In this document: one piece after another, positions 1 through 64,000 of the stretch
Layout: every line of letters starts with the position of its first letter
How positions within the stretch are numbered: the stretch's first letter is position 1
Origin: Eledone cirrhosa
Taxonomy: Eukaryota
DNA length: 64,000 nucleotides
Direction: 5' to 3'
NCBI GenBank assembly: GCA_964016885.1
Contig: OZ024748.1
Location: 26,226,001 to 26,290,000, forward strand
Notes under the pieces: model-generated
The model's input: only the letters and a program-made list of their open reading frames with translations
Databases searched by the model: none
Told to the model about the DNA's origin: nothing
Translations under genes and position numbers: made by a program

Positions 1-6290
<6,290 letters not shown>

Positions 6291-6659
6291 CAACTTGTGT
6301 CTATGAATATTTTACAGACAAAACCTTTGCACATTTGCAAACACATTAAGTGCAATTGTATCTCTAGTATTAATTAGAACTGGTTGAGCTGCTAAAGTCA
6401 TCATGGCAAGGCAAGCTGTGAAGTTGTGTAAAGGGATAAATGTCTTTCTCTTTACTTTGTTAAAATTAAAACTTGCATACTTCTATTTCTCTCTATGCTC
6501 TCGTGTGAACACCCTTTCAAGGCCTATCCAATGTTACATATATCATCAAACATTCAAACAGCACTAAGAACATTACAACTCTTGAATGTAACTCAGGAGA
6601 ATTACACCATTCATAATCCTGCCAGTTTATTTCAATGTAAGGAAATACATCACTCTAAA

Positions 6660-7260
6660 TATATATTAAGATACAACTTTATTTCTATATAATAATGTAC
6701 ATTATAGATATGATTGAGCTACATATTACGACAAGTGTATATTCATATAAGGATATACATTCTAGATATGACCTAGCTACATATTAGGGCAAGTTTATTT
6801 CCATATAAGGATGTACATCATTCTAGATATGATTGAGCTACATATTACGACAAGTGTATATTCATATAAGGATATACATTCTAGATATGACCTAGCTACA
6901 TATTAGGGCAAGTTTATTTCCATATAAGGATGTACATCATTCTAGATATGATTGAGCTACATATTACGACAAGTGTATATTCATATAAGGATATACATTC
7001 TAGATATGACCTAGCTACATATTAGGGCAAGTTTATTTCCATATAAGGATGTACATCATTCTAGATATGATTGAGCTACATATTAAGACAAGTGTATATT
7101 CATATAAGGATATACATTATAGATATGACCTAGCTACATATTAGGGCAAAGTTTATTTCCATATAAGGATGTACATCATTCTAGATGTGACTGAGCAGCG
7201 TAGTAAGACACAAGAGTATTTTCATATAAGGATGTACATTATAGTTATGACCTAACTATA
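6660..7260. repeat. Minisatellite, 119-bp dimer of 58+61-bp subunits
   Basis: GAGCTACATATTA recurs at 6716, 6835, 6954 and 7073; the TAGCTAC variant lies 58 bp after each. Confidence 0.93.
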
Positions 7261-7261
7261 T

Positions 7262-9928
7262 GATATAATATAATATAATGAAATTATTGTGTACAGTGCT
7301 CAGATGTACTACAACTCATCAAAGTTGCATATATAGTACATAGAATAATGTACAGATGTCAGGAAAGTGAACAGAGTATGAATCATGATATACACACAGA
7401 CACATGCATACAAGTGTATAGAGGTAGAACATCAGGTGTAGTGTTGGCGGATTTTGGGAAGCATGTAGGTTTTGAAGGATGCAGTGTCCCGACAGCTAAC
7501 AACTGATGCAAGTAGTTTGTTCTATGCTTCAGCAACTCTGAGCGTGAAAAAATGTTTCCAAAAGTCATGGGAGCTGTGCTGTTTTCTGACTTTGTAGGCA
7601 TACCCATGGGTGTTAGACACATGGAATTCAAAAAGGTGCTCAGGGTTGTTGTTGGCATGATGGTTAATAATTTTGTGGGTGTTTACCAAGTCTGTTGCCA
7701 GACGTTGGAGCTTTAATGTATTCTTGCCCAGGGAAGCAGGGCATTCAGAGTATGGCAGATGCCCGATGGAGGGTATTTGCTTCGTTGCATGTCTCTGAAC
7801 AGTTTCCAGGAGGTCAATATTCTAAGCAAGATAGAGGTTCCAGACTGGTGATGTGAATTCTAAGTGTGGCTGCACCATATATATACAGCTTTAAATAAAT
7901 AGCTGGAGTTGTTGACAAAGGTCTTACTGACTGATGCCAAGACACCTTCAGCCTTCTTGACAATTTTAGAGAGATGCTTTGTCCAACACAAATCACTGCT
8001 GACAGTAATGCCCAGGTTACGTTCACAAGAAGACTTCTTGAGATTAGTGTCATGGAGGGAGTATGTGGACGCTGGGTTTTTGCTCTCAAAATGCATGGTG
8101 GTACACTTGTCCACAGCCTGCTTGAGTTGCCAGTCAGTCCGTAATCCATTACTGCATTGTGTCCAAGTCTGATTGCAGGAAAGATCTATAGTGTTCAGGA
8201 TCTGTCCTTTTTATCTCAAGGTACAGCTTGGTGTCATCTGCATATTTCAGCATTGTTGCATTCTTTAAGTTGGCATCTATGTCATTAATGTATGCAATAA
8301 ATAAAAGGAGACCAAGAACAGATCCCTGCGGTACACCGGATGACACTTCATAGGGTGAAGAATGGTGTCTTTGAACCGTGACTACCTCTTTTCGACTGAG
8401 AATGAAGGACTCCAACTAGTTATAAAGAGCATCTCTCACACCCATCGTAGAGAGTTTTGCCAGAAGTCTTTTGTGTGGCACAGATTTAAAAGCTTTAGCA
8501 AAATCAAGATAAACAACATCCACCCATGAGCCACCATCAGTGATCTGGGTGATGTCTTCAAGAAACTTGATGAGTTGATCACAGTAGCTGGAGTTAGGGA
8601 TAAATTCAAATTGTGAGGGGTGGATAAGGCTGTGAGAATTCTAGAACTTCCAGAGTGTTTCTCTGACACAGAATTTCATCAGTTTGGCAATGCAACTAGT
8701 AAGACTGACTGGATGGTAGTTGATAGGTGATGTGCGATCACCTTTTTTGAATAGAGGAATGACATTGCTAGTTTTCCACTGCTCTGGAGTAACACCATTG
8801 TTAAGACAGAATTGAAAGAAGAGTGAGAGCTGGTGTAGAAGAAAATACCCACCACGTTTGAGAAGCAGGGACGTAACACGTTCAAGACCAGGCGAGGCAT
8901 AGTTGTGCTTATTCTTAAGATGACGCATTGCAGGTGTAAATTCCATAGTTGTTATAGAATTTGATGTCAGAGGTGGTGGAGATGATATATTTTGGTTATC
9001 AGCAGTAAAAGATCATAGCATTCAGCAATTCAGCCTGCATAGCATTCAGCAATGAGTTCTGCGCATTCTTTGGGATTGTCAGTAATCTGGCTTGTGTGAG
9101 GATTGCGAAGAGGACCAACCGGAGACTGAGGTCTCTGCTTTGAATGTACATATTTCCAGAACACTCTGCTGTCGGGTTGGCTGCTATGCACTGTTCAAAT
9201 ACAAGTGTAGTAAGACGCCTCACGCTCCTTGATAGAACAACGCCGGTTGAGAACGCCAGAAAGAAAAGACAGACAGCCACTGGAAAGCCGACGGATCACA
9301 CGCCACATACCAGCCTCTGTACAACACCATTGTTTGTGCTACAACAAAAAATAAACGTATATTTCATCTCTAATTTCTGCTGTTATTATGTCACTTGCCT
9401 CTCGATAACATCTACAACTAATACTGCTAAACAAGCACACTGCCTTTTTTTGTCACCTGTTTGAGATGGTTGGATGATTTATTGCGCATTTTTCTATTGA
9501 TATCTGATCTATGTAGTTTGTATTCCCGTTCCACATTACAACATTCTTTCCTGGCAAGTCGGACTGCTGCAGTCTCCCAAATTGTACTTTTGAGATATTT
9601 TTTGTGCTTACATGGTATAGTGTTCACATCTCCAGAGTTGTAAAATTCAAGCCAGTTTGGGCGATGTAGCTCAGTGCAGTAATAGTTCCAGTCTGCTTTC
9701 TTTCAGTCAAAGTGAGCAGTTTGGAGATGGTTGTGGTTTTTGTTACTGCCCATAAGAGACAGATTGGCAATGATCATAGCATGATCAAAGTCACCTAAAG
9801 GTTCCTCAGTAGTGACACTAATAACTGTTTCAGGAGTAGTGGTAAAGAGCAGATCCAAAGTGTTGTCACTTTTTGTGGGGAGGTGACTACTTGGGACAAG
9901 CTCGAGTCCAGCACTAGCTCAAGGAAAT
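7262..9928 (-). mobile_element. 5'-truncated, frameshifted CR1-clade LINE (ORF2 RT remnant)
   Basis: Minus-strand fragments PEQWKTSNVIPLFKKGDRTSPINYHPVSLTS, SGVPQGSVLGLLLFIAYINDI, YADDTKLY, ERNLGITVSSDL; short (ATATT)n-like tail at about 7262-7280; several stops and frameshifts. Confidence 0.9.
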
Positions 9929-10290
9929 CATATATTAAGACACAAGTTTATTTCCATATAAGGATGTACATTATTAGAGACCTAGCTATATATTAAGACA
10001 CATGTTCATTTCTAAGTCAGGATGTATTTTAATATGACTGAGCTATGTATTAAGACAAAAAGTTTATTTCCATATAAGGATGTACATCATTATATTTATG
10101 ACATAAGACAATTTTATTTCTATATAATTGTTCTAGATATGACTGTGCTGTATTTAAGACAAGTGTATTTCTATATAAGAACATTATAGATATAAGAATG
10201 TACATTGTAGATATGTCCTAGATATGACTGAGCTATATATTAAGACACAACTTTATTTCCATATAAGGATGTATATCATTATAGATATGA
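9929..10290. repeat. Diverged continuation of the 58/61-bp minisatellite
   Basis: Same motifs (TTTCCATATAAGGATGTACAT, ATGACTGAGCTA) resume after the LINE. Confidence 0.85.
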
Positions 10291-10885
10291 TATAGAAAAC
10301 TAAAAATAATTTAAAGATAGATTCAAGACAGGCTCGTGTGAGAAATTCAAAAAACTAAAATCTAAATAAAGGAAATATTCATTACAACGAATTAGTTAAG
10401 AATTCAGGGGAGGCTATTTATTATGTCCTATTTTCACCTAAATGAACTTTTAAATCCATCAATCTTGTAAAGTCATTTGAGATTCAATTTAAAATTATTC
10501 CAAGTTCCATCGGGTTTCTTAAAGTGCTGAAAAATTAAATCTAATTTTATTTTGTGGCTGAGTGAAAATTTTACTATATTTGGGCGTCAGTTTATACAGA
10601 ATTTCAATCTTGTTTTCACTTGCCAAATCCATCTTTGACTAACTACGCAGTTGATATGACTAAATCTGAGACAGGGTGTTGGTAAATATCTCTAATATAA
10701 GTATAGTGGCTGTTAAATAATCTAGCTCTATAAGAGAAATACAAAGTAGATATTATGATGTTAAGGAAGTATCTGTAACTAAATGCTGAACAAATACCTC
10801 AATGGACTTTGTCTTTAAAATACTGGAGTGGGATTTTGTTTAATTGGGATTGTTGTTCTAACTCTGATGGCGTGAAGACCTAATG

Positions 10886-11097
10886 TGCATGTTTGTGTGT
10901 GTATATGTGTGTGTATACATATATTTGTGTGTGCATGTGTACATTGTGTGTGTGTAGTGTATGTATGGATACATGTGTGTTTGTGTGTGTTTGTGTACAT
11001 AGTGTGTGTGTGTGCATATGTATGGTGTATGTGTATATATGTGTATTTGTGTGCACATACATGTACATTGTGTGTATGTGTGTGTATATATGTGTGA
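10886..11097. repeat. Degenerate (TG/TA)n microsatellite
   Basis: Read directly. Confidence 0.9.
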
Positions 11098-11532
11098 AAA
11101 TCTTGACAGAGAAAAAAAACTTGTATAGTTGATGTTTTCAAAGTGTCAAGCTAACTTCATTAAGAAAAATGTGAAACCTTTGCTTTACACTATAGATGAC
11201 ACAAGCTACAGAAGAATTCATAAATTTCTAAAGAACAATATTATCTGAAGTAAAACTGTTCTAACTGGAAATTGAAACTGCTTCACTGTTTTTCAGTCAC
11301 TGTTAAAAGTTGTACAATACTTTCCCAAACATCTTTTCTCATTTCTATTATTTTTTCTCTGATCGAGACCTTTGGCGCTATGCAGTAATACAGAAGACCC
11401 ACCTTCCCTTATGTACAAAGTTAAACCTACAGTCAGTAGACACCTCTTGACCCAACCCACTACCCCTACTCCATCCTCCCACTTCCACCCACACCACCCT
11501 TTCTCTGTAATGTTATGGTGGTACCACAGAAC

Positions 11533-11980
11533 ATCCAGTCCACACTAAAGTGGTTGTGTAGGTGTCACAACAAAAAGCACCCAGTCCACACTGTAAAGTG
11601 GTTGTGTAGATGTCACAACAAAAAGCACCCAGTCCACACTGTAAAGTGGTCGTGTAGGTGACACAACAAAAAGCACCCAGTCCACACTAAAGTGGTCGTG
11701 TAGGTGTCACAACAAAAAGCACCCAGTCCATACTCTAAAGTGGTTGTGTAGGTGTCACAACAAAAAGCACCCAGTCCACACTAAAGTGGTCGTGTAGGTG
11801 TCACAACAAAAAGCACCCAGTCCACACTGTAAAGTAGTCGTGTAGGTGTCACAACAAAAAGCACCCAGTCCACACTGTAAAGTGGTCATGTAGGTGTCAC
11901 AACAAAAAGCACCCAGTCCACACTGTAAAGTAGTTGTGTAGGAGACACGGTAAAAAGGCCCAAAGTCCACACTGTAAATG
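11533..11980 (+). repeat. 46-48-bp tandem array (about 9-10 units) derived from an internal SINE segment
   Basis: Unit AAAAAGCACCCAGTCCACACTGTAAAGTGGTCGTGTAGGTGTCACAAC; runs directly into the SINE 3' end. Confidence 0.9.
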
Positions 11981-12112
11981 TGGTTGGTATTAAGAAGGGC
12001 ATCCAGCCATAGAAAACCAGCCAGATATGGTCCTATACGAGTGAGACAATTCCCATCTAACCCGTGCTAGCGTGGAAGATAGACGTTAAAAGATGATGAT
12101 GATGATGATGAT
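11981..12112 (+). mobile_element. SINE 3' portion with (GAT)n tail
   Basis: GGTTGGTATTAAGAAGGGCATCCAGC...GACGTTAAAAGATGATGAT; related inverted copies near 13940-14010, 21618-21760 and 24918-25190. Confidence 0.75.
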
Positions 12113-12226
12113 TAAATTCTCTTGATTTGTTTCTTTGCTAAATCATATCAATATTTTCAATAGGAGTTTCAATAATTACTTATGATGAAATTATTCGACT
12201 CCTGTCAAATAATTTATCCAAAATAA

Positions 12227-12410
12227 TTGTTTCTACTTTTGGCACAAGACCAGCAATTACCCAGTACATTACTGGTACTTTATTTTATCAACCCCGTAAG
12301 GATGAAAGGCAAAGTGAACCTCAGCGGGATTTGAACTCAGGACCGTAAAGGGACGTAACTCTATGCTGGAAAGCATGGCGTCTGACTCTCTACAGATACT
12401 GCCAATCCAC
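12227..12410 (-). mobile_element. tRNA-derived SINE (family with copies at 16346-16530, 18086-18261 and 26650-26770)
   Basis: B-box-like GAGTTCAAATCC on the minus strand; shared CTTTCATCC...GATAAAATAAAGTACCAGT core. Confidence 0.8.
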
Positions 12411-12664
12411 CAATTTATCCAAAATAATGAACCAATAACAGAAGAGGGTTTCTAGGCAGTCACTCACCTTGTTACCAATAGCAACAAAATTGTTTTAAGT
12501 CTTAAAAAAACAAACATAAAGATAGACACTTTAAATAATGTAGATCTGGATATACAAATAGGTAGACTGGCCATCACTGGAATGTCTTTCATACTTGTTT
12601 TATTTAATTAGAACTAGTCTGGGATTAACAATTTGACCTGAGTATTGTTATAGAAGATGACAAA

Positions 12665-12960
12665 TTTGCAGAGTCGTTAGAACGTTGGATAGAATGTTTT
12701 GCAGTATTCATTCTGGCCCTCTGCCCACTGAGTTCAAATCTCGCCAAGGTCAACTTTGCCTTTCATCCTTTCAAGATCGATAAGTACCAGTCTAATACTG
12801 AGGTCGATTCTTCCTCTGTCTCACTTCCTCTCTCAATCTGGAAGAAATCTGCTGTGTTTAGACTTGGAGAAGGATGGGCTCTGCCAGGCTTAAAATGCCT
12901 TAGAAACACTGTATATCACTATTGCATCCCTAACACTCCATCAGGAGTTATGGCACCATG
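12665..12960 (+). mobile_element. SINE-like element, longer variant; homolog at 27390-27690
   Basis: GAGTTCAAATC..GGTCAACTTTGCCTTTCATC..AAGTACCAGTCTA..CTGGAAGAAATCTGCT..CATCAGGAGTTATG shared by both copies. Confidence 0.7.
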
Positions 12961-13072
12961 CATGCATTGTTACAAAAACTTTACATTACTCTACACACAG
13001 TTATATTAGCTAAATTAAGTTTTTAATTTAAAACGCTAATTAATCCCATTATCTGACGTTTTTTAATTTCAG

Positions 13073-13103
13073 ATAACAGCTGTCCATCAGTCATATGCAG
13101 TGG
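13073..13103 (+). CDS. Candidate 31-nt coding micro-exon (ITAVHQSYAV-), likely the end of the signal peptide of the VWA-mucin gene
   Basis: CTGAC branch-like motif, TTTTTTAATTTCAG acceptor, TGG/GTAAGT donor; ends in phase 1 and joins the VWA exon in frame to give ITAVHQSYA-VECYGDVADF, with S-x-A at -3/-1. Confidence 0.6.
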
Positions 13104-13154
13104 GTAAGTTGTTTTCTCCTCACCTCCCTTTTTTTTAAATTTAATTTTCTGTCA

Positions 13155-13760
13155 GAATTGTAGGTTATTAGGTGGTTGGCAGGTTTCTGGAAGTTAGTGT
13201 TGCAAATGGTTAGTGCACTTGCATCACAAAATTCAAGAAGCCTCACTCCTTCTTCATTTCTTGAGCCGTAACCGTGCCCACCATGTACCCCAGTGTAACC
13301 ATCCTGGAGCTGTCCAACATGACCATTGAAGTCCCCTGCCAGCATAACGATGTCTCCGTCCTCTGTCACTGTGGTTGTTTGTAAAAGTTGCTCGTAAAAG
13401 CAGTCTTTCTCTTCTTTACCTAGGCCTGCCTGGGGAGCATAGGCAGAGATGATTGTCAGTAGTCTCCTGCCTACAACTAATCTAAGCTTAATTATTCTAT
13501 TACTAACTTGAACTACCTCTATTGTCTTATCGATCCATCTCTCAGGCAGTAAAATGCCTACTCCACCTAACCCATCATCATTACCCACCCAGAAAAACTT
13601 ATAACTAAGATGTTTGCCTGCGATTAGTCTTGCAGAGGCACCTCTCCATCTCATCTCTTGCACGCAGCACACATCCACATGCCTTTTCTCCAGCATCTCC
13701 ACTATTTCACCAGATCTACCTGTTAGAGTGCTAACTCTGAGATGCAACGTCTTCATATTC
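13155..13760 (-). mobile_element. RTE-clade LINE fragment, APE endonuclease domain
   Basis: ORF 13091-13813: VDVCCVQEMRWRG, IISAYAPQ, GDFNGHVG, RNEEGVRLLEFC; truncated after HLITY. Confidence 0.9.
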
Positions 13761-14084
13761 TTGTTCTTTTTCCTATAGTGCGATTGCTTGATGACGGTAG
13801 GGGGTTCTCGCACATGGCCTCACCAGCCACCCCACTACTGTGCACAATTCTAACATGGTTAGTGTTATTGCTGTTTACGCAGTTGTTGCAATTCTTATCT
13901 GTTGTGCTCATAGTTTTTGGCAGTAGTATATATACTGGTTGGATGCCCTTCCTAACACCAGCACCACTTTACAGCATGGACTGGGTGCTTTTATTCATGC
14001 CACCAGCACTAAAGAGGTTGTCTTACTGGACTCAGGGGCCCTCTCTACCCTTCACACACACACACACACACACACACATATAAA

Positions 14085-14252
14085 GATAGTGTGGTAAGAA
14101 ACCAGGTGGACCATAACACACCAGAGTACTCAATACTTAGGGCAGTAGAGTGGGTAATAGGAAAAGAGTCATCACCCGGACGTTCGGTTTAGTTCGGATC
14201 TAGCTGTCGAAATGGCCAGAGCTCAGCCGTCGGGGTCCTGACTCTTTTCCTA
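14085..14252 (+). mobile_element. Small element with a degenerate hammerhead-like fold; homolog of 18681-18885
   Basis: Shared 5' part GTGGTAAG..ACCAGGTGGACCATAA..GAGTGGGTAATAGGAA; GAAA-TGGC..GCCG-TC-GGGGT with AAAAGAGTCA/TGACTCTTTT stem; the CTGANGA box is degenerate (CGGACGT). Confidence 0.55.
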
Positions 14253-15084
14253 TATATATATATATGAGAGAGTTAATTACATTACTAAATCTTTCCAAAT
14301 TCTTATTTTCAAAAATGATTTGAAAAACATTGGGTGTGTTTTTTATTAGAAATATGGTAAGGTTCAAGATTTTAAACTTGTTTTGTGACATTTTAACTTC
14401 CAGTTACAAGGATCTAATTTTATAAATAAAAATGTCTGGGGAAACTTTACATTCCTTGATTTTAAGCTATCAGCTGTGGATATTATTGCAAATATCTAGA
14501 TTATGAACACATCAGATTTCCATTGGAATAATGTTTCAGATATAAGATTTTGCCTTTGTAAAAAGAGCCATGCCAACCTTAATCCATTAATTTCAGTTCC
14601 TCTGATAAGAAGTTCTATTATCACTTCATATATCTCTAGCAAGAAAATGTTGTGTATGTGGCCACAGGTGTGAGCTGACATTAACTCTTTTGTTACCACA
14701 TTTCTAATGAAAGATATTACCTATGGTTTTCAAATCATGAAAATAATAATAATAAAGAAAAAACACTGGTGTTTGGAATCTAACTTAACAAGATTCTTAC
14801 ATAAAATTATGATGGAAGGCTTTTAACTAAATATAAACACCTTGACTTTTTGATTACCATATTTTTAACGAAAGAGACTGTCTATGGTTTTCAAATAATT
14901 TTGAAAATAAAAAATTAGAGGTATTTTAATTTTAACTAACTTTTTCATCATCAAGCAGGTATTTCGAGCATAACTTAAAAGTTCTTGCATAAAATTATGA
15001 CAGAGATTTGACTATGAGTAATTTTTTTTTTCAAGTTGGAAGAAAGTAGATCAGTTGTCAACATCAACATTATTGGTTGTTTGT

Positions 15085-15410
15085 GAAGGCATGTGGCTTA
15101 GTGGTTGTTGTAGGGTATTTAACTCACAATCATAAGGTTGTAAGTTCAATTCATAGTGACATAGTGTGTCCTTGAGCAAGACACTTTATTTCATATTGTT
15201 CAATCTACCAGGATAGAAAAAAATGATCTGTACATATATATCAAAGGATTAGCTTTGTTACACACTGTGTCATATTGAATTTTCTTGAGAACTACATTAA
15301 GACTACATATAACTGTAGAATGCTCAACCATTTGCACTTTAATTTCACAAGCAGAGTGTTCTGTTGATTGCAACAGCTGAAACACACATTGTTAGAACTG
15401 ACAGAGGTCC
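15085..15410 (+). mobile_element. tRNA-derived SINE with CORE-like TGTGTCCTTGAGCAAGACACTT motif; inverted homolog at 21800-21947
   Basis: A-box-like TGGCTTAGTGG, B-box-like GTAAGTTCAATTC, core motif. Confidence 0.7.
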
Positions 15411-16345
15411 AATATATTAGGTAGGTGTTCAATCTATTATAGACGGTTAATATATTATTTTGACATTATGTTGCATTAACATGCAGTTTATTTACTATAT
15501 ATCCTCCTACTTAGCTGATACCATTGTTTAGGAATTAACCAAGAAGAAAATATTTATTTCTTATGTGCCAAGTGATATCATTAACATTTCAAGAGGATAA
15601 TTTTTTATATTCCATCTGCAGCGAGAGTATGCAATCGGAAAAATATTTACAAAATTAGATAAATACTTACTTCAACTAACATATAAGATTTCATAATTTA
15701 ATATGCAGTATTAGACAATGAAAGGCTTTAATATTTGGCAAAATAATAGGATACAAATGCACATAGTCAAAACATCACTGAAACGCCCAATTCACAAATT
15801 CAGTAAATACAAAACAATTGCATTTTGTTTCAGATATTGAAACAATATAACAGAACAGCAATTTTTAAACTTTCATTTTGCTAGTATTTTCATTAAGGCC
15901 TTTGTTTTTACATTGTATATGCTACATATTGTCTATATTCAGGATGGCTTATATTGTGCAAAGACAAGGTCCTTGATGGTAGCTGAGACAGTTAAATGTA
16001 AATACTTTGTGATCCTCTCAATTAATTTGTGCAAAATCGCAAGCTAGTTTGGGGGCTGATGAGGTCAGATGTGTACATGATTTTTGTATCATTCATGACG
16101 TTATTCTCAACTCTTATTGTAACATTAATCTCCATTTGCCTTCCTTTCTTTTTTGTCTTGCATGCTGTCAATGATGGCATTTGGCTGTTTTAACAACTAT
16201 TCTTGCATTTGAGTTTTCAAATTATTCCTATGAATTTCAAATAAACTCATGCTTTGTCTTGATTTTCAATGTTTATTTGTTTTGTTTTGTTTTATTTGTC
16301 ATCCTTTGCTCTATATAAAATACATATATATAATATTAATAATAA

Positions 16346-16530
16346 TTGTTTCTACTTTTTGGCACAAGGCCAGCAATTATCCCAGTGTATTACTGGTACT
16401 TTATTTTATCGACCCAGTAAGGATGAAAGGCAAAGTTAACTTCGGTGGGATTTGAACTCAGTTCGTAAAGGGACGTAACTGTGCTACAAAGCATGGCGTC
16501 CGACCCTCTACCGATACTGCCAATCCACCG
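16346..16530 (-). mobile_element. tRNA-derived SINE
   Basis: Closely similar to 12227-12410. Confidence 0.8.
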
Positions 16531-16668
16531 CCCTTATAATATTAATAATAATGAAGTATTAATATAACATCAATATGTTTATACACACGTGACACGTGTG
16601 AACCAATGGTAACTAAACATTACACACCAATACACTATATATATGTGTGTGTATATATATATGTATAT

Positions 16669-17315
16669 ATCATCATCATCATCATTTTACGTCCGCTTTT
16701 CCCTGCTTGCAAGGGTGGGACAGGTCTTATTCAGCACAGCATCTCTCCACTCGTCACGGTCCCTCGTCATCTCCACCGTGAGCTTCAATGATCTGAGGTC
16801 TGTTCTCACCACTTCCGCCCATGTTTTTCGTGGTCTACCTCTACCACGTCTTCCTTCAACTGGCATTTCCTGGCACTTCTTCACCCATCGGTCATCCTCC
16901 ATGCGCATCACATGTCCATACCACCTCAGTCTCCTCTCCCGTACACTACATTCTATCCCTCTCAGACACAGTTTCTCTCTCAACACATTTATGCTGGGTC
17001 GTTCACGCACATTTACACTGCACATCCAATGGAGCATGCTTGCCTCATTTCTCTCCAGCCGTCGCATATCCTCTGCAGTTGCTGCCCATGTCTCACTACC
17101 ATGCAGCATCGCGCTCCTCACACAGGCATCATACAACCGGCCTTTCGTACGCAGGGAGAAACCCTTCTTCGTCAACAGAGGAAGCAGCTCCCTAAACTTC
17201 TTCCAACCCGTCCTTATTCTAGATACTATGGCCTCGGAACACCCTCCTCCCATGCTAATCTGATCTCCTAGGTACCGGAAGCTATCCACCATTTCTATAG
17301 CGCCCTCTTGCATTT
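16669..17315 (-). mobile_element. RTE-clade LINE 3' end (RT C-terminus) with (GAT)n tail
   Basis: ORF 16687-17313: FRYLG, KGRLYDACVRSAMLHGSETW, RRLRWYGHVMR, GRRGRGRPRKTW; (CAT)n at 16669-16685. Confidence 0.92.
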
Positions 17316-17368
17316 GAAAAATGTGTCTATCAGTGCGACTTCTACTGTCATATACATATATATATATC

Positions 17369-18030
17369 GAAAAAATGAAATTTCATTTCTCACTCTTAGT
17401 ACGGCTGATACTTAAATATAAATATATATACGTACATACATATATGTATACAGACGTACAGTAGTATGTATATACATATATATATACGTATGGGTTTACC
17501 GAACATTTATTATAATGTTCGGTTTGTTTGTAAACAAACAGCCCGAATTTAACCGTACAGTGTTTGGCAACCATCGTTGCCCTTTACGTATACATACTTA
17601 TATTTAAGTATCAGCCATACTAAGAGTGAGAAATGAAATTTCATTTTTCCATTTATCTTTTCGGTACGCCCGGCCGACTAACTCACTCGATATGCAAATT
17701 AGGCTGCTCAGCCGTTAATATGCATAAGGAAAGTATATACTTTCAAACGTTCAATCGACTGACAGGAAGGTATACGGTGCTGATGACAGCTAATAAGCTA
17801 GAAACTAGTTCATCGTTCCTTTGTCAGTGTTGAAAAAAAGGGCAACGATGGTTGCCAAACACTGTACGGCTTAATTCGGGCTGTTTGTTTACAAACAAAC
17901 CATACATTATAATAAATGTTCGGTAAACCCATACGTACATATATATATGTGTGCATGTATGTATATACATACTACTGTACGTCTGTATACATATATGTAT
18001 GTATGTATACATATATATATATATATATAT
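17369..18030. mobile_element. Inverted, circularly permuted element (A B A' C B') containing a hammerhead
   Basis: 17369-17420 is the inverse of 17598-17650; 17421-17585 is the inverse of 17838-18020; flanked by (TA)n. Confidence 0.75.
17758..17828 (+). ncRNA. Type I hammerhead ribozyme motif with minimal palindromic stem III
   Basis: ACGGTG-CTGATGA(17780)-cAGCTaataAGCTa-GAAA-CTAG-TT-CATCGT; stem I extended by ACTGACA..AAGG / CCTT.TGTCAGT; first stem II pair is a C/A mismatch. Confidence 0.7.
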
Positions 18031-18085
18031 ATATGATATTAATAAATGGAAACTATATCTATAAAACCATATTTACTCTATTATT

Positions 18086-18261
18086 CGCAGTATCGGTAGA
18101 GGGTTGGACGCCATGCTTTCTAGCATAGTTACATCCCTTTACGGTTTGAGTTCAAATCCCGCCAAGGTTAACTTTACCTTTCATCCTTACGGGGTCGGTA
18201 AAATAAAGTACCAGTAATGTACTGGATAATTGCTGGCCTTGTGCCTAAAAATAGAAACAAT
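18086..18261 (+). mobile_element. tRNA-derived SINE inserted in the palindrome arm
   Basis: GAGTTCAAATCCCGCC B-box; absent from the right arm. Confidence 0.85.
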
Positions 18262-18446
18262 TATATATATTTCAAGGGTACCAAAACTTTGGTACGATCT
18301 CATCAGATAAAATACAAAGTTTGTTTTACAAATATTGACATATCCAGGAAGGAGATCTTAATGGTTCAAGTTTTTCCTGGATAGTTGAAACTTGAACCGT
18401 TAAGATCTCCTTCCTGGATATGTCAATATTTATAAAACAAACTTTG

Positions 18447-18507
18447 TATTTTATCTGATGAGATCGTACGAAAGTTTTGGTACCCTTGAAATATATATAA
18501 TAGAATA
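18447..18507 (+). ncRNA. Type I hammerhead ribozyme motif
   Basis: TATTTTAT-CTGATGA(18455)-stem II GTAC..GTAC-GAAA-TATATA-TA-ATAGAATA; the 8-bp stem I pairs with one G-U. Confidence 0.7.
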
Positions 18508-18641
18508 AATATGGTTTTATAAATATAGTTTCCATTTATTAATACCATTGATATTATACTCCAGAAAATCTGTCGAGTGCTTCGAATCAGTTATAAACAT
18601 ATATATTTGTTGAATTACCAACAAATTAAATATCCCTTTTG

Positions 18642-18680
<39 letters not shown>

Positions 18681-18685
<5 letters not shown>

Positions 18686-18885
18686 AACAAGTAAGACCCC
18701 GACGGCTGAGCTCAAGCCGTTTCGACGGCTAATTCTGTACTCAGAATTGAGTACAGAATTAGCCGTCGAAACGGCTTGAGCTCAGCCATCGGGGTCTTAC
18801 TTGTTCCTATTACCCACTCTACTACCCTAAGTATTGAGTACTTTGGTGCATTATGGTCCACCTGGTTCCTTACCACATTTCCTTC
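18681..18885 (-). mobile_element. Element with a near-perfect 63-bp-arm hairpin (18681-18810, loop GAAT), inserted in (TA)n
   Basis: Arms are complementary with one mismatch; homologous to 14085-14252. Confidence 0.85.
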
Positions 18886-18903
18886 GTTATATATATATAT
18901 ATA

Positions 18904-19642
18904 TATCAAAATAAAGATCTGAAGGCATGGTATAAATTTCCAATCATTTTAATCATGACACCTGTTTCAATAAGAGATAGATCGATCGTGTAGCCATGAT
19001 CGATTATCACTGTTCTCGTCAGGTGAAAATGAATTGTCTTCAAATCCTTGATATTTCCAATTTACATCGTCAAATTGAGATTTGACCAATATAACATTTG
19101 TTGTTTTGTAAACTAACTTTCAGTGAATACTATGTTGGTATATTTATATATTTTTTCTTTGACCTCGTGTCAGTGTGTATGTACTCACTCACACTAACTG
19201 TGACCGTCTATAGTTCTACAGATTTTATGCTATGTTGGTATATGTATATATTTATTCTTTGACCTCGCGTCGTGTGTGTGTGAGTGTGTGTGTACCCACT
19301 CACATTAACTGTGACCGACTGTAATTCTACAGATTTGATTGATGTCCAGCGTCTTTTACAGTTATTGGGAGATAGAGACTTGATAGTTTTATGACCCTAA
19401 CTGAGGATGATATCAGTCGTAGTGTTTTGACTGCTTGATCTTCATATGAGGGACTAAACTCTGTGAGTGAACATTGTTAATTTTCTCCCTCATATCAAGG
19501 ATTTGAAGACAATTCATTTTCACCTGACGAGATCAGTGATAATCGATCATGGCTACACAATCGATCTATCTCTTATTGAAACATGTGTCGTGATTAAAAT
19601 GATTGGAAATTTATACCTTGCCTTCGGATCTTTATTTTGATA
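18904..19642. mobile_element. Element with about 150-bp inverted termini, each carrying a hammerhead; internal direct duplication of about 100 bp
   Basis: 18904-19054 is the inverse of 19492-19642; 19130-19226 is repeated at 19230-19336. Confidence 0.8.
19514..19602 (+). ncRNA. Type I hammerhead ribozyme motif (mirror copy on minus strand, 18944-19032)
   Basis: TCATTTTCAC-CTGACGA(19524)-long stem II with ATCGAT/ATCGAT-GAAA-CATGTG-TC-GTGA(tta)AAATGA. Confidence 0.75.
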
Positions 19643-20045
19643 CAAATACTGTTTTACATCATCTAGCTGTTCCCATAAATGGAATTGGAGATATACAAAA
19701 GCGTGGAGAACTTAATATTACTAACAAAGATTTATTGGACCGTTTGACACAACCAATAATACACCTTACTATATAACAACTATATATATATATATATGTA
19801 TATTTCATTACATAATAAACAACACAATATAATTATTCCATTACCAAAGGTTTCAAGAAACTAGATGACCTTTACAGAAACGTCTAGCCCATTCATCAGA
19901 TGAAAGAGTTATGTTTTGAAATTGATATCTATTAAAAATGAAAGTGAGGCTGAGTTAAAATAACATCCTATAACAGAAATATGTTTTTATATATATATAT
20001 ATATACACACATATATACATACATGCACACACACACACACATATA

Positions 20046-20466
20046 TTTTTATAATTTTTATTCTTTTTATAATTTTTTAAATATATATATTATTCAAAAT
20101 GTTAATAAATGAAAAATATTCTCATAATCAAAATATATATTTTATTGTACATATTTCAAAGGTACAATGGTGTTTAAGTACGTTTTCATCAGATAAAATA
20201 TATGATTTGATATGTGACATACCGCTACGGTTTTGATTATTCAATTCCAGTATTGGCAGTACTGGAATTGAATAATCAAAACTGTAGCGGTATGTCACAT
20301 ATCAAATCATATATTTTATCTGATGAAAACGTACTTAAACACCATTGTACCTTTGAAATATGTACAATAAAATATATATTTTGATTATGAGAATATTTTT
20401 CATTTATTAACATTTTGAATAATATATATATTTAAAAAATTATAAAAATAATAAAAATTATAAAAA
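20046..20466. repeat. Near-perfect 420-bp palindrome centred at 20256, with a hammerhead-like motif in both arms (U16.1 replaced by C)
   Basis: TCATCAG 20186-20192 mirrors CTGATGA 20320-20326; ATATTTTAT-CTGATGA..GAAA-TATGTA-CA-ATAAAATAT; same architecture as 18447-18507. Confidence 0.88.
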
Positions 20467-20478
20467 TTAACAGCGTAT

Positions 20479-20557
<79 letters not shown>

Positions 20558-20666
20558 ATGTATGTATATTTATGTGTGTATATATACAAACATTTTTCTG
20601 TTATAGGATGTTATTTTAACTCAGCCTCACTTTCATTTTTAATAGATATCAATTTCAAAAGATAAC

Positions 20667-20740
20667 TATTTCATCTGATGAATGGGGCGGACGTTTCTCT
20701 AAGGATCGTCAAGTTTCTTGAAACCTTTGGTAATGGAATA
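20667..20740 (+). ncRNA. Type I hammerhead ribozyme motif (mirror copy on minus strand, 19834-19906)
   Basis: TATTTCAT-CTGATGA(20675)-degenerate stem II-GAAA-CCTTTGG-TA-ATGGAATA. Confidence 0.68.
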
Positions 20741-20930
20741 ATTATATTGTGTTGTTTATTATGTAATTAAATAGCTCTGTACAATACATAGAGCACTCTT
20801 CTTTCCTTTACCTTTTCTACGGAAATACTTAACATATATATATATATATATATATATATACTCTTTTACCTGTTCCAGTCACCTGACTGAGGCCATACTG
20901 GGGCATCACCCTTATATATATATATAGATA

Positions 20931-21616
20931 TATTAGGATTGGTGTTCTGAAACAGCGATGTATACATGAATGTATGTATAGTATATTTGGCAATATACCG
21001 TGTGTTTAGTTAAAAACATTTAGAAGACCATACACTATTGGTTTTAAAGTGGTGACTATGTCACTTACTTCTTTTCGGCGAAAGAAGGGAGAGAAGCTAA
21101 CAGTCTGTTTCACGCTGGTTGGCGATCACGCTTCTTCCGCCGAAAATGATAGAAGCTAGATTCTTATAGAATTCCAGTAATAATCAGGAGCTTATTATAC
21201 AGAGCGATTGCCAGTCCAGAAAATATTAGGTATTAGGATTGGTGCTGTGAAATAGCGATGTATACATGAATGTATACCATACAGTATATTGCCAAATATA
21301 CTATATATACATTCATGTATACATCGCTATTTCAGAGCACCAATACTAATACCTAATTTTTGCTGGACCGGCAATCGCTCTGTATAATCAACTCCTGATT
21401 ATTACTGGAATTCTATAAGAATCCAGCTTCTATAATTTTCGGCGGAAGCAGAGGGTGCGTGGCTCTGATGATTGCCTACCAGCATGAAACAGAGTGTTAG
21501 CTTCTCTCCCTTCTTTCGCTGAAAAGAAGTGACATAGTCACTACTTTAAAACTGATAGCATATGGTCTTCTAAATGTTTTTAACTAAACATACGGGATAT
21601 TGCCAAATATACTATA
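20931..21616. mobile_element. About 300-bp monomer element as inverted partial-tandem copies, with a hammerhead
   Basis: TATTAGGATTGGTG..GCGATGTATACATGAATG recurs at 20931 and 21231; 20976-21277 is the inverse of about 21305-21616. Confidence 0.8.
21461..21502 (+). ncRNA. Type I hammerhead ribozyme motif
   Basis: GGCT-CTGATGA(21465)-tTGCctaccaGCAt-GAAA-CAGAGTG-TT-AGCT; the left-arm copy has lost the CTGATGA box by deletion. Confidence 0.65.
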
Positions 21617-21617
21617 C

Positions 21618-21947
21618 ATCATCATTTTACGTCCACTTTTCCCTGCTTGCAAGGGTGGGACGGGAACTGATTGTGGCTTGATTTCTACAGCTGGATGCCC
21701 TTCCTAACACCAACCTCATTTACAGTGAGTGCTGGGTGCTTTTTTGCCGTGGCACCTCCACGACCACTTTGCAGTGGAATGATAGGGATCCCAGTCCCTA
21801 TCATCTCATTTCTACAGCTGAGTAAACTGGAGCAATGTGAAATAAAGTGTCTTGCTCAAGGAAACAACATATCACCCGGTCTGAGAATTGAACTCACAAC
21901 CTTTCGATTGCAAGGCCAATGCTCTAACCACTAAGCCATGTGCCTCC
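21618..21947 (-). mobile_element. Composite SINE (tRNA head, CORE-like segment, RTE-type 3' tail)
   Basis: Tail CATCATCATTTTACGTCC.CTTTTCCCTGCTTGCAAGGGTGGGAC nearly identical to the RTE 3' end at 16675-16722; head homologous to 15085. Confidence 0.75.
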
Positions 21948-23699
21948 ATACATACATTCATATAGATATATATCAAAAATAGAAGTATTTATATCACAAA
22001 CAATGTGGATAAGTTTGTTTTGATTCTCTTTTACAATTTTCTGTTTATATATATATATATACATATATACATATATCTTTACCTAAACGCTGCCACTGTA
22101 CTCACTGAATAACTATAATATGTGCACTCTGAACCTTAGGATGCAGTTTCACAAGTGGAAGCTTATTGTTTCATTGAGTTTGCTGAAATAACTTCGGAGA
22201 CTTTCATAAACTGTGTGTATATATATATCTATCTGTTTTTACATTTATTTATCAAACTAACTGTTTATCTTATAGTTCCTGCTGTTGAGGGTTGTTCTAT
22301 CCACAGTGTGTAAAACAACCCTGCAGTAACGTTCCCTCCTATTGGGGATTTCAATTGTTATTTTATTATATATAGTTTGTTATTTATTAATGTTAAAGTT
22401 ATATGATTTTATGTAAAACCCCTGCCGTCACGTCTTGTAATGTCCCATTTTTGTACGCCCCTGTGGCAAATAAAGAAATATATCTTATAGTGTTTTATAT
22501 TTATCTAAAAACCTTTCATTATGATTTTATGTAAGAACCGTTGTTAAGTTATGATCCAAACACCAGCTTTGCTAAATATCTCCAAATTCTTGAGTATTTT
22601 CAAAATTAATTGAAAATTTTAGGCAGCACTCTTCCTTAGAAATATGATAATGAAAGGGTTAATTGAATAAATAGAACACTGACATTTGAATAATGTGATA
22701 GACATTTATATAATCTTATAAATATTAAAATAATTTATTGTAACATTAAAAAAAATATAAGCCTGAAGATTTGAAGGAAAACAAAAATGAAAAGGTTGTG
22801 ATTAGTAACTGTTATTTAACTCTTAACATGCTGTAATGATTTAGAAGAAAATATATAAAAACGTTTTTTTTAATTAAAATGTTTACAGTATCTTTACCAG
22901 TGGACAGACTTTCATGAAAATCTGCAATATTAGAGTTAAGACTTTAATTTTGAATGTGATGCAGTCATGGTGCAATTTCGTACTTTTCAAGAATGTCTTG
23001 CTAATGTGGTTTCATGTGGTACAGGATGTTAAGAGTTAATGTGATGCAGTCATAGTGCTGTTTTGTATTTTCCAAGAAGGACTTACTAATGTGGTTTCAT
23101 ACGATATAAGACATTAAGAGTTAATGAAGGAGCTAGTTGATTAAAACCATTTGATAAAAAAGAGATTGACATATATTCCATTCAATCCAGTTCCATCCAT
23201 ATGCATTCCAATGTATTTTGATTGCCAAAGTATTAAGAAAAAAACACAAAAAAAAAACAAAAAAAGAATGTGACTAGCCACAAAAATAAACTTTATAAGA
23301 AAGATAAGCTAGTATTAGTTTTCACTAAAAAGCTATAACCAGAATGATAACTATATGGTAATAGATATATATAGAAAATATCTTTGATAATTCAAAATAT
23401 ATTTAAATTTGGTGAGAAAACAAATGAATGTGTAAGTGGCATATGAAAGTAGCTACCAGTGATATATTAGGGTTAGACTGAGTAGATTATTGAGATTATA
23501 CTGTCATGGAATCATTACAGTATATTAATGATGTGATAACATTTGTTCATATTAGTTGATTTACTCAAAAGTTTATATCCTATTATATAAACATTTGGGT
23601 GGAAAAACAGGTGATGGATAAAATTATGACTAAAACAGGATATGGTTTGTATTTCTCCATTCACTTTAACTAATTGAACTCTAGTCTTTCTTAGTTTGT

Positions 23700-24300
23700 C
23701 TCTAGACCTGGGATCCACAGAACTCTAGTCTGCCTCTAGGCCAGGGAACCACAAGTGAGCTTATTTGCAATCCAACTTCTCCATACAATTTAAGATCATC
23801 CATAAAAAGTAAATGATTAGCTTTCTGTTGTTTCCCCTTAAAATCGTACCAATCCTTCGCTCTTTTCAAGATCTTAGTGAGCAGCCCTATGCATAGTACA
23901 GGTAGAAGTGGGGACACACTGTCACCTTGGAATATTCCCCTCATGATTTCTATTGTACCCAAATTTTGCCCAAAACAGGTTAACTCAGTCTTTCAGTTAT
24001 TCATGCTTCTCTTCAAAAACTGCTCACTGTTTTTTGCAATTCCAAACACTCAAGCATTCTAAGATCCAGGTGTGTGGAATTAGTTCATATGCCATGTGAT
24101 AATCTATCCATGATATTGCTAAGTTTTTTTTTTGTTTTTTTTTAGAGTCCCTAAGTATTGTTTAGTTTACCAAAAATTGATCCTTAGTACCTTTGCATTG
24201 ACATCTACTCCCCTTCTGTTCCTCAGGGAGAATATTATTCTCTTTCAAGTGTCCATACATCGCATCAGCAATGACCCCTATCAACAACTTCCTTTATAAA
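23700..24300 (-). mobile_element. Decayed R4/Dong-like non-LTR retrotransposon RT fragment
   Basis: RGIFQGDSVSPLL and NHLLFMDDLKLY motifs; frameshifted upstream part. Confidence 0.8.
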
Positions 24301-24917
24301 GGCTGGTTTTGTTTCATAGAACCAAAATGCAAATGGCCACTTGAAAATAGTTATCTCAACTATGATTTTTAAATATTTGTTTGAAAACATGTCTTGCCAT
24401 ATTGCAGTGATTTTTGGTGGTCTTATTTGTGCCAGTCACTAATCTGGTACTTTCCTCAGCCTCGTGAAACTATGGTCATGAATCTTGGGTAATGACTGAA
24501 AGAATATGACTGCTTGGGGATCCAACTAGATTAATTGGAGATGGTTGCTTCTTACAGGACCTGCTGGAAGGAGTTTGAGGACTCTGCCACCATGACCCTT
24601 CCAGGAACAAATGGGAGAAGAAGGTTTGAAAACATTCACTCAGACATGACATTTGTGAAATATATTTTAAAATTATTAATAATTTATTCTGATAAAATAA
24701 TAGTTTCCTTTAAACTAAAATATTTTCTCCAGCAAATACTGAGTGAGTTTATCATTTGGGAATTTAGCCAGAATATTGAAAATTCCTAGAGAATTTCAAT
24801 TATTTGTTTGTATTTCATAAATTTATCTAAAAACTAACCTTTGTCTGCATCTTAACACTTCAAACATGCATAAACAGACACATAAACATGTACATCCATA
24901 AATTATGCATAAAAATA

Positions 24918-25290
24918 TCATCATCATCATCATCATCATCATCATTTAACGTCCCTTTTTCTATGCTAGCATGAGTTAGATGAGTTGTCCTGTTGTGAGA
25001 CAAGTAAGATTAGGTGACCTTGTCTTGTTCATACAAAACTGTTTTCAGCTTAGTTACAATGGCAGAATGCCTTTCCCAAAGCCAACCATATTTACAGCAT
25101 TGACTGGGTGCTTTTTATCATGGTACCAAAACAACCAACTGACAGGTTGAACTGGGTACTTTTTTATCGTGTCACCAGCACAACCACCTTATATATATAC
25201 ATATATACTCGGATGAGATGACAAAGGAACGTGACAAGTGGAGAGATGCTGTCCTGAGAAGGACCCATCCAACACATGCAATCTGTACCT
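24918..25290. mobile_element. SINE tail (minus strand, (CAT)n) followed by a short plus-strand RTE 3' fragment
   Basis: GACTGGGTGCTTTTT motif; GAGATGACAAAGGAACGTGACAAGTGGAGAGATGCTGT encodes EMTKERDKWRDAV, similar to the 16.7-kb RTE end. Confidence 0.65.
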
Positions 25291-25514
25291 GAATTGAGAA
25301 ATGAAGATCGATTGATAGTGAGGTTTGTCATCATATTATTTAAGTTTATGAAATATGTGATAATTTTTGTGATGAGATATTATAATTACACAACATTGTT
25401 ATTGTTAACTTGTTAGATGTTTATTCATTTATTCATTAATTAGAATATCAGATTCTTCTTTTTTGGTTTTTCTTTATCATCCTAACTTGTTCTTCCCATT
25501 ATATTTCTCCACAG

Positions 25515-26066
25515 AATGCTATGGAGATGTAGCAGACTTTGTATTTGTTCTGGATTCCTCTAGCAGTATTTGGCCTCCTGATTATGAAAGACTACGGTCA
25601 TTTGTTAATAATTTTGCACAAAATTACGATATTGGTCAAGGACCATGTCAGATAAAAATGAGTGTGATATCGTACAGTGACAAGGCCCACATAGACATAC
25701 CATTGGATAAATTCAAAAACAGGCAGGCTGTCTCAGATGCAATAAAAAAAGTCCCTTATAGAATGGGACAGACAAACACAGCTGCTGCTCTGGCTCTTAC
25801 AAAGAAAGTTTTTGAACGCCCTTACCCACAACCTGAAAGACCTCAAGTTGCCATTATTGTCACTGATGGAGTATCAGACAATCCTCTACAAACAAGAAGA
25901 AATGCACAGAAACTAAAGGATGCTGGCATCCATACTTATTCTGTCGGAGTTGGAAACAATGTTGATTTAAATGAATTAGTGGACATTACCAGTGAGTATC
26001 CACAAGGAGTTGTTCGTGTACCCAGCTACAGAGCTCTTGAGAAAATTGCTATCAGCTTTAACGTCA
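25515..26066 (+). CDS. Exon encoding a von Willebrand factor A (VWA) domain, matrilin/collagen VI-like, with intact MIDAS
   Basis: ADFVFVLDSSSSI (DxSxS), GQTNTAAAL (T), IIVTDG (D), YSVGVG; CTAAC branch plus TTTCTCCACAG acceptor; CA/GTGAGT donor; 552 nt, phase 1-1. Confidence 0.93.
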
Positions 26067-26313
26067 GTGAGTAGCCATTTTTTACTATATTCAAAATTAT
26101 AATTCCTATTATTCTATTTTCAAAATATATTTTCAAGATTATAATTAACATTTTGTTTGGCTGAAGCATTTATTGAAGAAGGGTTTATAGTTAAGGGTAC
26201 TTAACTATTTTAATTATTATTCTATTAAGAAGGGTTTATAATTAAGGGTACTTAACTATTTTGTTTTAACTACCATTTTTCTTTGAACCATCCACAATTA
26301 ACATAACTAATTA

Positions 26314-26471
26314 CCATATTTCCCAGCACCGAAGATGCTTTTCCTAAATTTTTGACAACCAAAAATTTGAAAAAAACTAATAAACAACCTTCGGCCTCCA
26401 GGGCGCATGGTAGATTTTTGAGACTTATTTTAGGGAAAAAAAAGTAGCGTTTTCGACGCCGGGAAATACGG
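26314..26471. mobile_element. 158-bp MITE, Tc1/mariner-pogo type
   Basis: TIRs CCATATTTCCCAGCACCGAAGATGCT and AGCGTTTTCGACGCCGGGAAATACGG, flanked by TA on both sides. Confidence 0.8.
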
Positions 26472-27049
26472 TAATTAATTAATCCATTAATTGTGAACCT
26501 ACCCAAAACATACCCAAAACTGGTTCTATTACAGTGTTCAAATGTCAATTGAAATCTTAGACTGAAATCTCATCACAGATAATATTGAATTTCAATAGTT
26601 AAATATTTGTATTTTATTATTGAGATAGAAGTTGGAGGGAGGTGTATTGGCAGTATTAGTAGAGCATTGGACATGCTTTGTGACACATAGTTATGGCCCT
26701 TTATGTTTGGAATTCAAATCCAGCCGAGGTTAACTTTGGCTTTCATCCTTCTAGGGTTGATAAAATAAACCACCTCTGGGGTTTATTTAATCAACTTTTC
26801 CAGATCGACTTCCAAATTGCAGACCATGAAAACCATGTGTGGTGCACCACAGCCATTTGCCGTTCCTCTACCCCTCCTGCCACATATAGTATCTGTTAAG
26901 TTTGCCTGCCATATCTGTCAATATCTGGCAACTCTGGGTCCCTGTTCACCCTGCTCCTTCTTTATATGAGTCCCGAATCCTACACACTCTTGACATTCTG
27001 TAGCTGTGGGCCCCTGTTTACCCTGCTCCTTCTCTACATAGGATCCCCA

Positions 27050-27370
27050 AATCCTGCACATACTGATAAACAATTCTGCCAGTGTCCTATGGTGGCAGTT
27101 ACCTGTTTAACTCATACCACCTCTAATCAAGCGAAATACACAAGTCAGATAGATTTTATTATCACCAGGCAACTAGAATAGAGAATAGAGTGACGGTTGT
27201 AAATACAAAGTCTGTCTCTGGTGAAGAAGAATCTACCACCTGACATAGCTAAGTAATGAGTGACTTCAGAGTGAAAGTTGCATAGACTCGGAGACAGAAG
27301 ATAGTTTGAAGAAGGAAGACATTGAAACTGAAAGAGATCTCAACTTGTGATAAATTCACACATGTCCTAC
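27050..27370 (+). mobile_element. Decayed RTE LINE endonuclease C-terminal fragment
   Basis: SQIDFIITR..NTKSVSGEE-like remnants with stops. Confidence 0.55.
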
Positions 27371-27389
27371 ATAAGGAAGGCAGTAACTT

Positions 27390-27690
27390 GGCAGAATCAT
27401 TACAACATCAGATAGAATGCTTTGAGGCATTTGTTCCAGCTCTCTGCTGTATCAGTTCAAATCATTCCGAGGACAACTTTGCCTTTCATCAATTAAAAGT
27501 CAATAAAAAAGTACCAGTCTAGTACTGGGGTCGATTCTTCCGCTATATCTTTTTCTGACTTTGTTTCGCTAACTTTCTATCTTTCTCTGGAAGAAATCTG
27601 CTATATTCAGACCTGAAAAGATGGGCACTATCCAAGAAATGCTGTATGTCACTACAGCACCTCTACAACCCCATCAGGAGTTATGAGACT
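27390..27690 (+). mobile_element. SINE-like element homologous to 12665-12960
   Basis: Shared blocks as listed for 12665-12960. Confidence 0.7.
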
Positions 27691-28134
27691 TCTCCTCCTA
27701 CCTATGGAAGAAGAGATTTACAATACAGAGAAGACTTACAAGATAGAGGAAAAACGGGTGGTGTGGGGGTTCTACAAGGTTTGCAGACTATAGAGTAGAA
27801 AGAAACCAATATTATGCAGAATTATGTAAATAGAATAAAATTGATCCTTTTAACTCATTTGAAACCAAACTGGCTGAAACCAGCCGTGGTTTTAAGATAC
27901 AAAGCTGTCTATTTTTAAGTATTTCTGTATTTATGTAGGAACATTCGTTAAGTTATGTTCCAAACACTTGCTTAATGAAAAAGTTATTTATATTACAAAA
28001 TCCCTTTATAGTGGAGAGCTGACAAATTAGATTTGGAGTAAAATGGAGAGGGATAAAACAAAATAATGCAAAAGACTACCTACTATATAACATTATGTTG
28101 AAATATACTAACATACTTCTTAATTTTTCTATAG

Positions 28135-31100
28135 AGAAGATGACAACATCCGCGTATGGACCAACCACAGAAGGGATACATAAGGTAACGTCAAATATAT
28201 TTTATCAACTTTCATCAAAAAAAAATATTGAAATCACAACACCATCACAAAAGCCTGCTATTACATTAACATTCGAAAAGAAAAAAAAAGGTGGGGAAAA
28301 AGAAGACAAAACACAAACACTGACGACAGGGGAACCAATCATAACATCACCAATGGTTAAACGAACAACAATTCTATTTAAGACCACAGCTTTCATGACA
28401 ACTAGTGAAAGACCTACCATAACCGCTATAGCTAAAACACCTACCACAAAAACTGCTACTAGAGAAAAAACAAATACCACAACAACTACAGGTACAACAC
28501 CTACCATGATAGTTACAGGTACAACACGTACCACAACAGTTACAAGTACAACACCTACCACAACAGTTACAGGTAAAAAACCTACCACAACAGTTACAGG
28601 TACAACATCTACCACGACAACTACAGGTTTAACACCTACCATGACAACTATAGGTACAACACCTACCACAAAAACTACTGGTACAACACCTACCATGACA
28701 GCTACAGGTACAATACCTACCATAACAACTACAGGTAGAACACCTATCATAACAACTACTGGTAAAACACCTACCATAACAACTACAGGTACAACACCTA
28801 CCACAACAACAACAGATACAACATCTACCACGACAACTACAGGTACAACACCTACCACAACAACTACAGGTACAACACCTACCACAACAGGTACAACACC
28901 TAACATGACAGTTACAGGTACAACACCTACCATCACAACTACAGGTGCAACACCTACCATAACAGCTACAGGTACAATGGCTACCACAATATTTACAGTT
29001 ACAACAGCTACCGCAACAACTACAGGTACGACACCTACCATAAATACTACAGGTACAACACCTACCACGACAACTACAGGTACACCAGCTACCACAACAG
29101 TTACAGGTACAACACCTACCACAACAACAGGTACAACACCTACCACAACAACAACAGGTACACCACCTGCAACAACAACAACAGGTACAACACCTAACAC
29201 AACAACTACAGGCACAACACCTACAGGCACAACAACTACAGGCACAACACCTACCACAATAACTACAGGTACAACACCTACCATAACAACTACAGGTACA
29301 ACACCTACCACAACAACTACAGGTACAACACCTACCATAAAAACTACAGGTACAACACCTACCATAACAACTACAGGTACAACACCTACGACAACAACTA
29401 CAGGTACAACATCTACCAAAACAACAAGTACAACACCTATCACGAAAACTACAGGTACAACACCTACCACAACAACTACAGGTACAACACCTAACATGAC
29501 AGTTACAGGTACAACATCTACCAACACAACTACAGGTACAACACCTACCACAACAACTAGAGGTGCAACACCTACCATGACAGCTACAGGTACAACGGCT
29601 ACCATAAAATCTACAGGTACACCACCTACCACAACAGTTACAGGTACAACACCTACCACAACAACAACAACAGGTACAACACCTACCACAACCACTACAG
29701 GTACAACACCTACCACAAAAACTACAGGTACAACACCTAACATGACAGTTACAGGTACAACACCTATCGCAACAGTTACAGGTAAAACACCAACCACAAA
29801 AACTACAAGTAAAACAGGTACCATAACAACTACAGGTACAACACCTACCACAAAAGCTACAGGTACAACACACACCATAAAACCTACAGGTACAACACAT
29901 ACCATAAAACCTACAGGTACAACACATACCATAACAACTACAAGTACAACACCTACCATAACAATTACAGGTACAACACCTACCACAACAACTACAGGTA
30001 TAACACCTACCAAAACAAGTACAGTTACAACACCTAGCACAAAAACTACAGGTACAACACCTACCACAACAGTTACAGGTACAACTACCATGACAACTAC
30101 AGGTGCAACACCTACCACAATAGTTACAGATAAAAGACCAACCACAACAAAAAGTACAACACCTACCACAAGTACAGGTACAACACCTACCACAACAGAT
30201 ACAGGTACCACACCTGCAGTTACAACATCTACAACAACAGCTACAGGTACAACACCTACCATGCCAACAACAGGTACAGCACCTACCACAACAACTACAG
30301 GTACAGCACCTACAACAACAACTACAAGTAAAGCACCTATCATAACAACTACAGGTACAACACCTACTTTGAAAGTTACTACACCAACCATGAAAACTAC
30401 AGGTACAACACCTACCATGACAGTTACTGGTACAACACCTACCACAACAACTGCAGGTACAACAACTACCAAAACAACACCTACAGGTACAGCAACTACT
30501 ATGATTGTTACAGGTACAGCACCTACCATGACAATTACAGGTGCAACACCTACCACAATCGTTACAGGTGCAACACCTACCATGACAACTACAGGTACAA
30601 CACCTACCACAACAAGTACAGTTACAACATCTACCACAACAAGTCCAACACCTATCACAACAACTACAGATACAAAACCAACAACAACAAGTACAACACC
30701 TACTACAACAACTACAGGTACAACACCTACCACAACAACAAGTAAAACACCTACCACAACTACAGGTACAACCGCTACAAAAACGCCTACCATGTCAACT
30801 ACAGGTAGAGCACCTATCATAACAACTACAGGTACAACACCTACAACAACAACTACAGGTACAACACCTACCATAACAACTACAGGTACAACACCTACCA
30901 TAACAACTACAGGTACAACACCTACCATAACAACTACAGGTACAACACCTACCACAACAACTACAAGTACAACATCTACCACAACAGTTACAGGTACACC
31001 ACCTATTACGACAACTACAGGTACAAGACCTACCGTAACAACTACAGGTACAACACGTACCACAACAACAGGTACAAAACGTACCACAACAACAAGTACA

Positions 31101-34100
31101 ACACCTACCACAACAACAACAACAGGTACAACACCTGCCACTCCAACTACAGTTACGACACCTACCATAACTACAAAACCTACCACAACAAATACAACAC
31201 CTAACACAACAGTTACAGGTACAAAACCTACCACAACAACTACAATTACAACACCTACCACAACAACTACAGGTAGACCACCTACCAGAACAACTACAGG
31301 TACAACACCTACCACAACAGCTACAGGTCCAACACCTACCATGAGAGCTACAGGTACAACGGCTACCACAACCACTACAGGTACAACACCTACCACAACA
31401 GTTATAGATACAATACCTACCACAACAACTACCAAAACTACAGTTACAACACCTACCATGACAGTTACAGGTACAACACCTTCCATGACAGTTACAGGTA
31501 CAACACCTACCACAACAACAACAGATACAACATCTACCACGACAACTACAGGTACAACACCTACCACAACAACTACAGGTACAACACCTACCACAACTAC
31601 AGGTACAACACCTAACATGACAGTTACAGGTACAACACCTACCATCACAACTACAGGTGCAACACCTACCATGACAGCTACAGGTACAACGGCTACCACA
31701 ATATTTACAGTTACAACAGCTACCGCAACAACTACAGGTACGACACCTACCATAAATACTACAGGTACAACACCTACCACGACAACTACAGGTACACCAG
31801 CTACCACAACAGTTACAGGTACAACACCTACCAGAACAACAGGTACAACACCTACCACAACAACAACAGGTACAACACCTGCAACAACAACAACAGGTAC
31901 AACACCTGCAACAACAACAACAGGTACAACACCTACCATAACAACTACAGGTACAACACCTATCACGACAACTACAGGTACAACACCTACCACAACAACT
32001 ACAAGTACAACACCTAACACAACAACAGGTACAACACCAACAACAAAAACTACAAGTAAAACACGTACAATAACTACAGGTACAACGCCTACAACAAAAA
32101 CTACAGGTACAACACCTACAGGAACAACACCTACCACAACAACTACCATAACAACTACAAGTAAAACACCTACCACAACAACTACAACACCTACCAAAAC
32201 AACTACAGTTACACCAGCTACAGGTACAACACCTACCACAACAACTACAGGCACAACACCTACCACAACAACTACAGGCACAACACCTACCACAATAACT
32301 ACAGGTACAACACCTACCATAACAACTACAGGTACAACACCTATCACAACAACTACAGGTACAACACCTACCACAACAACTACAGGTACAACACCTACCA
32401 TAAAAACTACAGGTACAACACCTACCATAACAACTACAGGTACAACACCTACGACAACAACTACAGGTACAACACCTACGACAACAACTACAGGTACATC
32501 TACCACAACTACAGGTACAACATCTACCAAATCAACAAGTACAACACCTATCACGACAACTACAGGTACAACACCTACCACAACAACTACAGGTACAACA
32601 CCTAACATGACAGTTACAGGTACAACATCTACCAACACAACTACAGGTACAACAACTACCACAACAACTAGAGGTGCAACACCTACCATGACAGCTACAG
32701 GTACAACAGCTACCATAAAATCTACAGGTATAACACCTACCACGACAACTACAGGTACACCACCTACCACAACAGTTACAGGTACAACACCTACCACAAC
32801 AACAACAGGTACAACACCTGCAACAACAACAACAGGTACAACACCTGCAACAACAACAACAGGTACAACACCTACCACAACAACTACAGTTACAACACCT
32901 ACCACAACAACTACAGTTACAACACCTACCACAACAACTACAGGTAGACCACCTACCACAACAACTACAGGTACAACACCTACCACAACAGCTAGAGGTC
33001 CAACACCTACCATGAGAGCTACAGGTACAACGGCTACCACAACCACTACAGGTACAACACCTACCACAACAGTTACAGGTACAACACCTACCACAACAAC
33101 AGGTACAACACCTACCACGACAACAACAGGTAGAGCACCTATCACAACAACTACAGGTACAACACCTACCACAACAGTTATAGGTACAATACCTACCACA
33201 ACAACTACCACATCTACAGTTACAACACCTACCATGACAGTTACAGGTACAAAACCAACCACGAAAACTACAGGTACAACTCCTATCATGACAGTTACAG
33301 GTACAACACCTACCACAAGAACTACAGGTACAACACCTACCATAACAGCTACAGGTACAAAACCTACCACAACAACAACAGGGACAACACGTAACAAAAC
33401 TACAGGTACAACTACCATGACAGTTACAGGTACAACGGCTACCACAATATTTACAGTTACAACACCCACCGCAACAACTACAGTTACAACACCTGCCATA
33501 ACAACTACAAGTACAACACCTAGCACAACAACTACAGGTACAACACCTACCACAAAAGTTACAGGTACAACACCTAGCACAACAACAGGTACAACACGTA
33601 ACACAACAACAGGTACAACACTTACCATAACAACTACAGGTACAAAACCTATCACAACTACAGGTACAACATCTACCACTACCACTACAGGTACAACACC
33701 TACCACAACAACTACAGGTTCAACACCTACCATGAGAGTTACAACATCTACCACAACTACAGGTACAACACCTACCACAACAACAACAGGTACAACACCT
33801 ACCATGAAAACTACAGGTGCAACACCTACCACAATAGTTACAGAGACAACACCTACCATGACAACTACAGGTACAACACCTACCATAACAACTACATGTA
33901 CAACACCTACCATAACAGCTACAGATACAACACATACCACAACAAAAAGTACACCTACCACGACAAGTACAACGCATAGTACCACAACTACAGGTACAAC
34001 ACCTAACACAACTACAGGCACAACACTTACCACAACTACAGGTACAACACCTACCACGATCACTACAGATAAAACACCTACCATAACTACAGGTACAGCA

Positions 34101-37100
34101 CCTACCATAACAGTTACAGGGACAACACCAAACACAACAACAACAGGTACAACACCTACCATAACAACTACAGATACACCTACAAGAAAAACTACAGCTA
34201 CAACACCAACCATGAGAACTACAGATACAACACCTACCACAGCAACTACAGGTACAACACCTACCATGGCAACTACAGGTGCAACAACTACCACAACAGT
34301 TACAGGTACAACACCTACCACAAAAACTACACGTACAACACCTACCAGGACAACTACAGGTACAACACATACCATAACAATTACAGGTACAACACCTACC
34401 ACAACAATAGGTACAACACCTGACACAACAACTACAGTTATAACACCTACCATAACAACTACTGGTACAACACCTTCCATAACAACTACACGTACAACAC
34501 CTACCACAACAAGTACAACACCTACCACAACTACAGGTACAACACCTACCACAACAACTACAGTTACAACACCTACCACAACAGTTACAGGTACAACACC
34601 TGCCACAACAATAACAGGTACAACACCTACCACAACAACAGCTACAACACCTACCGTAACAACTGAAGGTACAACACCTACCACAAAAACTACAGTTACA
34701 ACATTTACCACAACAAGTACAACACCTACCACAACAGTCACAGGTATAACACCTTCCATATCACCTACAGTTACAACACCTACCACAACAACAGGTACAA
34801 CACCTACCATAATATCTACAGGTACAACATCTACCATTACAGCTACAGGTACAACACCTAGCACAACAACTACAGGTACAACACCAACCACGAGAACTAC
34901 AGGATCAACACCTACCATGACAACTACAGGTACAACACCTACCATAACAGCTACAGGTACAATAACTACCAGAACAACAGCAGATACAACACCTACCATA
35001 ACAACTACAGGTACAACACCTAGCACAACAACTACAGGCACAACACCTACCATGACAGTTACAGGTACAACACCAGCCATGAGAACTACAGGTACAAAAC
35101 CTACCATGACAACTACAGGTAAAACACCTACCATAACAGCTACAGTTACAACTACTAGGACAGTTACAGGTAGAACACCTAGAACAACAACTACAGGTAT
35201 AACACCTACCACAAAAGTTACAGGTACAACACCTACCACAAAAACTACAGGTACAACACCTACAAACACAACTACAGGTGCAACACCTACCACAACAGTT
35301 ACAGGTACAACACCTATCTCAACACTTGCAGTTACAACATCTACACCAACTACAGGTACAGCACCTACCACAACAACACGTACAACACCTACCACGAAAA
35401 CTACAGGTACAACACATACCACAACTACAGGTACAACACCTACCATAACAACTACAGGTGCAACACCTACCACAACAACAGGTACAACACCTGCCACAAC
35501 AACTACAGTTATAACAGCTACCAAAACAACTACAGGTACAATACCTACCATAACAACTACAGCTACAACACCTACCACGACAACTACAGTTACAACAACT
35601 ACCACAACAGTTACAGGTACAAAACCGACAGTTACAACAGCTACCACAACAAGAACAGGTACAACACCAACCACAACAAGTACAACACCTACCACAACAA
35701 CTAGAGGTACAACACCTCCCATAACAGCTACAGGTACAACACCTACCAGAACAGTTATAAAACCTACCACATCACTTACAGGTACAACACCTACCATATC
35801 ACCTACAGTTACAACACCTACCACAATAACAGGTACAACACCTAGCACAACTACAGGTACAACGCCAACCAAAATAACTACAGGTACAACACCTACCATG
35901 ACAACTACAGCTACAACACCTACCATAACAGCTACAGGTACAAAACCTACCATGACAGTTACAGGTACAACACCAGCCATGACAACTACAGGTACAACAC
36001 CTACCATGACGACTACAGGTAAAACACCTACCATAACAGCTACAGGTACAATTACTATGACAGTTACAGGTAGAACACCTACAACAACAACTACAGGTAC
36101 AACTCCTACCATAACAACTACAGGTGCAACACCTACCACAACAGTTACAAGTACAACAGCTACCATGACAACTACAGGTGCAACACCTACCACAACAGTT
36201 ACAGGTACAACACCTACCACAACACCTGCAGTTAGAACACCTACAGTTACAACACCTACCACAACAACTACAGGTACAACACCTCCCACAACTACAGGTA
36301 CAACACCTACCACAAAAACTGGTACAACAGCTGCCACAACAACTACAGTTATAACACCTACCATAACAACTACAGGTACAACACCTACCACGACAACTAC
36401 AGGTACAACACCTACAGTTACAACACCTACCACAACAGTTACAGGTACAAAACCGACAGTTACAACAGCTACCACAACAAGAACAGGTACAATACCAACC
36501 ACAAGTACAACACCTACCAAAACAACTACAGGTACAACACGTACCACAACAACTACAGGTACAACACCTACCACGACCATTACAGATACAACACCTACCA
36601 TAACAACTACAGGTACAACACCTACCACAACAACTAGAGGTACAACACCTCCCATAACAGCTACAGGTACAACACCTCCCATAACAGCTACAGGTACAAC
36701 ACCTCACATAACAGCTACAGGTACAACACCTACCACATCACTTACAGGTACAACACCTACCATATCACCTACAGTTACAACACCTACCACAATAACAGGT
36801 ACAACACCTAGCACAACAACTACAGGTACAACGCCAACCACAAGAACTACAGGTACAACACCTACCATGACAACTACAGCTACAACACCTAGTATAACAG
36901 CTACAGGTGCAAAACCTACCATGACAGTTACAGGTACAACACCAGCCATGACAACTACAGGTACAACACCTACCATGACGACTATGGGTAAAACACCTAC
37001 CATAACAGCTACAGGTACAACACCTAACACAACAACTACAGGTACAACTACTATGACAGTTACAGGTAGAACACCTACAACAACACCTACAGTTACAACA

Positions 37101-40100
37101 CCTACCACAACAACTAGTAGTACAACACCTACCACAAAAACTGGTACAACACCTGCCACAACAACTACAGTTACAACACCTACCATAACAACTACAGGTA
37201 CAACACCTACCATAACAACTACAGGTACAACACCTACCATAACAACTACAGCTACAACACCTACCACGACAACTACAAGTACAACACCTACAGTTACAGG
37301 TACAAAACCTACAGTTACAGGTACAACACCTTCCATATCACCTACAGTTACAACATCTACTACAACAAGAAGAGGTACAACACCTACCATAACATCTACA
37401 GGTACAACACCTACCACAACTATAAGTACAACACCAACCATGAGAACTACAGGTAAAACACCTACCATAACAGCTACAGTCACAACACCTACCAGAACAA
37501 CAATAGGTACAACACCTGCCATAACAACTACAGCTACAACACCCACATTGACAGTTACAGGTACAAATCCTACCACAACAACTACAGGTACAACACCTAC
37601 CATAACAACTACAGGTGCAACACCTTCCAGGACAACTACAAGTGCAACACTTACTACAACAGTTACAGGTACAATACCTATCACAACACTTGCGGTTTCA
37701 ACACCTAGCACTACAATTACAGGCACAGCACCTACCACAACTACACGTACAACACCTACCACGACAACTACAGGTACAACACCTACCATAACAACTACAG
37801 CTACAACACCTACCACAACAACTACAGGTACAACACCTACAGTTACAACACCTACCACAACAGTTACAGGTACACCGACAGTTACAACACCTACCACAAC
37901 AAGAACAAGTACACCTACCATAACAACTACAGGTACAACACCTACCATAACAGTTACAGGGACAACACCTAACACAACAACTACAGGTACAACACCTATC
38001 ATAACAACTACAGGTACAACACCTCCCATAACAGCTACAGGTACAACACCTAGCATGACAACTACAGGTACAACACCTACCAGAACAGTTACAGGTACAA
38101 CACCTACCATATCACTTACAGGTACAACACCTACCACAACAACAGGTACAACACCAACCACGGGAACTACAGGTACAACACCTACCATGATAACTACAGG
38201 TACAACACCTACCAGAACAGCTACAGGTACAACACCTACCAGAATAACAGGTACAACACCTACCATGACAGTTACAGGTACAACACCAGCCATGAGAACT
38301 ACAGGTACAACACCTACCATGACAACTACAGGCAAAACACCTACCATAACATTTACAGGTACAACACCTAAAACAACAACTACAGGTACAACTACTATGA
38401 CAGTTACAGGTAGAACACCTACAACAACAACTACAGGTACAACACCTCCCACAACAGTTATAAGTACAATACCTACCATAACAACTACAGGTGCAACACC
38501 TACCACAACAGTTACAGGTACAACACCTACCACAACACCTGCAGTTAGAACACCTACCACAACAACTACAGGTACAACACCTACCACAACTACAGGTACA
38601 ACACCTACCATAACAACTACAGTTACAACACCTACCACAACACCTGCCACAAAAACTACAGTTATAACACCTACCATAACAACTACAGCTACACCACCTA
38701 CCACTTCAGCTACAGGTACAACACCTACCATGACAACTACAGGTAAAACACCTACCATAACAGCTACAGGTACAACACCTAACACAACAACTACAGGTAC
38801 AACAACTACTAGGACAGTTACAGGTAGAACACCTACAACAACAACTACAGGTACAACACCTACCATAACAACTACAGGTGCAACACCTACCACAACAGTT
38901 ACAAGTACAACACCTGCAGTTAGAACACCTACCACAACACCTACAGTTACAACACCTACCACAACTACAGGTACAACACCTATCATAACAACTAGAGTTA
39001 CAACACCTACCATAACTACAGTTACAACACTTACCATCACAACTACAGGTGCAACAGCTACAACAACAGTTACAGGTACAACACCTACCACAACAACTAC
39101 AGGTAGAGCACCTACCACAACAACTACACGTACAACACCTACCACGACAACTACAGGTACAACACCAACCACAACTACAGGTACAACACCTACCACAACA
39201 GTTATAAGTACAACACCTACCACAACAGTTACAGAAACAACACCTACCACAACATCTGCAGTTAGAACACCTACCACAACACCTACCACAACTACAGGTA
39301 CAACACCTATCATAACAACTAGAGTTACAACACCTACCATAAGAACTACAGTTACAACACCTACCATCACAACTACAGGTGCAACACCTACCACAACAGT
39401 TACAGGTACAACACCTACCACAACACTTGCAGTTACAACACCTACCACAACTACAGGTACAGCACCTACCACAACAACTACACGTACAACACCTACCGCG
39501 ACAACTACACGTACAACACCTACCACAACTACAGGTAAAACACCTACCATAACTACAGTTACAACACCTACAACAACAAGAACAGGTACAACACCTACCA
39601 CACCTACCATAAAAACTACAGGTACAACACCTACCACGACCACTACAGATACAAAACCTACCACAACAACTACAGGTACAACATCTAACACAACAACTAC
39701 AGATACAACACCTACCACAACAACTACAGATACAACACCTACCATAACAACTACAGGTACAACACCTACCATAACAGCTACAGGTACAACACCTACCAGA
39801 ACAACAACAGGTACAACATCTACCATAACAACTACAGGTACAACACCTAGCACAACAATTACAGGTACAACACCTACAACAACAACTACAGGTATAACAC
39901 CTACCATAACAACTACAGGTGCAACACCTACCACAACAGTTACAAGTACAACACCTACCATAACAACTACAGGTGCAACACCTACCACAGCAGTTACAGG
40001 TACAACACCTACCACAACACCTGCAGTTAGAACACCTAACACAACAACTACAGGTACAACACCTATCATAACAACTAGAGCTACAACACCTACCATCACA

Positions 40101-43100
40101 ACTACAGGTACAACACCTACCATAACAACTACAGTTACAACACCTACCACAACCATTACACGTACAACACATACCACGACAACTACAGGTACAACACCTG
40201 CCACAACAACTACAGTTATAACACCTGCCATAACAACTACAGGTACAGCACGTACCATAACAACTACAGCTACAACACCTACCACAACAGTTACAGGTAC
40301 AACATCGACAGTTACAACACCTATCACAACAAGAACAGGTACAACACCTACCACAACAACTACAGGTACAACACCTACCACGACCGCTACAGATACAACA
40401 CCTACCATAAGAACTACGGCTACAACAACTACAGTTACAACACCTGCCATAACAGTTAGAGGGACAACACCTATCATAACTACAGGTACAACACCTCCCA
40501 TAACAGCTACAGGTACAACACCTAGCACGACAACTACAGGTACAACACCTACCAGAACAGTTACAGGTAGAAAACCTACCATATCACATACAGGTACAAC
40601 ACCTACCACAACAGCTACAACACCTACCACAACAGTTACAGGTACAACATCGACAGTTACAACACCTATCACAACAAGAACAGGTACAACACCTACCACA
40701 ACAACTACAGGTACAACACCTACTACGACCGCTACAGATACAACACCTACCATAAGAACTACGGCTACAACAACTACAGTTACAACACCTGCCATAACAG
40801 TTAGAGGGACAACACCTATCATAACTACAGGTACAACACCTCCCATAACAGCTACAGGTACAACACCTAGCACGACAACTACAGGTACAACACCTACCAG
40901 AACAGTTACAGGTAGAAAACCTACCATATCACATACAGGTACAACACCTACCACAACAGGTACAACACCTAGCACAACAACTACAGGTACAACACCAACC
41001 ACAAGAACTACAGGTACAACACCTACCATGACAACTACAGGTACAACATCTACCATAACAGCTACAGGTACAACACCTAACAGAACAACAACAGATACAA
41101 CACCTACCATAACAACTACAGTTACAACACCTACCACAACAGCAGGTACAACACCTAGTACAACAACTACAGGTACAACACCAGCCATGAGAACCACAGG
41201 TACAACACCTACCATGACAATTACAGGTAAAACACCTATCATAACAGCTACAGGTACAACACCTAACACAACAACTACTATGACAGTTACAGGTAGAACA
41301 CCTGCAACAACAACTACAGGTACACCTTCCATAACAACTACAGGTGCAACACCTAGCACAACAGTTACAGGTACAACACCTACCACAACACCTGCAGTTA
41401 GAACACCTACAGTTACAACACCTACCACAACAACTACAGGTACAACACCTCCCACAACTACAGGTACAACAGCTACCACAAAAACTGGTACAACACCTGC
41501 CACAACAACTAGAGTTATAACACCTACCATAACAACTACAGGTACAAAACCTACCATAACAACTACAGCTACAACACCTACCACAACTACAGGTACAACA
41601 CCTACAGTTACAGGTACAACACCTTCCATATCACCTACAGTTACAACACCTACTACAACAAGAAGAGGTACAACACCTACCATAACATCTACAGGTACAA
41701 CACCTACCACAACTATAGGTACAACACCAACGATGAGAACTACAGGTAAAACACCTACCATAACAGCTACAGTCACAACACCTCCCAGAACAACAATAGG
41801 TACAACACCTACCATAACAACTACAGCTACAACACCCACATTGACAGTTACAGGTACAAATCCTACCACAACAACTACAGGTACAACACCTACCATAACA
41901 ACTACAGGTGCAACACCTACCATGACAACTACAAGTGCAACACCTACCACAACAGTTACAGGTACAACACCTATCACAACACTTGCGGTTTCAACACCTA
42001 CCACAACAATTACAGGTACAGCACCTACCACAACTACACGTACAACACCTACCACGAAAACTACAGGTACAACACCTACCACAACTACAGGTACAACACC
42101 TACCACAACAACTACAGGTACAACGCCTACAGTTACAACACCTACCACAACAGTTACCGGTACAAAACCAGCCATAAGAACTACAGGTACAACACCTACC
42201 ATGACAACTACAGGTAAAACACCCACCATAACAGCTACAGATACAACACCTAACACAACAACTACAGGTACAACTACTATGACAGTTACAGGTAGAACAC
42301 CTGCAACAACAACTACAGGTACAACACCTTCCATAACAACTACAGGTGCAACACCTACCACAACAGTTACAAGTACAACACCTACCATGACAACTACAGA
42401 TGCAACACCTACCACAGCAGTTACAGGTACAACACCTACCACAACACCTGCAGTTAGAACACCTAACACAACAACTACAGGTACAACACCTATCATAACA
42501 ACTAGAGCTACAACACCTACCATCACAACTACAGGTACAACACCTACCATAACAACTACAGTTACAACACCTACCACAACCATTACACGTACAACACATA
42601 CCACGACAACTACAGGTACAACACCTGCCACAACAACTACAGTTATAACACCTGCCATAACAACTACAGGTACAGCACGTACCATAACAACTACAGCTAC
42701 AACACCTACCACAACAGTTACAGGTACAACATCGACAGTTACAACACCTATCACAACAAGAACAGGTACAACACCTACCACAACAACTACAGGTACAACA
42801 CCTACCACGACCGCTACAGATACAACACCTACCATAAGAACTACGGCTACAACAACTACAGTTACAACACCTGCCATAACAGTTAGAGGGACAACACCTA
42901 TCATAACTACAGGTACAACACCTCCCATAACAGCTACAGGTACAACACCTAGCACGACAACTACAGGTACAACACCTACCAGAACAGTTACAGGTAGAAA
43001 ACCTACCATATCACATACAGGTACAATACCTACCACAACAGGTACAACACCTAGCACAACAACTACAGGTACAACACCAACCACAAGAACTACAGGTACA

Positions 43101-46100
43101 ACACCTACCATGACAACTACAGGTACAACATCTACCATAACAGCTACAGGTACAACACCTAACAGAACAACAACAGATACAACACCTACCATAACAACTA
43201 CAGTTACAACACCTACCACAACAGCAGGTACAACACCTAGTACAACAACTACAGGTACAACACCAGCCATGAGAACCACAGGTACAACACCTACCATGAC
43301 AATTACAGGTAAAACACCTATCATAACAGCTACAGGTACAACACCTAACACAACAACTACTATGACAGTTACAGGTAGAACACCTGCAACAACAACTACA
43401 GGTACACCTTCCATAACAACTACAGGTGCAACACCTAGCACAACAGTTACAGGTACAACACCTACCACAACACCTGCAGTTAGAACACCTACAGTTACAA
43501 CACCTACCACAACAACTACAGGTACAACACCTCCCACAACTACAGGTACAACAGCTACCACAAAAACTGGTACAACACCTGCCACAACAACTAGAGTTAT
43601 AACACCTACCATAACAACTACAGGTACAAAACCTACCATAACAACTACAGCTACAACACCTACCACAACTACAGGTACAACACCTACAGTTACAGGTACA
43701 ACACCTTCCATATCACCTACAGTTACAACACCTACTACAACAAGAAGAGGTACAACACCTACCATAACATCTGCAGGTACAACACCTACCACAACTATAG
43801 GTACAACACCAACGATGAGAACTACAGGTAAAACACCTACCATAACAGCTACAGTCACAACACCTCCCAGAACAACAATAGGTACAACACCTACCATAAC
43901 AACTACAGCTACAACACCCACATTGACAGTTACAGGTACAAATCCTACCACAACAACTACAGGTACAACACCTACCATAACAACTACAGGTGCAACACCT
44001 ACCATGACAACTACAAGTGCAACACCTACCACAACAGTTACAGGTACAACACCTATCACAACACTTGCGGTTTCAACACCTACCACAACAATTACAGGTA
44101 CAGCACCTACCACAACTACACGTACAACACCTACCACGAAAACTACAGGTACAACACCTACCACAACTACAGGTACAACACCTACCACAACAACTACAGG
44201 TACAACGCCTACAGTTACAACACCTACCACAACAGTTACCGGTACAAAACCAGCCATAAGAACTACAGGTACAACACCTACCATGACAACTACAGGTAAA
44301 ACACCCACCATAACAGCTACAGATACAACACCTAACACAACAACTACAGGTACAACTACTATGACAGTTACAGGTAGAACACCTGCAACAACAACTACAG
44401 GTACAACACCTTCCATAACAACTACAGGTGCAACACCTACCACAACAGTTACAAGTACAACACCTACCATGACAACTACAGATGCAACACCTACCACAAC
44501 AACTACAGGTAAAACACCTACCATAACAACTAGAGTTACAACACCTACCATAAGAACTAGAGTTACAACACCTACCATCACAACTACAGGTGCAACACCT
44601 ACCACAACACTTGCAGTTACAACACCTACCAGAACTACAGGTACAGCACCTACCACAACAACTACACGTACAACACCTGCCGCGACAACTACAGGTACAA
44701 CACCTACCACAACTACAGGTACAACACCTGCCACAACAACTACAGTTATAACACCTACCAAGACAACTACAGGTACAACACCTACAGTTACAACACCTAC
44801 CACAACAGTTACAGGTACAACACCGACAGTTACAACACCTACCACAACAAGAACAGGGACAACACCTACCACACCTACCATAAAAACTACAGGTACAACA
44901 CCTACCACAACAACTACAGGTACAACACCTACCACGACCACTACAGATACAACACCTACCACAACAACTACAGCTACAACAACTACAGGTACAACATCTA
45001 ACACAACAACTACATATACAACAGCTACCATAACAACTACAGGTACAACACCTACCATAACAACTACAGCTACAACACCTACCACAACTAAAGGTACAAC
45101 ACCTACAGTTACAGGTACAACACCTTCCATATCACCTACAGTTACAACACCTACTACAACAAGAAGAGGTACAACACCTACCATAACATCTACAGGTACA
45201 ACACCTACCACAACTATAGGTACAACACAAACGATGAGAACAACAGGTAAAACACCTACCATAACAGCTACAGTCACAACACCTCCCAGAACAACAATAG
45301 GTACAACACCTACCATAACAACTACAGCTACAACACCCACATTGACAGTTACAGCTACAAATCCTACCACAACAACTACAGGTACAACACCTACCATAAC
45401 AACTACAGGTGCAACACCTACCACAACACCTACCATGACAACTACAAGTGCAACACCTACCACAACGGTTACAGGTACAACACCTATCACAACACTTGCG
45501 GTTTCAACACCTACCACAACAATTACAGGTACAGCACCTACCACAACTACACGTACAACACCTACCACGAAAACTACAGGTACAACACCTACCACAACTA
45601 CAGGTACAACACCTACCATAACAACTACAGCTACAACACCTACCACAACAACTACAGGTACAACACATACAGTTACAACACCTACCACAACAGTTACGGG
45701 TACAACACCAGCCATGAGAACTACAGGTACAACACCTACCATGACAACTACAGGTAAAACACCTACCATAACAGCTACAGATACAACACCTAACACAACA
45801 ACTACAGGTACAACAACTACTATGACAGTTACAGGTAGAACACCTGCAATAATAACTACAGGTACAACACCTTCCATAACAACTACAGCTGCAACACCTA
45901 CCACAACAGTTACAAGTACAACACCTACCATGACAACTACAGATGCAACACCTACCACAACAGTAACAAGTACAACACCTACCACAACACCTGCAGTTAG
46001 AACATCTACCACAACACCTACAGTTACAACACCTACCACAACTACTACAAGTAAAACACCTATCATAACAACTAGAGTTACAACACCTACCATAAGAACT

Positions 46101-49100
46101 AGAGTTACAACACCTACCATCACAACTACAGGTGCAACACCTACCACAACACTTGCAGTTACAACACCTACCACAACTATAGGTACAGCACCTACCACAA
46201 CAACTACACGTACAACACCTGCCGCGACAACTACAGGTACAACACCTGCCGTGACAACTACAGGTACAACACCTACCACAACTACAGGTACAACACCTGC
46301 CACAACAACTACAGTTATAACACCTACCAAGACAACTACAGGTACGACACCTACAGTTACAACACCTACCACAACAGTTACAGGTACAACACCGACAGTT
46401 ACAACACCTACCACAACAAGAACAGGTACAACACCTACCACACCTACCATAAAAACTACAGGTACAACACCTACCACAACAACTACAGGTACAACACCTA
46501 CCACGACCACTACAGATACAACACCTACCACAACAACTACAGCTACAACACCTACCACAACAACTACAGGTACAACATCTAACACAACAACTACATATAC
46601 AACACCTACCATAACAACTACAGGTACAACAACTACGGGTACAACACCTACCACGACCACTACAGATACAACACCTACCATAACAACTACAGGTACAACA
46701 CCTGCCATAACAGTTACAGGGACAACACCCAACACAACAACTACAGGTACAACACCTATCATAACAACTAGAGGTACAACACCTCCCATAACAGCTACAG
46801 GTACAACACCTAGCGCAACTACAGGTACAACACCTACCAGAACAGTTAGAGGTAGAACACCTACCATATCACTTACAGGTACAACACCTACCGTATCACC
46901 TACAGTTACAACACCTACCGCAACAACAGTTACAACACCTAGCACAACTACAGGTACAACACCAACCACGAGAACTACAGGTTCAACACCTACCAGAACA
47001 ACAGCAGGTACAACACCTACCATAACAACTACAGGTACAACACCTACCATCACAACTACAGGTGCAACACCTACCACAACAATTGCAGTTACAACACCTA
47101 CCACAACAACTACAGGTACAGCACCTACCACAACAACTACACGTACAACACCTACGACAACATCTACACGTACAACACCTACCACAACTACAGGTAAAAC
47201 ACCTACCACAACAACTACAGGTACAACACCTACCACAACAACAGGTACAACACCTACCATGACAGCTACAGGTACAACAACTACCACAACAACTACAGGT
47301 ACAGCACCTACCATAAAAACAACAGTTACAACACCTACCACAACAACTACAGGTACAACATCTACCATGACAGCTACAGGTACAACACCTACCACAACAA
47401 CTACAGCTACAACCCCTACCATAAAAACAACAGTTACAACACCTACCACAACAGCTAGAGGTACAACACCTACCATGACAACTACAGTTACAACACCTAC
47501 CACAACAATTACAGATACAACCCCTACCACAACAACTACAGGTACAATACCTTCCACAACAACAAGTACAACAGCTACAGGTACAACACCTACCACAACA
47601 ACTACAGGTACAACAACTACCATAAAAACAACAGGTACAACACCTACCTCAACAACTACAGGTACAACACCTAACACAACAACTACAGGTACAACACCTA
47701 CCACAACAACTACAGGAACAACACCAACCATGAAAACTACAGGTACAACACCTACCATGACAGTTACAGGTACAACACCTACCACAACAACTACAGGTAC
47801 AACACCTACCATGACAGCTACAGGTACAACACCTACCACAAAAACTACAGGTACAACACCTATCATGCAAACTACAGGTACAACACCTACCATGACAGTT
47901 ACAGGTACAAAACCTACCACAACAACTACAGGTACAACACCTACCACAACTGCAGGTACAAAACCTACCACAACAATTACAGGTACAACCCCTACCACAA
48001 CAACTACAGGTACAACACCTACCACAACAACTACAGGTAGAACACCTACCACAACAACAAGTACAATACCTACAACAACACCTACCATGACAACTACAGG
48101 TACAACACGTACTAAAACAACTACAGGTACAACACGTACTAAAACAACTACAGGTACAACACCTACCATAACAACTACAGGTACAACACCTACCATGACC
48201 GCTACAGGTACAACACCTTCCACAACAACACCTACCATGACAACTACAGGTACAACACCTACCATAACAACTACAGGTGCAACACCTACCGCAACAACTA
48301 CAGGTACAACACCTATCATAACAGCTACAGGTACAACACCTGCTACACGTACAAAACCTACCACAACAACTACAGTTACAACACCTACCTCAACAGTTCC
48401 GGGTACAACACCCACCATGACAACTGCAGGTACAACAACTACCACGACAGCTACAACACCTACCATAAGAACTACAGGTACAACACCTACCACAACAGCT
48501 ACAGGTACAACACCTGCCACAACAGCTACCGGTACAACACCTACCACAACAACAAATACAACGACTACCACAACAACTACAGCTACAACACCTACGATGA
48601 CAGCTATAGGTAAAAATCTTACCACAACTCCAATTGTGACACTTTTAGCAACAGCTATAGATGAAATGAGAACAACACACATTAAACAAACTACAACATC
48701 TATATTACCAAGCAACAATACAACACTGTTTCTAGAAACATTAACACCCAATATAACAACACAATCAACACCAGAAATGGTAACAATAGAATTAACAAGT
48801 AAAACAAAGGGACTGAATATGACTGAATCTATATTGAAACCATTTCATAATGAAACAACCAAATGGATAGAGGAGGACGAAATTAATAAAATATTATTAA
48901 ATGAAACTACTACAGAAGGAATAACCAGAAATCCATTATTAACAAAACTAATAACACAGCCCATACATGAAACAACAGAAATAAAAGGTTTAAACATAAC
49001 AGAAGCTACAAAACTATATAAAGAAATAACAGGGAGGACAGGAACAGAAGCCTCATATAATAAAACAATAACAAAAGATAAAACATATGATGGCACAACA

Positions 49101-52100
49101 AAAGCGGCAGTAATTACAGAGGGAATATTAAAAAGCTCTGCAGACACAATTGTAGGGGGAAAAGAATCTACAGACCAAATAGCCACTAAAACAACATTGA
49201 CGAAAATACGTACTGGAGAATTTACACCTAAAATAGAGATAGTCTCCAAAGCTACAATATCGGACCACTTTCAAGTCACGACACCAATCAGTAAAAACGT
49301 AACCCACACAGAAATTACAAAAAAAGCAAAAATAACAATAAGAAACCAGACAGCAGAGGAGGAATTGTTTATACCAACAGCGACAACTCTAGAGAAAAAA
49401 GCTCAAATGACTACGGAAACGACAACTAAAGAACAACAGAGAACTAGTATAGAATATAGGAATAAAACATCCACAGAAAAAACACACAAATTTACAACGC
49501 AGGCAAGGAAAACAGAAATCCTCAATAAAACATTCATAGAAAATACAACAACAACAGCAACAGCAAAGTTTACATCAACGAGTCAAATTCAAAGAAATAC
49601 TGCTAAATATATAGCACTGAGTAGCACATCTGAAACGACCAGTGTTTCATCTACTGAACACACCTATATAACACCATCTACAGACAAAACTACTAGCATT
49701 AAGTATACAACTGAGACATCAACTGAAAAACCACTACCTATCAAGACACCTACAAGCACAGCTGAAAAGATCACTGAAACAGCAACAACATCACAGCTTC
49801 CTTCAACAAGTGAAATCCATATAGAAACTCCTAAATCTACTTCTGAACTACCTCATATAACTGACATTGAAACAAGTACAGTCGAAAGAACAACACAAAT
49901 GACAGATATTGAAACTGAACGCACAACTCAGACAGAAATTACACCACAACTAACAACATCTCCTGAAGAAACAACTCTGTCTACTCAGGTAGAGGACATC
50001 GTAAAGGTGACACCAACACAAGTTGCTAGCACAATGCATACATCACCTGAAACAACAGTTGTTTCATCTCCTGAACAAACCTCTATAACACCTACAGATG
50101 AACTTACTAGTGTTGAATATACAACTGAGACATCAACTGAAAAACCACTACCTATCAACACACCTACAAGCACAGCAGAAAAGATCACTGAAACTATAAC
50201 AGACACAACAGCAACAACATCACAGCTTCCTTCAACAAGTGAAATCCATATAGAAACTCCTAAATCTACTTCTGAACTGCCTCATATAAGTGAGATTGAA
50301 ACAAGTACAGTGGAAAGAACAACACAAATGACAGATATTGAAACTGAACGCACAACTCAGACAGAAATTACACCACAACTAACAACATCTCCTGAAGAAA
50401 CAACTCTGTCTACTCAGGTAGAGGACATCGTAAAGGTGAGACCAACACAAGTTGCTAGCACAATGCATACATCACCTGAAACAACAGTTGTTTCATCTCC
50501 TGAACACACCTCTATAACACCATCTACACACAAACTTACTAGTATTGAATATACAACTGAGATAACAACTGAAAAATCACTACCTATGACAACACCAACA
50601 AGCACAGCAGAAAAGATCACTGAAATTAGAACAGACACAACAGCAACGACATCACAGCTTCCTTCAACAAGTGAAATCCATATAGAAACTCCTAAATCTA
50701 CTTCTGAACTGCCTCATATAACTGACATTGAAACAAGTACAGTGGAAAGAACAACACAACTTACAGATATTGAAACTGAGCGCACAACTCAGACAGAACT
50801 TACACCACAACAAACAAGATCTCCTGAAGAAACCACTCTGTCTACTCAGGTAGAGGACATCAAAAGAGTGACAGCAACACAAGTTGCTAGCACAATGCAT
50901 ACATCACCTGAAACAACAGTTGTTTCATCTCCTGAACACACTTCTATAACACCTACAGATGAACTCACTATTAAAGAATACACAACTGAAACATCAACTG
51001 AAAAATCACTACCTATGACAACACCTACAAGCACAACAGAAAAGATCACTGAAACTATAACAGACACAACAGCAACAACATCACAGCTTCCTTCAACAAG
51101 TGAAATCCATATAGAAACTCCTAAATCTACTTCTGAACTGCCTCATATAACAGACATTGAAACAAGTACAGTGGAAAGAACAACACAAGTTACAGATATT
51201 GAAACTGAGCGCACAACTCAGAAAGAAATTACACCACAACAAACAACATCTCCTGAAGAAACAACACTGTCTACTCAGGTAGAGGACATCGTAAAGGTGA
51301 CACCAACACAAGTTGCTAGCACAATGCATACATCACCTGAAACAAAAGTTGTTTCATCTCCTGAACACACTTCTATAACACCTACAGATGAACTCACTAT
51401 TAAAGAATACACAACTGAGACATCAACTGAAAAATCACTACCTATGACAACACCTACAAGCACAGCAGAAAAGATCCCTGAAACTATAACAGACACAACA
51501 GCAACAACATCACAGCTTCCTTCAACAAGTGAAATCCATATAGAAACTCCTAAATCTACTTCTGAACTGCCTCATATAACAGACATTGAAACAAGTACAG
51601 TGGAAAGAACAACACAAGTTACAGATATTGAAACTGAGCGCACAACTCAGACAGAAATTACACCACAACAAACAACATCTCCTGAAGAAACAACTCTGTC
51701 TACTCAGGTAGAGGAAATCGAAAAGGTGACACCAACACAAGTTGCTAGCACAATGCATACATCACCTGAAACAACAGTTGTTTCATCTCCAGAACACACC
51801 TCTATAACACCTACATATGAACTTACTAGTATTGAATATACAACTGAGACATCAACTGAAAAACCACTACCTATGACAACACCTACAAGCACAGCTGAAA
51901 AGATCACTGAAACTATACCAGACACAACAGCAACAACATCACAGCTTCCTTCAACAAGTGAAATCCATATAGAAACTCCTAAATCTACTTCTGAACTGCC
52001 TCATATAACACACATTGAAACAAGTACAGTGGAAAGAACAACACAAGTTACAGATATTGAAACTGAGCGCACAACTCAGACAGAAATTACACCACAACAA

Positions 52101-55100
52101 ACAACATCTCCTGAAGAAACAACACTGTCTACTCAGGTAGAGGACATCGTAAAGGTGACACCAACACAAGTTGCTAGCACAATGCATACATCACCTGAAA
52201 CAACAGTTGTTTCATCTCCTGAACACACTTCTATAACACCTACAGATGAACTCACTATTAAAGAATACACAACTGAGACATCAACTGAAAAATCACTACC
52301 TATGACAACACCTACAAGCACAGCAGAAAAGATCACTGAAACTATAACAGACACAACAGCAACAACATCACAGCTTCCTTCAACAAGTGAAATCCATATA
52401 GAAACTCCTAAATCTACTTCTGAACTGCCTCATATAACAGACATTGAAACAAGTACAGTGGAAAGAACAACACAAGTTACAGATATTGAAACTGAGCGCA
52501 CAACTCAGACAGAAATTACACCACAACAAACAACATCTCCTGAAGAAACAACTCTGTCTACTCAGGTAGAGGAAATCGAAAAGGTGACACCAACACAAGT
52601 TGCTAGCACAATGCATACATCACCTGAAACAACAGTTGTTTCATCTCCTGAACAAACCTCTATAACACCTACAGATGAACTTACTAGTGTTGAATATACA
52701 ACTGAGACATCAACTGAAAAACCACTACCTATCAAGACACCTACAAGCACAGCAGAAAAGATCACTGAAACTATAACAGACACAACAGCAACAACATCAC
52801 AGCTTCCTTCAACAAGTGAAATCCATATAGAAACTCCTAAATCTACTTCTGAACTGCCTCATATAACAGACATTGAAACAAGTACAGTGGAAAGAACAAC
52901 ACAAGTTACAGATATTGAAACTGAGCGCACAACTCAGACAGAAATTACACCACAACAAACAACATCTCCTGAAGAAACAACACTGTCTACTCAGGTAGAG
53001 GACATCGTAAAGGTGACACCAACACAAGTTGCTAGCACAATGCATACATCACCTGAAACAACAGTTGTTTCATCTCCTGAACACACTTCTATAACACCTA
53101 CAGATGAACTCACTATTAAAGAATACACAACTGAGACATCAACTGAAAAATCACTACCTATGACAACACCTACAAGCACAGCAGAAAAGATCACTGAAAC
53201 TATAACAGACACAACAGCAACAACATCACAGCTTCCTTCAACAAGTGAAATCCATATAGAAACTCCTAAATCTACTTCTGAACTGCCTCATATAACAGAC
53301 ATTGAAACAAGTACAGTGGAAAGAACAACACAAGTTACAGATATTGAAACTGAGCGCACAACTCAGACAGAAATTACACCACAACAAACAACATCTCCTG
53401 AAGAAACAACTCTGTCTACTCAGGTAGAGGAAATCGAAAAGGTGACACCAACACAAGTTGCTAGCACAATGCATACATCACCTGAAACAACAGTTGTTTC
53501 ATCTCCTGAACACACCTCTATAACACCATCTACACACAAACTTACTAGTATTGAATATACAACTGAGATAACAACTGAAAAATCACTACCTATGACAACA
53601 CCAACAAGCACAGCAGAAAAGATCACTGAAATTAGAACAGACACAACAGCAACGACATCACAGCTTCCTTCAACAAGTGAAATCCATATAGAAACTCCTA
53701 AATCTACTTCTGAACTGCCTCATATAACAGACATTGAAACAAGTACAGTGGAAAGAACAACACAAGTTACAGATATTGAAACTGAGCGCACAACTCAGAC
53801 AGAAATTACACCACAACAAACAACATCTCCTGAAGAAACAACTCTGTCTACTCAGGTAGAGGAAATCGAAAAGGTGACACCAACACAAGTTGCTAGCACA
53901 ATGCATACATCACCTGAAACAACAGTTGTTTCATCTCCTGAACACACCTCTATAACACCATCTACACACAAACTTACTAGTATTGAATATACAACTGAGA
54001 TAACAACTGAAAAATCACTACCTATGACAACACCAACAAGCACAGCAGAAAAGATCACTGAAATTAGAACAGACACAACAGCAACGACATCACAGCTTCC
54101 TTCAACAAGTGAAATCCATATAGAAACTCCTAAATCTACTTCTGAACTGCCTCATATAACAGACATTGAAACAAGTACAGTGGAAAGAACAACACAATTT
54201 ACAGATATTGAAACTGAACGCACAACTCAGACAGAAATTACACCACAACTAACAACATCTCCTGAAGAAACAACACTGTCTACTCAGGTAGAGGACATCG
54301 TAAAGGTGACACCAACACAAGTTGCTAGCACAATGCATACAACAACTGAAACAACAGTTGTTTCATCTATTGAACAAACCTCTGTAGCACCATCTTCAGA
54401 GGAACTCACTAGTATAAAATATACAACTGAGACATCAACTGAAAAATCACTACCTACAATAACACCGACAAGCACAGCAGAAAAGATCACTGAAACTATA
54501 ACAGACACAACAACAACAACATCACAGCTTCCTTCAACAAGTGAAATCCATATAGAAACTCCTAAATCTACTTCTGAACAGCCTCATATAAGTGAGATTG
54601 AAACAAGTACAGTGGAAAGAACAACACAATTTACAGATATTGAAACTGAACGCACAACTCAGACAGAACTTACACCACAACAAACAAGATCTCCTGAAGA
54701 AACAACTCTGTCTACTCAGGTAGAGGACATCGAAAAGGTGAAACCAACACAAGTTGCTAGCACAATGCATACATCACCTGAAACAACAGTTGTTTCATCT
54801 CCAAAACACACCTCTATAACACCTACAGATGAACTTATTAGTATTGAATATACAACTGAGACATCAACTGAAAAACCACTACCTATCAAGACACCTACAA
54901 GCACAGCAGAAAAGATCACTGAAACTAGAACAGACACAACAGCAACAACATCACAGGTTCCTTCAACAAGTGAAATCCATATAGAAACTCCTAAATCTAC
55001 TTCTGAACTGCCTCATATAACTGACATTGAAACAAGTACAGTGGAAAGAACAACACAACTTACAGATATTGAAACTGAGCGCACAACTCAGACAGAACTT

Positions 55101-58100
55101 ACACCACAACAAACAAGATCTCCTGAAGAAACAACTCTGTCTACTCAGGTAGAGGACATCAAAAGAGTGACAGCAACACAAGTTGCTAGCACAATGCATA
55201 CATCACCTGAAACAACAGTTGTTTCATCTCCTGAACACACTTCTATAACACCTACAGATGAACTCACTATTAAAGAATACACAACTGAAACATCAACTGA
55301 AAAATCACTACCTATGACAACACCTACAAGCACAGCAGAAAAGATCACTGAAACTAGAACAGACACAACAGCAACAACATCACAGCTTCCTTCAACAAGT
55401 GAAATCCATATAGAAACTCCTAAATCTACTTCTGAACTGCCTCATATAACTGACATTGAAACAAGTACAGAGGAAAGAACAACACAAGTTACAGATATTG
55501 AAACTGAGCACACAACTCAGACAGAAATTACACCACAACAAACAACATCTCCTGAAGAAACAACTCTGTCTACTCAGGTAGAGGAAATCGAAAAGGTGAC
55601 ACCAACACAAGTTGCTAGCACAATGCATACATCACCTGAAACAACAGTTGTTTCATCTCCTGAACACACTTCTATAACACCTACAGATGAACTCACTATT
55701 AAAGAATACACAACTGAGACATCAACTGAAAAATCACTACCTATGACAACACCTACAAGCACAGCAGAAAAGATCACTGAAACTATAACAGACACAACAG
55801 CAACAACATCACAGCTTCCTTCAACAAGTGAAATCCATATAGAAACTCCTAAATCTACTTCTGAACTGCCTCATATAACAAACATTGAAACAAGTACAGT
55901 GGAAAGAACAACACAAGTTACAGATATTGAAACTGAGCGCACAACTCAGACAGAAATTACACCACAACAAACAACATCTCCTGAAGAAACAACTCTGTCT
56001 ACTCAGGTAGAGGAAATCGAAAAGGTGACACCAACACAAGTTGCTAGCACAATGCATACATCACCTGAAACAACAGTTGTTTCATCTCCTGAACAAACCT
56101 CTATAACACCTACAGATGAACTTACTAGTGTTGAATATACAACTGAGACATCAACTGAAAAACCACTACCTATCAAGACACCTACAAGCACAGCAGAAAA
56201 GATCACTGAAACTATAACAGACACAACAGCAACAACATCACAGCTTCCTTCAACAAGTGAAATCCATATAGAAACTCCTAAATCTACTTCTGAACTGCCT
56301 CATATAACAGACATTGAAACAAGTACAGTGGAAAGAACAACACAAGTTACAGATATTGAAACTGAGCGCACAACTCAGACAGAAATTACACCACAACAAA
56401 CAACATCTCCTGAAGAAACAACACTGTCTACTCAGGTAGAGGACATCGTAAAGGTGACACCAACACAAGTTGCTAGCACAATGCATACATCACCTGAAAC
56501 AACAGTTGTTTCATCTCCTGAACACACTTCTATAACACCTACAGATGAACTCACTATTAAAGAATACACAACTGAGACATCAACTGAAAAATCACTACCT
56601 ATGACAACACCTACAAGCACAGCAGAAAAGATCACTGAAACTATAACAGACACAACAGCAACAACATCACAGCTTCCTTCAACAAGTGAAATCCATATAG
56701 AAACTCCTAAATCTACTTCTGAACTGCCTCATATAACAGACATTGAAACAAGTACAGTGGAAAGAACAACACAAGTTACAGATATTGAAACTGAGCGCAC
56801 AACTCAGACAGAAATTACACCACAACAAACAACATCTCCTGAAGAAACAACTCTGTCTACTCAGGTAGAGGAAATCGAAAAGGTGACACCAACACAAGTT
56901 GCTAGCACAATGCATACATCACCTGAAACAACAGTTGTTTCATCTCCTGAACACACCTCTATAACACCATCTACACACAAACTTACTAGTATTGAATATA
57001 CAACTGAGATAACAACTGAAAAATCACTACCTATGACAACACCAACAAGCACAGCAGAAAAGATCACTGAAATTAGAACAGACACAACAGCAACGACATC
57101 ACAGCTTCCTTCAACAAGTGAAATCCATATAGAAACTCCTAAATCTACTTCTGAACTGCCTCATATAACAGACATTGAAACAAGTACAGTGGAAAGAACA
57201 ACACAAGTTACAGATATTGAAACTGAGCGCACAACTCAGACAGAAATTACACCACAACAAACAACATCTCCTGAAGAAACAACTCTGTCTACTCAGGTAG
57301 AGGAAATCGAAAAGGTGACACCAACACAAGTTGCTAGCACAATGCATACATCACCTGAAACAACAGTTGTTTCATCTCCTGAACACACCTCTATAACACC
57401 ATCTACACACAAACTTACTAGTATTGAATATACAACTGAGATAACAACTGAAAAATCACTACCTATGACAACACCAACAAGCACAGCAGAAAAGATCACT
57501 GAAATTAGAACAGACACAACAGCAACGACATCACAGCTTCCTTCAACAAGTGAAATCCATATAGAAACTCCTAAATCTACTTCTGAACTGCCTCATATAA
57601 CAGACATTGAAACAAGTACAGTGGAAAGAACAACACAATTTACAGATATTGAAACTGAACGCACAACTCAGACAGAAATTACACCACAACTAACAACATC
57701 TCCTGAAGAAACAACACTGTCTACTCAGGTAGAGGACATCGTAAAGGTGACACCAACACAAGTTGCTAGCACAATGCATACAACAACTGAAACAACAGTT
57801 GTTTCATCTATTGAACAAACCTCTGTAGCACCATCTTCAGAGGAACTCACTAGTATAAAATATACAACTGAGACATCAACTGAAAAATCACTACCTACAA
57901 TAACACCGACAAGCACAGCAGAAAAGATCACTGAAACTATAACAGACACAACAACAACAACATCACAGCTTCCTTCAACAAGTGAAATCCATATAGAAAC
58001 TCCTAAATCTACTTCTGAACAGCCTCATATAAGTGAGATTGAAACAAGTACAGTGGAAAGAACAACACAATTTACAGATATTGAAACTGAACGCACAACT

Positions 58101-61100
58101 CAGACAGAACTTACACCACAACAAACAAGATCTCCTGAAGAAACAACTCTGTCTACTCAGGTAGAGGACATCGAAAAGGTGAAACCAACACAAGTTGCTA
58201 GCACAATGCATACATCACCTGAAACAACAGTTGTTTCATCTCCAAAACACACCTCTATAACACCTACAGATGAACTTATTAGTATTGAATATACAACTGA
58301 GACATCAACTGAAAAACCACTACCTATCAAGACACCTACAAGCACAGCAGAAAAGATCACTGAAACTAGAACAGACACAACAGCAACAACATCACAGGTT
58401 CCTTCAACAAGTGAAATCCATATAGAAACTCCTAAATCTACTTCTGAACTGCCTCATATAACTGACATTGAAACAAGTACAGTGGAAAGAACAACACAAC
58501 TTACAGATATTGAAACTGAGCGCACAACTCAGACAGAACTTACACCACAACAAACAAGATCTCCTGAAGAAACAACTCTGTCTACTCAGGTAGAGGACAT
58601 CAAAAGAGTGACAGCAACACAAGTTGCTAGCACAATGCATACATCACCTGAAACAACAGTTGTTTCATCTCCTGAACACACTTCTATAACACCTACAGAT
58701 GAACTCACTATTAAAGAATACACAACTGAAACATCAACTGAAAAATCACTACCTATGACAACACCTACAAGCACAGCAGAAAAGATCACTGAAACTAGAA
58801 CAGACACAACAGCAACAACATCACAGCTTCCTTCAACAAGTGAAATCCATATAGAAACTCCTAAATCTACTTCTGAACTGCCTCATATAACTGACATTGA
58901 AACAAGTACAGAGGAAAGAACAACACAAGTTACAGATATTGAAACTGAGCACACAACTCAGACAGAAATTACACCACAACAAACAACATCTCCTGAAGAA
59001 ACAACAGTGTCTACTCAGGTAGAGGACATCGTAAAGGTGACACCAACACAAGTTGCTAGCACAATGCATACAACAACTGAAACAACAGTTGTTTCATCTA
59101 TTGAACAAACCTCTGTAGCACCATCTTCAGAGGAACTCACTAGTATAAAATATACAACTGAGACATCAACTGAAAAATCACTACCTACAATAACACCAAC
59201 AAGCACAGCAGAAAAGATCACTGAAACTATAACAGACACAACAACAACAACATCACAGCTTCCTTCAACAAGTGAAATCCATATAGAAACTCCTAAATCT
59301 ACTTCTGAACTGCCTCATATAAGTGAGATTGAAACAAGTACAGTGGAAAGAACAACACAATTTACAGATATTGAAACTGAACGCACAACTCAGACAGAAA
59401 TTACACCACAACTAACAACATCTCCTGAAGAAACCACTCTGTCTACTCAGTTAGAGGACATCAAAAGAGTGACAGCAACACAAGTTGCTAGCACGATGCA
59501 TACATCACCTGAAACAACAGTTGTTTCATCTCCTGAACACACCTCTATAACACCTACAGATGAACTCACTAGTATTGAATATACAACTGAGACATCAACT
59601 GAAAAATCACTACCTATGACAACACCTACAAGCACAGTAGAAAAAATCACTGAAACTAGAACAGACACAACAGCAACAACATCACAGCTTCCTTCAACAA
59701 GTGAAATCCATATAGAAACTCCTAAATCTACTTCTGAACTGCCTCATATAAGTGACATTGAAACAAGTACAGTGGAAAGAACAACACAAATTACAGATAT
59801 TGAAACTGAGCGCACAACTCAGATAGAAATTACACCACAGCAAACAACATCTCCTGAAGAAACAACACTGTCTACTCAGGTAGAGGACATCGTAAAGGTG
59901 ACACCAACACAAGTTGCTAGCACAATGCATACATCACCTGAAACAACAGTTGTTTCATCTCCTGAACACACCTCTATAACACCTACAGATGAACTTACTA
60001 GTATTGAATATACAACTGAGACATCAACTGAAAAACCACTACCTATCAAGACACCTACAAGCACAGCAGAACTGATCACTGAAACTAGAACAGACACAAC
60101 AGCAACAACATCACAGCTTCCTTCAACAAGTGATATCCATATAGAAACTCCTAAATCTACTTCTGAACTGCCTCATATAACTGACGTTGAAACAAGTACA
60201 GTGGAAAGAACAACACAAGTTACAGATATTGAAACTGAACGCACAACTCAGACAGAACTTACACCACAACAAACAAGATCTCCTGAAGAAACCACTCTGC
60301 CTACTCAGGTAGAGGACATCGAAAGAGTGACAGCAACACAAGTTGCTAGCACAAGGCATACATCACCTGAAACAACAGTTGTTTCATCTCCTGAACACAC
60401 TTCTATGACACCTACACATGAACTCACTATTAAAGAATACAAAACCGAGACATCAACTGAAAAATCACTACCTATGACAACACCTACAAGCACATCAGAA
60501 AAGATCACTGAAACTAGAACAGACACAACAGCAACAACATCACAGCTTCCTTCAACAAGTGAAATTCATATTGAAACTCCTAAATCTACTTCTGAACTGC
60601 CTCATATAACTGACATTGAAACAAGTACAGTGGAAAGAACAACACAAGTTACAGATATTGAAACTGAGCGCACAACTCAGACAGAACTTACACCACAACA
60701 AACAAGATCTCCTGAAGAAACCACTCTGTCTACTCAGGTAGAGGACATCGTAAAGGTGACACCAACACAAGTTGCTAGCACAATGCATACATCACCTGAA
60801 ACAACAGTTGTTTCATCTCCTGAACACACCTCTATAACACCTACAGATGAACTTACTAGTATTGAATATACAACTGAGAGATCAACTGAAAAATCACTAC
60901 CTATGACAACACCTACAAGCACAGCAGAAAAGATCACTGAAACTAGAACAGACACAACAGCAACAACATCACAGCTTCCTTCAACAAGTGAAATCCATAT
61001 AGAGACTCATAAATCTACTTCTGAACTGCCTCATATAAGTGACATTGAAACAAGTACAGTGGAAAGAACAACACATATTACAGATATTGAAACTGAGCGC

Positions 61101-64000
61101 ACAACTCAGACAGAACTTACACCACAACAAACAACACCTCCTGAAGAAACCACTCTGTCTACTCAGGTAGAGGACATCGAAAGGGTGACAGCAACACAAG
61201 TTGCTAGCACAATGCATACATCACCTGAAACAACAGTTGTTTCATCTCCTGAACACACTTCTATGACACCTACACATGAACTCACTATTAAAGAATACAA
61301 AACTGAGACATCAACTGAAAAATCACTACCTATGACGACACCTACAAGCACATCAGAAAAGATCAATGAAACTAGAACAGACACAACAGCAACAACATCA
61401 CAGCTTCCTTCAACAAGTGAAATCCATATAGAAACTCCTAAATCTACTTCTGAAATGCCTCATATAACTGACATTGAAACAAGTACAGTGGAAAGAACAA
61501 CACAAGTTACAGATATTGAAACTGAGCGCACAACTCAGATAGAAATTACACCACAGCAAACAACATCTGCTGAAGAAAAAACACTGTATACTCAGGTAGA
61601 GGACTTCGTAAAGGTGACACCAACACAAGTTGCTAGCACAATGCATACATCACCTGAAACAACAGTTGTTTCATCTCCAGAACACACCTCTATAACACCT
61701 ACAGATGAACTTACTAGTATTGAATATACAACTGAGAGATCAACTGAAAAATCACTACCTATGACAACACCTACAAGCACAGCAGAAAAGATCACTGAAA
61801 CTAGAACAGACACAGCAGCAACAACATCACAGCTTCCTTCAACAAGTGAAATCCATATAGAAACTCATAAATCTACTTCTGAACTGCCTCATATAATTGA
61901 CATTGAAACAAGTACAGTGGAAAGAACAAGACAAATTACAGATATTGAAACTGAACGCACAACTCAGACAGAAATTACACCACAACAAACAACATCTCCT
62001 GAAGAAACAACTCTGTCTACTCAGGTAGAGGACATCGAAAAGGTGACACCAACACAAGTTGCTAGCACAATGCATACATCACCTGAAACAACAGTTGTTT
62101 CATCTCCTGAACACACCTCTATAACAATTACAGATGAACTTACTAGTATTGAATATACAACTGAGACATCAACTGAAAAACCACTACCTATCAAGACACC
62201 TACAAGCACAGCAGAAAAGATCACTGAAACTAGAACAGACACAACAGCAACAACATCACAGCTTCCTTCAACAAGTGAAATCCATATAGAAACTCCTAAA
62301 TCTACTTCTGAACTGCCTCATATAACTGACATTGAAACAAGTACAGTGGAAAGAACAACACAAATTACAGATATTGAAACTGAACGCACAACTCAGACAG
62401 AAATTACACCACAACAAACAACATCTCCTGAAGAAACAACTCTGTCTACTCAGGTAGAGGACATCGAAAAGGTGACACCAACACAAGTTGCTAGCACAAT
62501 GCATACATCACCTGAAACAACAGTTGTTTCATCTCCTGAACACACCTCTATAACAATTACAGATGAACTTACTAGTATTGAATATACAACTGAGACATCC
62601 ACTGAAAAACCACTACCTATAAAGACACCTACAAGCACAGCTGAAAAGATCACTGAAACTATAACAGACACAACAGCAACAACATCACAGCTTCCTTCAA
62701 CAAGTGAAATCCATATAGAAACTCCTAAATCTACTTCTGAACTGCCTCATATAACTGACATTGAAACAAGTACAGTGGAAAGAACAACACAAGTTACAGA
62801 TATTGAAACTGAACGCACAACTCAGACAGAAATTACACCACAACTAACAACATCTCCTGAAGAAACAACTCTGTCTACTCAGGTAGAGGACATCGAAAAG
62901 GTGACACCAACAACAGTTGTTTCATCTCCTGAACACACCTCTATAACACCTACAGATGAACTTACTAGTATTGAATATACAACTGAGACATCAACTGAAA
63001 AACCACTACCTATCAAGACACATACAAGCACAGCAGAAAAGATCACTGAAACTAGAACAGACACAACAGCAACAACATCACAGGTTCCTTCAACAAGTGA
63101 AATCCATATAGAAACTCATAAATCTACTTCTGAACTGCCTCATATAACTGACATTGAAACAAGTACAGTGGAAAGAACAACACAAGTTACAGATATTGAA
63201 ACTGAGCACACAACTCAGACAGAAATTACACCACAACAAACAACATCTCCTGAAGAAACAACACTGTCTACTCAGGTAGAGGACATCGTAAAGGTGACAC
63301 CAACACAAGTTGCTAGCACAATGCATACATCACCTGAAACAACAGTTTTTTCATCTCCAGAACACACCTCTATAACACCTACAGATGAACTTATTAGTAT
63401 TGAATATACAACTGAGACATCAACTGAAAAACCACTACCTATCAAGACACCTACAAGCACAGCAGAAAAGATCACTGAAACTAGAACAGACACAACAGCA
63501 ACAACATCACAGCTTCCTTCAACAAGTGAAATCCATATAGAAACTCCTAAATCTACTTCTGAACTGCCTCATATAACTGACGTTGAAACGAGTACAGTGG
63601 AAAGAACAACACAAGTTACAGATATTGAAACTGAACGCACAACTCAGACAGAAATTACACCACAACTAACAACATCACCTGAAGAAACAACTCTGTCTAC
63701 TCAGGTAGAGGACATCGAAAAGGTGACACCAACAACAGTTGTTTTATCTCCTGAACACACCTCTATAACACCTACAGATGAACTTACTAGTATGGAATAT
63801 ACAACTGAGACATCAACTGAAAAACCACTACCTATAAAGACACCTACAAGCACAGCTGAAAAGATCACTGAAACTATAACAGACACAACAGCAACAACAT
63901 CACAGCTTCCTTCAACAACTGAAATCCATATAGAAACTCCTAAATCTACTTCTGAACTGCCTCATATAACTGACATTGAAACAAGTACAGTGGAAAGAAC
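28135..64000 (+). CDS. Giant mucin-like exon (>11,900 aa, 3'-partial), in frame with the VWA exon
   Basis: TACTAAC branch point 28106-28112, TTTTTCTATAG acceptor; phase-1 join gives ..SFNV-KKMTTSAYGPTTE; hand-translated start, linker and repeat units have no stop; the Val-rich antisense shadow ORFs keep one frame from 28205 to 63886; its absence from the ORF track is consistent with no stop before the window end. Confidence 0.9.
28480..48600 (+). repeat. Coding 27-bp degenerate repeat, PT(T/I/M)TTTGTT, about 6,700 aa
   Basis: CCTACCATAACAACTACAGGTACAACA consensus; frame is conserved across the domain. Confidence 0.95.
49630..64000 (+). repeat. Coding 429-bp (143-aa) Thr/Glu/Ser/Pro tandem repeat, about 33 copies, with 432- and 393-bp variants
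   Basis: Shadow ORF ends at 49985, 50414, 50846 ... 63701; unit VEDIVKVTPTQVASTMHTSPETTVVSSPE..EIHIETPKSTSELPHITDIETSTVERTTQ..SPEETTLSTQ. Confidence 0.97.

Follow-up and report, generated by a model that had tools for sequence, protein, structure and literature searches.

What protein is encoded where a short exon resembling part of a signal peptide is followed by a VWA exon and then by a PTS reading frame that has not closed 35.9 kb later? The preliminary description of this locus of Eledone cirrhosa, based on a window of 64,000 nt (assembly GCA_964016885.1, contig OZ024748.1, positions 26,226,001 to 26,290,000, forward strand), had noticed these three components and proposed a secreted giant mucin with a single VWA domain. 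The components are indeed present, and most of the main feature lies outside the window.

All of the window features described here are located on the + strand. The micro-exon (13073..13103; 31 nt, phase 0 to 1, cag|...|gtaagt) is likely to encode the c-region of a signal peptide, as predicted from its sequence; it is one of two such candidates in window positions 1-25514 and it fits the layout of the gene family described below. The best of the 48 listed candidates for exon 1 is placed upstream of the window (G000:C8:26,173,393-26,173,437) and consists of an ATG and 14 further codons, with a phase-0 donor. The VWA exon (25515..26066; 183 aa, phase 1-1; Pfam VWA, E 4e-33) has an intact MIDAS: the DxSxS...T...D motif is present, and all 11 aligned rows agree at D13, S15, S17, T86 and D117. 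From its start at 28135 the PTS exon is stop-free to the end of the window (28135..64000, its first 35.9 kb) and terminates at G000:C8:26,553,705, which gives 299,571 nt (phase 1-1) and 99,856 stop-free whole codons, with no N in the assembly. Each of the other five frames contains 2,001-11,041 stops. This exon of ~300 kb, which was beyond the view of the preliminary description, is the real novelty of the locus.

A 2.1-kb intron separates the PTS exon from the terminal exon (G000:C8:26,555,818-26,556,398), which carries the stop codon and encodes a degenerate VWA domain of 192 aa (VWA') lacking a MIDAS and Cys. The fold of VWA', in which the DxSxS...T...D motif is absent, is supported by hhalign with trimmed profile rows (92%, E 5e-7), AlphaFold (pLDDT 83.6) and ESM Atlas (0.93), and Foldseek agrees. 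The protein is therefore not a single-VWA mucin; the downstream C-terminal domain that had been sought is this second VWA, 303.8 kb from the first. The predicted product has ~100,250 aa and a mass of 10.9 MDa prior to glycosylation.

Both borders of the PTS exon were found spliced in contigs of sequencing run X6: the VWA-PTS junction (26066>28135) in a 645-nt contig without mismatches, and the junction with the terminal exon in a 2,244-nt contig with one mismatch. The former settles the concern that the VWA exon might splice elsewhere. Contigs of runs X3 and X4 cross the same borders unspliced. None of the six runs is recorded as RNA, and X6 was called RNA solely from its spliced contigs; the comparison covered contigs of X1, X2, X3, X4 and X6 at the exon ends.

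The composition of the PTS exon (Thr 31.8%, Ser 10.7%, Pro 8.2%, Tyr 0.7%, Gly 0.62%) is that of a mucin-type central tandem-repeat region, here contained in a single exon. Block 1 (28587..48746) comprises 6,720 aa of near-neutral, Thr/Gly/Pro-rich repeats of ~9 aa (Ser+Thr 62%, Gly at most 9%) and is followed by a non-repetitive spacer (48747..49781; 345 aa) with 11 N-glycosylation sequons. Block 2, which starts at 49782 (49782..64000 in the window) and extends to G000:C8:26,552,546, contains ~645 copies of an acidic repeat of 143 aa (429 nt), amounting to 92,255 aa (Ser+Thr 41%, Asp+Glu 17%, His 3%). The exon closes with a non-repetitive, Ser/Thr-rich linker of 386 aa (C8:26,552,547-26,553,705). 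In 100,234 aa there are 42,477 Ser+Thr residues and only 7 Cys (2 before the PTS exon, 5 scattered within it and 0 in the terminal exon).

An array of this kind might be a non-coding satellite that is stop-free in one frame by chance. The amino acid sequence of the ~645 repeats drifts almost neutrally (pN/pS by frequency class: 1.26, 0.96, 1.02 and 0.56), as such a reading would predict. However, the repeats are under selection against stops and frameshifts, and this purging is confined to the coding frame. At the codon level, in 494 units of 429 nt taken from 599 anchor intervals, stop-creating substitutions numbered 0/44 in the coding frame (24.2 expected), vs 37/67 (32.7 expected) and 27/62 (25.5 expected) in the control frames, while alleles private to one unit (n=142) included no stops against 7.9 expected. 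Fifths 2-4 of the array taken together also yielded none (4.1 expected), although expectations of 0.9 and 0.6 stops make the test weak for the middle fifths and alleles are only partly independent of one another. All 11 cleanly aligned indel types, covering 70 of 76 distinct length variants, are multiples of 3; the six excluded variants are poorly aligned odd units with non-triplet gaps. Two stop alleles obtained by codon-blind scoring arose from codons with two changes and vanished at the codon level. An apparent depletion of AATAAA and donor motifs in a codon shuffle was discarded as pseudo-replicated, the opportunity test having low power. Since both exon ends are also spliced in frame and the repeat is kept as a protein in O. 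bimaculoides, the satellite explanation is extremely improbable and already close to refuted.

The length itself could have been inflated during assembly, the true exon being much shorter. The data come from one assembly and one haplotype, 46.5% of the exon falls within 2-kb windows having a copy at least 99.5% identical, and the array includes a 12.8-kb tandem block (99.82% identical) and two blocks, of 13.2 and 9.0 kb, with 99.8% identical copies. On the other hand, 99.8% of 5-kb words are unique, 456 of the 599 anchor intervals are distinct (longest exact duplicate, 5,333 nt), and exact runs of at least 10 units never recur. The best 10-kb identity on the tested diagonals over 50 kb was only 97.1%, which argues against stacked haplotypes. 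Divergence grows with distance and toward the ends of the array, the pattern described for mucin arrays in the accessible text of PMC13345508. Even the harshest collapse, which drops any later copy with 99% identity across 2 kb, leaves at least 59,793 codons. Contig depths summed over the end of the repeats (10,862 vs ~10 in unique sequence for X4, 62 vs 11.3 for X6) are neither copy numbers nor a proof. A considerable inflation of the exon thus appears improbable.

We consider it fairly probable that the 299.6-kb exon is translated whole into a mucin of ~100,250 aa and 10.9 MDa, the longest coding exon and, among eukaryotes, the longest protein seen so far, in which gene length replaces disulfide polymerization and which has grown from VWA-linker-VWA' proteins of ~500 aa. 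It is rather unlikely that, in a real gene, most of the mRNA is shorter, with in-frame splicing generating a ladder of chain lengths in which the 100,000-aa form is rare. The VWA donor, or donors within block 1, could be joined to cryptic acceptors of the repeat: the array holds 356 acceptor-like sites, all in phase 1, which is also the phase of the VWA donor and of 18 of 20 AG|GTAA sites. Nevertheless, only 5 internal sites passed the T-rich acceptor filter, and all exon junctions seen (in contigs at the exon ends) use the outer sites. Depth in X6 hints weakly at shortened transcripts: it is ~5.5-fold that of unique sequence in the last-repeat bin (62 vs 11.3), vs ~1,000-fold in X4, and is still 4.9 at the 5′ junction, although contig depth cannot rank parts of the gene. 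From the 3′ decay in a poly(A) library, 5-12 unit-equivalents would be expected, and capture of the 5′ contig could be due to its containing two of the exon's three A-runs of at least 8 nt. The first and last fifths of the array, moreover, lack stops among private alleles (4.2 and 6.8 expected, 0 seen).

We then considered what a whole-length product would resemble. Pfam detected only the VWA domain at the N-terminus and no VWD-C8-TIL units. There is no CysD domain or C-terminal cystine knot (5 Cys in the PTS exon, 0 in the terminal exon). The scanned segments gave no Pfam match to SEA, NIDO or AMOP, which together with a transmembrane helix mark membrane-tethered mucins, the terminal exon forming a globular VWA fold that runs to the stop codon, and none to collagen, the low Gly content likewise speaking against a Gly-X-Y triple helix. 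The scan input amounted to ~4,600 of 100,234 aa, in partly overlapping segments that included each repeat type. Matches of the repeats to DUF7109, HPS6, zf-AtTam37 and DUF6389 were composition effects, no stretch passing.

Gel-forming mucins are defined by VWD-C8-TIL, CysD and the cystine knot in the accessible text of PMC4948705, and the Eledone protein, having no VWD, CysD or cystine knot, is not one of them by definition. It resembles MUC2, MUC5AC and MUC5B in that it is predicted to be secreted and has one large central PTS repeat exon between globular ends, but the ends are VWA and VWA', there are 7 Cys and the exon spans 299.6 kb. With human MUC12 it shares a very large single VNTR exon with an intact frame; the longest MUC12 allele given in the accessible text of PMC13345508 (23,080 aa) is ~1/4 as long as the Eledone chain, and MUC12, the largest human coding exon, is membrane-tethered, whereas no SEA was found in the scanned segments of the Eledone protein. 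Among solved structures, the N-terminal VWA matched collagen VI alpha 3 best, followed by the mussel byssal protein PTMP1, which ranked third for VWA'. Both have the VWA fold and the MIDAS of the Eledone N-terminal domain, but their VWAs are adjacent and in tandem, while those of Eledone are ~99,860 PTS residues apart. In its extreme single-frame length the prediction is comparable with titin, PKZILLA-1 (45,212 aa, the longest eukaryotic protein in the literature searched, which it exceeds 2.2-fold) and the predicted Omnitrophota giants (85,804 and 147,155 aa, the longer exceeding the Eledone chain); these are chains of enzymes or folded domains, whereas the Eledone chain is a repeat of low complexity encoded by a single exon of a eukaryote. 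We found no named mucin or collagen orthologue, and no description of a secreted-type VWA-plus-mucin protein without VWD and CysD in the literature searched.

The layout is not a one-off class, since it is common to 11 loci in the E. cirrhosa genome. Like the other members of this coleoid VWA-linker-VWA' family, the mega-exon gene has a DSSSS(I/V)W-type VWA exon (phase 1-1), a Thr-rich linker exon and a degenerate-VWA terminal exon, with the same domains and exon phases; the linkers of its relatives are far shorter (0-310 aa in ten full-length database members, nine of them named octopod), and the VWA-to-VWA' gaps of the paralogues are 2.4-15.7 kb vs 303.8 kb. In a tree that left out P0038 and P0040 (no motif match), the gene fell into its own orthogroup with P0013 and P0030 (support 100/100). 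Full-length paralogues have hydrophobic N-termini; the N-terminus of P0030 is unlike the signal peptides of the family. The 5′ exons, readable at 4 of 8 paralogue loci (C15_8.12, C1_280.61, C15_8.09 and C1_280.54, the ATG of the last lying beyond the stretch examined), are hydrophobic with a phase-0 end in all four, and micro-exons of 22-28 nt (phase 0 to 1) occur at three of them.

Family members were also found in Octopus, Argonauta and Acanthosepion. They are annotated as "collagen alpha-1(XXVIII)/(XII)/alpha-5(VI)-like" or uncharacterized (e.g. XP_029634555.2 and XP_014771412.1), yet have no collagen helix, and a literature search found no paper citing six of the accessions. A partial orthologue, XP_014785251.1 of O. 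bimaculoides, shares repeat, linker and VWA' with the Eledone protein (79% identity); this model is an 862-aa piece that begins inside the repeats. Searches for longer orthologue models gave weak negatives: none of 322-2,000 aa with the VWA query (12 matches, best 40%) and 0 of 6,648 candidates of 2,161-5,000 aa with the C-linker query.

We lean slightly towards the view that the 299,571-nt stop-free exon, lying between the MIDAS-VWA and degenerate-VWA exons, specifies one secreted, O-glycosylated, mucin-type chain of ~100,250 residues that gels by entanglement rather than by disulfide polymerization. The chain would be secreted (exon 1 and the signal peptide being candidates) and densely O-glycosylated at ~42,000 Ser/Thr, which, with typical per-residue lengths, would produce a bottle-brush 25-36 micrometres long. 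Its acidic block may be condensed by Ca2+ before release, and the N-terminal MIDAS may anchor the chain by binding a carboxylate group of either a matrix protein or a partner protein, single-chain entanglement then producing the gel. The polymer length that vertebrate mucins gain by linking monomers would be encoded in one exon. An observation that speaks against this reading is that the available part of the supplement to an O. vulgaris skin-mucus proteome contains zero peptides of the VWA-linker-VWA' family. The preliminary description had envisaged a cation-crosslinked glycopolymer; because there is one MIDAS per ~10.9-MDa chain, the VWA would serve as an end anchor and not as a dense metal cross-linker, and bulk cation binding would sit in the array with 17% Asp+Glu.

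It seems doubtful that the full-length chain is instead a glue, an egg-coat cement or a matrix tether acting through metal-dependent VWA binding, and not free mucus. The structural matches to PTMP1, second for VWA and third for VWA', are consistent with such a role, as are the VWA proteins of scallop byssus and snail mucus mentioned in the accessible text of PMC9168380 and PMC10475054. Against it are the single MIDAS per chain, VWA' lacking the motif, and the absence of a collagen domain; with 0.7% Tyr, Dopa-type glue chemistry is also not expected.

If translated whole, the mucin-type chain would be over twice as long as any eukaryotic protein in the literature searched, and its exon would have about four times the length of the largest human one that is coding. 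Several limits thereby become testable, namely those on defining a 300-kb exon, on exporting and stabilizing an mRNA of that length, on ribosome processivity, and on moving a chain of tens of micrometres through the ER and Golgi. In a toy calculation, full-length chains amounted to 37% at a drop-off of 1e-5 per codon and to 0.004% at 1e-4. Exons of this kind probably defeat gene annotation, as in the 862-aa model of O. bimaculoides, and more of them may therefore be hidden in long-read genomes. The locus suggests a second way of making a mucus gel, and the family constitutes a natural series of linkers from ~70 to ~100,000 residues.

The analysis covered the window, the 60 kb that precede it and the 340 kb that follow it on contig C8 of the Eledone cirrhosa assembly (G000; genome of 3.0 Gb); its named relatives are in keeping with an octopod. 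The PTS region lies within one plus-strand mega-exon, which extends from an acceptor at 28135 to a donor at 327,705 (window numbering, continued along the contig) and contains 99,856 whole codons in 299,571 nt, with no stop and no N; each of the other five frames carries 2,001–11,041 stops. The exon encodes (i) a Thr/Gly/Pro-rich block 1 (6,720 aa), (ii) a spacer between the repeat blocks (345 aa), (iii) block 2, in which an acidic 143-aa unit recurs ~645 times (92,255 aa in all, with 17% Asp+Glu), and (iv) a C-terminal linker (386 aa). A 2.1-kb intron separates it from the terminal exon (329,818–330,398, plus strand), which encodes 192 aa. Counted between the first junction codon and the stop, the predicted protein has 100,234 aa (10.9 MDa), with 42,477 Ser+Thr and 7 Cys; the two candidate 5′ exons would contribute a further 25 aa. 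Five of the seven AATAAA hexamers of the mega-exon cluster at 48885–49524, in the spacer; internal polyadenylation could occur at this site, although no stop lies upstream of the hexamers.

Of six sequencing runs (X1–X6), none on record as RNA, X1–X4 and X6 were examined for splicing. In X6, a 645-nt contig links 26066 to 28135 with 0 mismatches, and a 2,244-nt contig (1 mismatch) starts where the last repeat ends and passes through the end of the mega-exon and the terminal exon into the 3′ UTR, its junction coinciding with the predicted GT-AG intron to within an ambiguity of 2 nt. X1 and X2, which stem from a different organism and study, yielded ~87%-identical contigs whose matches begin at the borders of the VWA exon and of the terminal (VWA′) exon; contigs of X3 and X4 are unspliced over the mega-exon borders. 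Since the X6 contigs are spliced and the X1/X2 matches start at exon borders, the mega-exon is used at both ends; a single contig cannot span it. Shorter mRNAs could arise by in-frame splicing into the array, because its 356 acceptor-like sites share phase 1 with the donors. The X6 depth (only ~5.5x the unique level in the repeat-end bin, and 4.9 at the 5′ junction versus 11.3 at the 3′ end) would fit such forms, but contig depth is no measure by which the parts of a gene can be ranked, and this picture is also expected from a poly(A) library with 2–5-kb decay and capture at two A9 runs in the 5′ contig. We consider such shortened forms unlikely; the form of ~100,000 aa is probably made.

In favour of an assembly artefact, with a true array that is shorter, are the array blocks of 13.2 and 9.0 kb whose copies are 99.8% identical, and the 46.5% of the mega-exon lying in 2-kb windows that have a 99.5% copy. 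However, 456 of the 599 anchor intervals are distinct, no exact duplicate in the exon exceeds 5,333 nt, and 99.8% of 5-kb words occur only once. Even when every later copy matching at 99% across 2 kb is taken out (500 strongest diagonals), 59,793 codons are left; with a threshold of 99.5% across 5 kb the figure is 89,789. None of the diagonals >50 kb tested exceeded 97.1% identity over 10 kb, which speaks against stacked haplotypes. The X4 contig depth at the repeat end (~1,000x the unique level), although no copy number, agrees as an order of magnitude with an array of hundreds of copies. Such recent block duplications, ~99.8% identical, lie in the array from window 53088 to G000:C8:26,305,095 (offset 12,783 nt) and at G000:C8:26,461,254–26,482,765 (offset 12,462 nt); they reflect either a late expansion of the array or duplication introduced locally by the assembly.

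Substitutions were tested in 494 units of exactly 429 nt, taken from the 599 anchor intervals. Non-synonymous (373 of 906 possible) and synonymous (131 of 324) changes occur at similar rates. In the coding frame none of the 44 possible stop-creating changes was seen (24.2 expected); in the other two sense frames 37 of 67 and 27 of 62 were seen, which matches expectation. Alleles confined to one unit (n = 142) likewise include no stops (7.9 expected). No stop was seen in any fifth of the array (expected 4.2, 2.6, 0.9, 0.6 and 6.8); with 0.9 and 0.6 expected, the middle alone gives little power. Because repeat copies share ancestry, all these test probabilities are approximate. Of 76 distinct length variants, 70 were scored; they comprise 11 indel types, every one a multiple of 3. 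Selection on the array thus acts on its length and composition rather than on its sequence, to judge by this pattern.

The intact MIDAS of the VWA exon (25515–26066, plus strand), noticed in the preliminary description, is borne out by a Pfam VWA match (E 4e-33) and by five MIDAS residues unchanged in 11 of 11 aligned rows. The terminal 192-aa domain is a VWA without MIDAS: it aligns with the family's N-terminal VWA (hhalign 92%, E 5e-7), its AlphaFold model has a pLDDT of 83.6, the best Foldseek matches are integrin I domains, PTMP1 and collagen VI, and the ESM Atlas returns VWA clusters at 0.93. The Cys that closes VWA in the paralogues is absent from the mucin gene and its orthologue, as are the two VWA′ Cys kept by most paralogues (window 25517–26065 and L045:5820–6395); a new Cys45 in VWA, present in both, may pair with Cys1.

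The micro-exon proposed earlier (13073–13103, plus strand; 31 nt, phase 0 to 1) is one of two such candidates within 25.5 kb. It agrees with the layout of the paralogues: 5′ exons were readable at four of 8 loci (9 protein-to-locus comparisons), all four having a hydrophobic 5′ exon with a phase-0 donor and three a phase 0-to-1 micro-exon of 22–28 nt. The best of 48 exon 1 candidates listed is found 52.6 kb before the window starts; if it is right, the multi-kilobase (AT)n tracts (window 1–6290 and up to ~16 kb upstream of the window) would be inside the first intron. Another ATG exon that resembles a signal peptide (L032, G000:C8:26,168,101–26,168,159) has a strong donor, but in phase 2, which is incompatible with the micro-exon; it may be part of another gene. 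Minisatellites of 119 bp (6674–7258) and 48 bp (11535–11984) and a minus-strand LINE-like remnant (7400–9900, judged by eye) were also observed.

Searching the assembly with VWA′ gave 11 loci, each with a paired VWA exon. The 10 paralogues (C1:280.42–280.75 Mb, n = 7; C15:8.09–8.12 Mb, n = 2; C37, n = 1) have VWA-to-VWA′ gaps of 2.4–15.7 kb, with a short Thr-rich linker frame seen at seven. The N-terminal VWA clusters (support 100/100) with P0013 and P0030, database proteins of the coleoid VWA-linker-VWA′ family, in which no collagen domain was found, though databases name relatives collagens. Among 1.84 billion representatives, 16 proteins matched VWA′ at E ≤ 0.001; relatives, named or by cluster member, come from Octopus bimaculoides, O. 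vulgaris, O. sinensis, Argonauta hians and Acanthosepion pharaonis, with a weak one in Pecten maximus. The partial O. bimaculoides orthologue XP_014785251.1, an 862-aa model beginning inside the repeats, shares repeat and linker and has a 79%-identical VWA′. At G000:C107:10289–152060, at least 60 tandem VWA-exon copies (periods ~1.64 kb and ~2.8–3.2 kb) possibly form a giant poly-VWA gene.

The gene is real, spliced and selectively maintained, and its exon is record-class. Reported lengths are 45,212 aa for PKZILLA-1 (bioRxiv 2024.01.29.577497), up to 23,080 aa for MUC12, whose coding exon is the largest in human (PMC13345508), and 85,804 aa (bioRxiv 2023.11.21.568195) and 147,155 aa (bioRxiv 10.64898/2026.06.07.730766) for predicted bacterial proteins; neither "mucin" nor "Mollusca" came up when PMC11573180, which deals with huge proteins, was searched for these words. 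The architecture is without a found description: the literature searched, mostly outside subscription journals, yielded none of this gene or family, nor of any exon or protein of such length in a eukaryote, which does not prove absence from print. The protein is predicted to behave as a mucin, yet falls outside the VWD-C8-TIL, CysD and cystine-knot definition of gel-forming mucins given in PMC4948705.

The chain consists of two VWA-type ends and a diblock PTS region, without cysteine-rich polymerisation domains. If secreted and densely O-glycosylated, as we infer, it would form a bottle-brush 25–36 micrometres long (at assumed per-residue lengths), and a chain of this size should gel by entanglement, without covalent links. 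Ca2+ is bound during packaging in vertebrate mucin granules, and the acidic block would by analogy serve to bind it when the chain is packaged. The single MIDAS per chain would best be read as an end anchor.

Follow-up and report, generated by a model that had tools for sequence, protein, structure and literature searches.

The window analysed here, 64,000 nt of the Eledone cirrhosa genome (GCA_964016885.1, OZ024748.1), contains at positions 17369-21616 a nest of short repeats in which seven families are crowded into ~4 kb, every one of them a head-to-head inverted pair set in (TA)n. An earlier note on this DNA had counted about five families; that they differ is borne out, and their number is six at the cores it listed and seven with family G (18682-18887), which had been overlooked and keeps just the 3' half of its hammerhead. 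The (TA)n runs reported to flank most elements are indeed there and, again as reported, no reverse transcriptase (RT) or GIY-YIG coding sequence was found within the region itself. The nest had also been called intronic. A homologue search bearing on the intron gave no orthologue (best identity 40%), and a splice-site scan offered a single good exon on the upstream side (13073-13103, phase 0-to-1) as well as possible first exons downstream (24646-24742); the reads of three runs over the vWA exon cross both exon borders, as reads from DNA would, and so carry no information on splicing or cleavage.

The nest opens with family A, whose 5'-truncated inverted arm (17369-17585, minus strand) has the long end, or tail, and no hammerhead. 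Its ORF-less direct arm (17585-18012, plus) consists of the end of a ~420-nt monomer joined to the next monomer, terminates in a short end at (TA)n, and carries a type I hammerhead at 17774-17816 (plus; core 17780, predicted cut after 17810). The short-ended inverted arm of B (18032-18373, minus) is split by a SINE-like insertion at ~18085-18259, and the tailed direct arm (18388-18643, plus), a Hydra-like 3' end, includes a hammerhead at 18447-18507 (plus; core 18455, predicted cut after 18499). G follows with a short-ended inverted arm (18682-18743, minus) and a tailed direct arm (18748-18887, plus) that is truncated inside stem II, leaving GAAA, stem III and the cut site. The inverted arm of C (18904-19054, minus) has a short end and a mirror core at 19022, while the direct arm (19055-19780, plus), the 3' untranslated end of a Hydra-like element, has a ~130-nt tail and a plus-strand hammerhead core at 19524 with a predicted cut after 19589. 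D comprises a short-ended inverted arm with an intact mirror hammerhead (19801-20041, minus; core 19899) and a direct arm with a ~60-nt tail and no traced ORF (20533-20834, plus), its hammerhead lying at 20667-20740 (plus; core 20675, predicted cut after 20732). Nested in D is E, with an inverted arm (20082-20255) that together with ~37 nt of mirrored D 5' sequence occupies 20045-20255 (minus), and a direct arm, a Hydra-like 3' end, that runs to 20430 and is followed by inverted D 5' sequence (together 20257-20482, plus); its plus-strand core at 20320 has the change U16.1C, found in both arms. F closes the nest with a long-ended inverted arm whose core strand is deleted (20931-21276, minus) and an ORF-less, short-ended direct arm of one ~311-nt monomer and part of the preceding one (21278-21616, plus; core 21465, predicted cut after 21498).

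The plus-strand cores with pairable stems that the note placed at 17780, 18455, 19524, 20675 and 21465 proved exact, as did the mutated state of core 20320 (U16.1 to C). A type I descriptor (stem I of at least 4 bp) gives 6 motifs on both strands of 17369-21616 against 0 in 500 dinucleotide shuffles, and CUGANGA alone occurs 11 times in the region where 1.06 are expected. Minus-strand mirrors, claimed for most elements, exist as cores for four of six (18306, 19022, 19899 and 20192), but the strict descriptor passes 19899 only: stem I of 18306 is interrupted by the SINE-like insertion, the first stem I pair of 19022 is mismatched, and 20192 shows the same U16.1C change as 20320. The mirror of 21465 has lost its CUGAUGA through deletion, and core 17780 has no mirror core. 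The motifs keep the conserved core residues, and their three stems are arranged as in type I. Stem II covaries as well, at 6 of 9 pairs in the B/E alignment, where 92.9% of cells are paired and both-side changes number 44 cells against 16.3 in shuffles, a count made on B/E alone, whose shuffle control is inflated by kinship among the sequences; alignment A1 keeps one false row (L192). None of the 111 Rfam matches for the region (to E 10), and none of the best 150 of 358 for the whole window, is to a hammerhead family, the matches being miRNA-type hairpins only, under the gathering score.

The hammerheads are predicted to be self-cutting RNA. Most of those in the nest, however, are expected to be inactive through mutation, truncation or pairing with the mirror arm. 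In the modelled fold of the read-through RNA the B-E cores pair with their mirror arms at P = 1.00; local folds lack stem I in B, D and F, and the A hammerhead is the only one not paired off by a mirror arm. The description of the locus as a hotspot is correct locally, since the nest has 15 segments compared with at most 5 per 4.25 kb in 400 kb sampled, but the genome itself has about 1 type I hammerhead per 11 kb, by a descriptor stricter on stem II that recovers 4, not 6, of the motifs in the region. The genome total is estimated at a few hundred thousand hammerheads, and a first look found >1,100 candidates for the seven families genome-wide.

The note had proposed that the families be linked to Penelope ORFs, and for B, C, E and G the link was found in longer copies. 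In copies outside the window an RT with a C-terminal GIY-YIG domain lies upstream of the hammerhead end: a Hydra-type endonuclease in the same orientation precedes an E or B end at 34/40 loci, a C end at 13/30 and a G end at 6/30. Whole units of inverted copy, ORF and direct copy are present at four loci (L234, L345, L347 and L348). The CxCX5C linker, and CxxC plus CxH around the conserved E and N, were read in C, E and G, which are without a CCHH pair between GIY and YIG; for B the evidence is a tblastn similarity of 67-94% to the endonuclease of E. An N-terminal RWK motif is seen in one C copy (L348), the 5' ends of the ORFs being mostly missing. Six ORF pieces gave almost nothing in Pfam (a weak RVT_1 hit in one, E 0.00075, below cut-off), and a protein search gave 1,697 relatives, those among the matches listed being unnamed or "hypothetical". 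B, C, E and G read as 5'-truncated 3' ends of Hydra-like Penelope elements, the clade being assigned by motifs, from a comparison by eye of RT and linker with the Hydra alignment that supplements PMC8557442. Full copies of G have a UUGANAA core (a U3:A8 swap), with 6 bp in stem III and ~45 nt in loop II.

This linkage bears on two other readings of the nest. That all of the families are non-autonomous ribozyme retroelements, as the note inferred from a region without coding sequence, accords with the ORF-less tandem units of A and F and with the failure to trace an ORF for D; since other copies of B, C, E and G extend upstream into ORFs for RT and GIY-YIG, with an open frame of 494 codons in G, it is refuted for four of the seven families, stands for A and F, and as an account of all seven is highly improbable. 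Long inverted repeats, TA-rich targets and the lack of an ORF in place might also suggest DNA transposons of MITE or foldback type, bounded by terminal inverted repeats, in which the hammerhead match would be incidental. That reading is already contradicted by the upstream RT ORFs, and it is further opposed by the covariation of stem II, by 5' truncation that varies while the 3' ends are fixed, and by single unpaired arms in about half of the copies; it can be given practically no weight. D showed no same-strand upstream ORF at 29 loci and no tandem junction in 30 + 20 loci, and four D copies share a 5' limit. Candidate D-linked ORFs at L339-L341 were rejected because they point away from D, and the L341 ORF family has its own, different terminus.

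The insertions leave a consistent footprint. In 140/161 copies (TA)4 lies no further than 100 nt from the 3' end, compared with 628/3,960 background bins, and 79/161 copies have a head-to-head arm; a tail-to-tail neighbour is present as well in 20/161. Family A supplies 11 of these 20, and its AT-rich palindromes confound such counting. Each family has two fixed 3' ends, and 62/72 pairs, from six families, combine one short with one long end. B, C, E and G show the Hydra insertion marks of a (TA)n target, an inverted 5'-truncated copy and a single tail, except that 3/5 E pairs, the window's included, depart from the one-tail rule. The earlier suggestion that Penelope-related, hammerhead-bearing inverted insertions cluster here is supported. 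In vitro, a Penelope protein is described to cut and extend both strands and to start at two internal sites (PMC11167929). In the proposed mechanism, the GIY-YIG nuclease of the element would nick both strands of (TA)n, and its RT would prime cDNA from each nick at two internal RNA start sites; both cDNAs would end prematurely and join by their 5' ends, so that the resulting head-to-head pair is short-ended on one side and tailed on the other. The hammerheads would be inherited as part of the terminal repeat. Every insertion would keep (TA)n at its flanks, where the next could insert, and so the nest would grow.

The inverted arm could instead be made at the DNA level, by fold-back self-priming of the cDNA (argued in PMC3846280) or later hairpin repair, with no second target-primed event. 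Private variants are common to the two arms of a pair (7.4 per kb, versus 1.8 per kb between loci), an observation that supports two-nick priming as well, and in the window the E palindrome extends ~37 nt into the flanking D sequence at each end, its arms both ending short and differing at 3 of ~209 positions. Such an origin predicts a random stop or a repeated end, however, whereas in most pairs the second arm terminates at an alternative end that is fixed, and this arm is often the longer of the two. Nor was a second clear mirrored unique flank seen among 83 pairs, with low-complexity flank masked; six mirrored-flank matches in these pairs were family tails or neighbouring repeats, and snap-back as a general rule was therefore set aside. 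We regard an origin by fold-back or hairpin repair as unlikely, at perhaps a quarter of the weight, and retain priming from two nicks.

A and F appear from their make-up to be non-LTR retrozymes, short ORF-less head-to-tail repeats with a period of 414-434 nt in A and 281-322 nt in F. Hammerheads of consecutive units were found in A at L044, as two cores, and in F at L123 and L129, as at least two cut sites. The units have 37-38% GC and longest ATG frames of 98 and 40 codons, and no RT or endonuclease was found within either. They might alternatively be terminal-repeat fragments of autonomous elements with a missed ORF, tandemly arrayed by local duplication and not through circular or multimeric RNA. 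Local amplification from a terminal repeat is indeed proposed in a preprint (10.64898/2026.07.22.740005), and the copies read are the 25 best per family, most A, D and F loci having 1.5 kb of flank only. An upstream endonuclease was nonetheless found at 0/31 F loci and 1/45 A loci, the single ORF sitting behind another family's own end; each family keeps to one period, and at many independent loci, spread over different contigs, a monomer is preceded by its own 3' end; and the two circular monomers, when folded, lie well under their shuffles (z -9.7 and -5.0). The fragment origin is accordingly judged improbable.

A and F leave the same insertion footprint as the Penelope ends, with only one arm tailed in 15/17 pairs, and therefore likely borrow Penelope machinery; the mobilising enzyme is deduced from the footprint alone because no sequence link of A or F to any ORF-bearing family was found. 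That they are circular-RNA retrozymes copied into the genome by Penelope-like enzymes, as the (TA)n target, head-to-head arm and single tailed end suggest, we hold to be an even proposition. With high confidence, the nest as a whole is seven retroelement insertions in (TA)n, in which B, C, E and G are Hydra-like Penelope ends and A and F are ORF-less tandem retrozymes that an enzyme of this type probably inserted, D being unassigned.

The locus itself is ordinary transposon debris in a hammerhead-rich genome, and its value is comparative, as autonomous Penelope ends and ORF-less retrozymes stand side by side with the same integration marks. The enzyme that moves animal retrozymes is called open in PMC7229834, and the argument presented in the preprint 10.64898/2026.07.22.740005 is from co-occurrence and terminal-repeat trees only; the A/F footprint makes the question testable. 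The one-tail rule likewise ties the in vitro result of two start sites and both strands to the unexplained inverted Penelope insertions. If true, the copying of A and F by Penelope-like enzymes and the one-short/one-long rule across six families would be, as far as a literature search shows, the first genomic evidence of Penelope-driven retrozyme mobility and of in vivo double-ended priming from two start sites.

Among known systems, B, C, E and G most resemble the Hydra clade, whose anatomy, with a Hydra family in octopus, is described by Craig et al. 2021 (PMC8557442). Shared with that clade, Hydra-1_Obim included, are the C-terminal GIY-YIG, the CxCX5C linker and CxxC/CxH around E and N; shared too are a canonical hammerhead near the 3' end, the (TA)n target, strong 5' truncation, and an inverted 5'-truncated copy with a tail at one end. 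Relative to the same description, the 3' untranslated ends here are 1.1-1.5 kb, the tails ~60-130 nt and not 30-40, G has the U3:A8 core and a long stem III, and the hammerhead flanks listed for Hydra-1_oBim differ from those of all seven families. The minimal hammerheads of Penelope elements described by Cervera and de la Pena 2014 (PMC4209133) similarly have a long stem II and a short palindromic stem III, with opposite-strand pairs 100-700 bp apart and motifs mostly from truncated elements. The U3:A8 swap of G is already known from Schistosoma, as U3-A8 covariation in Cercyon (PMC4209133), but here the family that has it is Hydra-like and combines it with a stem III of 6 bp and a loop II of ~45 nt. 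A and F share with metazoan non-LTR retrozymes short ORF-less head-to-tail units with one type I hammerhead each, GC under 45% and a strongly folded monomer (Cervera and de la Pena 2020, PMC7229834; Li et al. 2026, bioRxiv 10.64898/2026.07.22.740005), and differ in being mostly dispersed 1-1.5-mers with an inverted arm, a one-side tail and (TA)n ends, marks that the retrozyme descriptions consulted do not mention; their likeness to circular-RNA retrozymes (PMC7229834) is drawn from genomic sequence. Finally, in the Anolis Poseidon element PAc (Frangieh et al. 2024, PMC11167929), two RT start sites define the tail and both strands of AT-rich DNA are cleaved and extended, as proposed here, although PAc belongs to another clade, was studied in vitro, and in the account consulted comes without a count of one-short/one-long ends in genomic inverted pairs.

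Within the nest of inverted retroelement remnants (17369-21616 of the window), a type I hammerhead descriptor yields 6 motifs over both strands and 0 in 500 dinucleotide shuffles. The plus-strand cores placed by the earlier note at 17780, 18455, 19524, 20320, 20675 and 21465 are all there, 5 intact and that at 20320 mutated (U16.1 to C). Every one of these motifs belongs to a long inverted repeat, where it occupies the right arm. Stem II is long (26-47 nt) in those at 18455, 19524 and 20675, whose stem III is short and near-palindromic; an Rfam search did not detect the hammerhead motifs of the nest. Instead of the roughly five families proposed, seven can be read, i.e. A, B, G, C, D, E and F, with E nested inside D; G had been overlooked because its window copy starts within stem II. 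Of 19 distinct sequences of full-length G copies, 18 have UUGANAA as the core, in which position 7 varies; the U3:A8 swap seen here was known earlier from Schistosoma Penelope-like elements (PMC4209133). Stem II covaries in a 35-row B/E alignment, 6 of its 9 pairs being changed on both sides, and both-side changed cells number 44 vs 16.3 in shuffles, with every slid control lower, an excess inflated by relatedness of the rows, 1 of which is a false hit. In the predicted fold of plus-strand read-through RNA the B, C, D and E cores are fully paired to mirror arms and stem I is kept only in A (P 0.82), and B, D and F lack stem I in predicted local folds as well, which suggests that most ribozymes of the nest are probably inactive.

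The elements had been taken to be non-autonomous, a claim that fails for B, C, E and G, whose ends follow RT/endonuclease ORFs in other copies. Among 40 loci fetched around matches to the endonuclease concerned, 34 have a same-strand E- or B-type end downstream, mostly 1.2-1.5 kb away, and the B match in locus L233 reaches 96%. Walking 5' joined C to its own endonuclease in 13/30 loci and G in 6/30; G has an RT-endonuclease open frame of 494 codons, and a complete unit of inverted copy, ORF and direct copy is found in L234, L345, L347 and L348. The ORF motifs agree with the Hydra description and alignment in Craig et al. 2021 (PMC8557442), and by these motifs the elements of all four families appear to be Hydra-like Penelope elements. 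Another young Hydra-like family (loci L391-L420, copies 98-99% identical) terminates in a hammerhead-like fold, seen at L392:2610-2670 and in the sense-oriented L396, whose 5' core strand is CAGAAGA, i.e. U4 to A.

For A and F non-autonomy is borne out, since both are ORF-less tandem units. Their own 3' ends lie upstream of the monomers as direct repeats, with a period of 414-434 nt in 8/25 A loci and 281-322 nt in 13/25 F loci, and two cores or cut sites are spaced one period apart in L044, L123 and L129. Monomer GC is 37-38%, and the predicted circular folds lie far below shuffles (z -9.7 for A and -5.0 for F). An upstream endonuclease occurs in 1/45 A and 0/31 F loci, in a sample that favours B and E and in which most A/F flanks are 1.5 kb. 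A and F fit non-LTR retrozymes, being consistent with their description in PMC7229834. Tracing of family D extends over about 700 nt of TG/TA-rich sequence, and four copies share one 5' stop point; no ORF was seen in the 29 loci examined, and a tandem junction was sought in 30 + 20 loci and none found.

In every family, copies stop 3' at one of two fixed positions, giving a short end or a long end with a tail. Outside the window, (TA)4 is found no more than 100 nt from the 3' end in 140/161 copies vs 628/3,960 background bins; a head-to-head arm accompanies 79 of the 161 copies, and 20 have a neighbour in tail-to-tail orientation. With window copies counted in, 62/72 pairs join one short to one long end: B 10/11, C 10/12, D 5/6 distinct loci, G 20/21 (the direct arm being long by selection), A 7/8 and F 8/9 among pairs with both ends displayed, and E 2/5, the only family with short/short pairs. 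The two arms of a pair have private variants in common 4x more often than arms from different loci, so that a pair represents a single event from a single source. Fold-back synthesis could also create an inverted arm, and the window E pair, short at both ends with ~37 nt of flanking D sequence mirrored, resembles such a product; however, it is the sole clear case of this kind among 83 pairs. Frangieh et al. (PMC11167929) describe a Penelope protein that cuts and extends both DNA strands and starts synthesis at two internal positions, which mark the limits of the tail. The simplest reading of the footprint would be double priming, in which RT primes from both nicks at the two start sites, and the truncated 5' ends of both products then join.

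First-look candidates in the 3.0 Gb assembly number 1,113 to 3,091 per family, and the 40 that were scored are 83-99% identical. In a sample of 40 stretches of 10 kb at round coordinates (400 kb), hammerhead motifs number 36 vs 1 after shuffling, which extrapolates to a few hundred thousand genome-wide, and the seven families give 50 matches (maximum 5, mean 0.5 per 4.25 kb). The same BLAST on the nest gives 15 segments, 7 being self-matches by construction. Thus the proposed hotspot is unusually dense relative to this sample, but its components are common across the genome. The sample also contains at least 8 more hammerhead families unrelated to A-G (L351-L390), several as opposite-strand pairs, and another G-type copy, diverged, tailed and with a short inverted arm, lies in the window but outside the nest, at 14090-14260 (-).

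An intronic position of the nest is plausible. A well-formed candidate 31-nt exon (13073-13103) would splice in phase across the nest to a vWA exon (25515-26066; best-identity homologue 40%), but an alternative candidate first exon lies downstream of the nest at 24646-24742. Beyond the vWA exon a Thr-rich frame runs open from 28023 (+) past the window end; 28023-64000 holds 11,992 codons in a single frame, 46% Thr, made of 27-nt and 429-nt repeats, and the next 9.9 kb (L152) add 3,299 codons to this mucin-like exon of over 45 kb. Nearby are non-LTR (LINE) fragments at 16690-17382 (-) and 13340-13820 (-), with the RT 3' part and endonuclease part, which we take to be of RTE type; ~6 kb of almost pure (TA)n-type microsatellite (1-6250, GC 4-7%); and a short, very abundant repeat at 26340-26460, where summed contig depth rises from ~10 to over 40,000.

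Published work already covers hammerheads at the ends of Penelope elements, inverted pairs, targeting of (TA)n, the presence of Hydra in octopus and that of retrozymes in molluscs. Craig et al. 2021 (PMC8557442) report 5' truncation, an adjoining inverted copy and a tail at one end, and for Hydra-1_Obim a (TA)n preference and a hammerhead, the flanks of which, as given there, are unlike those of the families here. A Penelope footprint on retrozyme insertions was found in no paper within reach of our literature search, most subscription papers lying outside it, and this footprint is a useful mechanistic lead. The nest consists of new families of known kinds.

Follow-up and report, generated by a model that had tools for sequence, protein, structure and literature searches.

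The window, a 64,000-nt stretch of DNA, contains the start of one open, in-frame exon of 299,571 nt that is spliced to an upstream VWA exon and whose likely product is the linker of a mucin-like, secreted protein with ~100,000 residues; we put the probability of this reading at about 0.65. A hidden giant coding exon had been proposed here in the initial annotation, and it is supported by the open frame and by splice coordinates that were matched exactly in a read contig. The parts of the gene are listed in window coordinates (position in G000:C8 minus 26,226,000).

13073..13103, + strand: candidate exon of 31 nt (ITAVHQSYAV), predicted only, with acceptor TTTTTTAATTTCAG and donor G/GTAAGT, phase 0 to phase 1
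25515..26066, + strand: VWA-domain exon, phase 1-1, Pfam PF00092 (E 4e-33), intact MIDAS (D-x-S-x-S...T...D)
26067..28134, + strand: GT..AG intron of 2,068 nt, branch point TACTAAC at 28106-28112, acceptor TTTTTCTATAG ending at 28134
28135-327,705 (G000:C8:26254135-26553705), + strand: giant exon, whole, 299,571 nt, 99,857 codons, phase 1-1, no stop, no N
28135..64000, + strand: in-window part of the giant exon, open frame
329,818-330,398, + strand: last coding exon, degenerate VWA-fold domain without MIDAS, stop codon TAA, AATAAA at 330,494

Translation from 28137 to the window end revealed 0 stops in 11,954 codons, and the frame was open already from 28023. Read through the adjoining stretches of the assembly, it stayed open for another 263.7 kb beyond the window edge, up to a first stop (TAA) at 327,723, so that the open length from stop to stop was 299,700 nt. 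Given the base composition, stops would make up 5.5% of random codons; the remaining two plus-strand frames over the exon region contain thousands. The 3' donor of the exon, AAG/GTAAGA, is canonical, in phase 1 and located 18 nt ahead of the first stop, and Ns are absent from -2,485 to +464,000. Thus, the plus-strand frame is open as had been proposed. The minimum sizes given for the exon and its product (more than 35.8 kb and more than 1.2 MDa) hold but were far too low, the exon of 299.6 kb (~10.9 MDa) being eight times larger. The predicted chain has at least 100,244 aa (10.9 MDa), with 7 Cys in 100,244 aa and 0.63% Gly, and the exon contains 42,432 Ser+Thr. On the minus strand, the 27-bp array is spanned by open frames of 12.1 and 8.5 kb; an antisense gene was rejected, and these frames are presumably a by-product of ACA/ACT-rich codons.

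The consensus branch point and acceptor on which the initial annotation based the exon start are both present in the sequence. The upstream donor, A/GTGAGT directly after 26066, is in phase 1 and agrees with the frame of the giant exon. The junction 26066/28135 had been suggested as a check, and indeed, a 645-nt contig of sequencing run X4 (record 9) joins 25743-26066 to 28135-28455 with 0 mismatches and 0 gaps. This contig is shallow (depth 4.9) and stops at 28455; a retrocopy behind the junction was rejected, as there was only one match in the genome. Run X4 is small (88 M letters), and its depth is zero in bin 26121-26223, as it is in 4 of the 5 bins between 26842 and 27356. The former bin is covered by run X1, contigs of which read through the intron. 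X4 looks like RNA, while its record carries no RNA label. The RAD-seq run X6 gave no further support for the locus.

The VWA exon is present once in the genome assembly, and its residues D13, S15, S17, T86, T88 and D117 are invariant among 12 aligned relatives. Furthermore, one contig from a second species covers the region 25445-26235 and differs from it at 47 positions. According to splice sites and phase, the candidate exon at 13073..13103 would join the VWA exon in frame, and it likely corresponds to the end of a predicted signal peptide. In scans of about 213 kb and 113 kb of upstream DNA, which contains a gap of 200 Ns at -2,685..-2,486, only weak candidates for the first exon were detected, none of which was accepted, and no full signal peptide was found. 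Judged by eye, relatives start with hydrophobic leaders.

Inside the giant exon, two repeat arrays are combined with non-repetitive parts.

28135..28474, + strand: non-repetitive head, ~112 aa, Lys/Thr-rich, read in X4 to 28455
28475..48628, + strand: 27-bp array (9-aa units, TTTTTGTTP-type), ~6,700 aa, 63% Ser+Thr, 11% Pro, net charge slightly positive
48630..49629, + strand: non-repetitive spacer, ~334 aa, with 5 of the 7 AATAAA hexamers of the exon
49630..64000, + strand: in-window part of the ~429-bp (143-aa) array, which runs on to ~326,500
308,118-309,764, + strand: unique island with (TTTP)n, in frame, inside the ~429-bp array
326,502-327,705, + strand: non-repetitive Ser/Thr tail, ~401 aa, conserved in two Octopus species

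As a whole, the ~429-bp array comprises about 645 units (41% Ser+Thr, 8% Pro, 17% Glu+Asp, net charge -11 per 100 aa) and shows nested higher-order duplications. Its unit peptides include TTQITDIETER and STSELPHITDIETSTVER, and in a genome-wide pattern count, 486/486 matches to a 29-mer of the unit fell in this array. Among 636 anchor-to-anchor intervals, 553 correspond to 143 aa, 32 to 142 aa and 27 to 144 aa; lengths of 131 aa (10 intervals), 138 aa (5) and 119 aa (1) are rarer, and 8 intervals cover more than one unit. In line with the earlier claim that repeat lengths vary in multiples of 3, every anchor spacing in the 27-bp array is such a multiple, and the unit intervals are whole-codon in the open frame. 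Apparent indels of 1-2 nt (4 of 16 events) were attributed to in-frame changes that the alignment had split, given that the frame is nowhere interrupted.

Across 426 distinct 429-nt units, 137/324 of the synonymous variants, 413/919 of the missense variants and 0/44 of the stop-creating variants occurred. Matched by substitution class, 25.5 stop variants were expected. These counts show that stops were purged by selection and that other residues are free to drift. Cysteines were probably purged as well: where the 27-bp unit has its Gly, TGT (Cys) was found in 1 context, versus 38 for GTT, 18 for AGT and 11 each for GAT and CGT.

The stop counts bear on the possibility that the array is a non-coding intronic satellite in an ordinary VWA-VWA gene of ~400 aa, open by chance or because a unit without stops was amplified recently, with the phase 1-1 exon skipped. 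The exon phases permit such skipping, and the equal frequency of missense and synonymous variants (missense rates predict 136.4 synonymous variants, and 137 were found) would fit a satellite. However, the exon is included in X4, and stop variants are missing despite a mean divergence of 4.2% between units. Moreover, the frame runs on through each of the unique parts (head, spacer, island and tail), and paralogs have a homologous coding linker. The satellite explanation is very improbable, being already contradicted by the inclusion in X4 and by the stop-variant counts.

The DNA could also be right and the exon entered, with a usual product that is shorter owing to internal splicing, premature polyadenylation, ribosome drop-off or cleavage. 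In that case, the purging of stops would reflect nonsense-mediated decay or array-wide homogenisation by which selection spreads from a translated part. This would agree with reads that show the 5' junction only, with 13 GT[AG]AG motifs in the exon and with its AATAAA hexamers, which are all in unique parts (at 48,885-49,524 and in the tail). In contrast, a motif scan of the exon detected no strong acceptor (Y10-N-YAG), and the tail and 3' junction are conserved between species. Early polyadenylation would yield a non-stop mRNA, because there is no stop between the AATAAA sites and 327,723, and nonsense-mediated decay, too, requires that ribosomes arrive at the stop. Variants private to single 25-kb bins included no stops over all bins, where 11.1 were expected, although the test has little power for single bins, with 0.01-2.6 expected stops in each, and above all in mid-array, where every bin between 199 and 274 kb has <0.4. 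We regard a shorter usual product as unlikely, if still to be reckoned with. Depletion of AATAAA (7 versus 68) and donor motifs (13 versus 142) by a synonymous-shuffle null was disregarded, given that the ~645 unit copies are not independent of each other; variant-based gains were 0/2 for AATAAA (0.9 expected) and 1/5 for the donor (2.3 expected).

A real exon could still have its units over-counted by false tandem duplications or merged haplotypes in the assembly, the true allele being shorter. Such an error is suggested by near-exact duplications of 12,455 nt (5 mismatches), 8,439 nt (4) and 5,988 nt (3), by several exact pairs of 3-3.5 kb, and by 23.5 kb from 237,018 that lack any unique 31-mer. 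On the other hand, no exact repeat reaches 10 kb, there is no long diagonal between the array halves, and the DNA is free of Ns over the range given above. Removing the second copy of 11 near-identical blocks shortens the array by 46,079 nt only, and if each distinct interval (480/636) is counted once, the long array alone still encodes 69,666 aa, more than PKZILLA-1. Gross over-assembly is unlikely because the longest exact repeat is 5,333 nt and no half-array duplication was found, and we consider it rather improbable that over-counting accounts for the exon length. There was no sign of the collapse suspected in the initial annotation; some over-expansion may have occurred. The edge units of the array are 5-6% divergent, versus 3-3.6% for the central units.

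By its predicted architecture, the gene is a member of an octopod family in which a VWA domain, a Thr/Pro-rich linker exon and a degenerate VWA domain follow each other. A human-gene reading was ruled out, the nearest relatives being octopod. Family members are Octopus sinensis XP_029634555.2 (498 aa) and Argonauta hians GAB1599319.1 and GAB1598186.1; relatives carry database names such as 'collagen alpha-1(XXVIII)/(XII)-like' and have, as here, both domains and, separating them, a T/P-rich linker exon. Relatives with two domains measure 468-707 aa, with candidate linker exons of about 0.2-0.7 kb compared with 299.6 kb here. In 10/10 paralogs the domains lie 2.4-15.7 kb apart, and a short T/S/P-rich linker frame was detected in 9/10, the sole exception being L067-L068, in which none was found. 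The N-terminal VWA domain of the family is present here with MIDAS and a DSSSSIW-type motif, and the degenerate VWA-fold domain at the C-terminus, which has a phase-1 last exon to itself, is 27-38% identical to that of 10 paralogs. The giant exon and the short Thr/Pro linker exon of the family are homologous. The best fold matches of the C-terminal domain were mussel byssus PTMP1 and collagen VI VWA domains (TM 0.5-0.6, ~15% identity); the likeness is in fold only, and neither has a giant linker.

The orthologs are O. bimaculoides XP_014785251.1 (LOC106879988, 862 aa) and O. vulgaris CAI9735081.1 ('Mucin-5AC-like', 885 aa). Both contain roughly two units, in diverged form, followed by the unique tail and, across an identical 3' junction, the last exon, the last domain being 79% (O. 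bimaculoides) and 76% (O. vulgaris) identical. Their gene models look truncated, because they begin at a Met within the repeat region and have no VWA head. Homolog searches limited to 100-321 aa or up to 2,000 aa, plus a representative search, yielded no full-length ortholog, and we found no paper that names the ortholog accessions. In one supplement of an O. vulgaris skin-mucus proteome, five peptides and one gene id of the gene and its orthologs gave 0 matches.

The product has a long Pro/Thr/Ser tandem-repeat domain as in mucins (composition given above), and the repeats appear to be in one large exon, as the frame is open from a single acceptor to a single donor. The VWD-C8-TIL and cystine-knot domains of gel-forming mucins (MUC2/MUC5AC type) are absent: in a Pfam search of the VWA exon, four further parts and P0013, VWA models alone were above the cut-off. 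As for membrane-tethered mucins (MUC1/12/16 type), there was no SEA match, and the chain ends with the VWA-fold last exon and a stop. The Gly-X-Y triple-helical domain of collagens VI, XII and XXVIII is lacking, in line with the low Gly content. We conclude that the product is without the Cys-rich domains of gel-forming mucins and is predicted to be mucin-like in function.

Among known giant genes, we know of no VWA ends in the Balbiani ring genes, which are about 40 kb and were compared by description only. In Chironomus, BR1, BR2.1, BR2.2 and BR6 have few exons and a central tandem-repeat coding region, and were missed by assemblies (PMC4192438). Human VNTR mucins also carry Ser/Thr/Pro tandem repeats in one large exon, and the longest MUC12 protein has 23,080 aa (PMC13345508). 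The octopod exon alone is 4.3 times that length, and the octopod gene showed neither a SEA or transmembrane domain nor a VWD or cystine-knot domain. The human exons of 17-22 kb, to which the initial annotation had compared the exon, were a misplaced yardstick: the nearest relatives are in octopods, and the human record has passed to MUC12 alleles of up to 23,080 aa. PKZILLA-1 is a multi-domain folded protein of 45,212 aa from 17 exons, with peptide support (10.1101/2024.01.29.577497), and the Omnitrophota giant proteins of up to 85,804 aa are predicted and multi-domain folded (10.1101/2023.11.21.568195). Compared with these, the predicted octopod chain is 2.2 times and 1.17 times as long, respectively, and nearly all low-complexity. 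A literature search in which subscription journals were mostly outside coverage found no report of the octopod gene or of a longer exon.

Unequal crossing-over between units that keep the frame is the likely cause of the growth of the linker exon, as suggested by the nested duplications and the diverged edge units. The predicted product would resemble a dumbbell, with a metal-site VWA head, a repeat linker and a VWA-like tail. The head would anchor the chain to matrix or a surface, and about 42,000 Ser/Thr would bear O-glycans, in a neutral block of 6,700 aa and an acidic block of 92,000 aa. Gel-forming mucins attain micrometre lengths via disulfide polymerisation. In contrast, the predicted chain with 7 Cys would by itself span roughly 25-36 micrometres, and therefore a mucus or matrix gel would likely form via chain length and entanglement. 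A point against the full-length product is its translation time, which would be 3-9 h at a ribosome speed of 10-3 aa/s.

We hold it slightly more probable than the opposite that both the coding exon (~300 kb) and the protein (>100,000 aa, ~11 MDa before glycans) surpass in length all others described, the protein being a single-chain octopod mucin of tens of micrometres that is made from a 300-kb mRNA with a single 300-kb exon and gels without disulfide polymerisation. If made in full, it would be more than double the largest confirmed protein and above the largest predicted one found in print. The definition of a 300-kb exon by the spliceosome, the export of a 300-kb mRNP and a ribosome run of ~100,000 codons could then be addressed as limits in one gene. 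Annotation misses such genes, both orthologs being filed as proteins of 860-890 aa. In summary, the predicted product suggests a second route to mucus gels, in which chain length would take the place of cross-linking.

The initial annotation had proposed a coding exon of more than 35.8 kb. Indeed, the acceptor at 28134 and a TACTAAC branch point were seen in the sequence, and the plus-strand reading frame whose codons begin at multiples of 3 was stop-free from 28023 to the window end (11,954 sense codons from 28137). In 400 kb of downstream DNA, examined in the same 3.0-Gb assembly (G000; window at C8:26,226,001-26,290,000), the frame stays open and N-free to a TAA at window-coordinate 327,723 (values above 64000 lie downstream of the window), with a donor, AAG/GTAAGA, 18 nt 5' of this stop. 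The giant exon is a real feature of record size, but it was under-called; it spans 299,571 nt.

Features of the gene model (window coordinates)
25515-26066, plus strand: VWA exon upstream of the giant exon (PF00092, E 4e-33)
28135-327,705, plus strand: giant exon, 299,571 nt, 99,857 codons, phase 1 at either end
Within it, exon head: 112 aa
Within it, 9-aa repeat array: ~6,700 aa, 63% Ser+Thr
Within it, spacer between arrays: 334 aa
Within it, array of ~143-aa units: ~92,300 aa, 41% Ser+Thr, net charge -11 per 100 aa
Within it, exon tail: 401 aa
329,818-330,398, plus strand: last exon, with phase-1 acceptor, stop and AATAAA at 330,494

At 308.1-309.8 kb the long array is broken by a unique island that keeps the frame and contains (TTTP)n. 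A 29-mer of the unit matches the genome 486 times, always inside this array. Minus-strand frames of 8.5 kb and 12.1 kb are open across the 27-bp array (28208-48844), likely as a compositional by-product.

By the following checks, the array is unlikely to be grossly over-expanded in the assembly. The longest exact repeat was 5,333 nt and the longest near-exact ones were 12,455, 8,439 and 5,988 nt (5, 4 and 3 mismatches, respectively); no long diagonal joined the array halves. Furthermore, edge units at both ends diverge more than central units, as in natural arrays. The weakest region (237-260 kb) holds 23.5 kb without a unique 31-mer. Dropping second copies of 11 near-identical blocks removed 46,079 nt, and counting each distinct interval once left 69,666 aa. 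Under either trimming the exon would exceed any found in print, barring assembly errors that these checks miss.

No run that contains this DNA is recorded as RNA. Four of the eight listed runs were compared over 25400-28470, around the 5' junction. A 645-nt contig of run X4 (88 M letters of contigs; depth 4.9) joined 25743-26066 to 28135-28455 with 0 mismatches and 0 gaps, exactly the predicted 26066/28135 junction. Since X4 has zero depth over unique intron bins that run X1 covers, it is most likely RNA; no second genomic copy able to explain the join was found in the assembly. The VWA exon was also present in a second species (run X5), where 32 listed base changes, only part of all differences, gave 15 amino-acid changes and no stop.

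To analyze selection, we compared 426 distinct 429-nt units with the commonest codon per column; the 54 distinct intervals whose length differed were excluded, as were 50 multi-base codon variants. Single-base variants seen were 137/324 synonymous, 413/919 missense and 0/44 nonsense. After substitution-class matching, 25.5 nonsense variants were expected (P ~4e-18 assuming independence, which overstates certainty, as variants partly depend on one another and the frame was picked for openness). Among variants private to one 25-kb bin, 11.1 stops were expected overall and 0 seen, with little power per bin. Synonymous variants matched expectation (137 versus 136.4), so the missense rate equals the synonymous rate, and residue identity is therefore nearly free. 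Cys gains were rare: in the long array 2/13 were seen and 5.9 expected, and in the short array TGT occurred in 1 context, versus 11-38 for other one-step missense changes of GGT. Unit variants gave no demonstrable sign that new poly(A) or donor motifs are avoided.

The MIDAS residues of the VWA exon, assigned by the MIDAS consensus, are invariant across 12 aligned relatives. The last-exon product had no match in a Pfam search; its predicted model (pLDDT 79.6) matched VWA/I-domain folds. A 498-aa O. sinensis protein aligns with both exons. A candidate 31-nt exon at 13073 likely encodes the end of a signal peptide. Scans of upstream DNA did not find the first exon, which may lie beyond a 200-N scaffold gap (-2,685..-2,486) that sits 2.5 kb before the window start. 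Counted from the 31-nt exon through to the stop codon, the predicted protein comprises 100,244 aa (Thr 32%, Glu 13%, Ser 11%, 7 Cys in total), and its 10.9 MDa exceeds the more than 1.2 MDa first proposed.

Several repeats accompany the gene: a 6.3-kb (AT)n array (8-6290), minisatellites at 6674-7258 (58/119 bp) and 11535-11984 (48 bp) and, by eye, a decayed LINE reverse-transcriptase-like copy (7500-9900, minus strand) and long, near-perfect, MITE-like intron inverted repeats (17400-18030, 18040-18530, 20140-20440, 20930-21600). Downstream, T-rich low-complexity stretches (421,800-423,900 and 427,400-434,300; L036-L038), probably satellite, carry long open frames on both strands; on the plus strand, all three frames are open for up to 6.8 kb.

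The last domain has 10 paralogs in the assembly, 7 clustered at C1:280.42-280.75 Mb (L061-L068) and 3 scattered at C15:8.09-8.12 Mb and C37:53-63 kb; each is preceded by a VWA exon at a distance of 2.4-15.7 kb. In 9/10, the two domains are separated by an open frame, rich in T/S/P and 81-251 codons long; candidate phase 1-1 linker exons are about 0.2-0.7 kb. A homolog search over 1.84 billion representatives gave 16 matches; the 9 examined included 6 clusters with Octopus or Argonauta names and 1 weak match, a scallop protein. Several database relatives carry collagen names. The orthologs, O. bimaculoides XP_014785251.1 and O. vulgaris CAI9735081.1, contain roughly two diverged units followed by the unique tail, joined at an identical junction to the last exon; both models start at an internal Met. 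Judged by these relatives, the DNA is probably that of an octopod. Elsewhere, an unplaced contig (C107:77,684-152,060) carries 25 or more near-identical VWA exons at intervals of about 2.8-3.3 kb, which may be either a young amplification or a tandem multi-VWA gene of great length. More VWA-exon clusters lie on both strands at C4:319.99-320.89 Mb, C1:270.87-271.11 Mb, C2:94.08-94.12 Mb and C21:19.58-19.60 Mb.

By domain content the gene is neither a gel-forming mucin, a tethered mucin nor a collagen; its product would work like a mucin, and it belongs to the octopod two-VWA family. Mucins have one large VNTR exon each, the longest human MUC12 allele encoding 23,080 aa (PMC13345508); Balbiani ring genes have tandem-repeat cores in genes of about 40 kb (PMC4192438); PKZILLA-1, a protein supported by peptides, has 17 exons and 45,212 aa (10.1101/2024.01.29.577497); and bacterial proteins of up to 85,804 aa have been predicted (10.1101/2023.11.21.568195). 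The octopod short-linker paralogs agree with the possible origin of mucin domains through gain of exonic repeats (PMC9417175). Gene and ortholog terms had no match in the available part of one O. vulgaris skin-mucus supplement (PMC10138644), and a literature search found no report of the gene in the texts available.

Beyond the observed open frame, 5' inclusion, family homology and loss of stops, we put the probability that the exon exists in its entirety and is translated at about 0.65. The array probably grew by unequal exchange. If translated in full, secreted and O-glycosylated, the product would form an extended bottle-brush; at the residue rise and translation rates we assume, it would measure roughly 25-36 micrometres and take 3-9 hours to make. 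Its head would be the adhesive MIDAS-VWA domain, its tail the VWA-like one. MUC2/MUC5AC-style polymerisation is ruled out for a chain with almost no cysteines. Because cysteines are almost absent, we propose that single-chain length would stand in for polymerisation.
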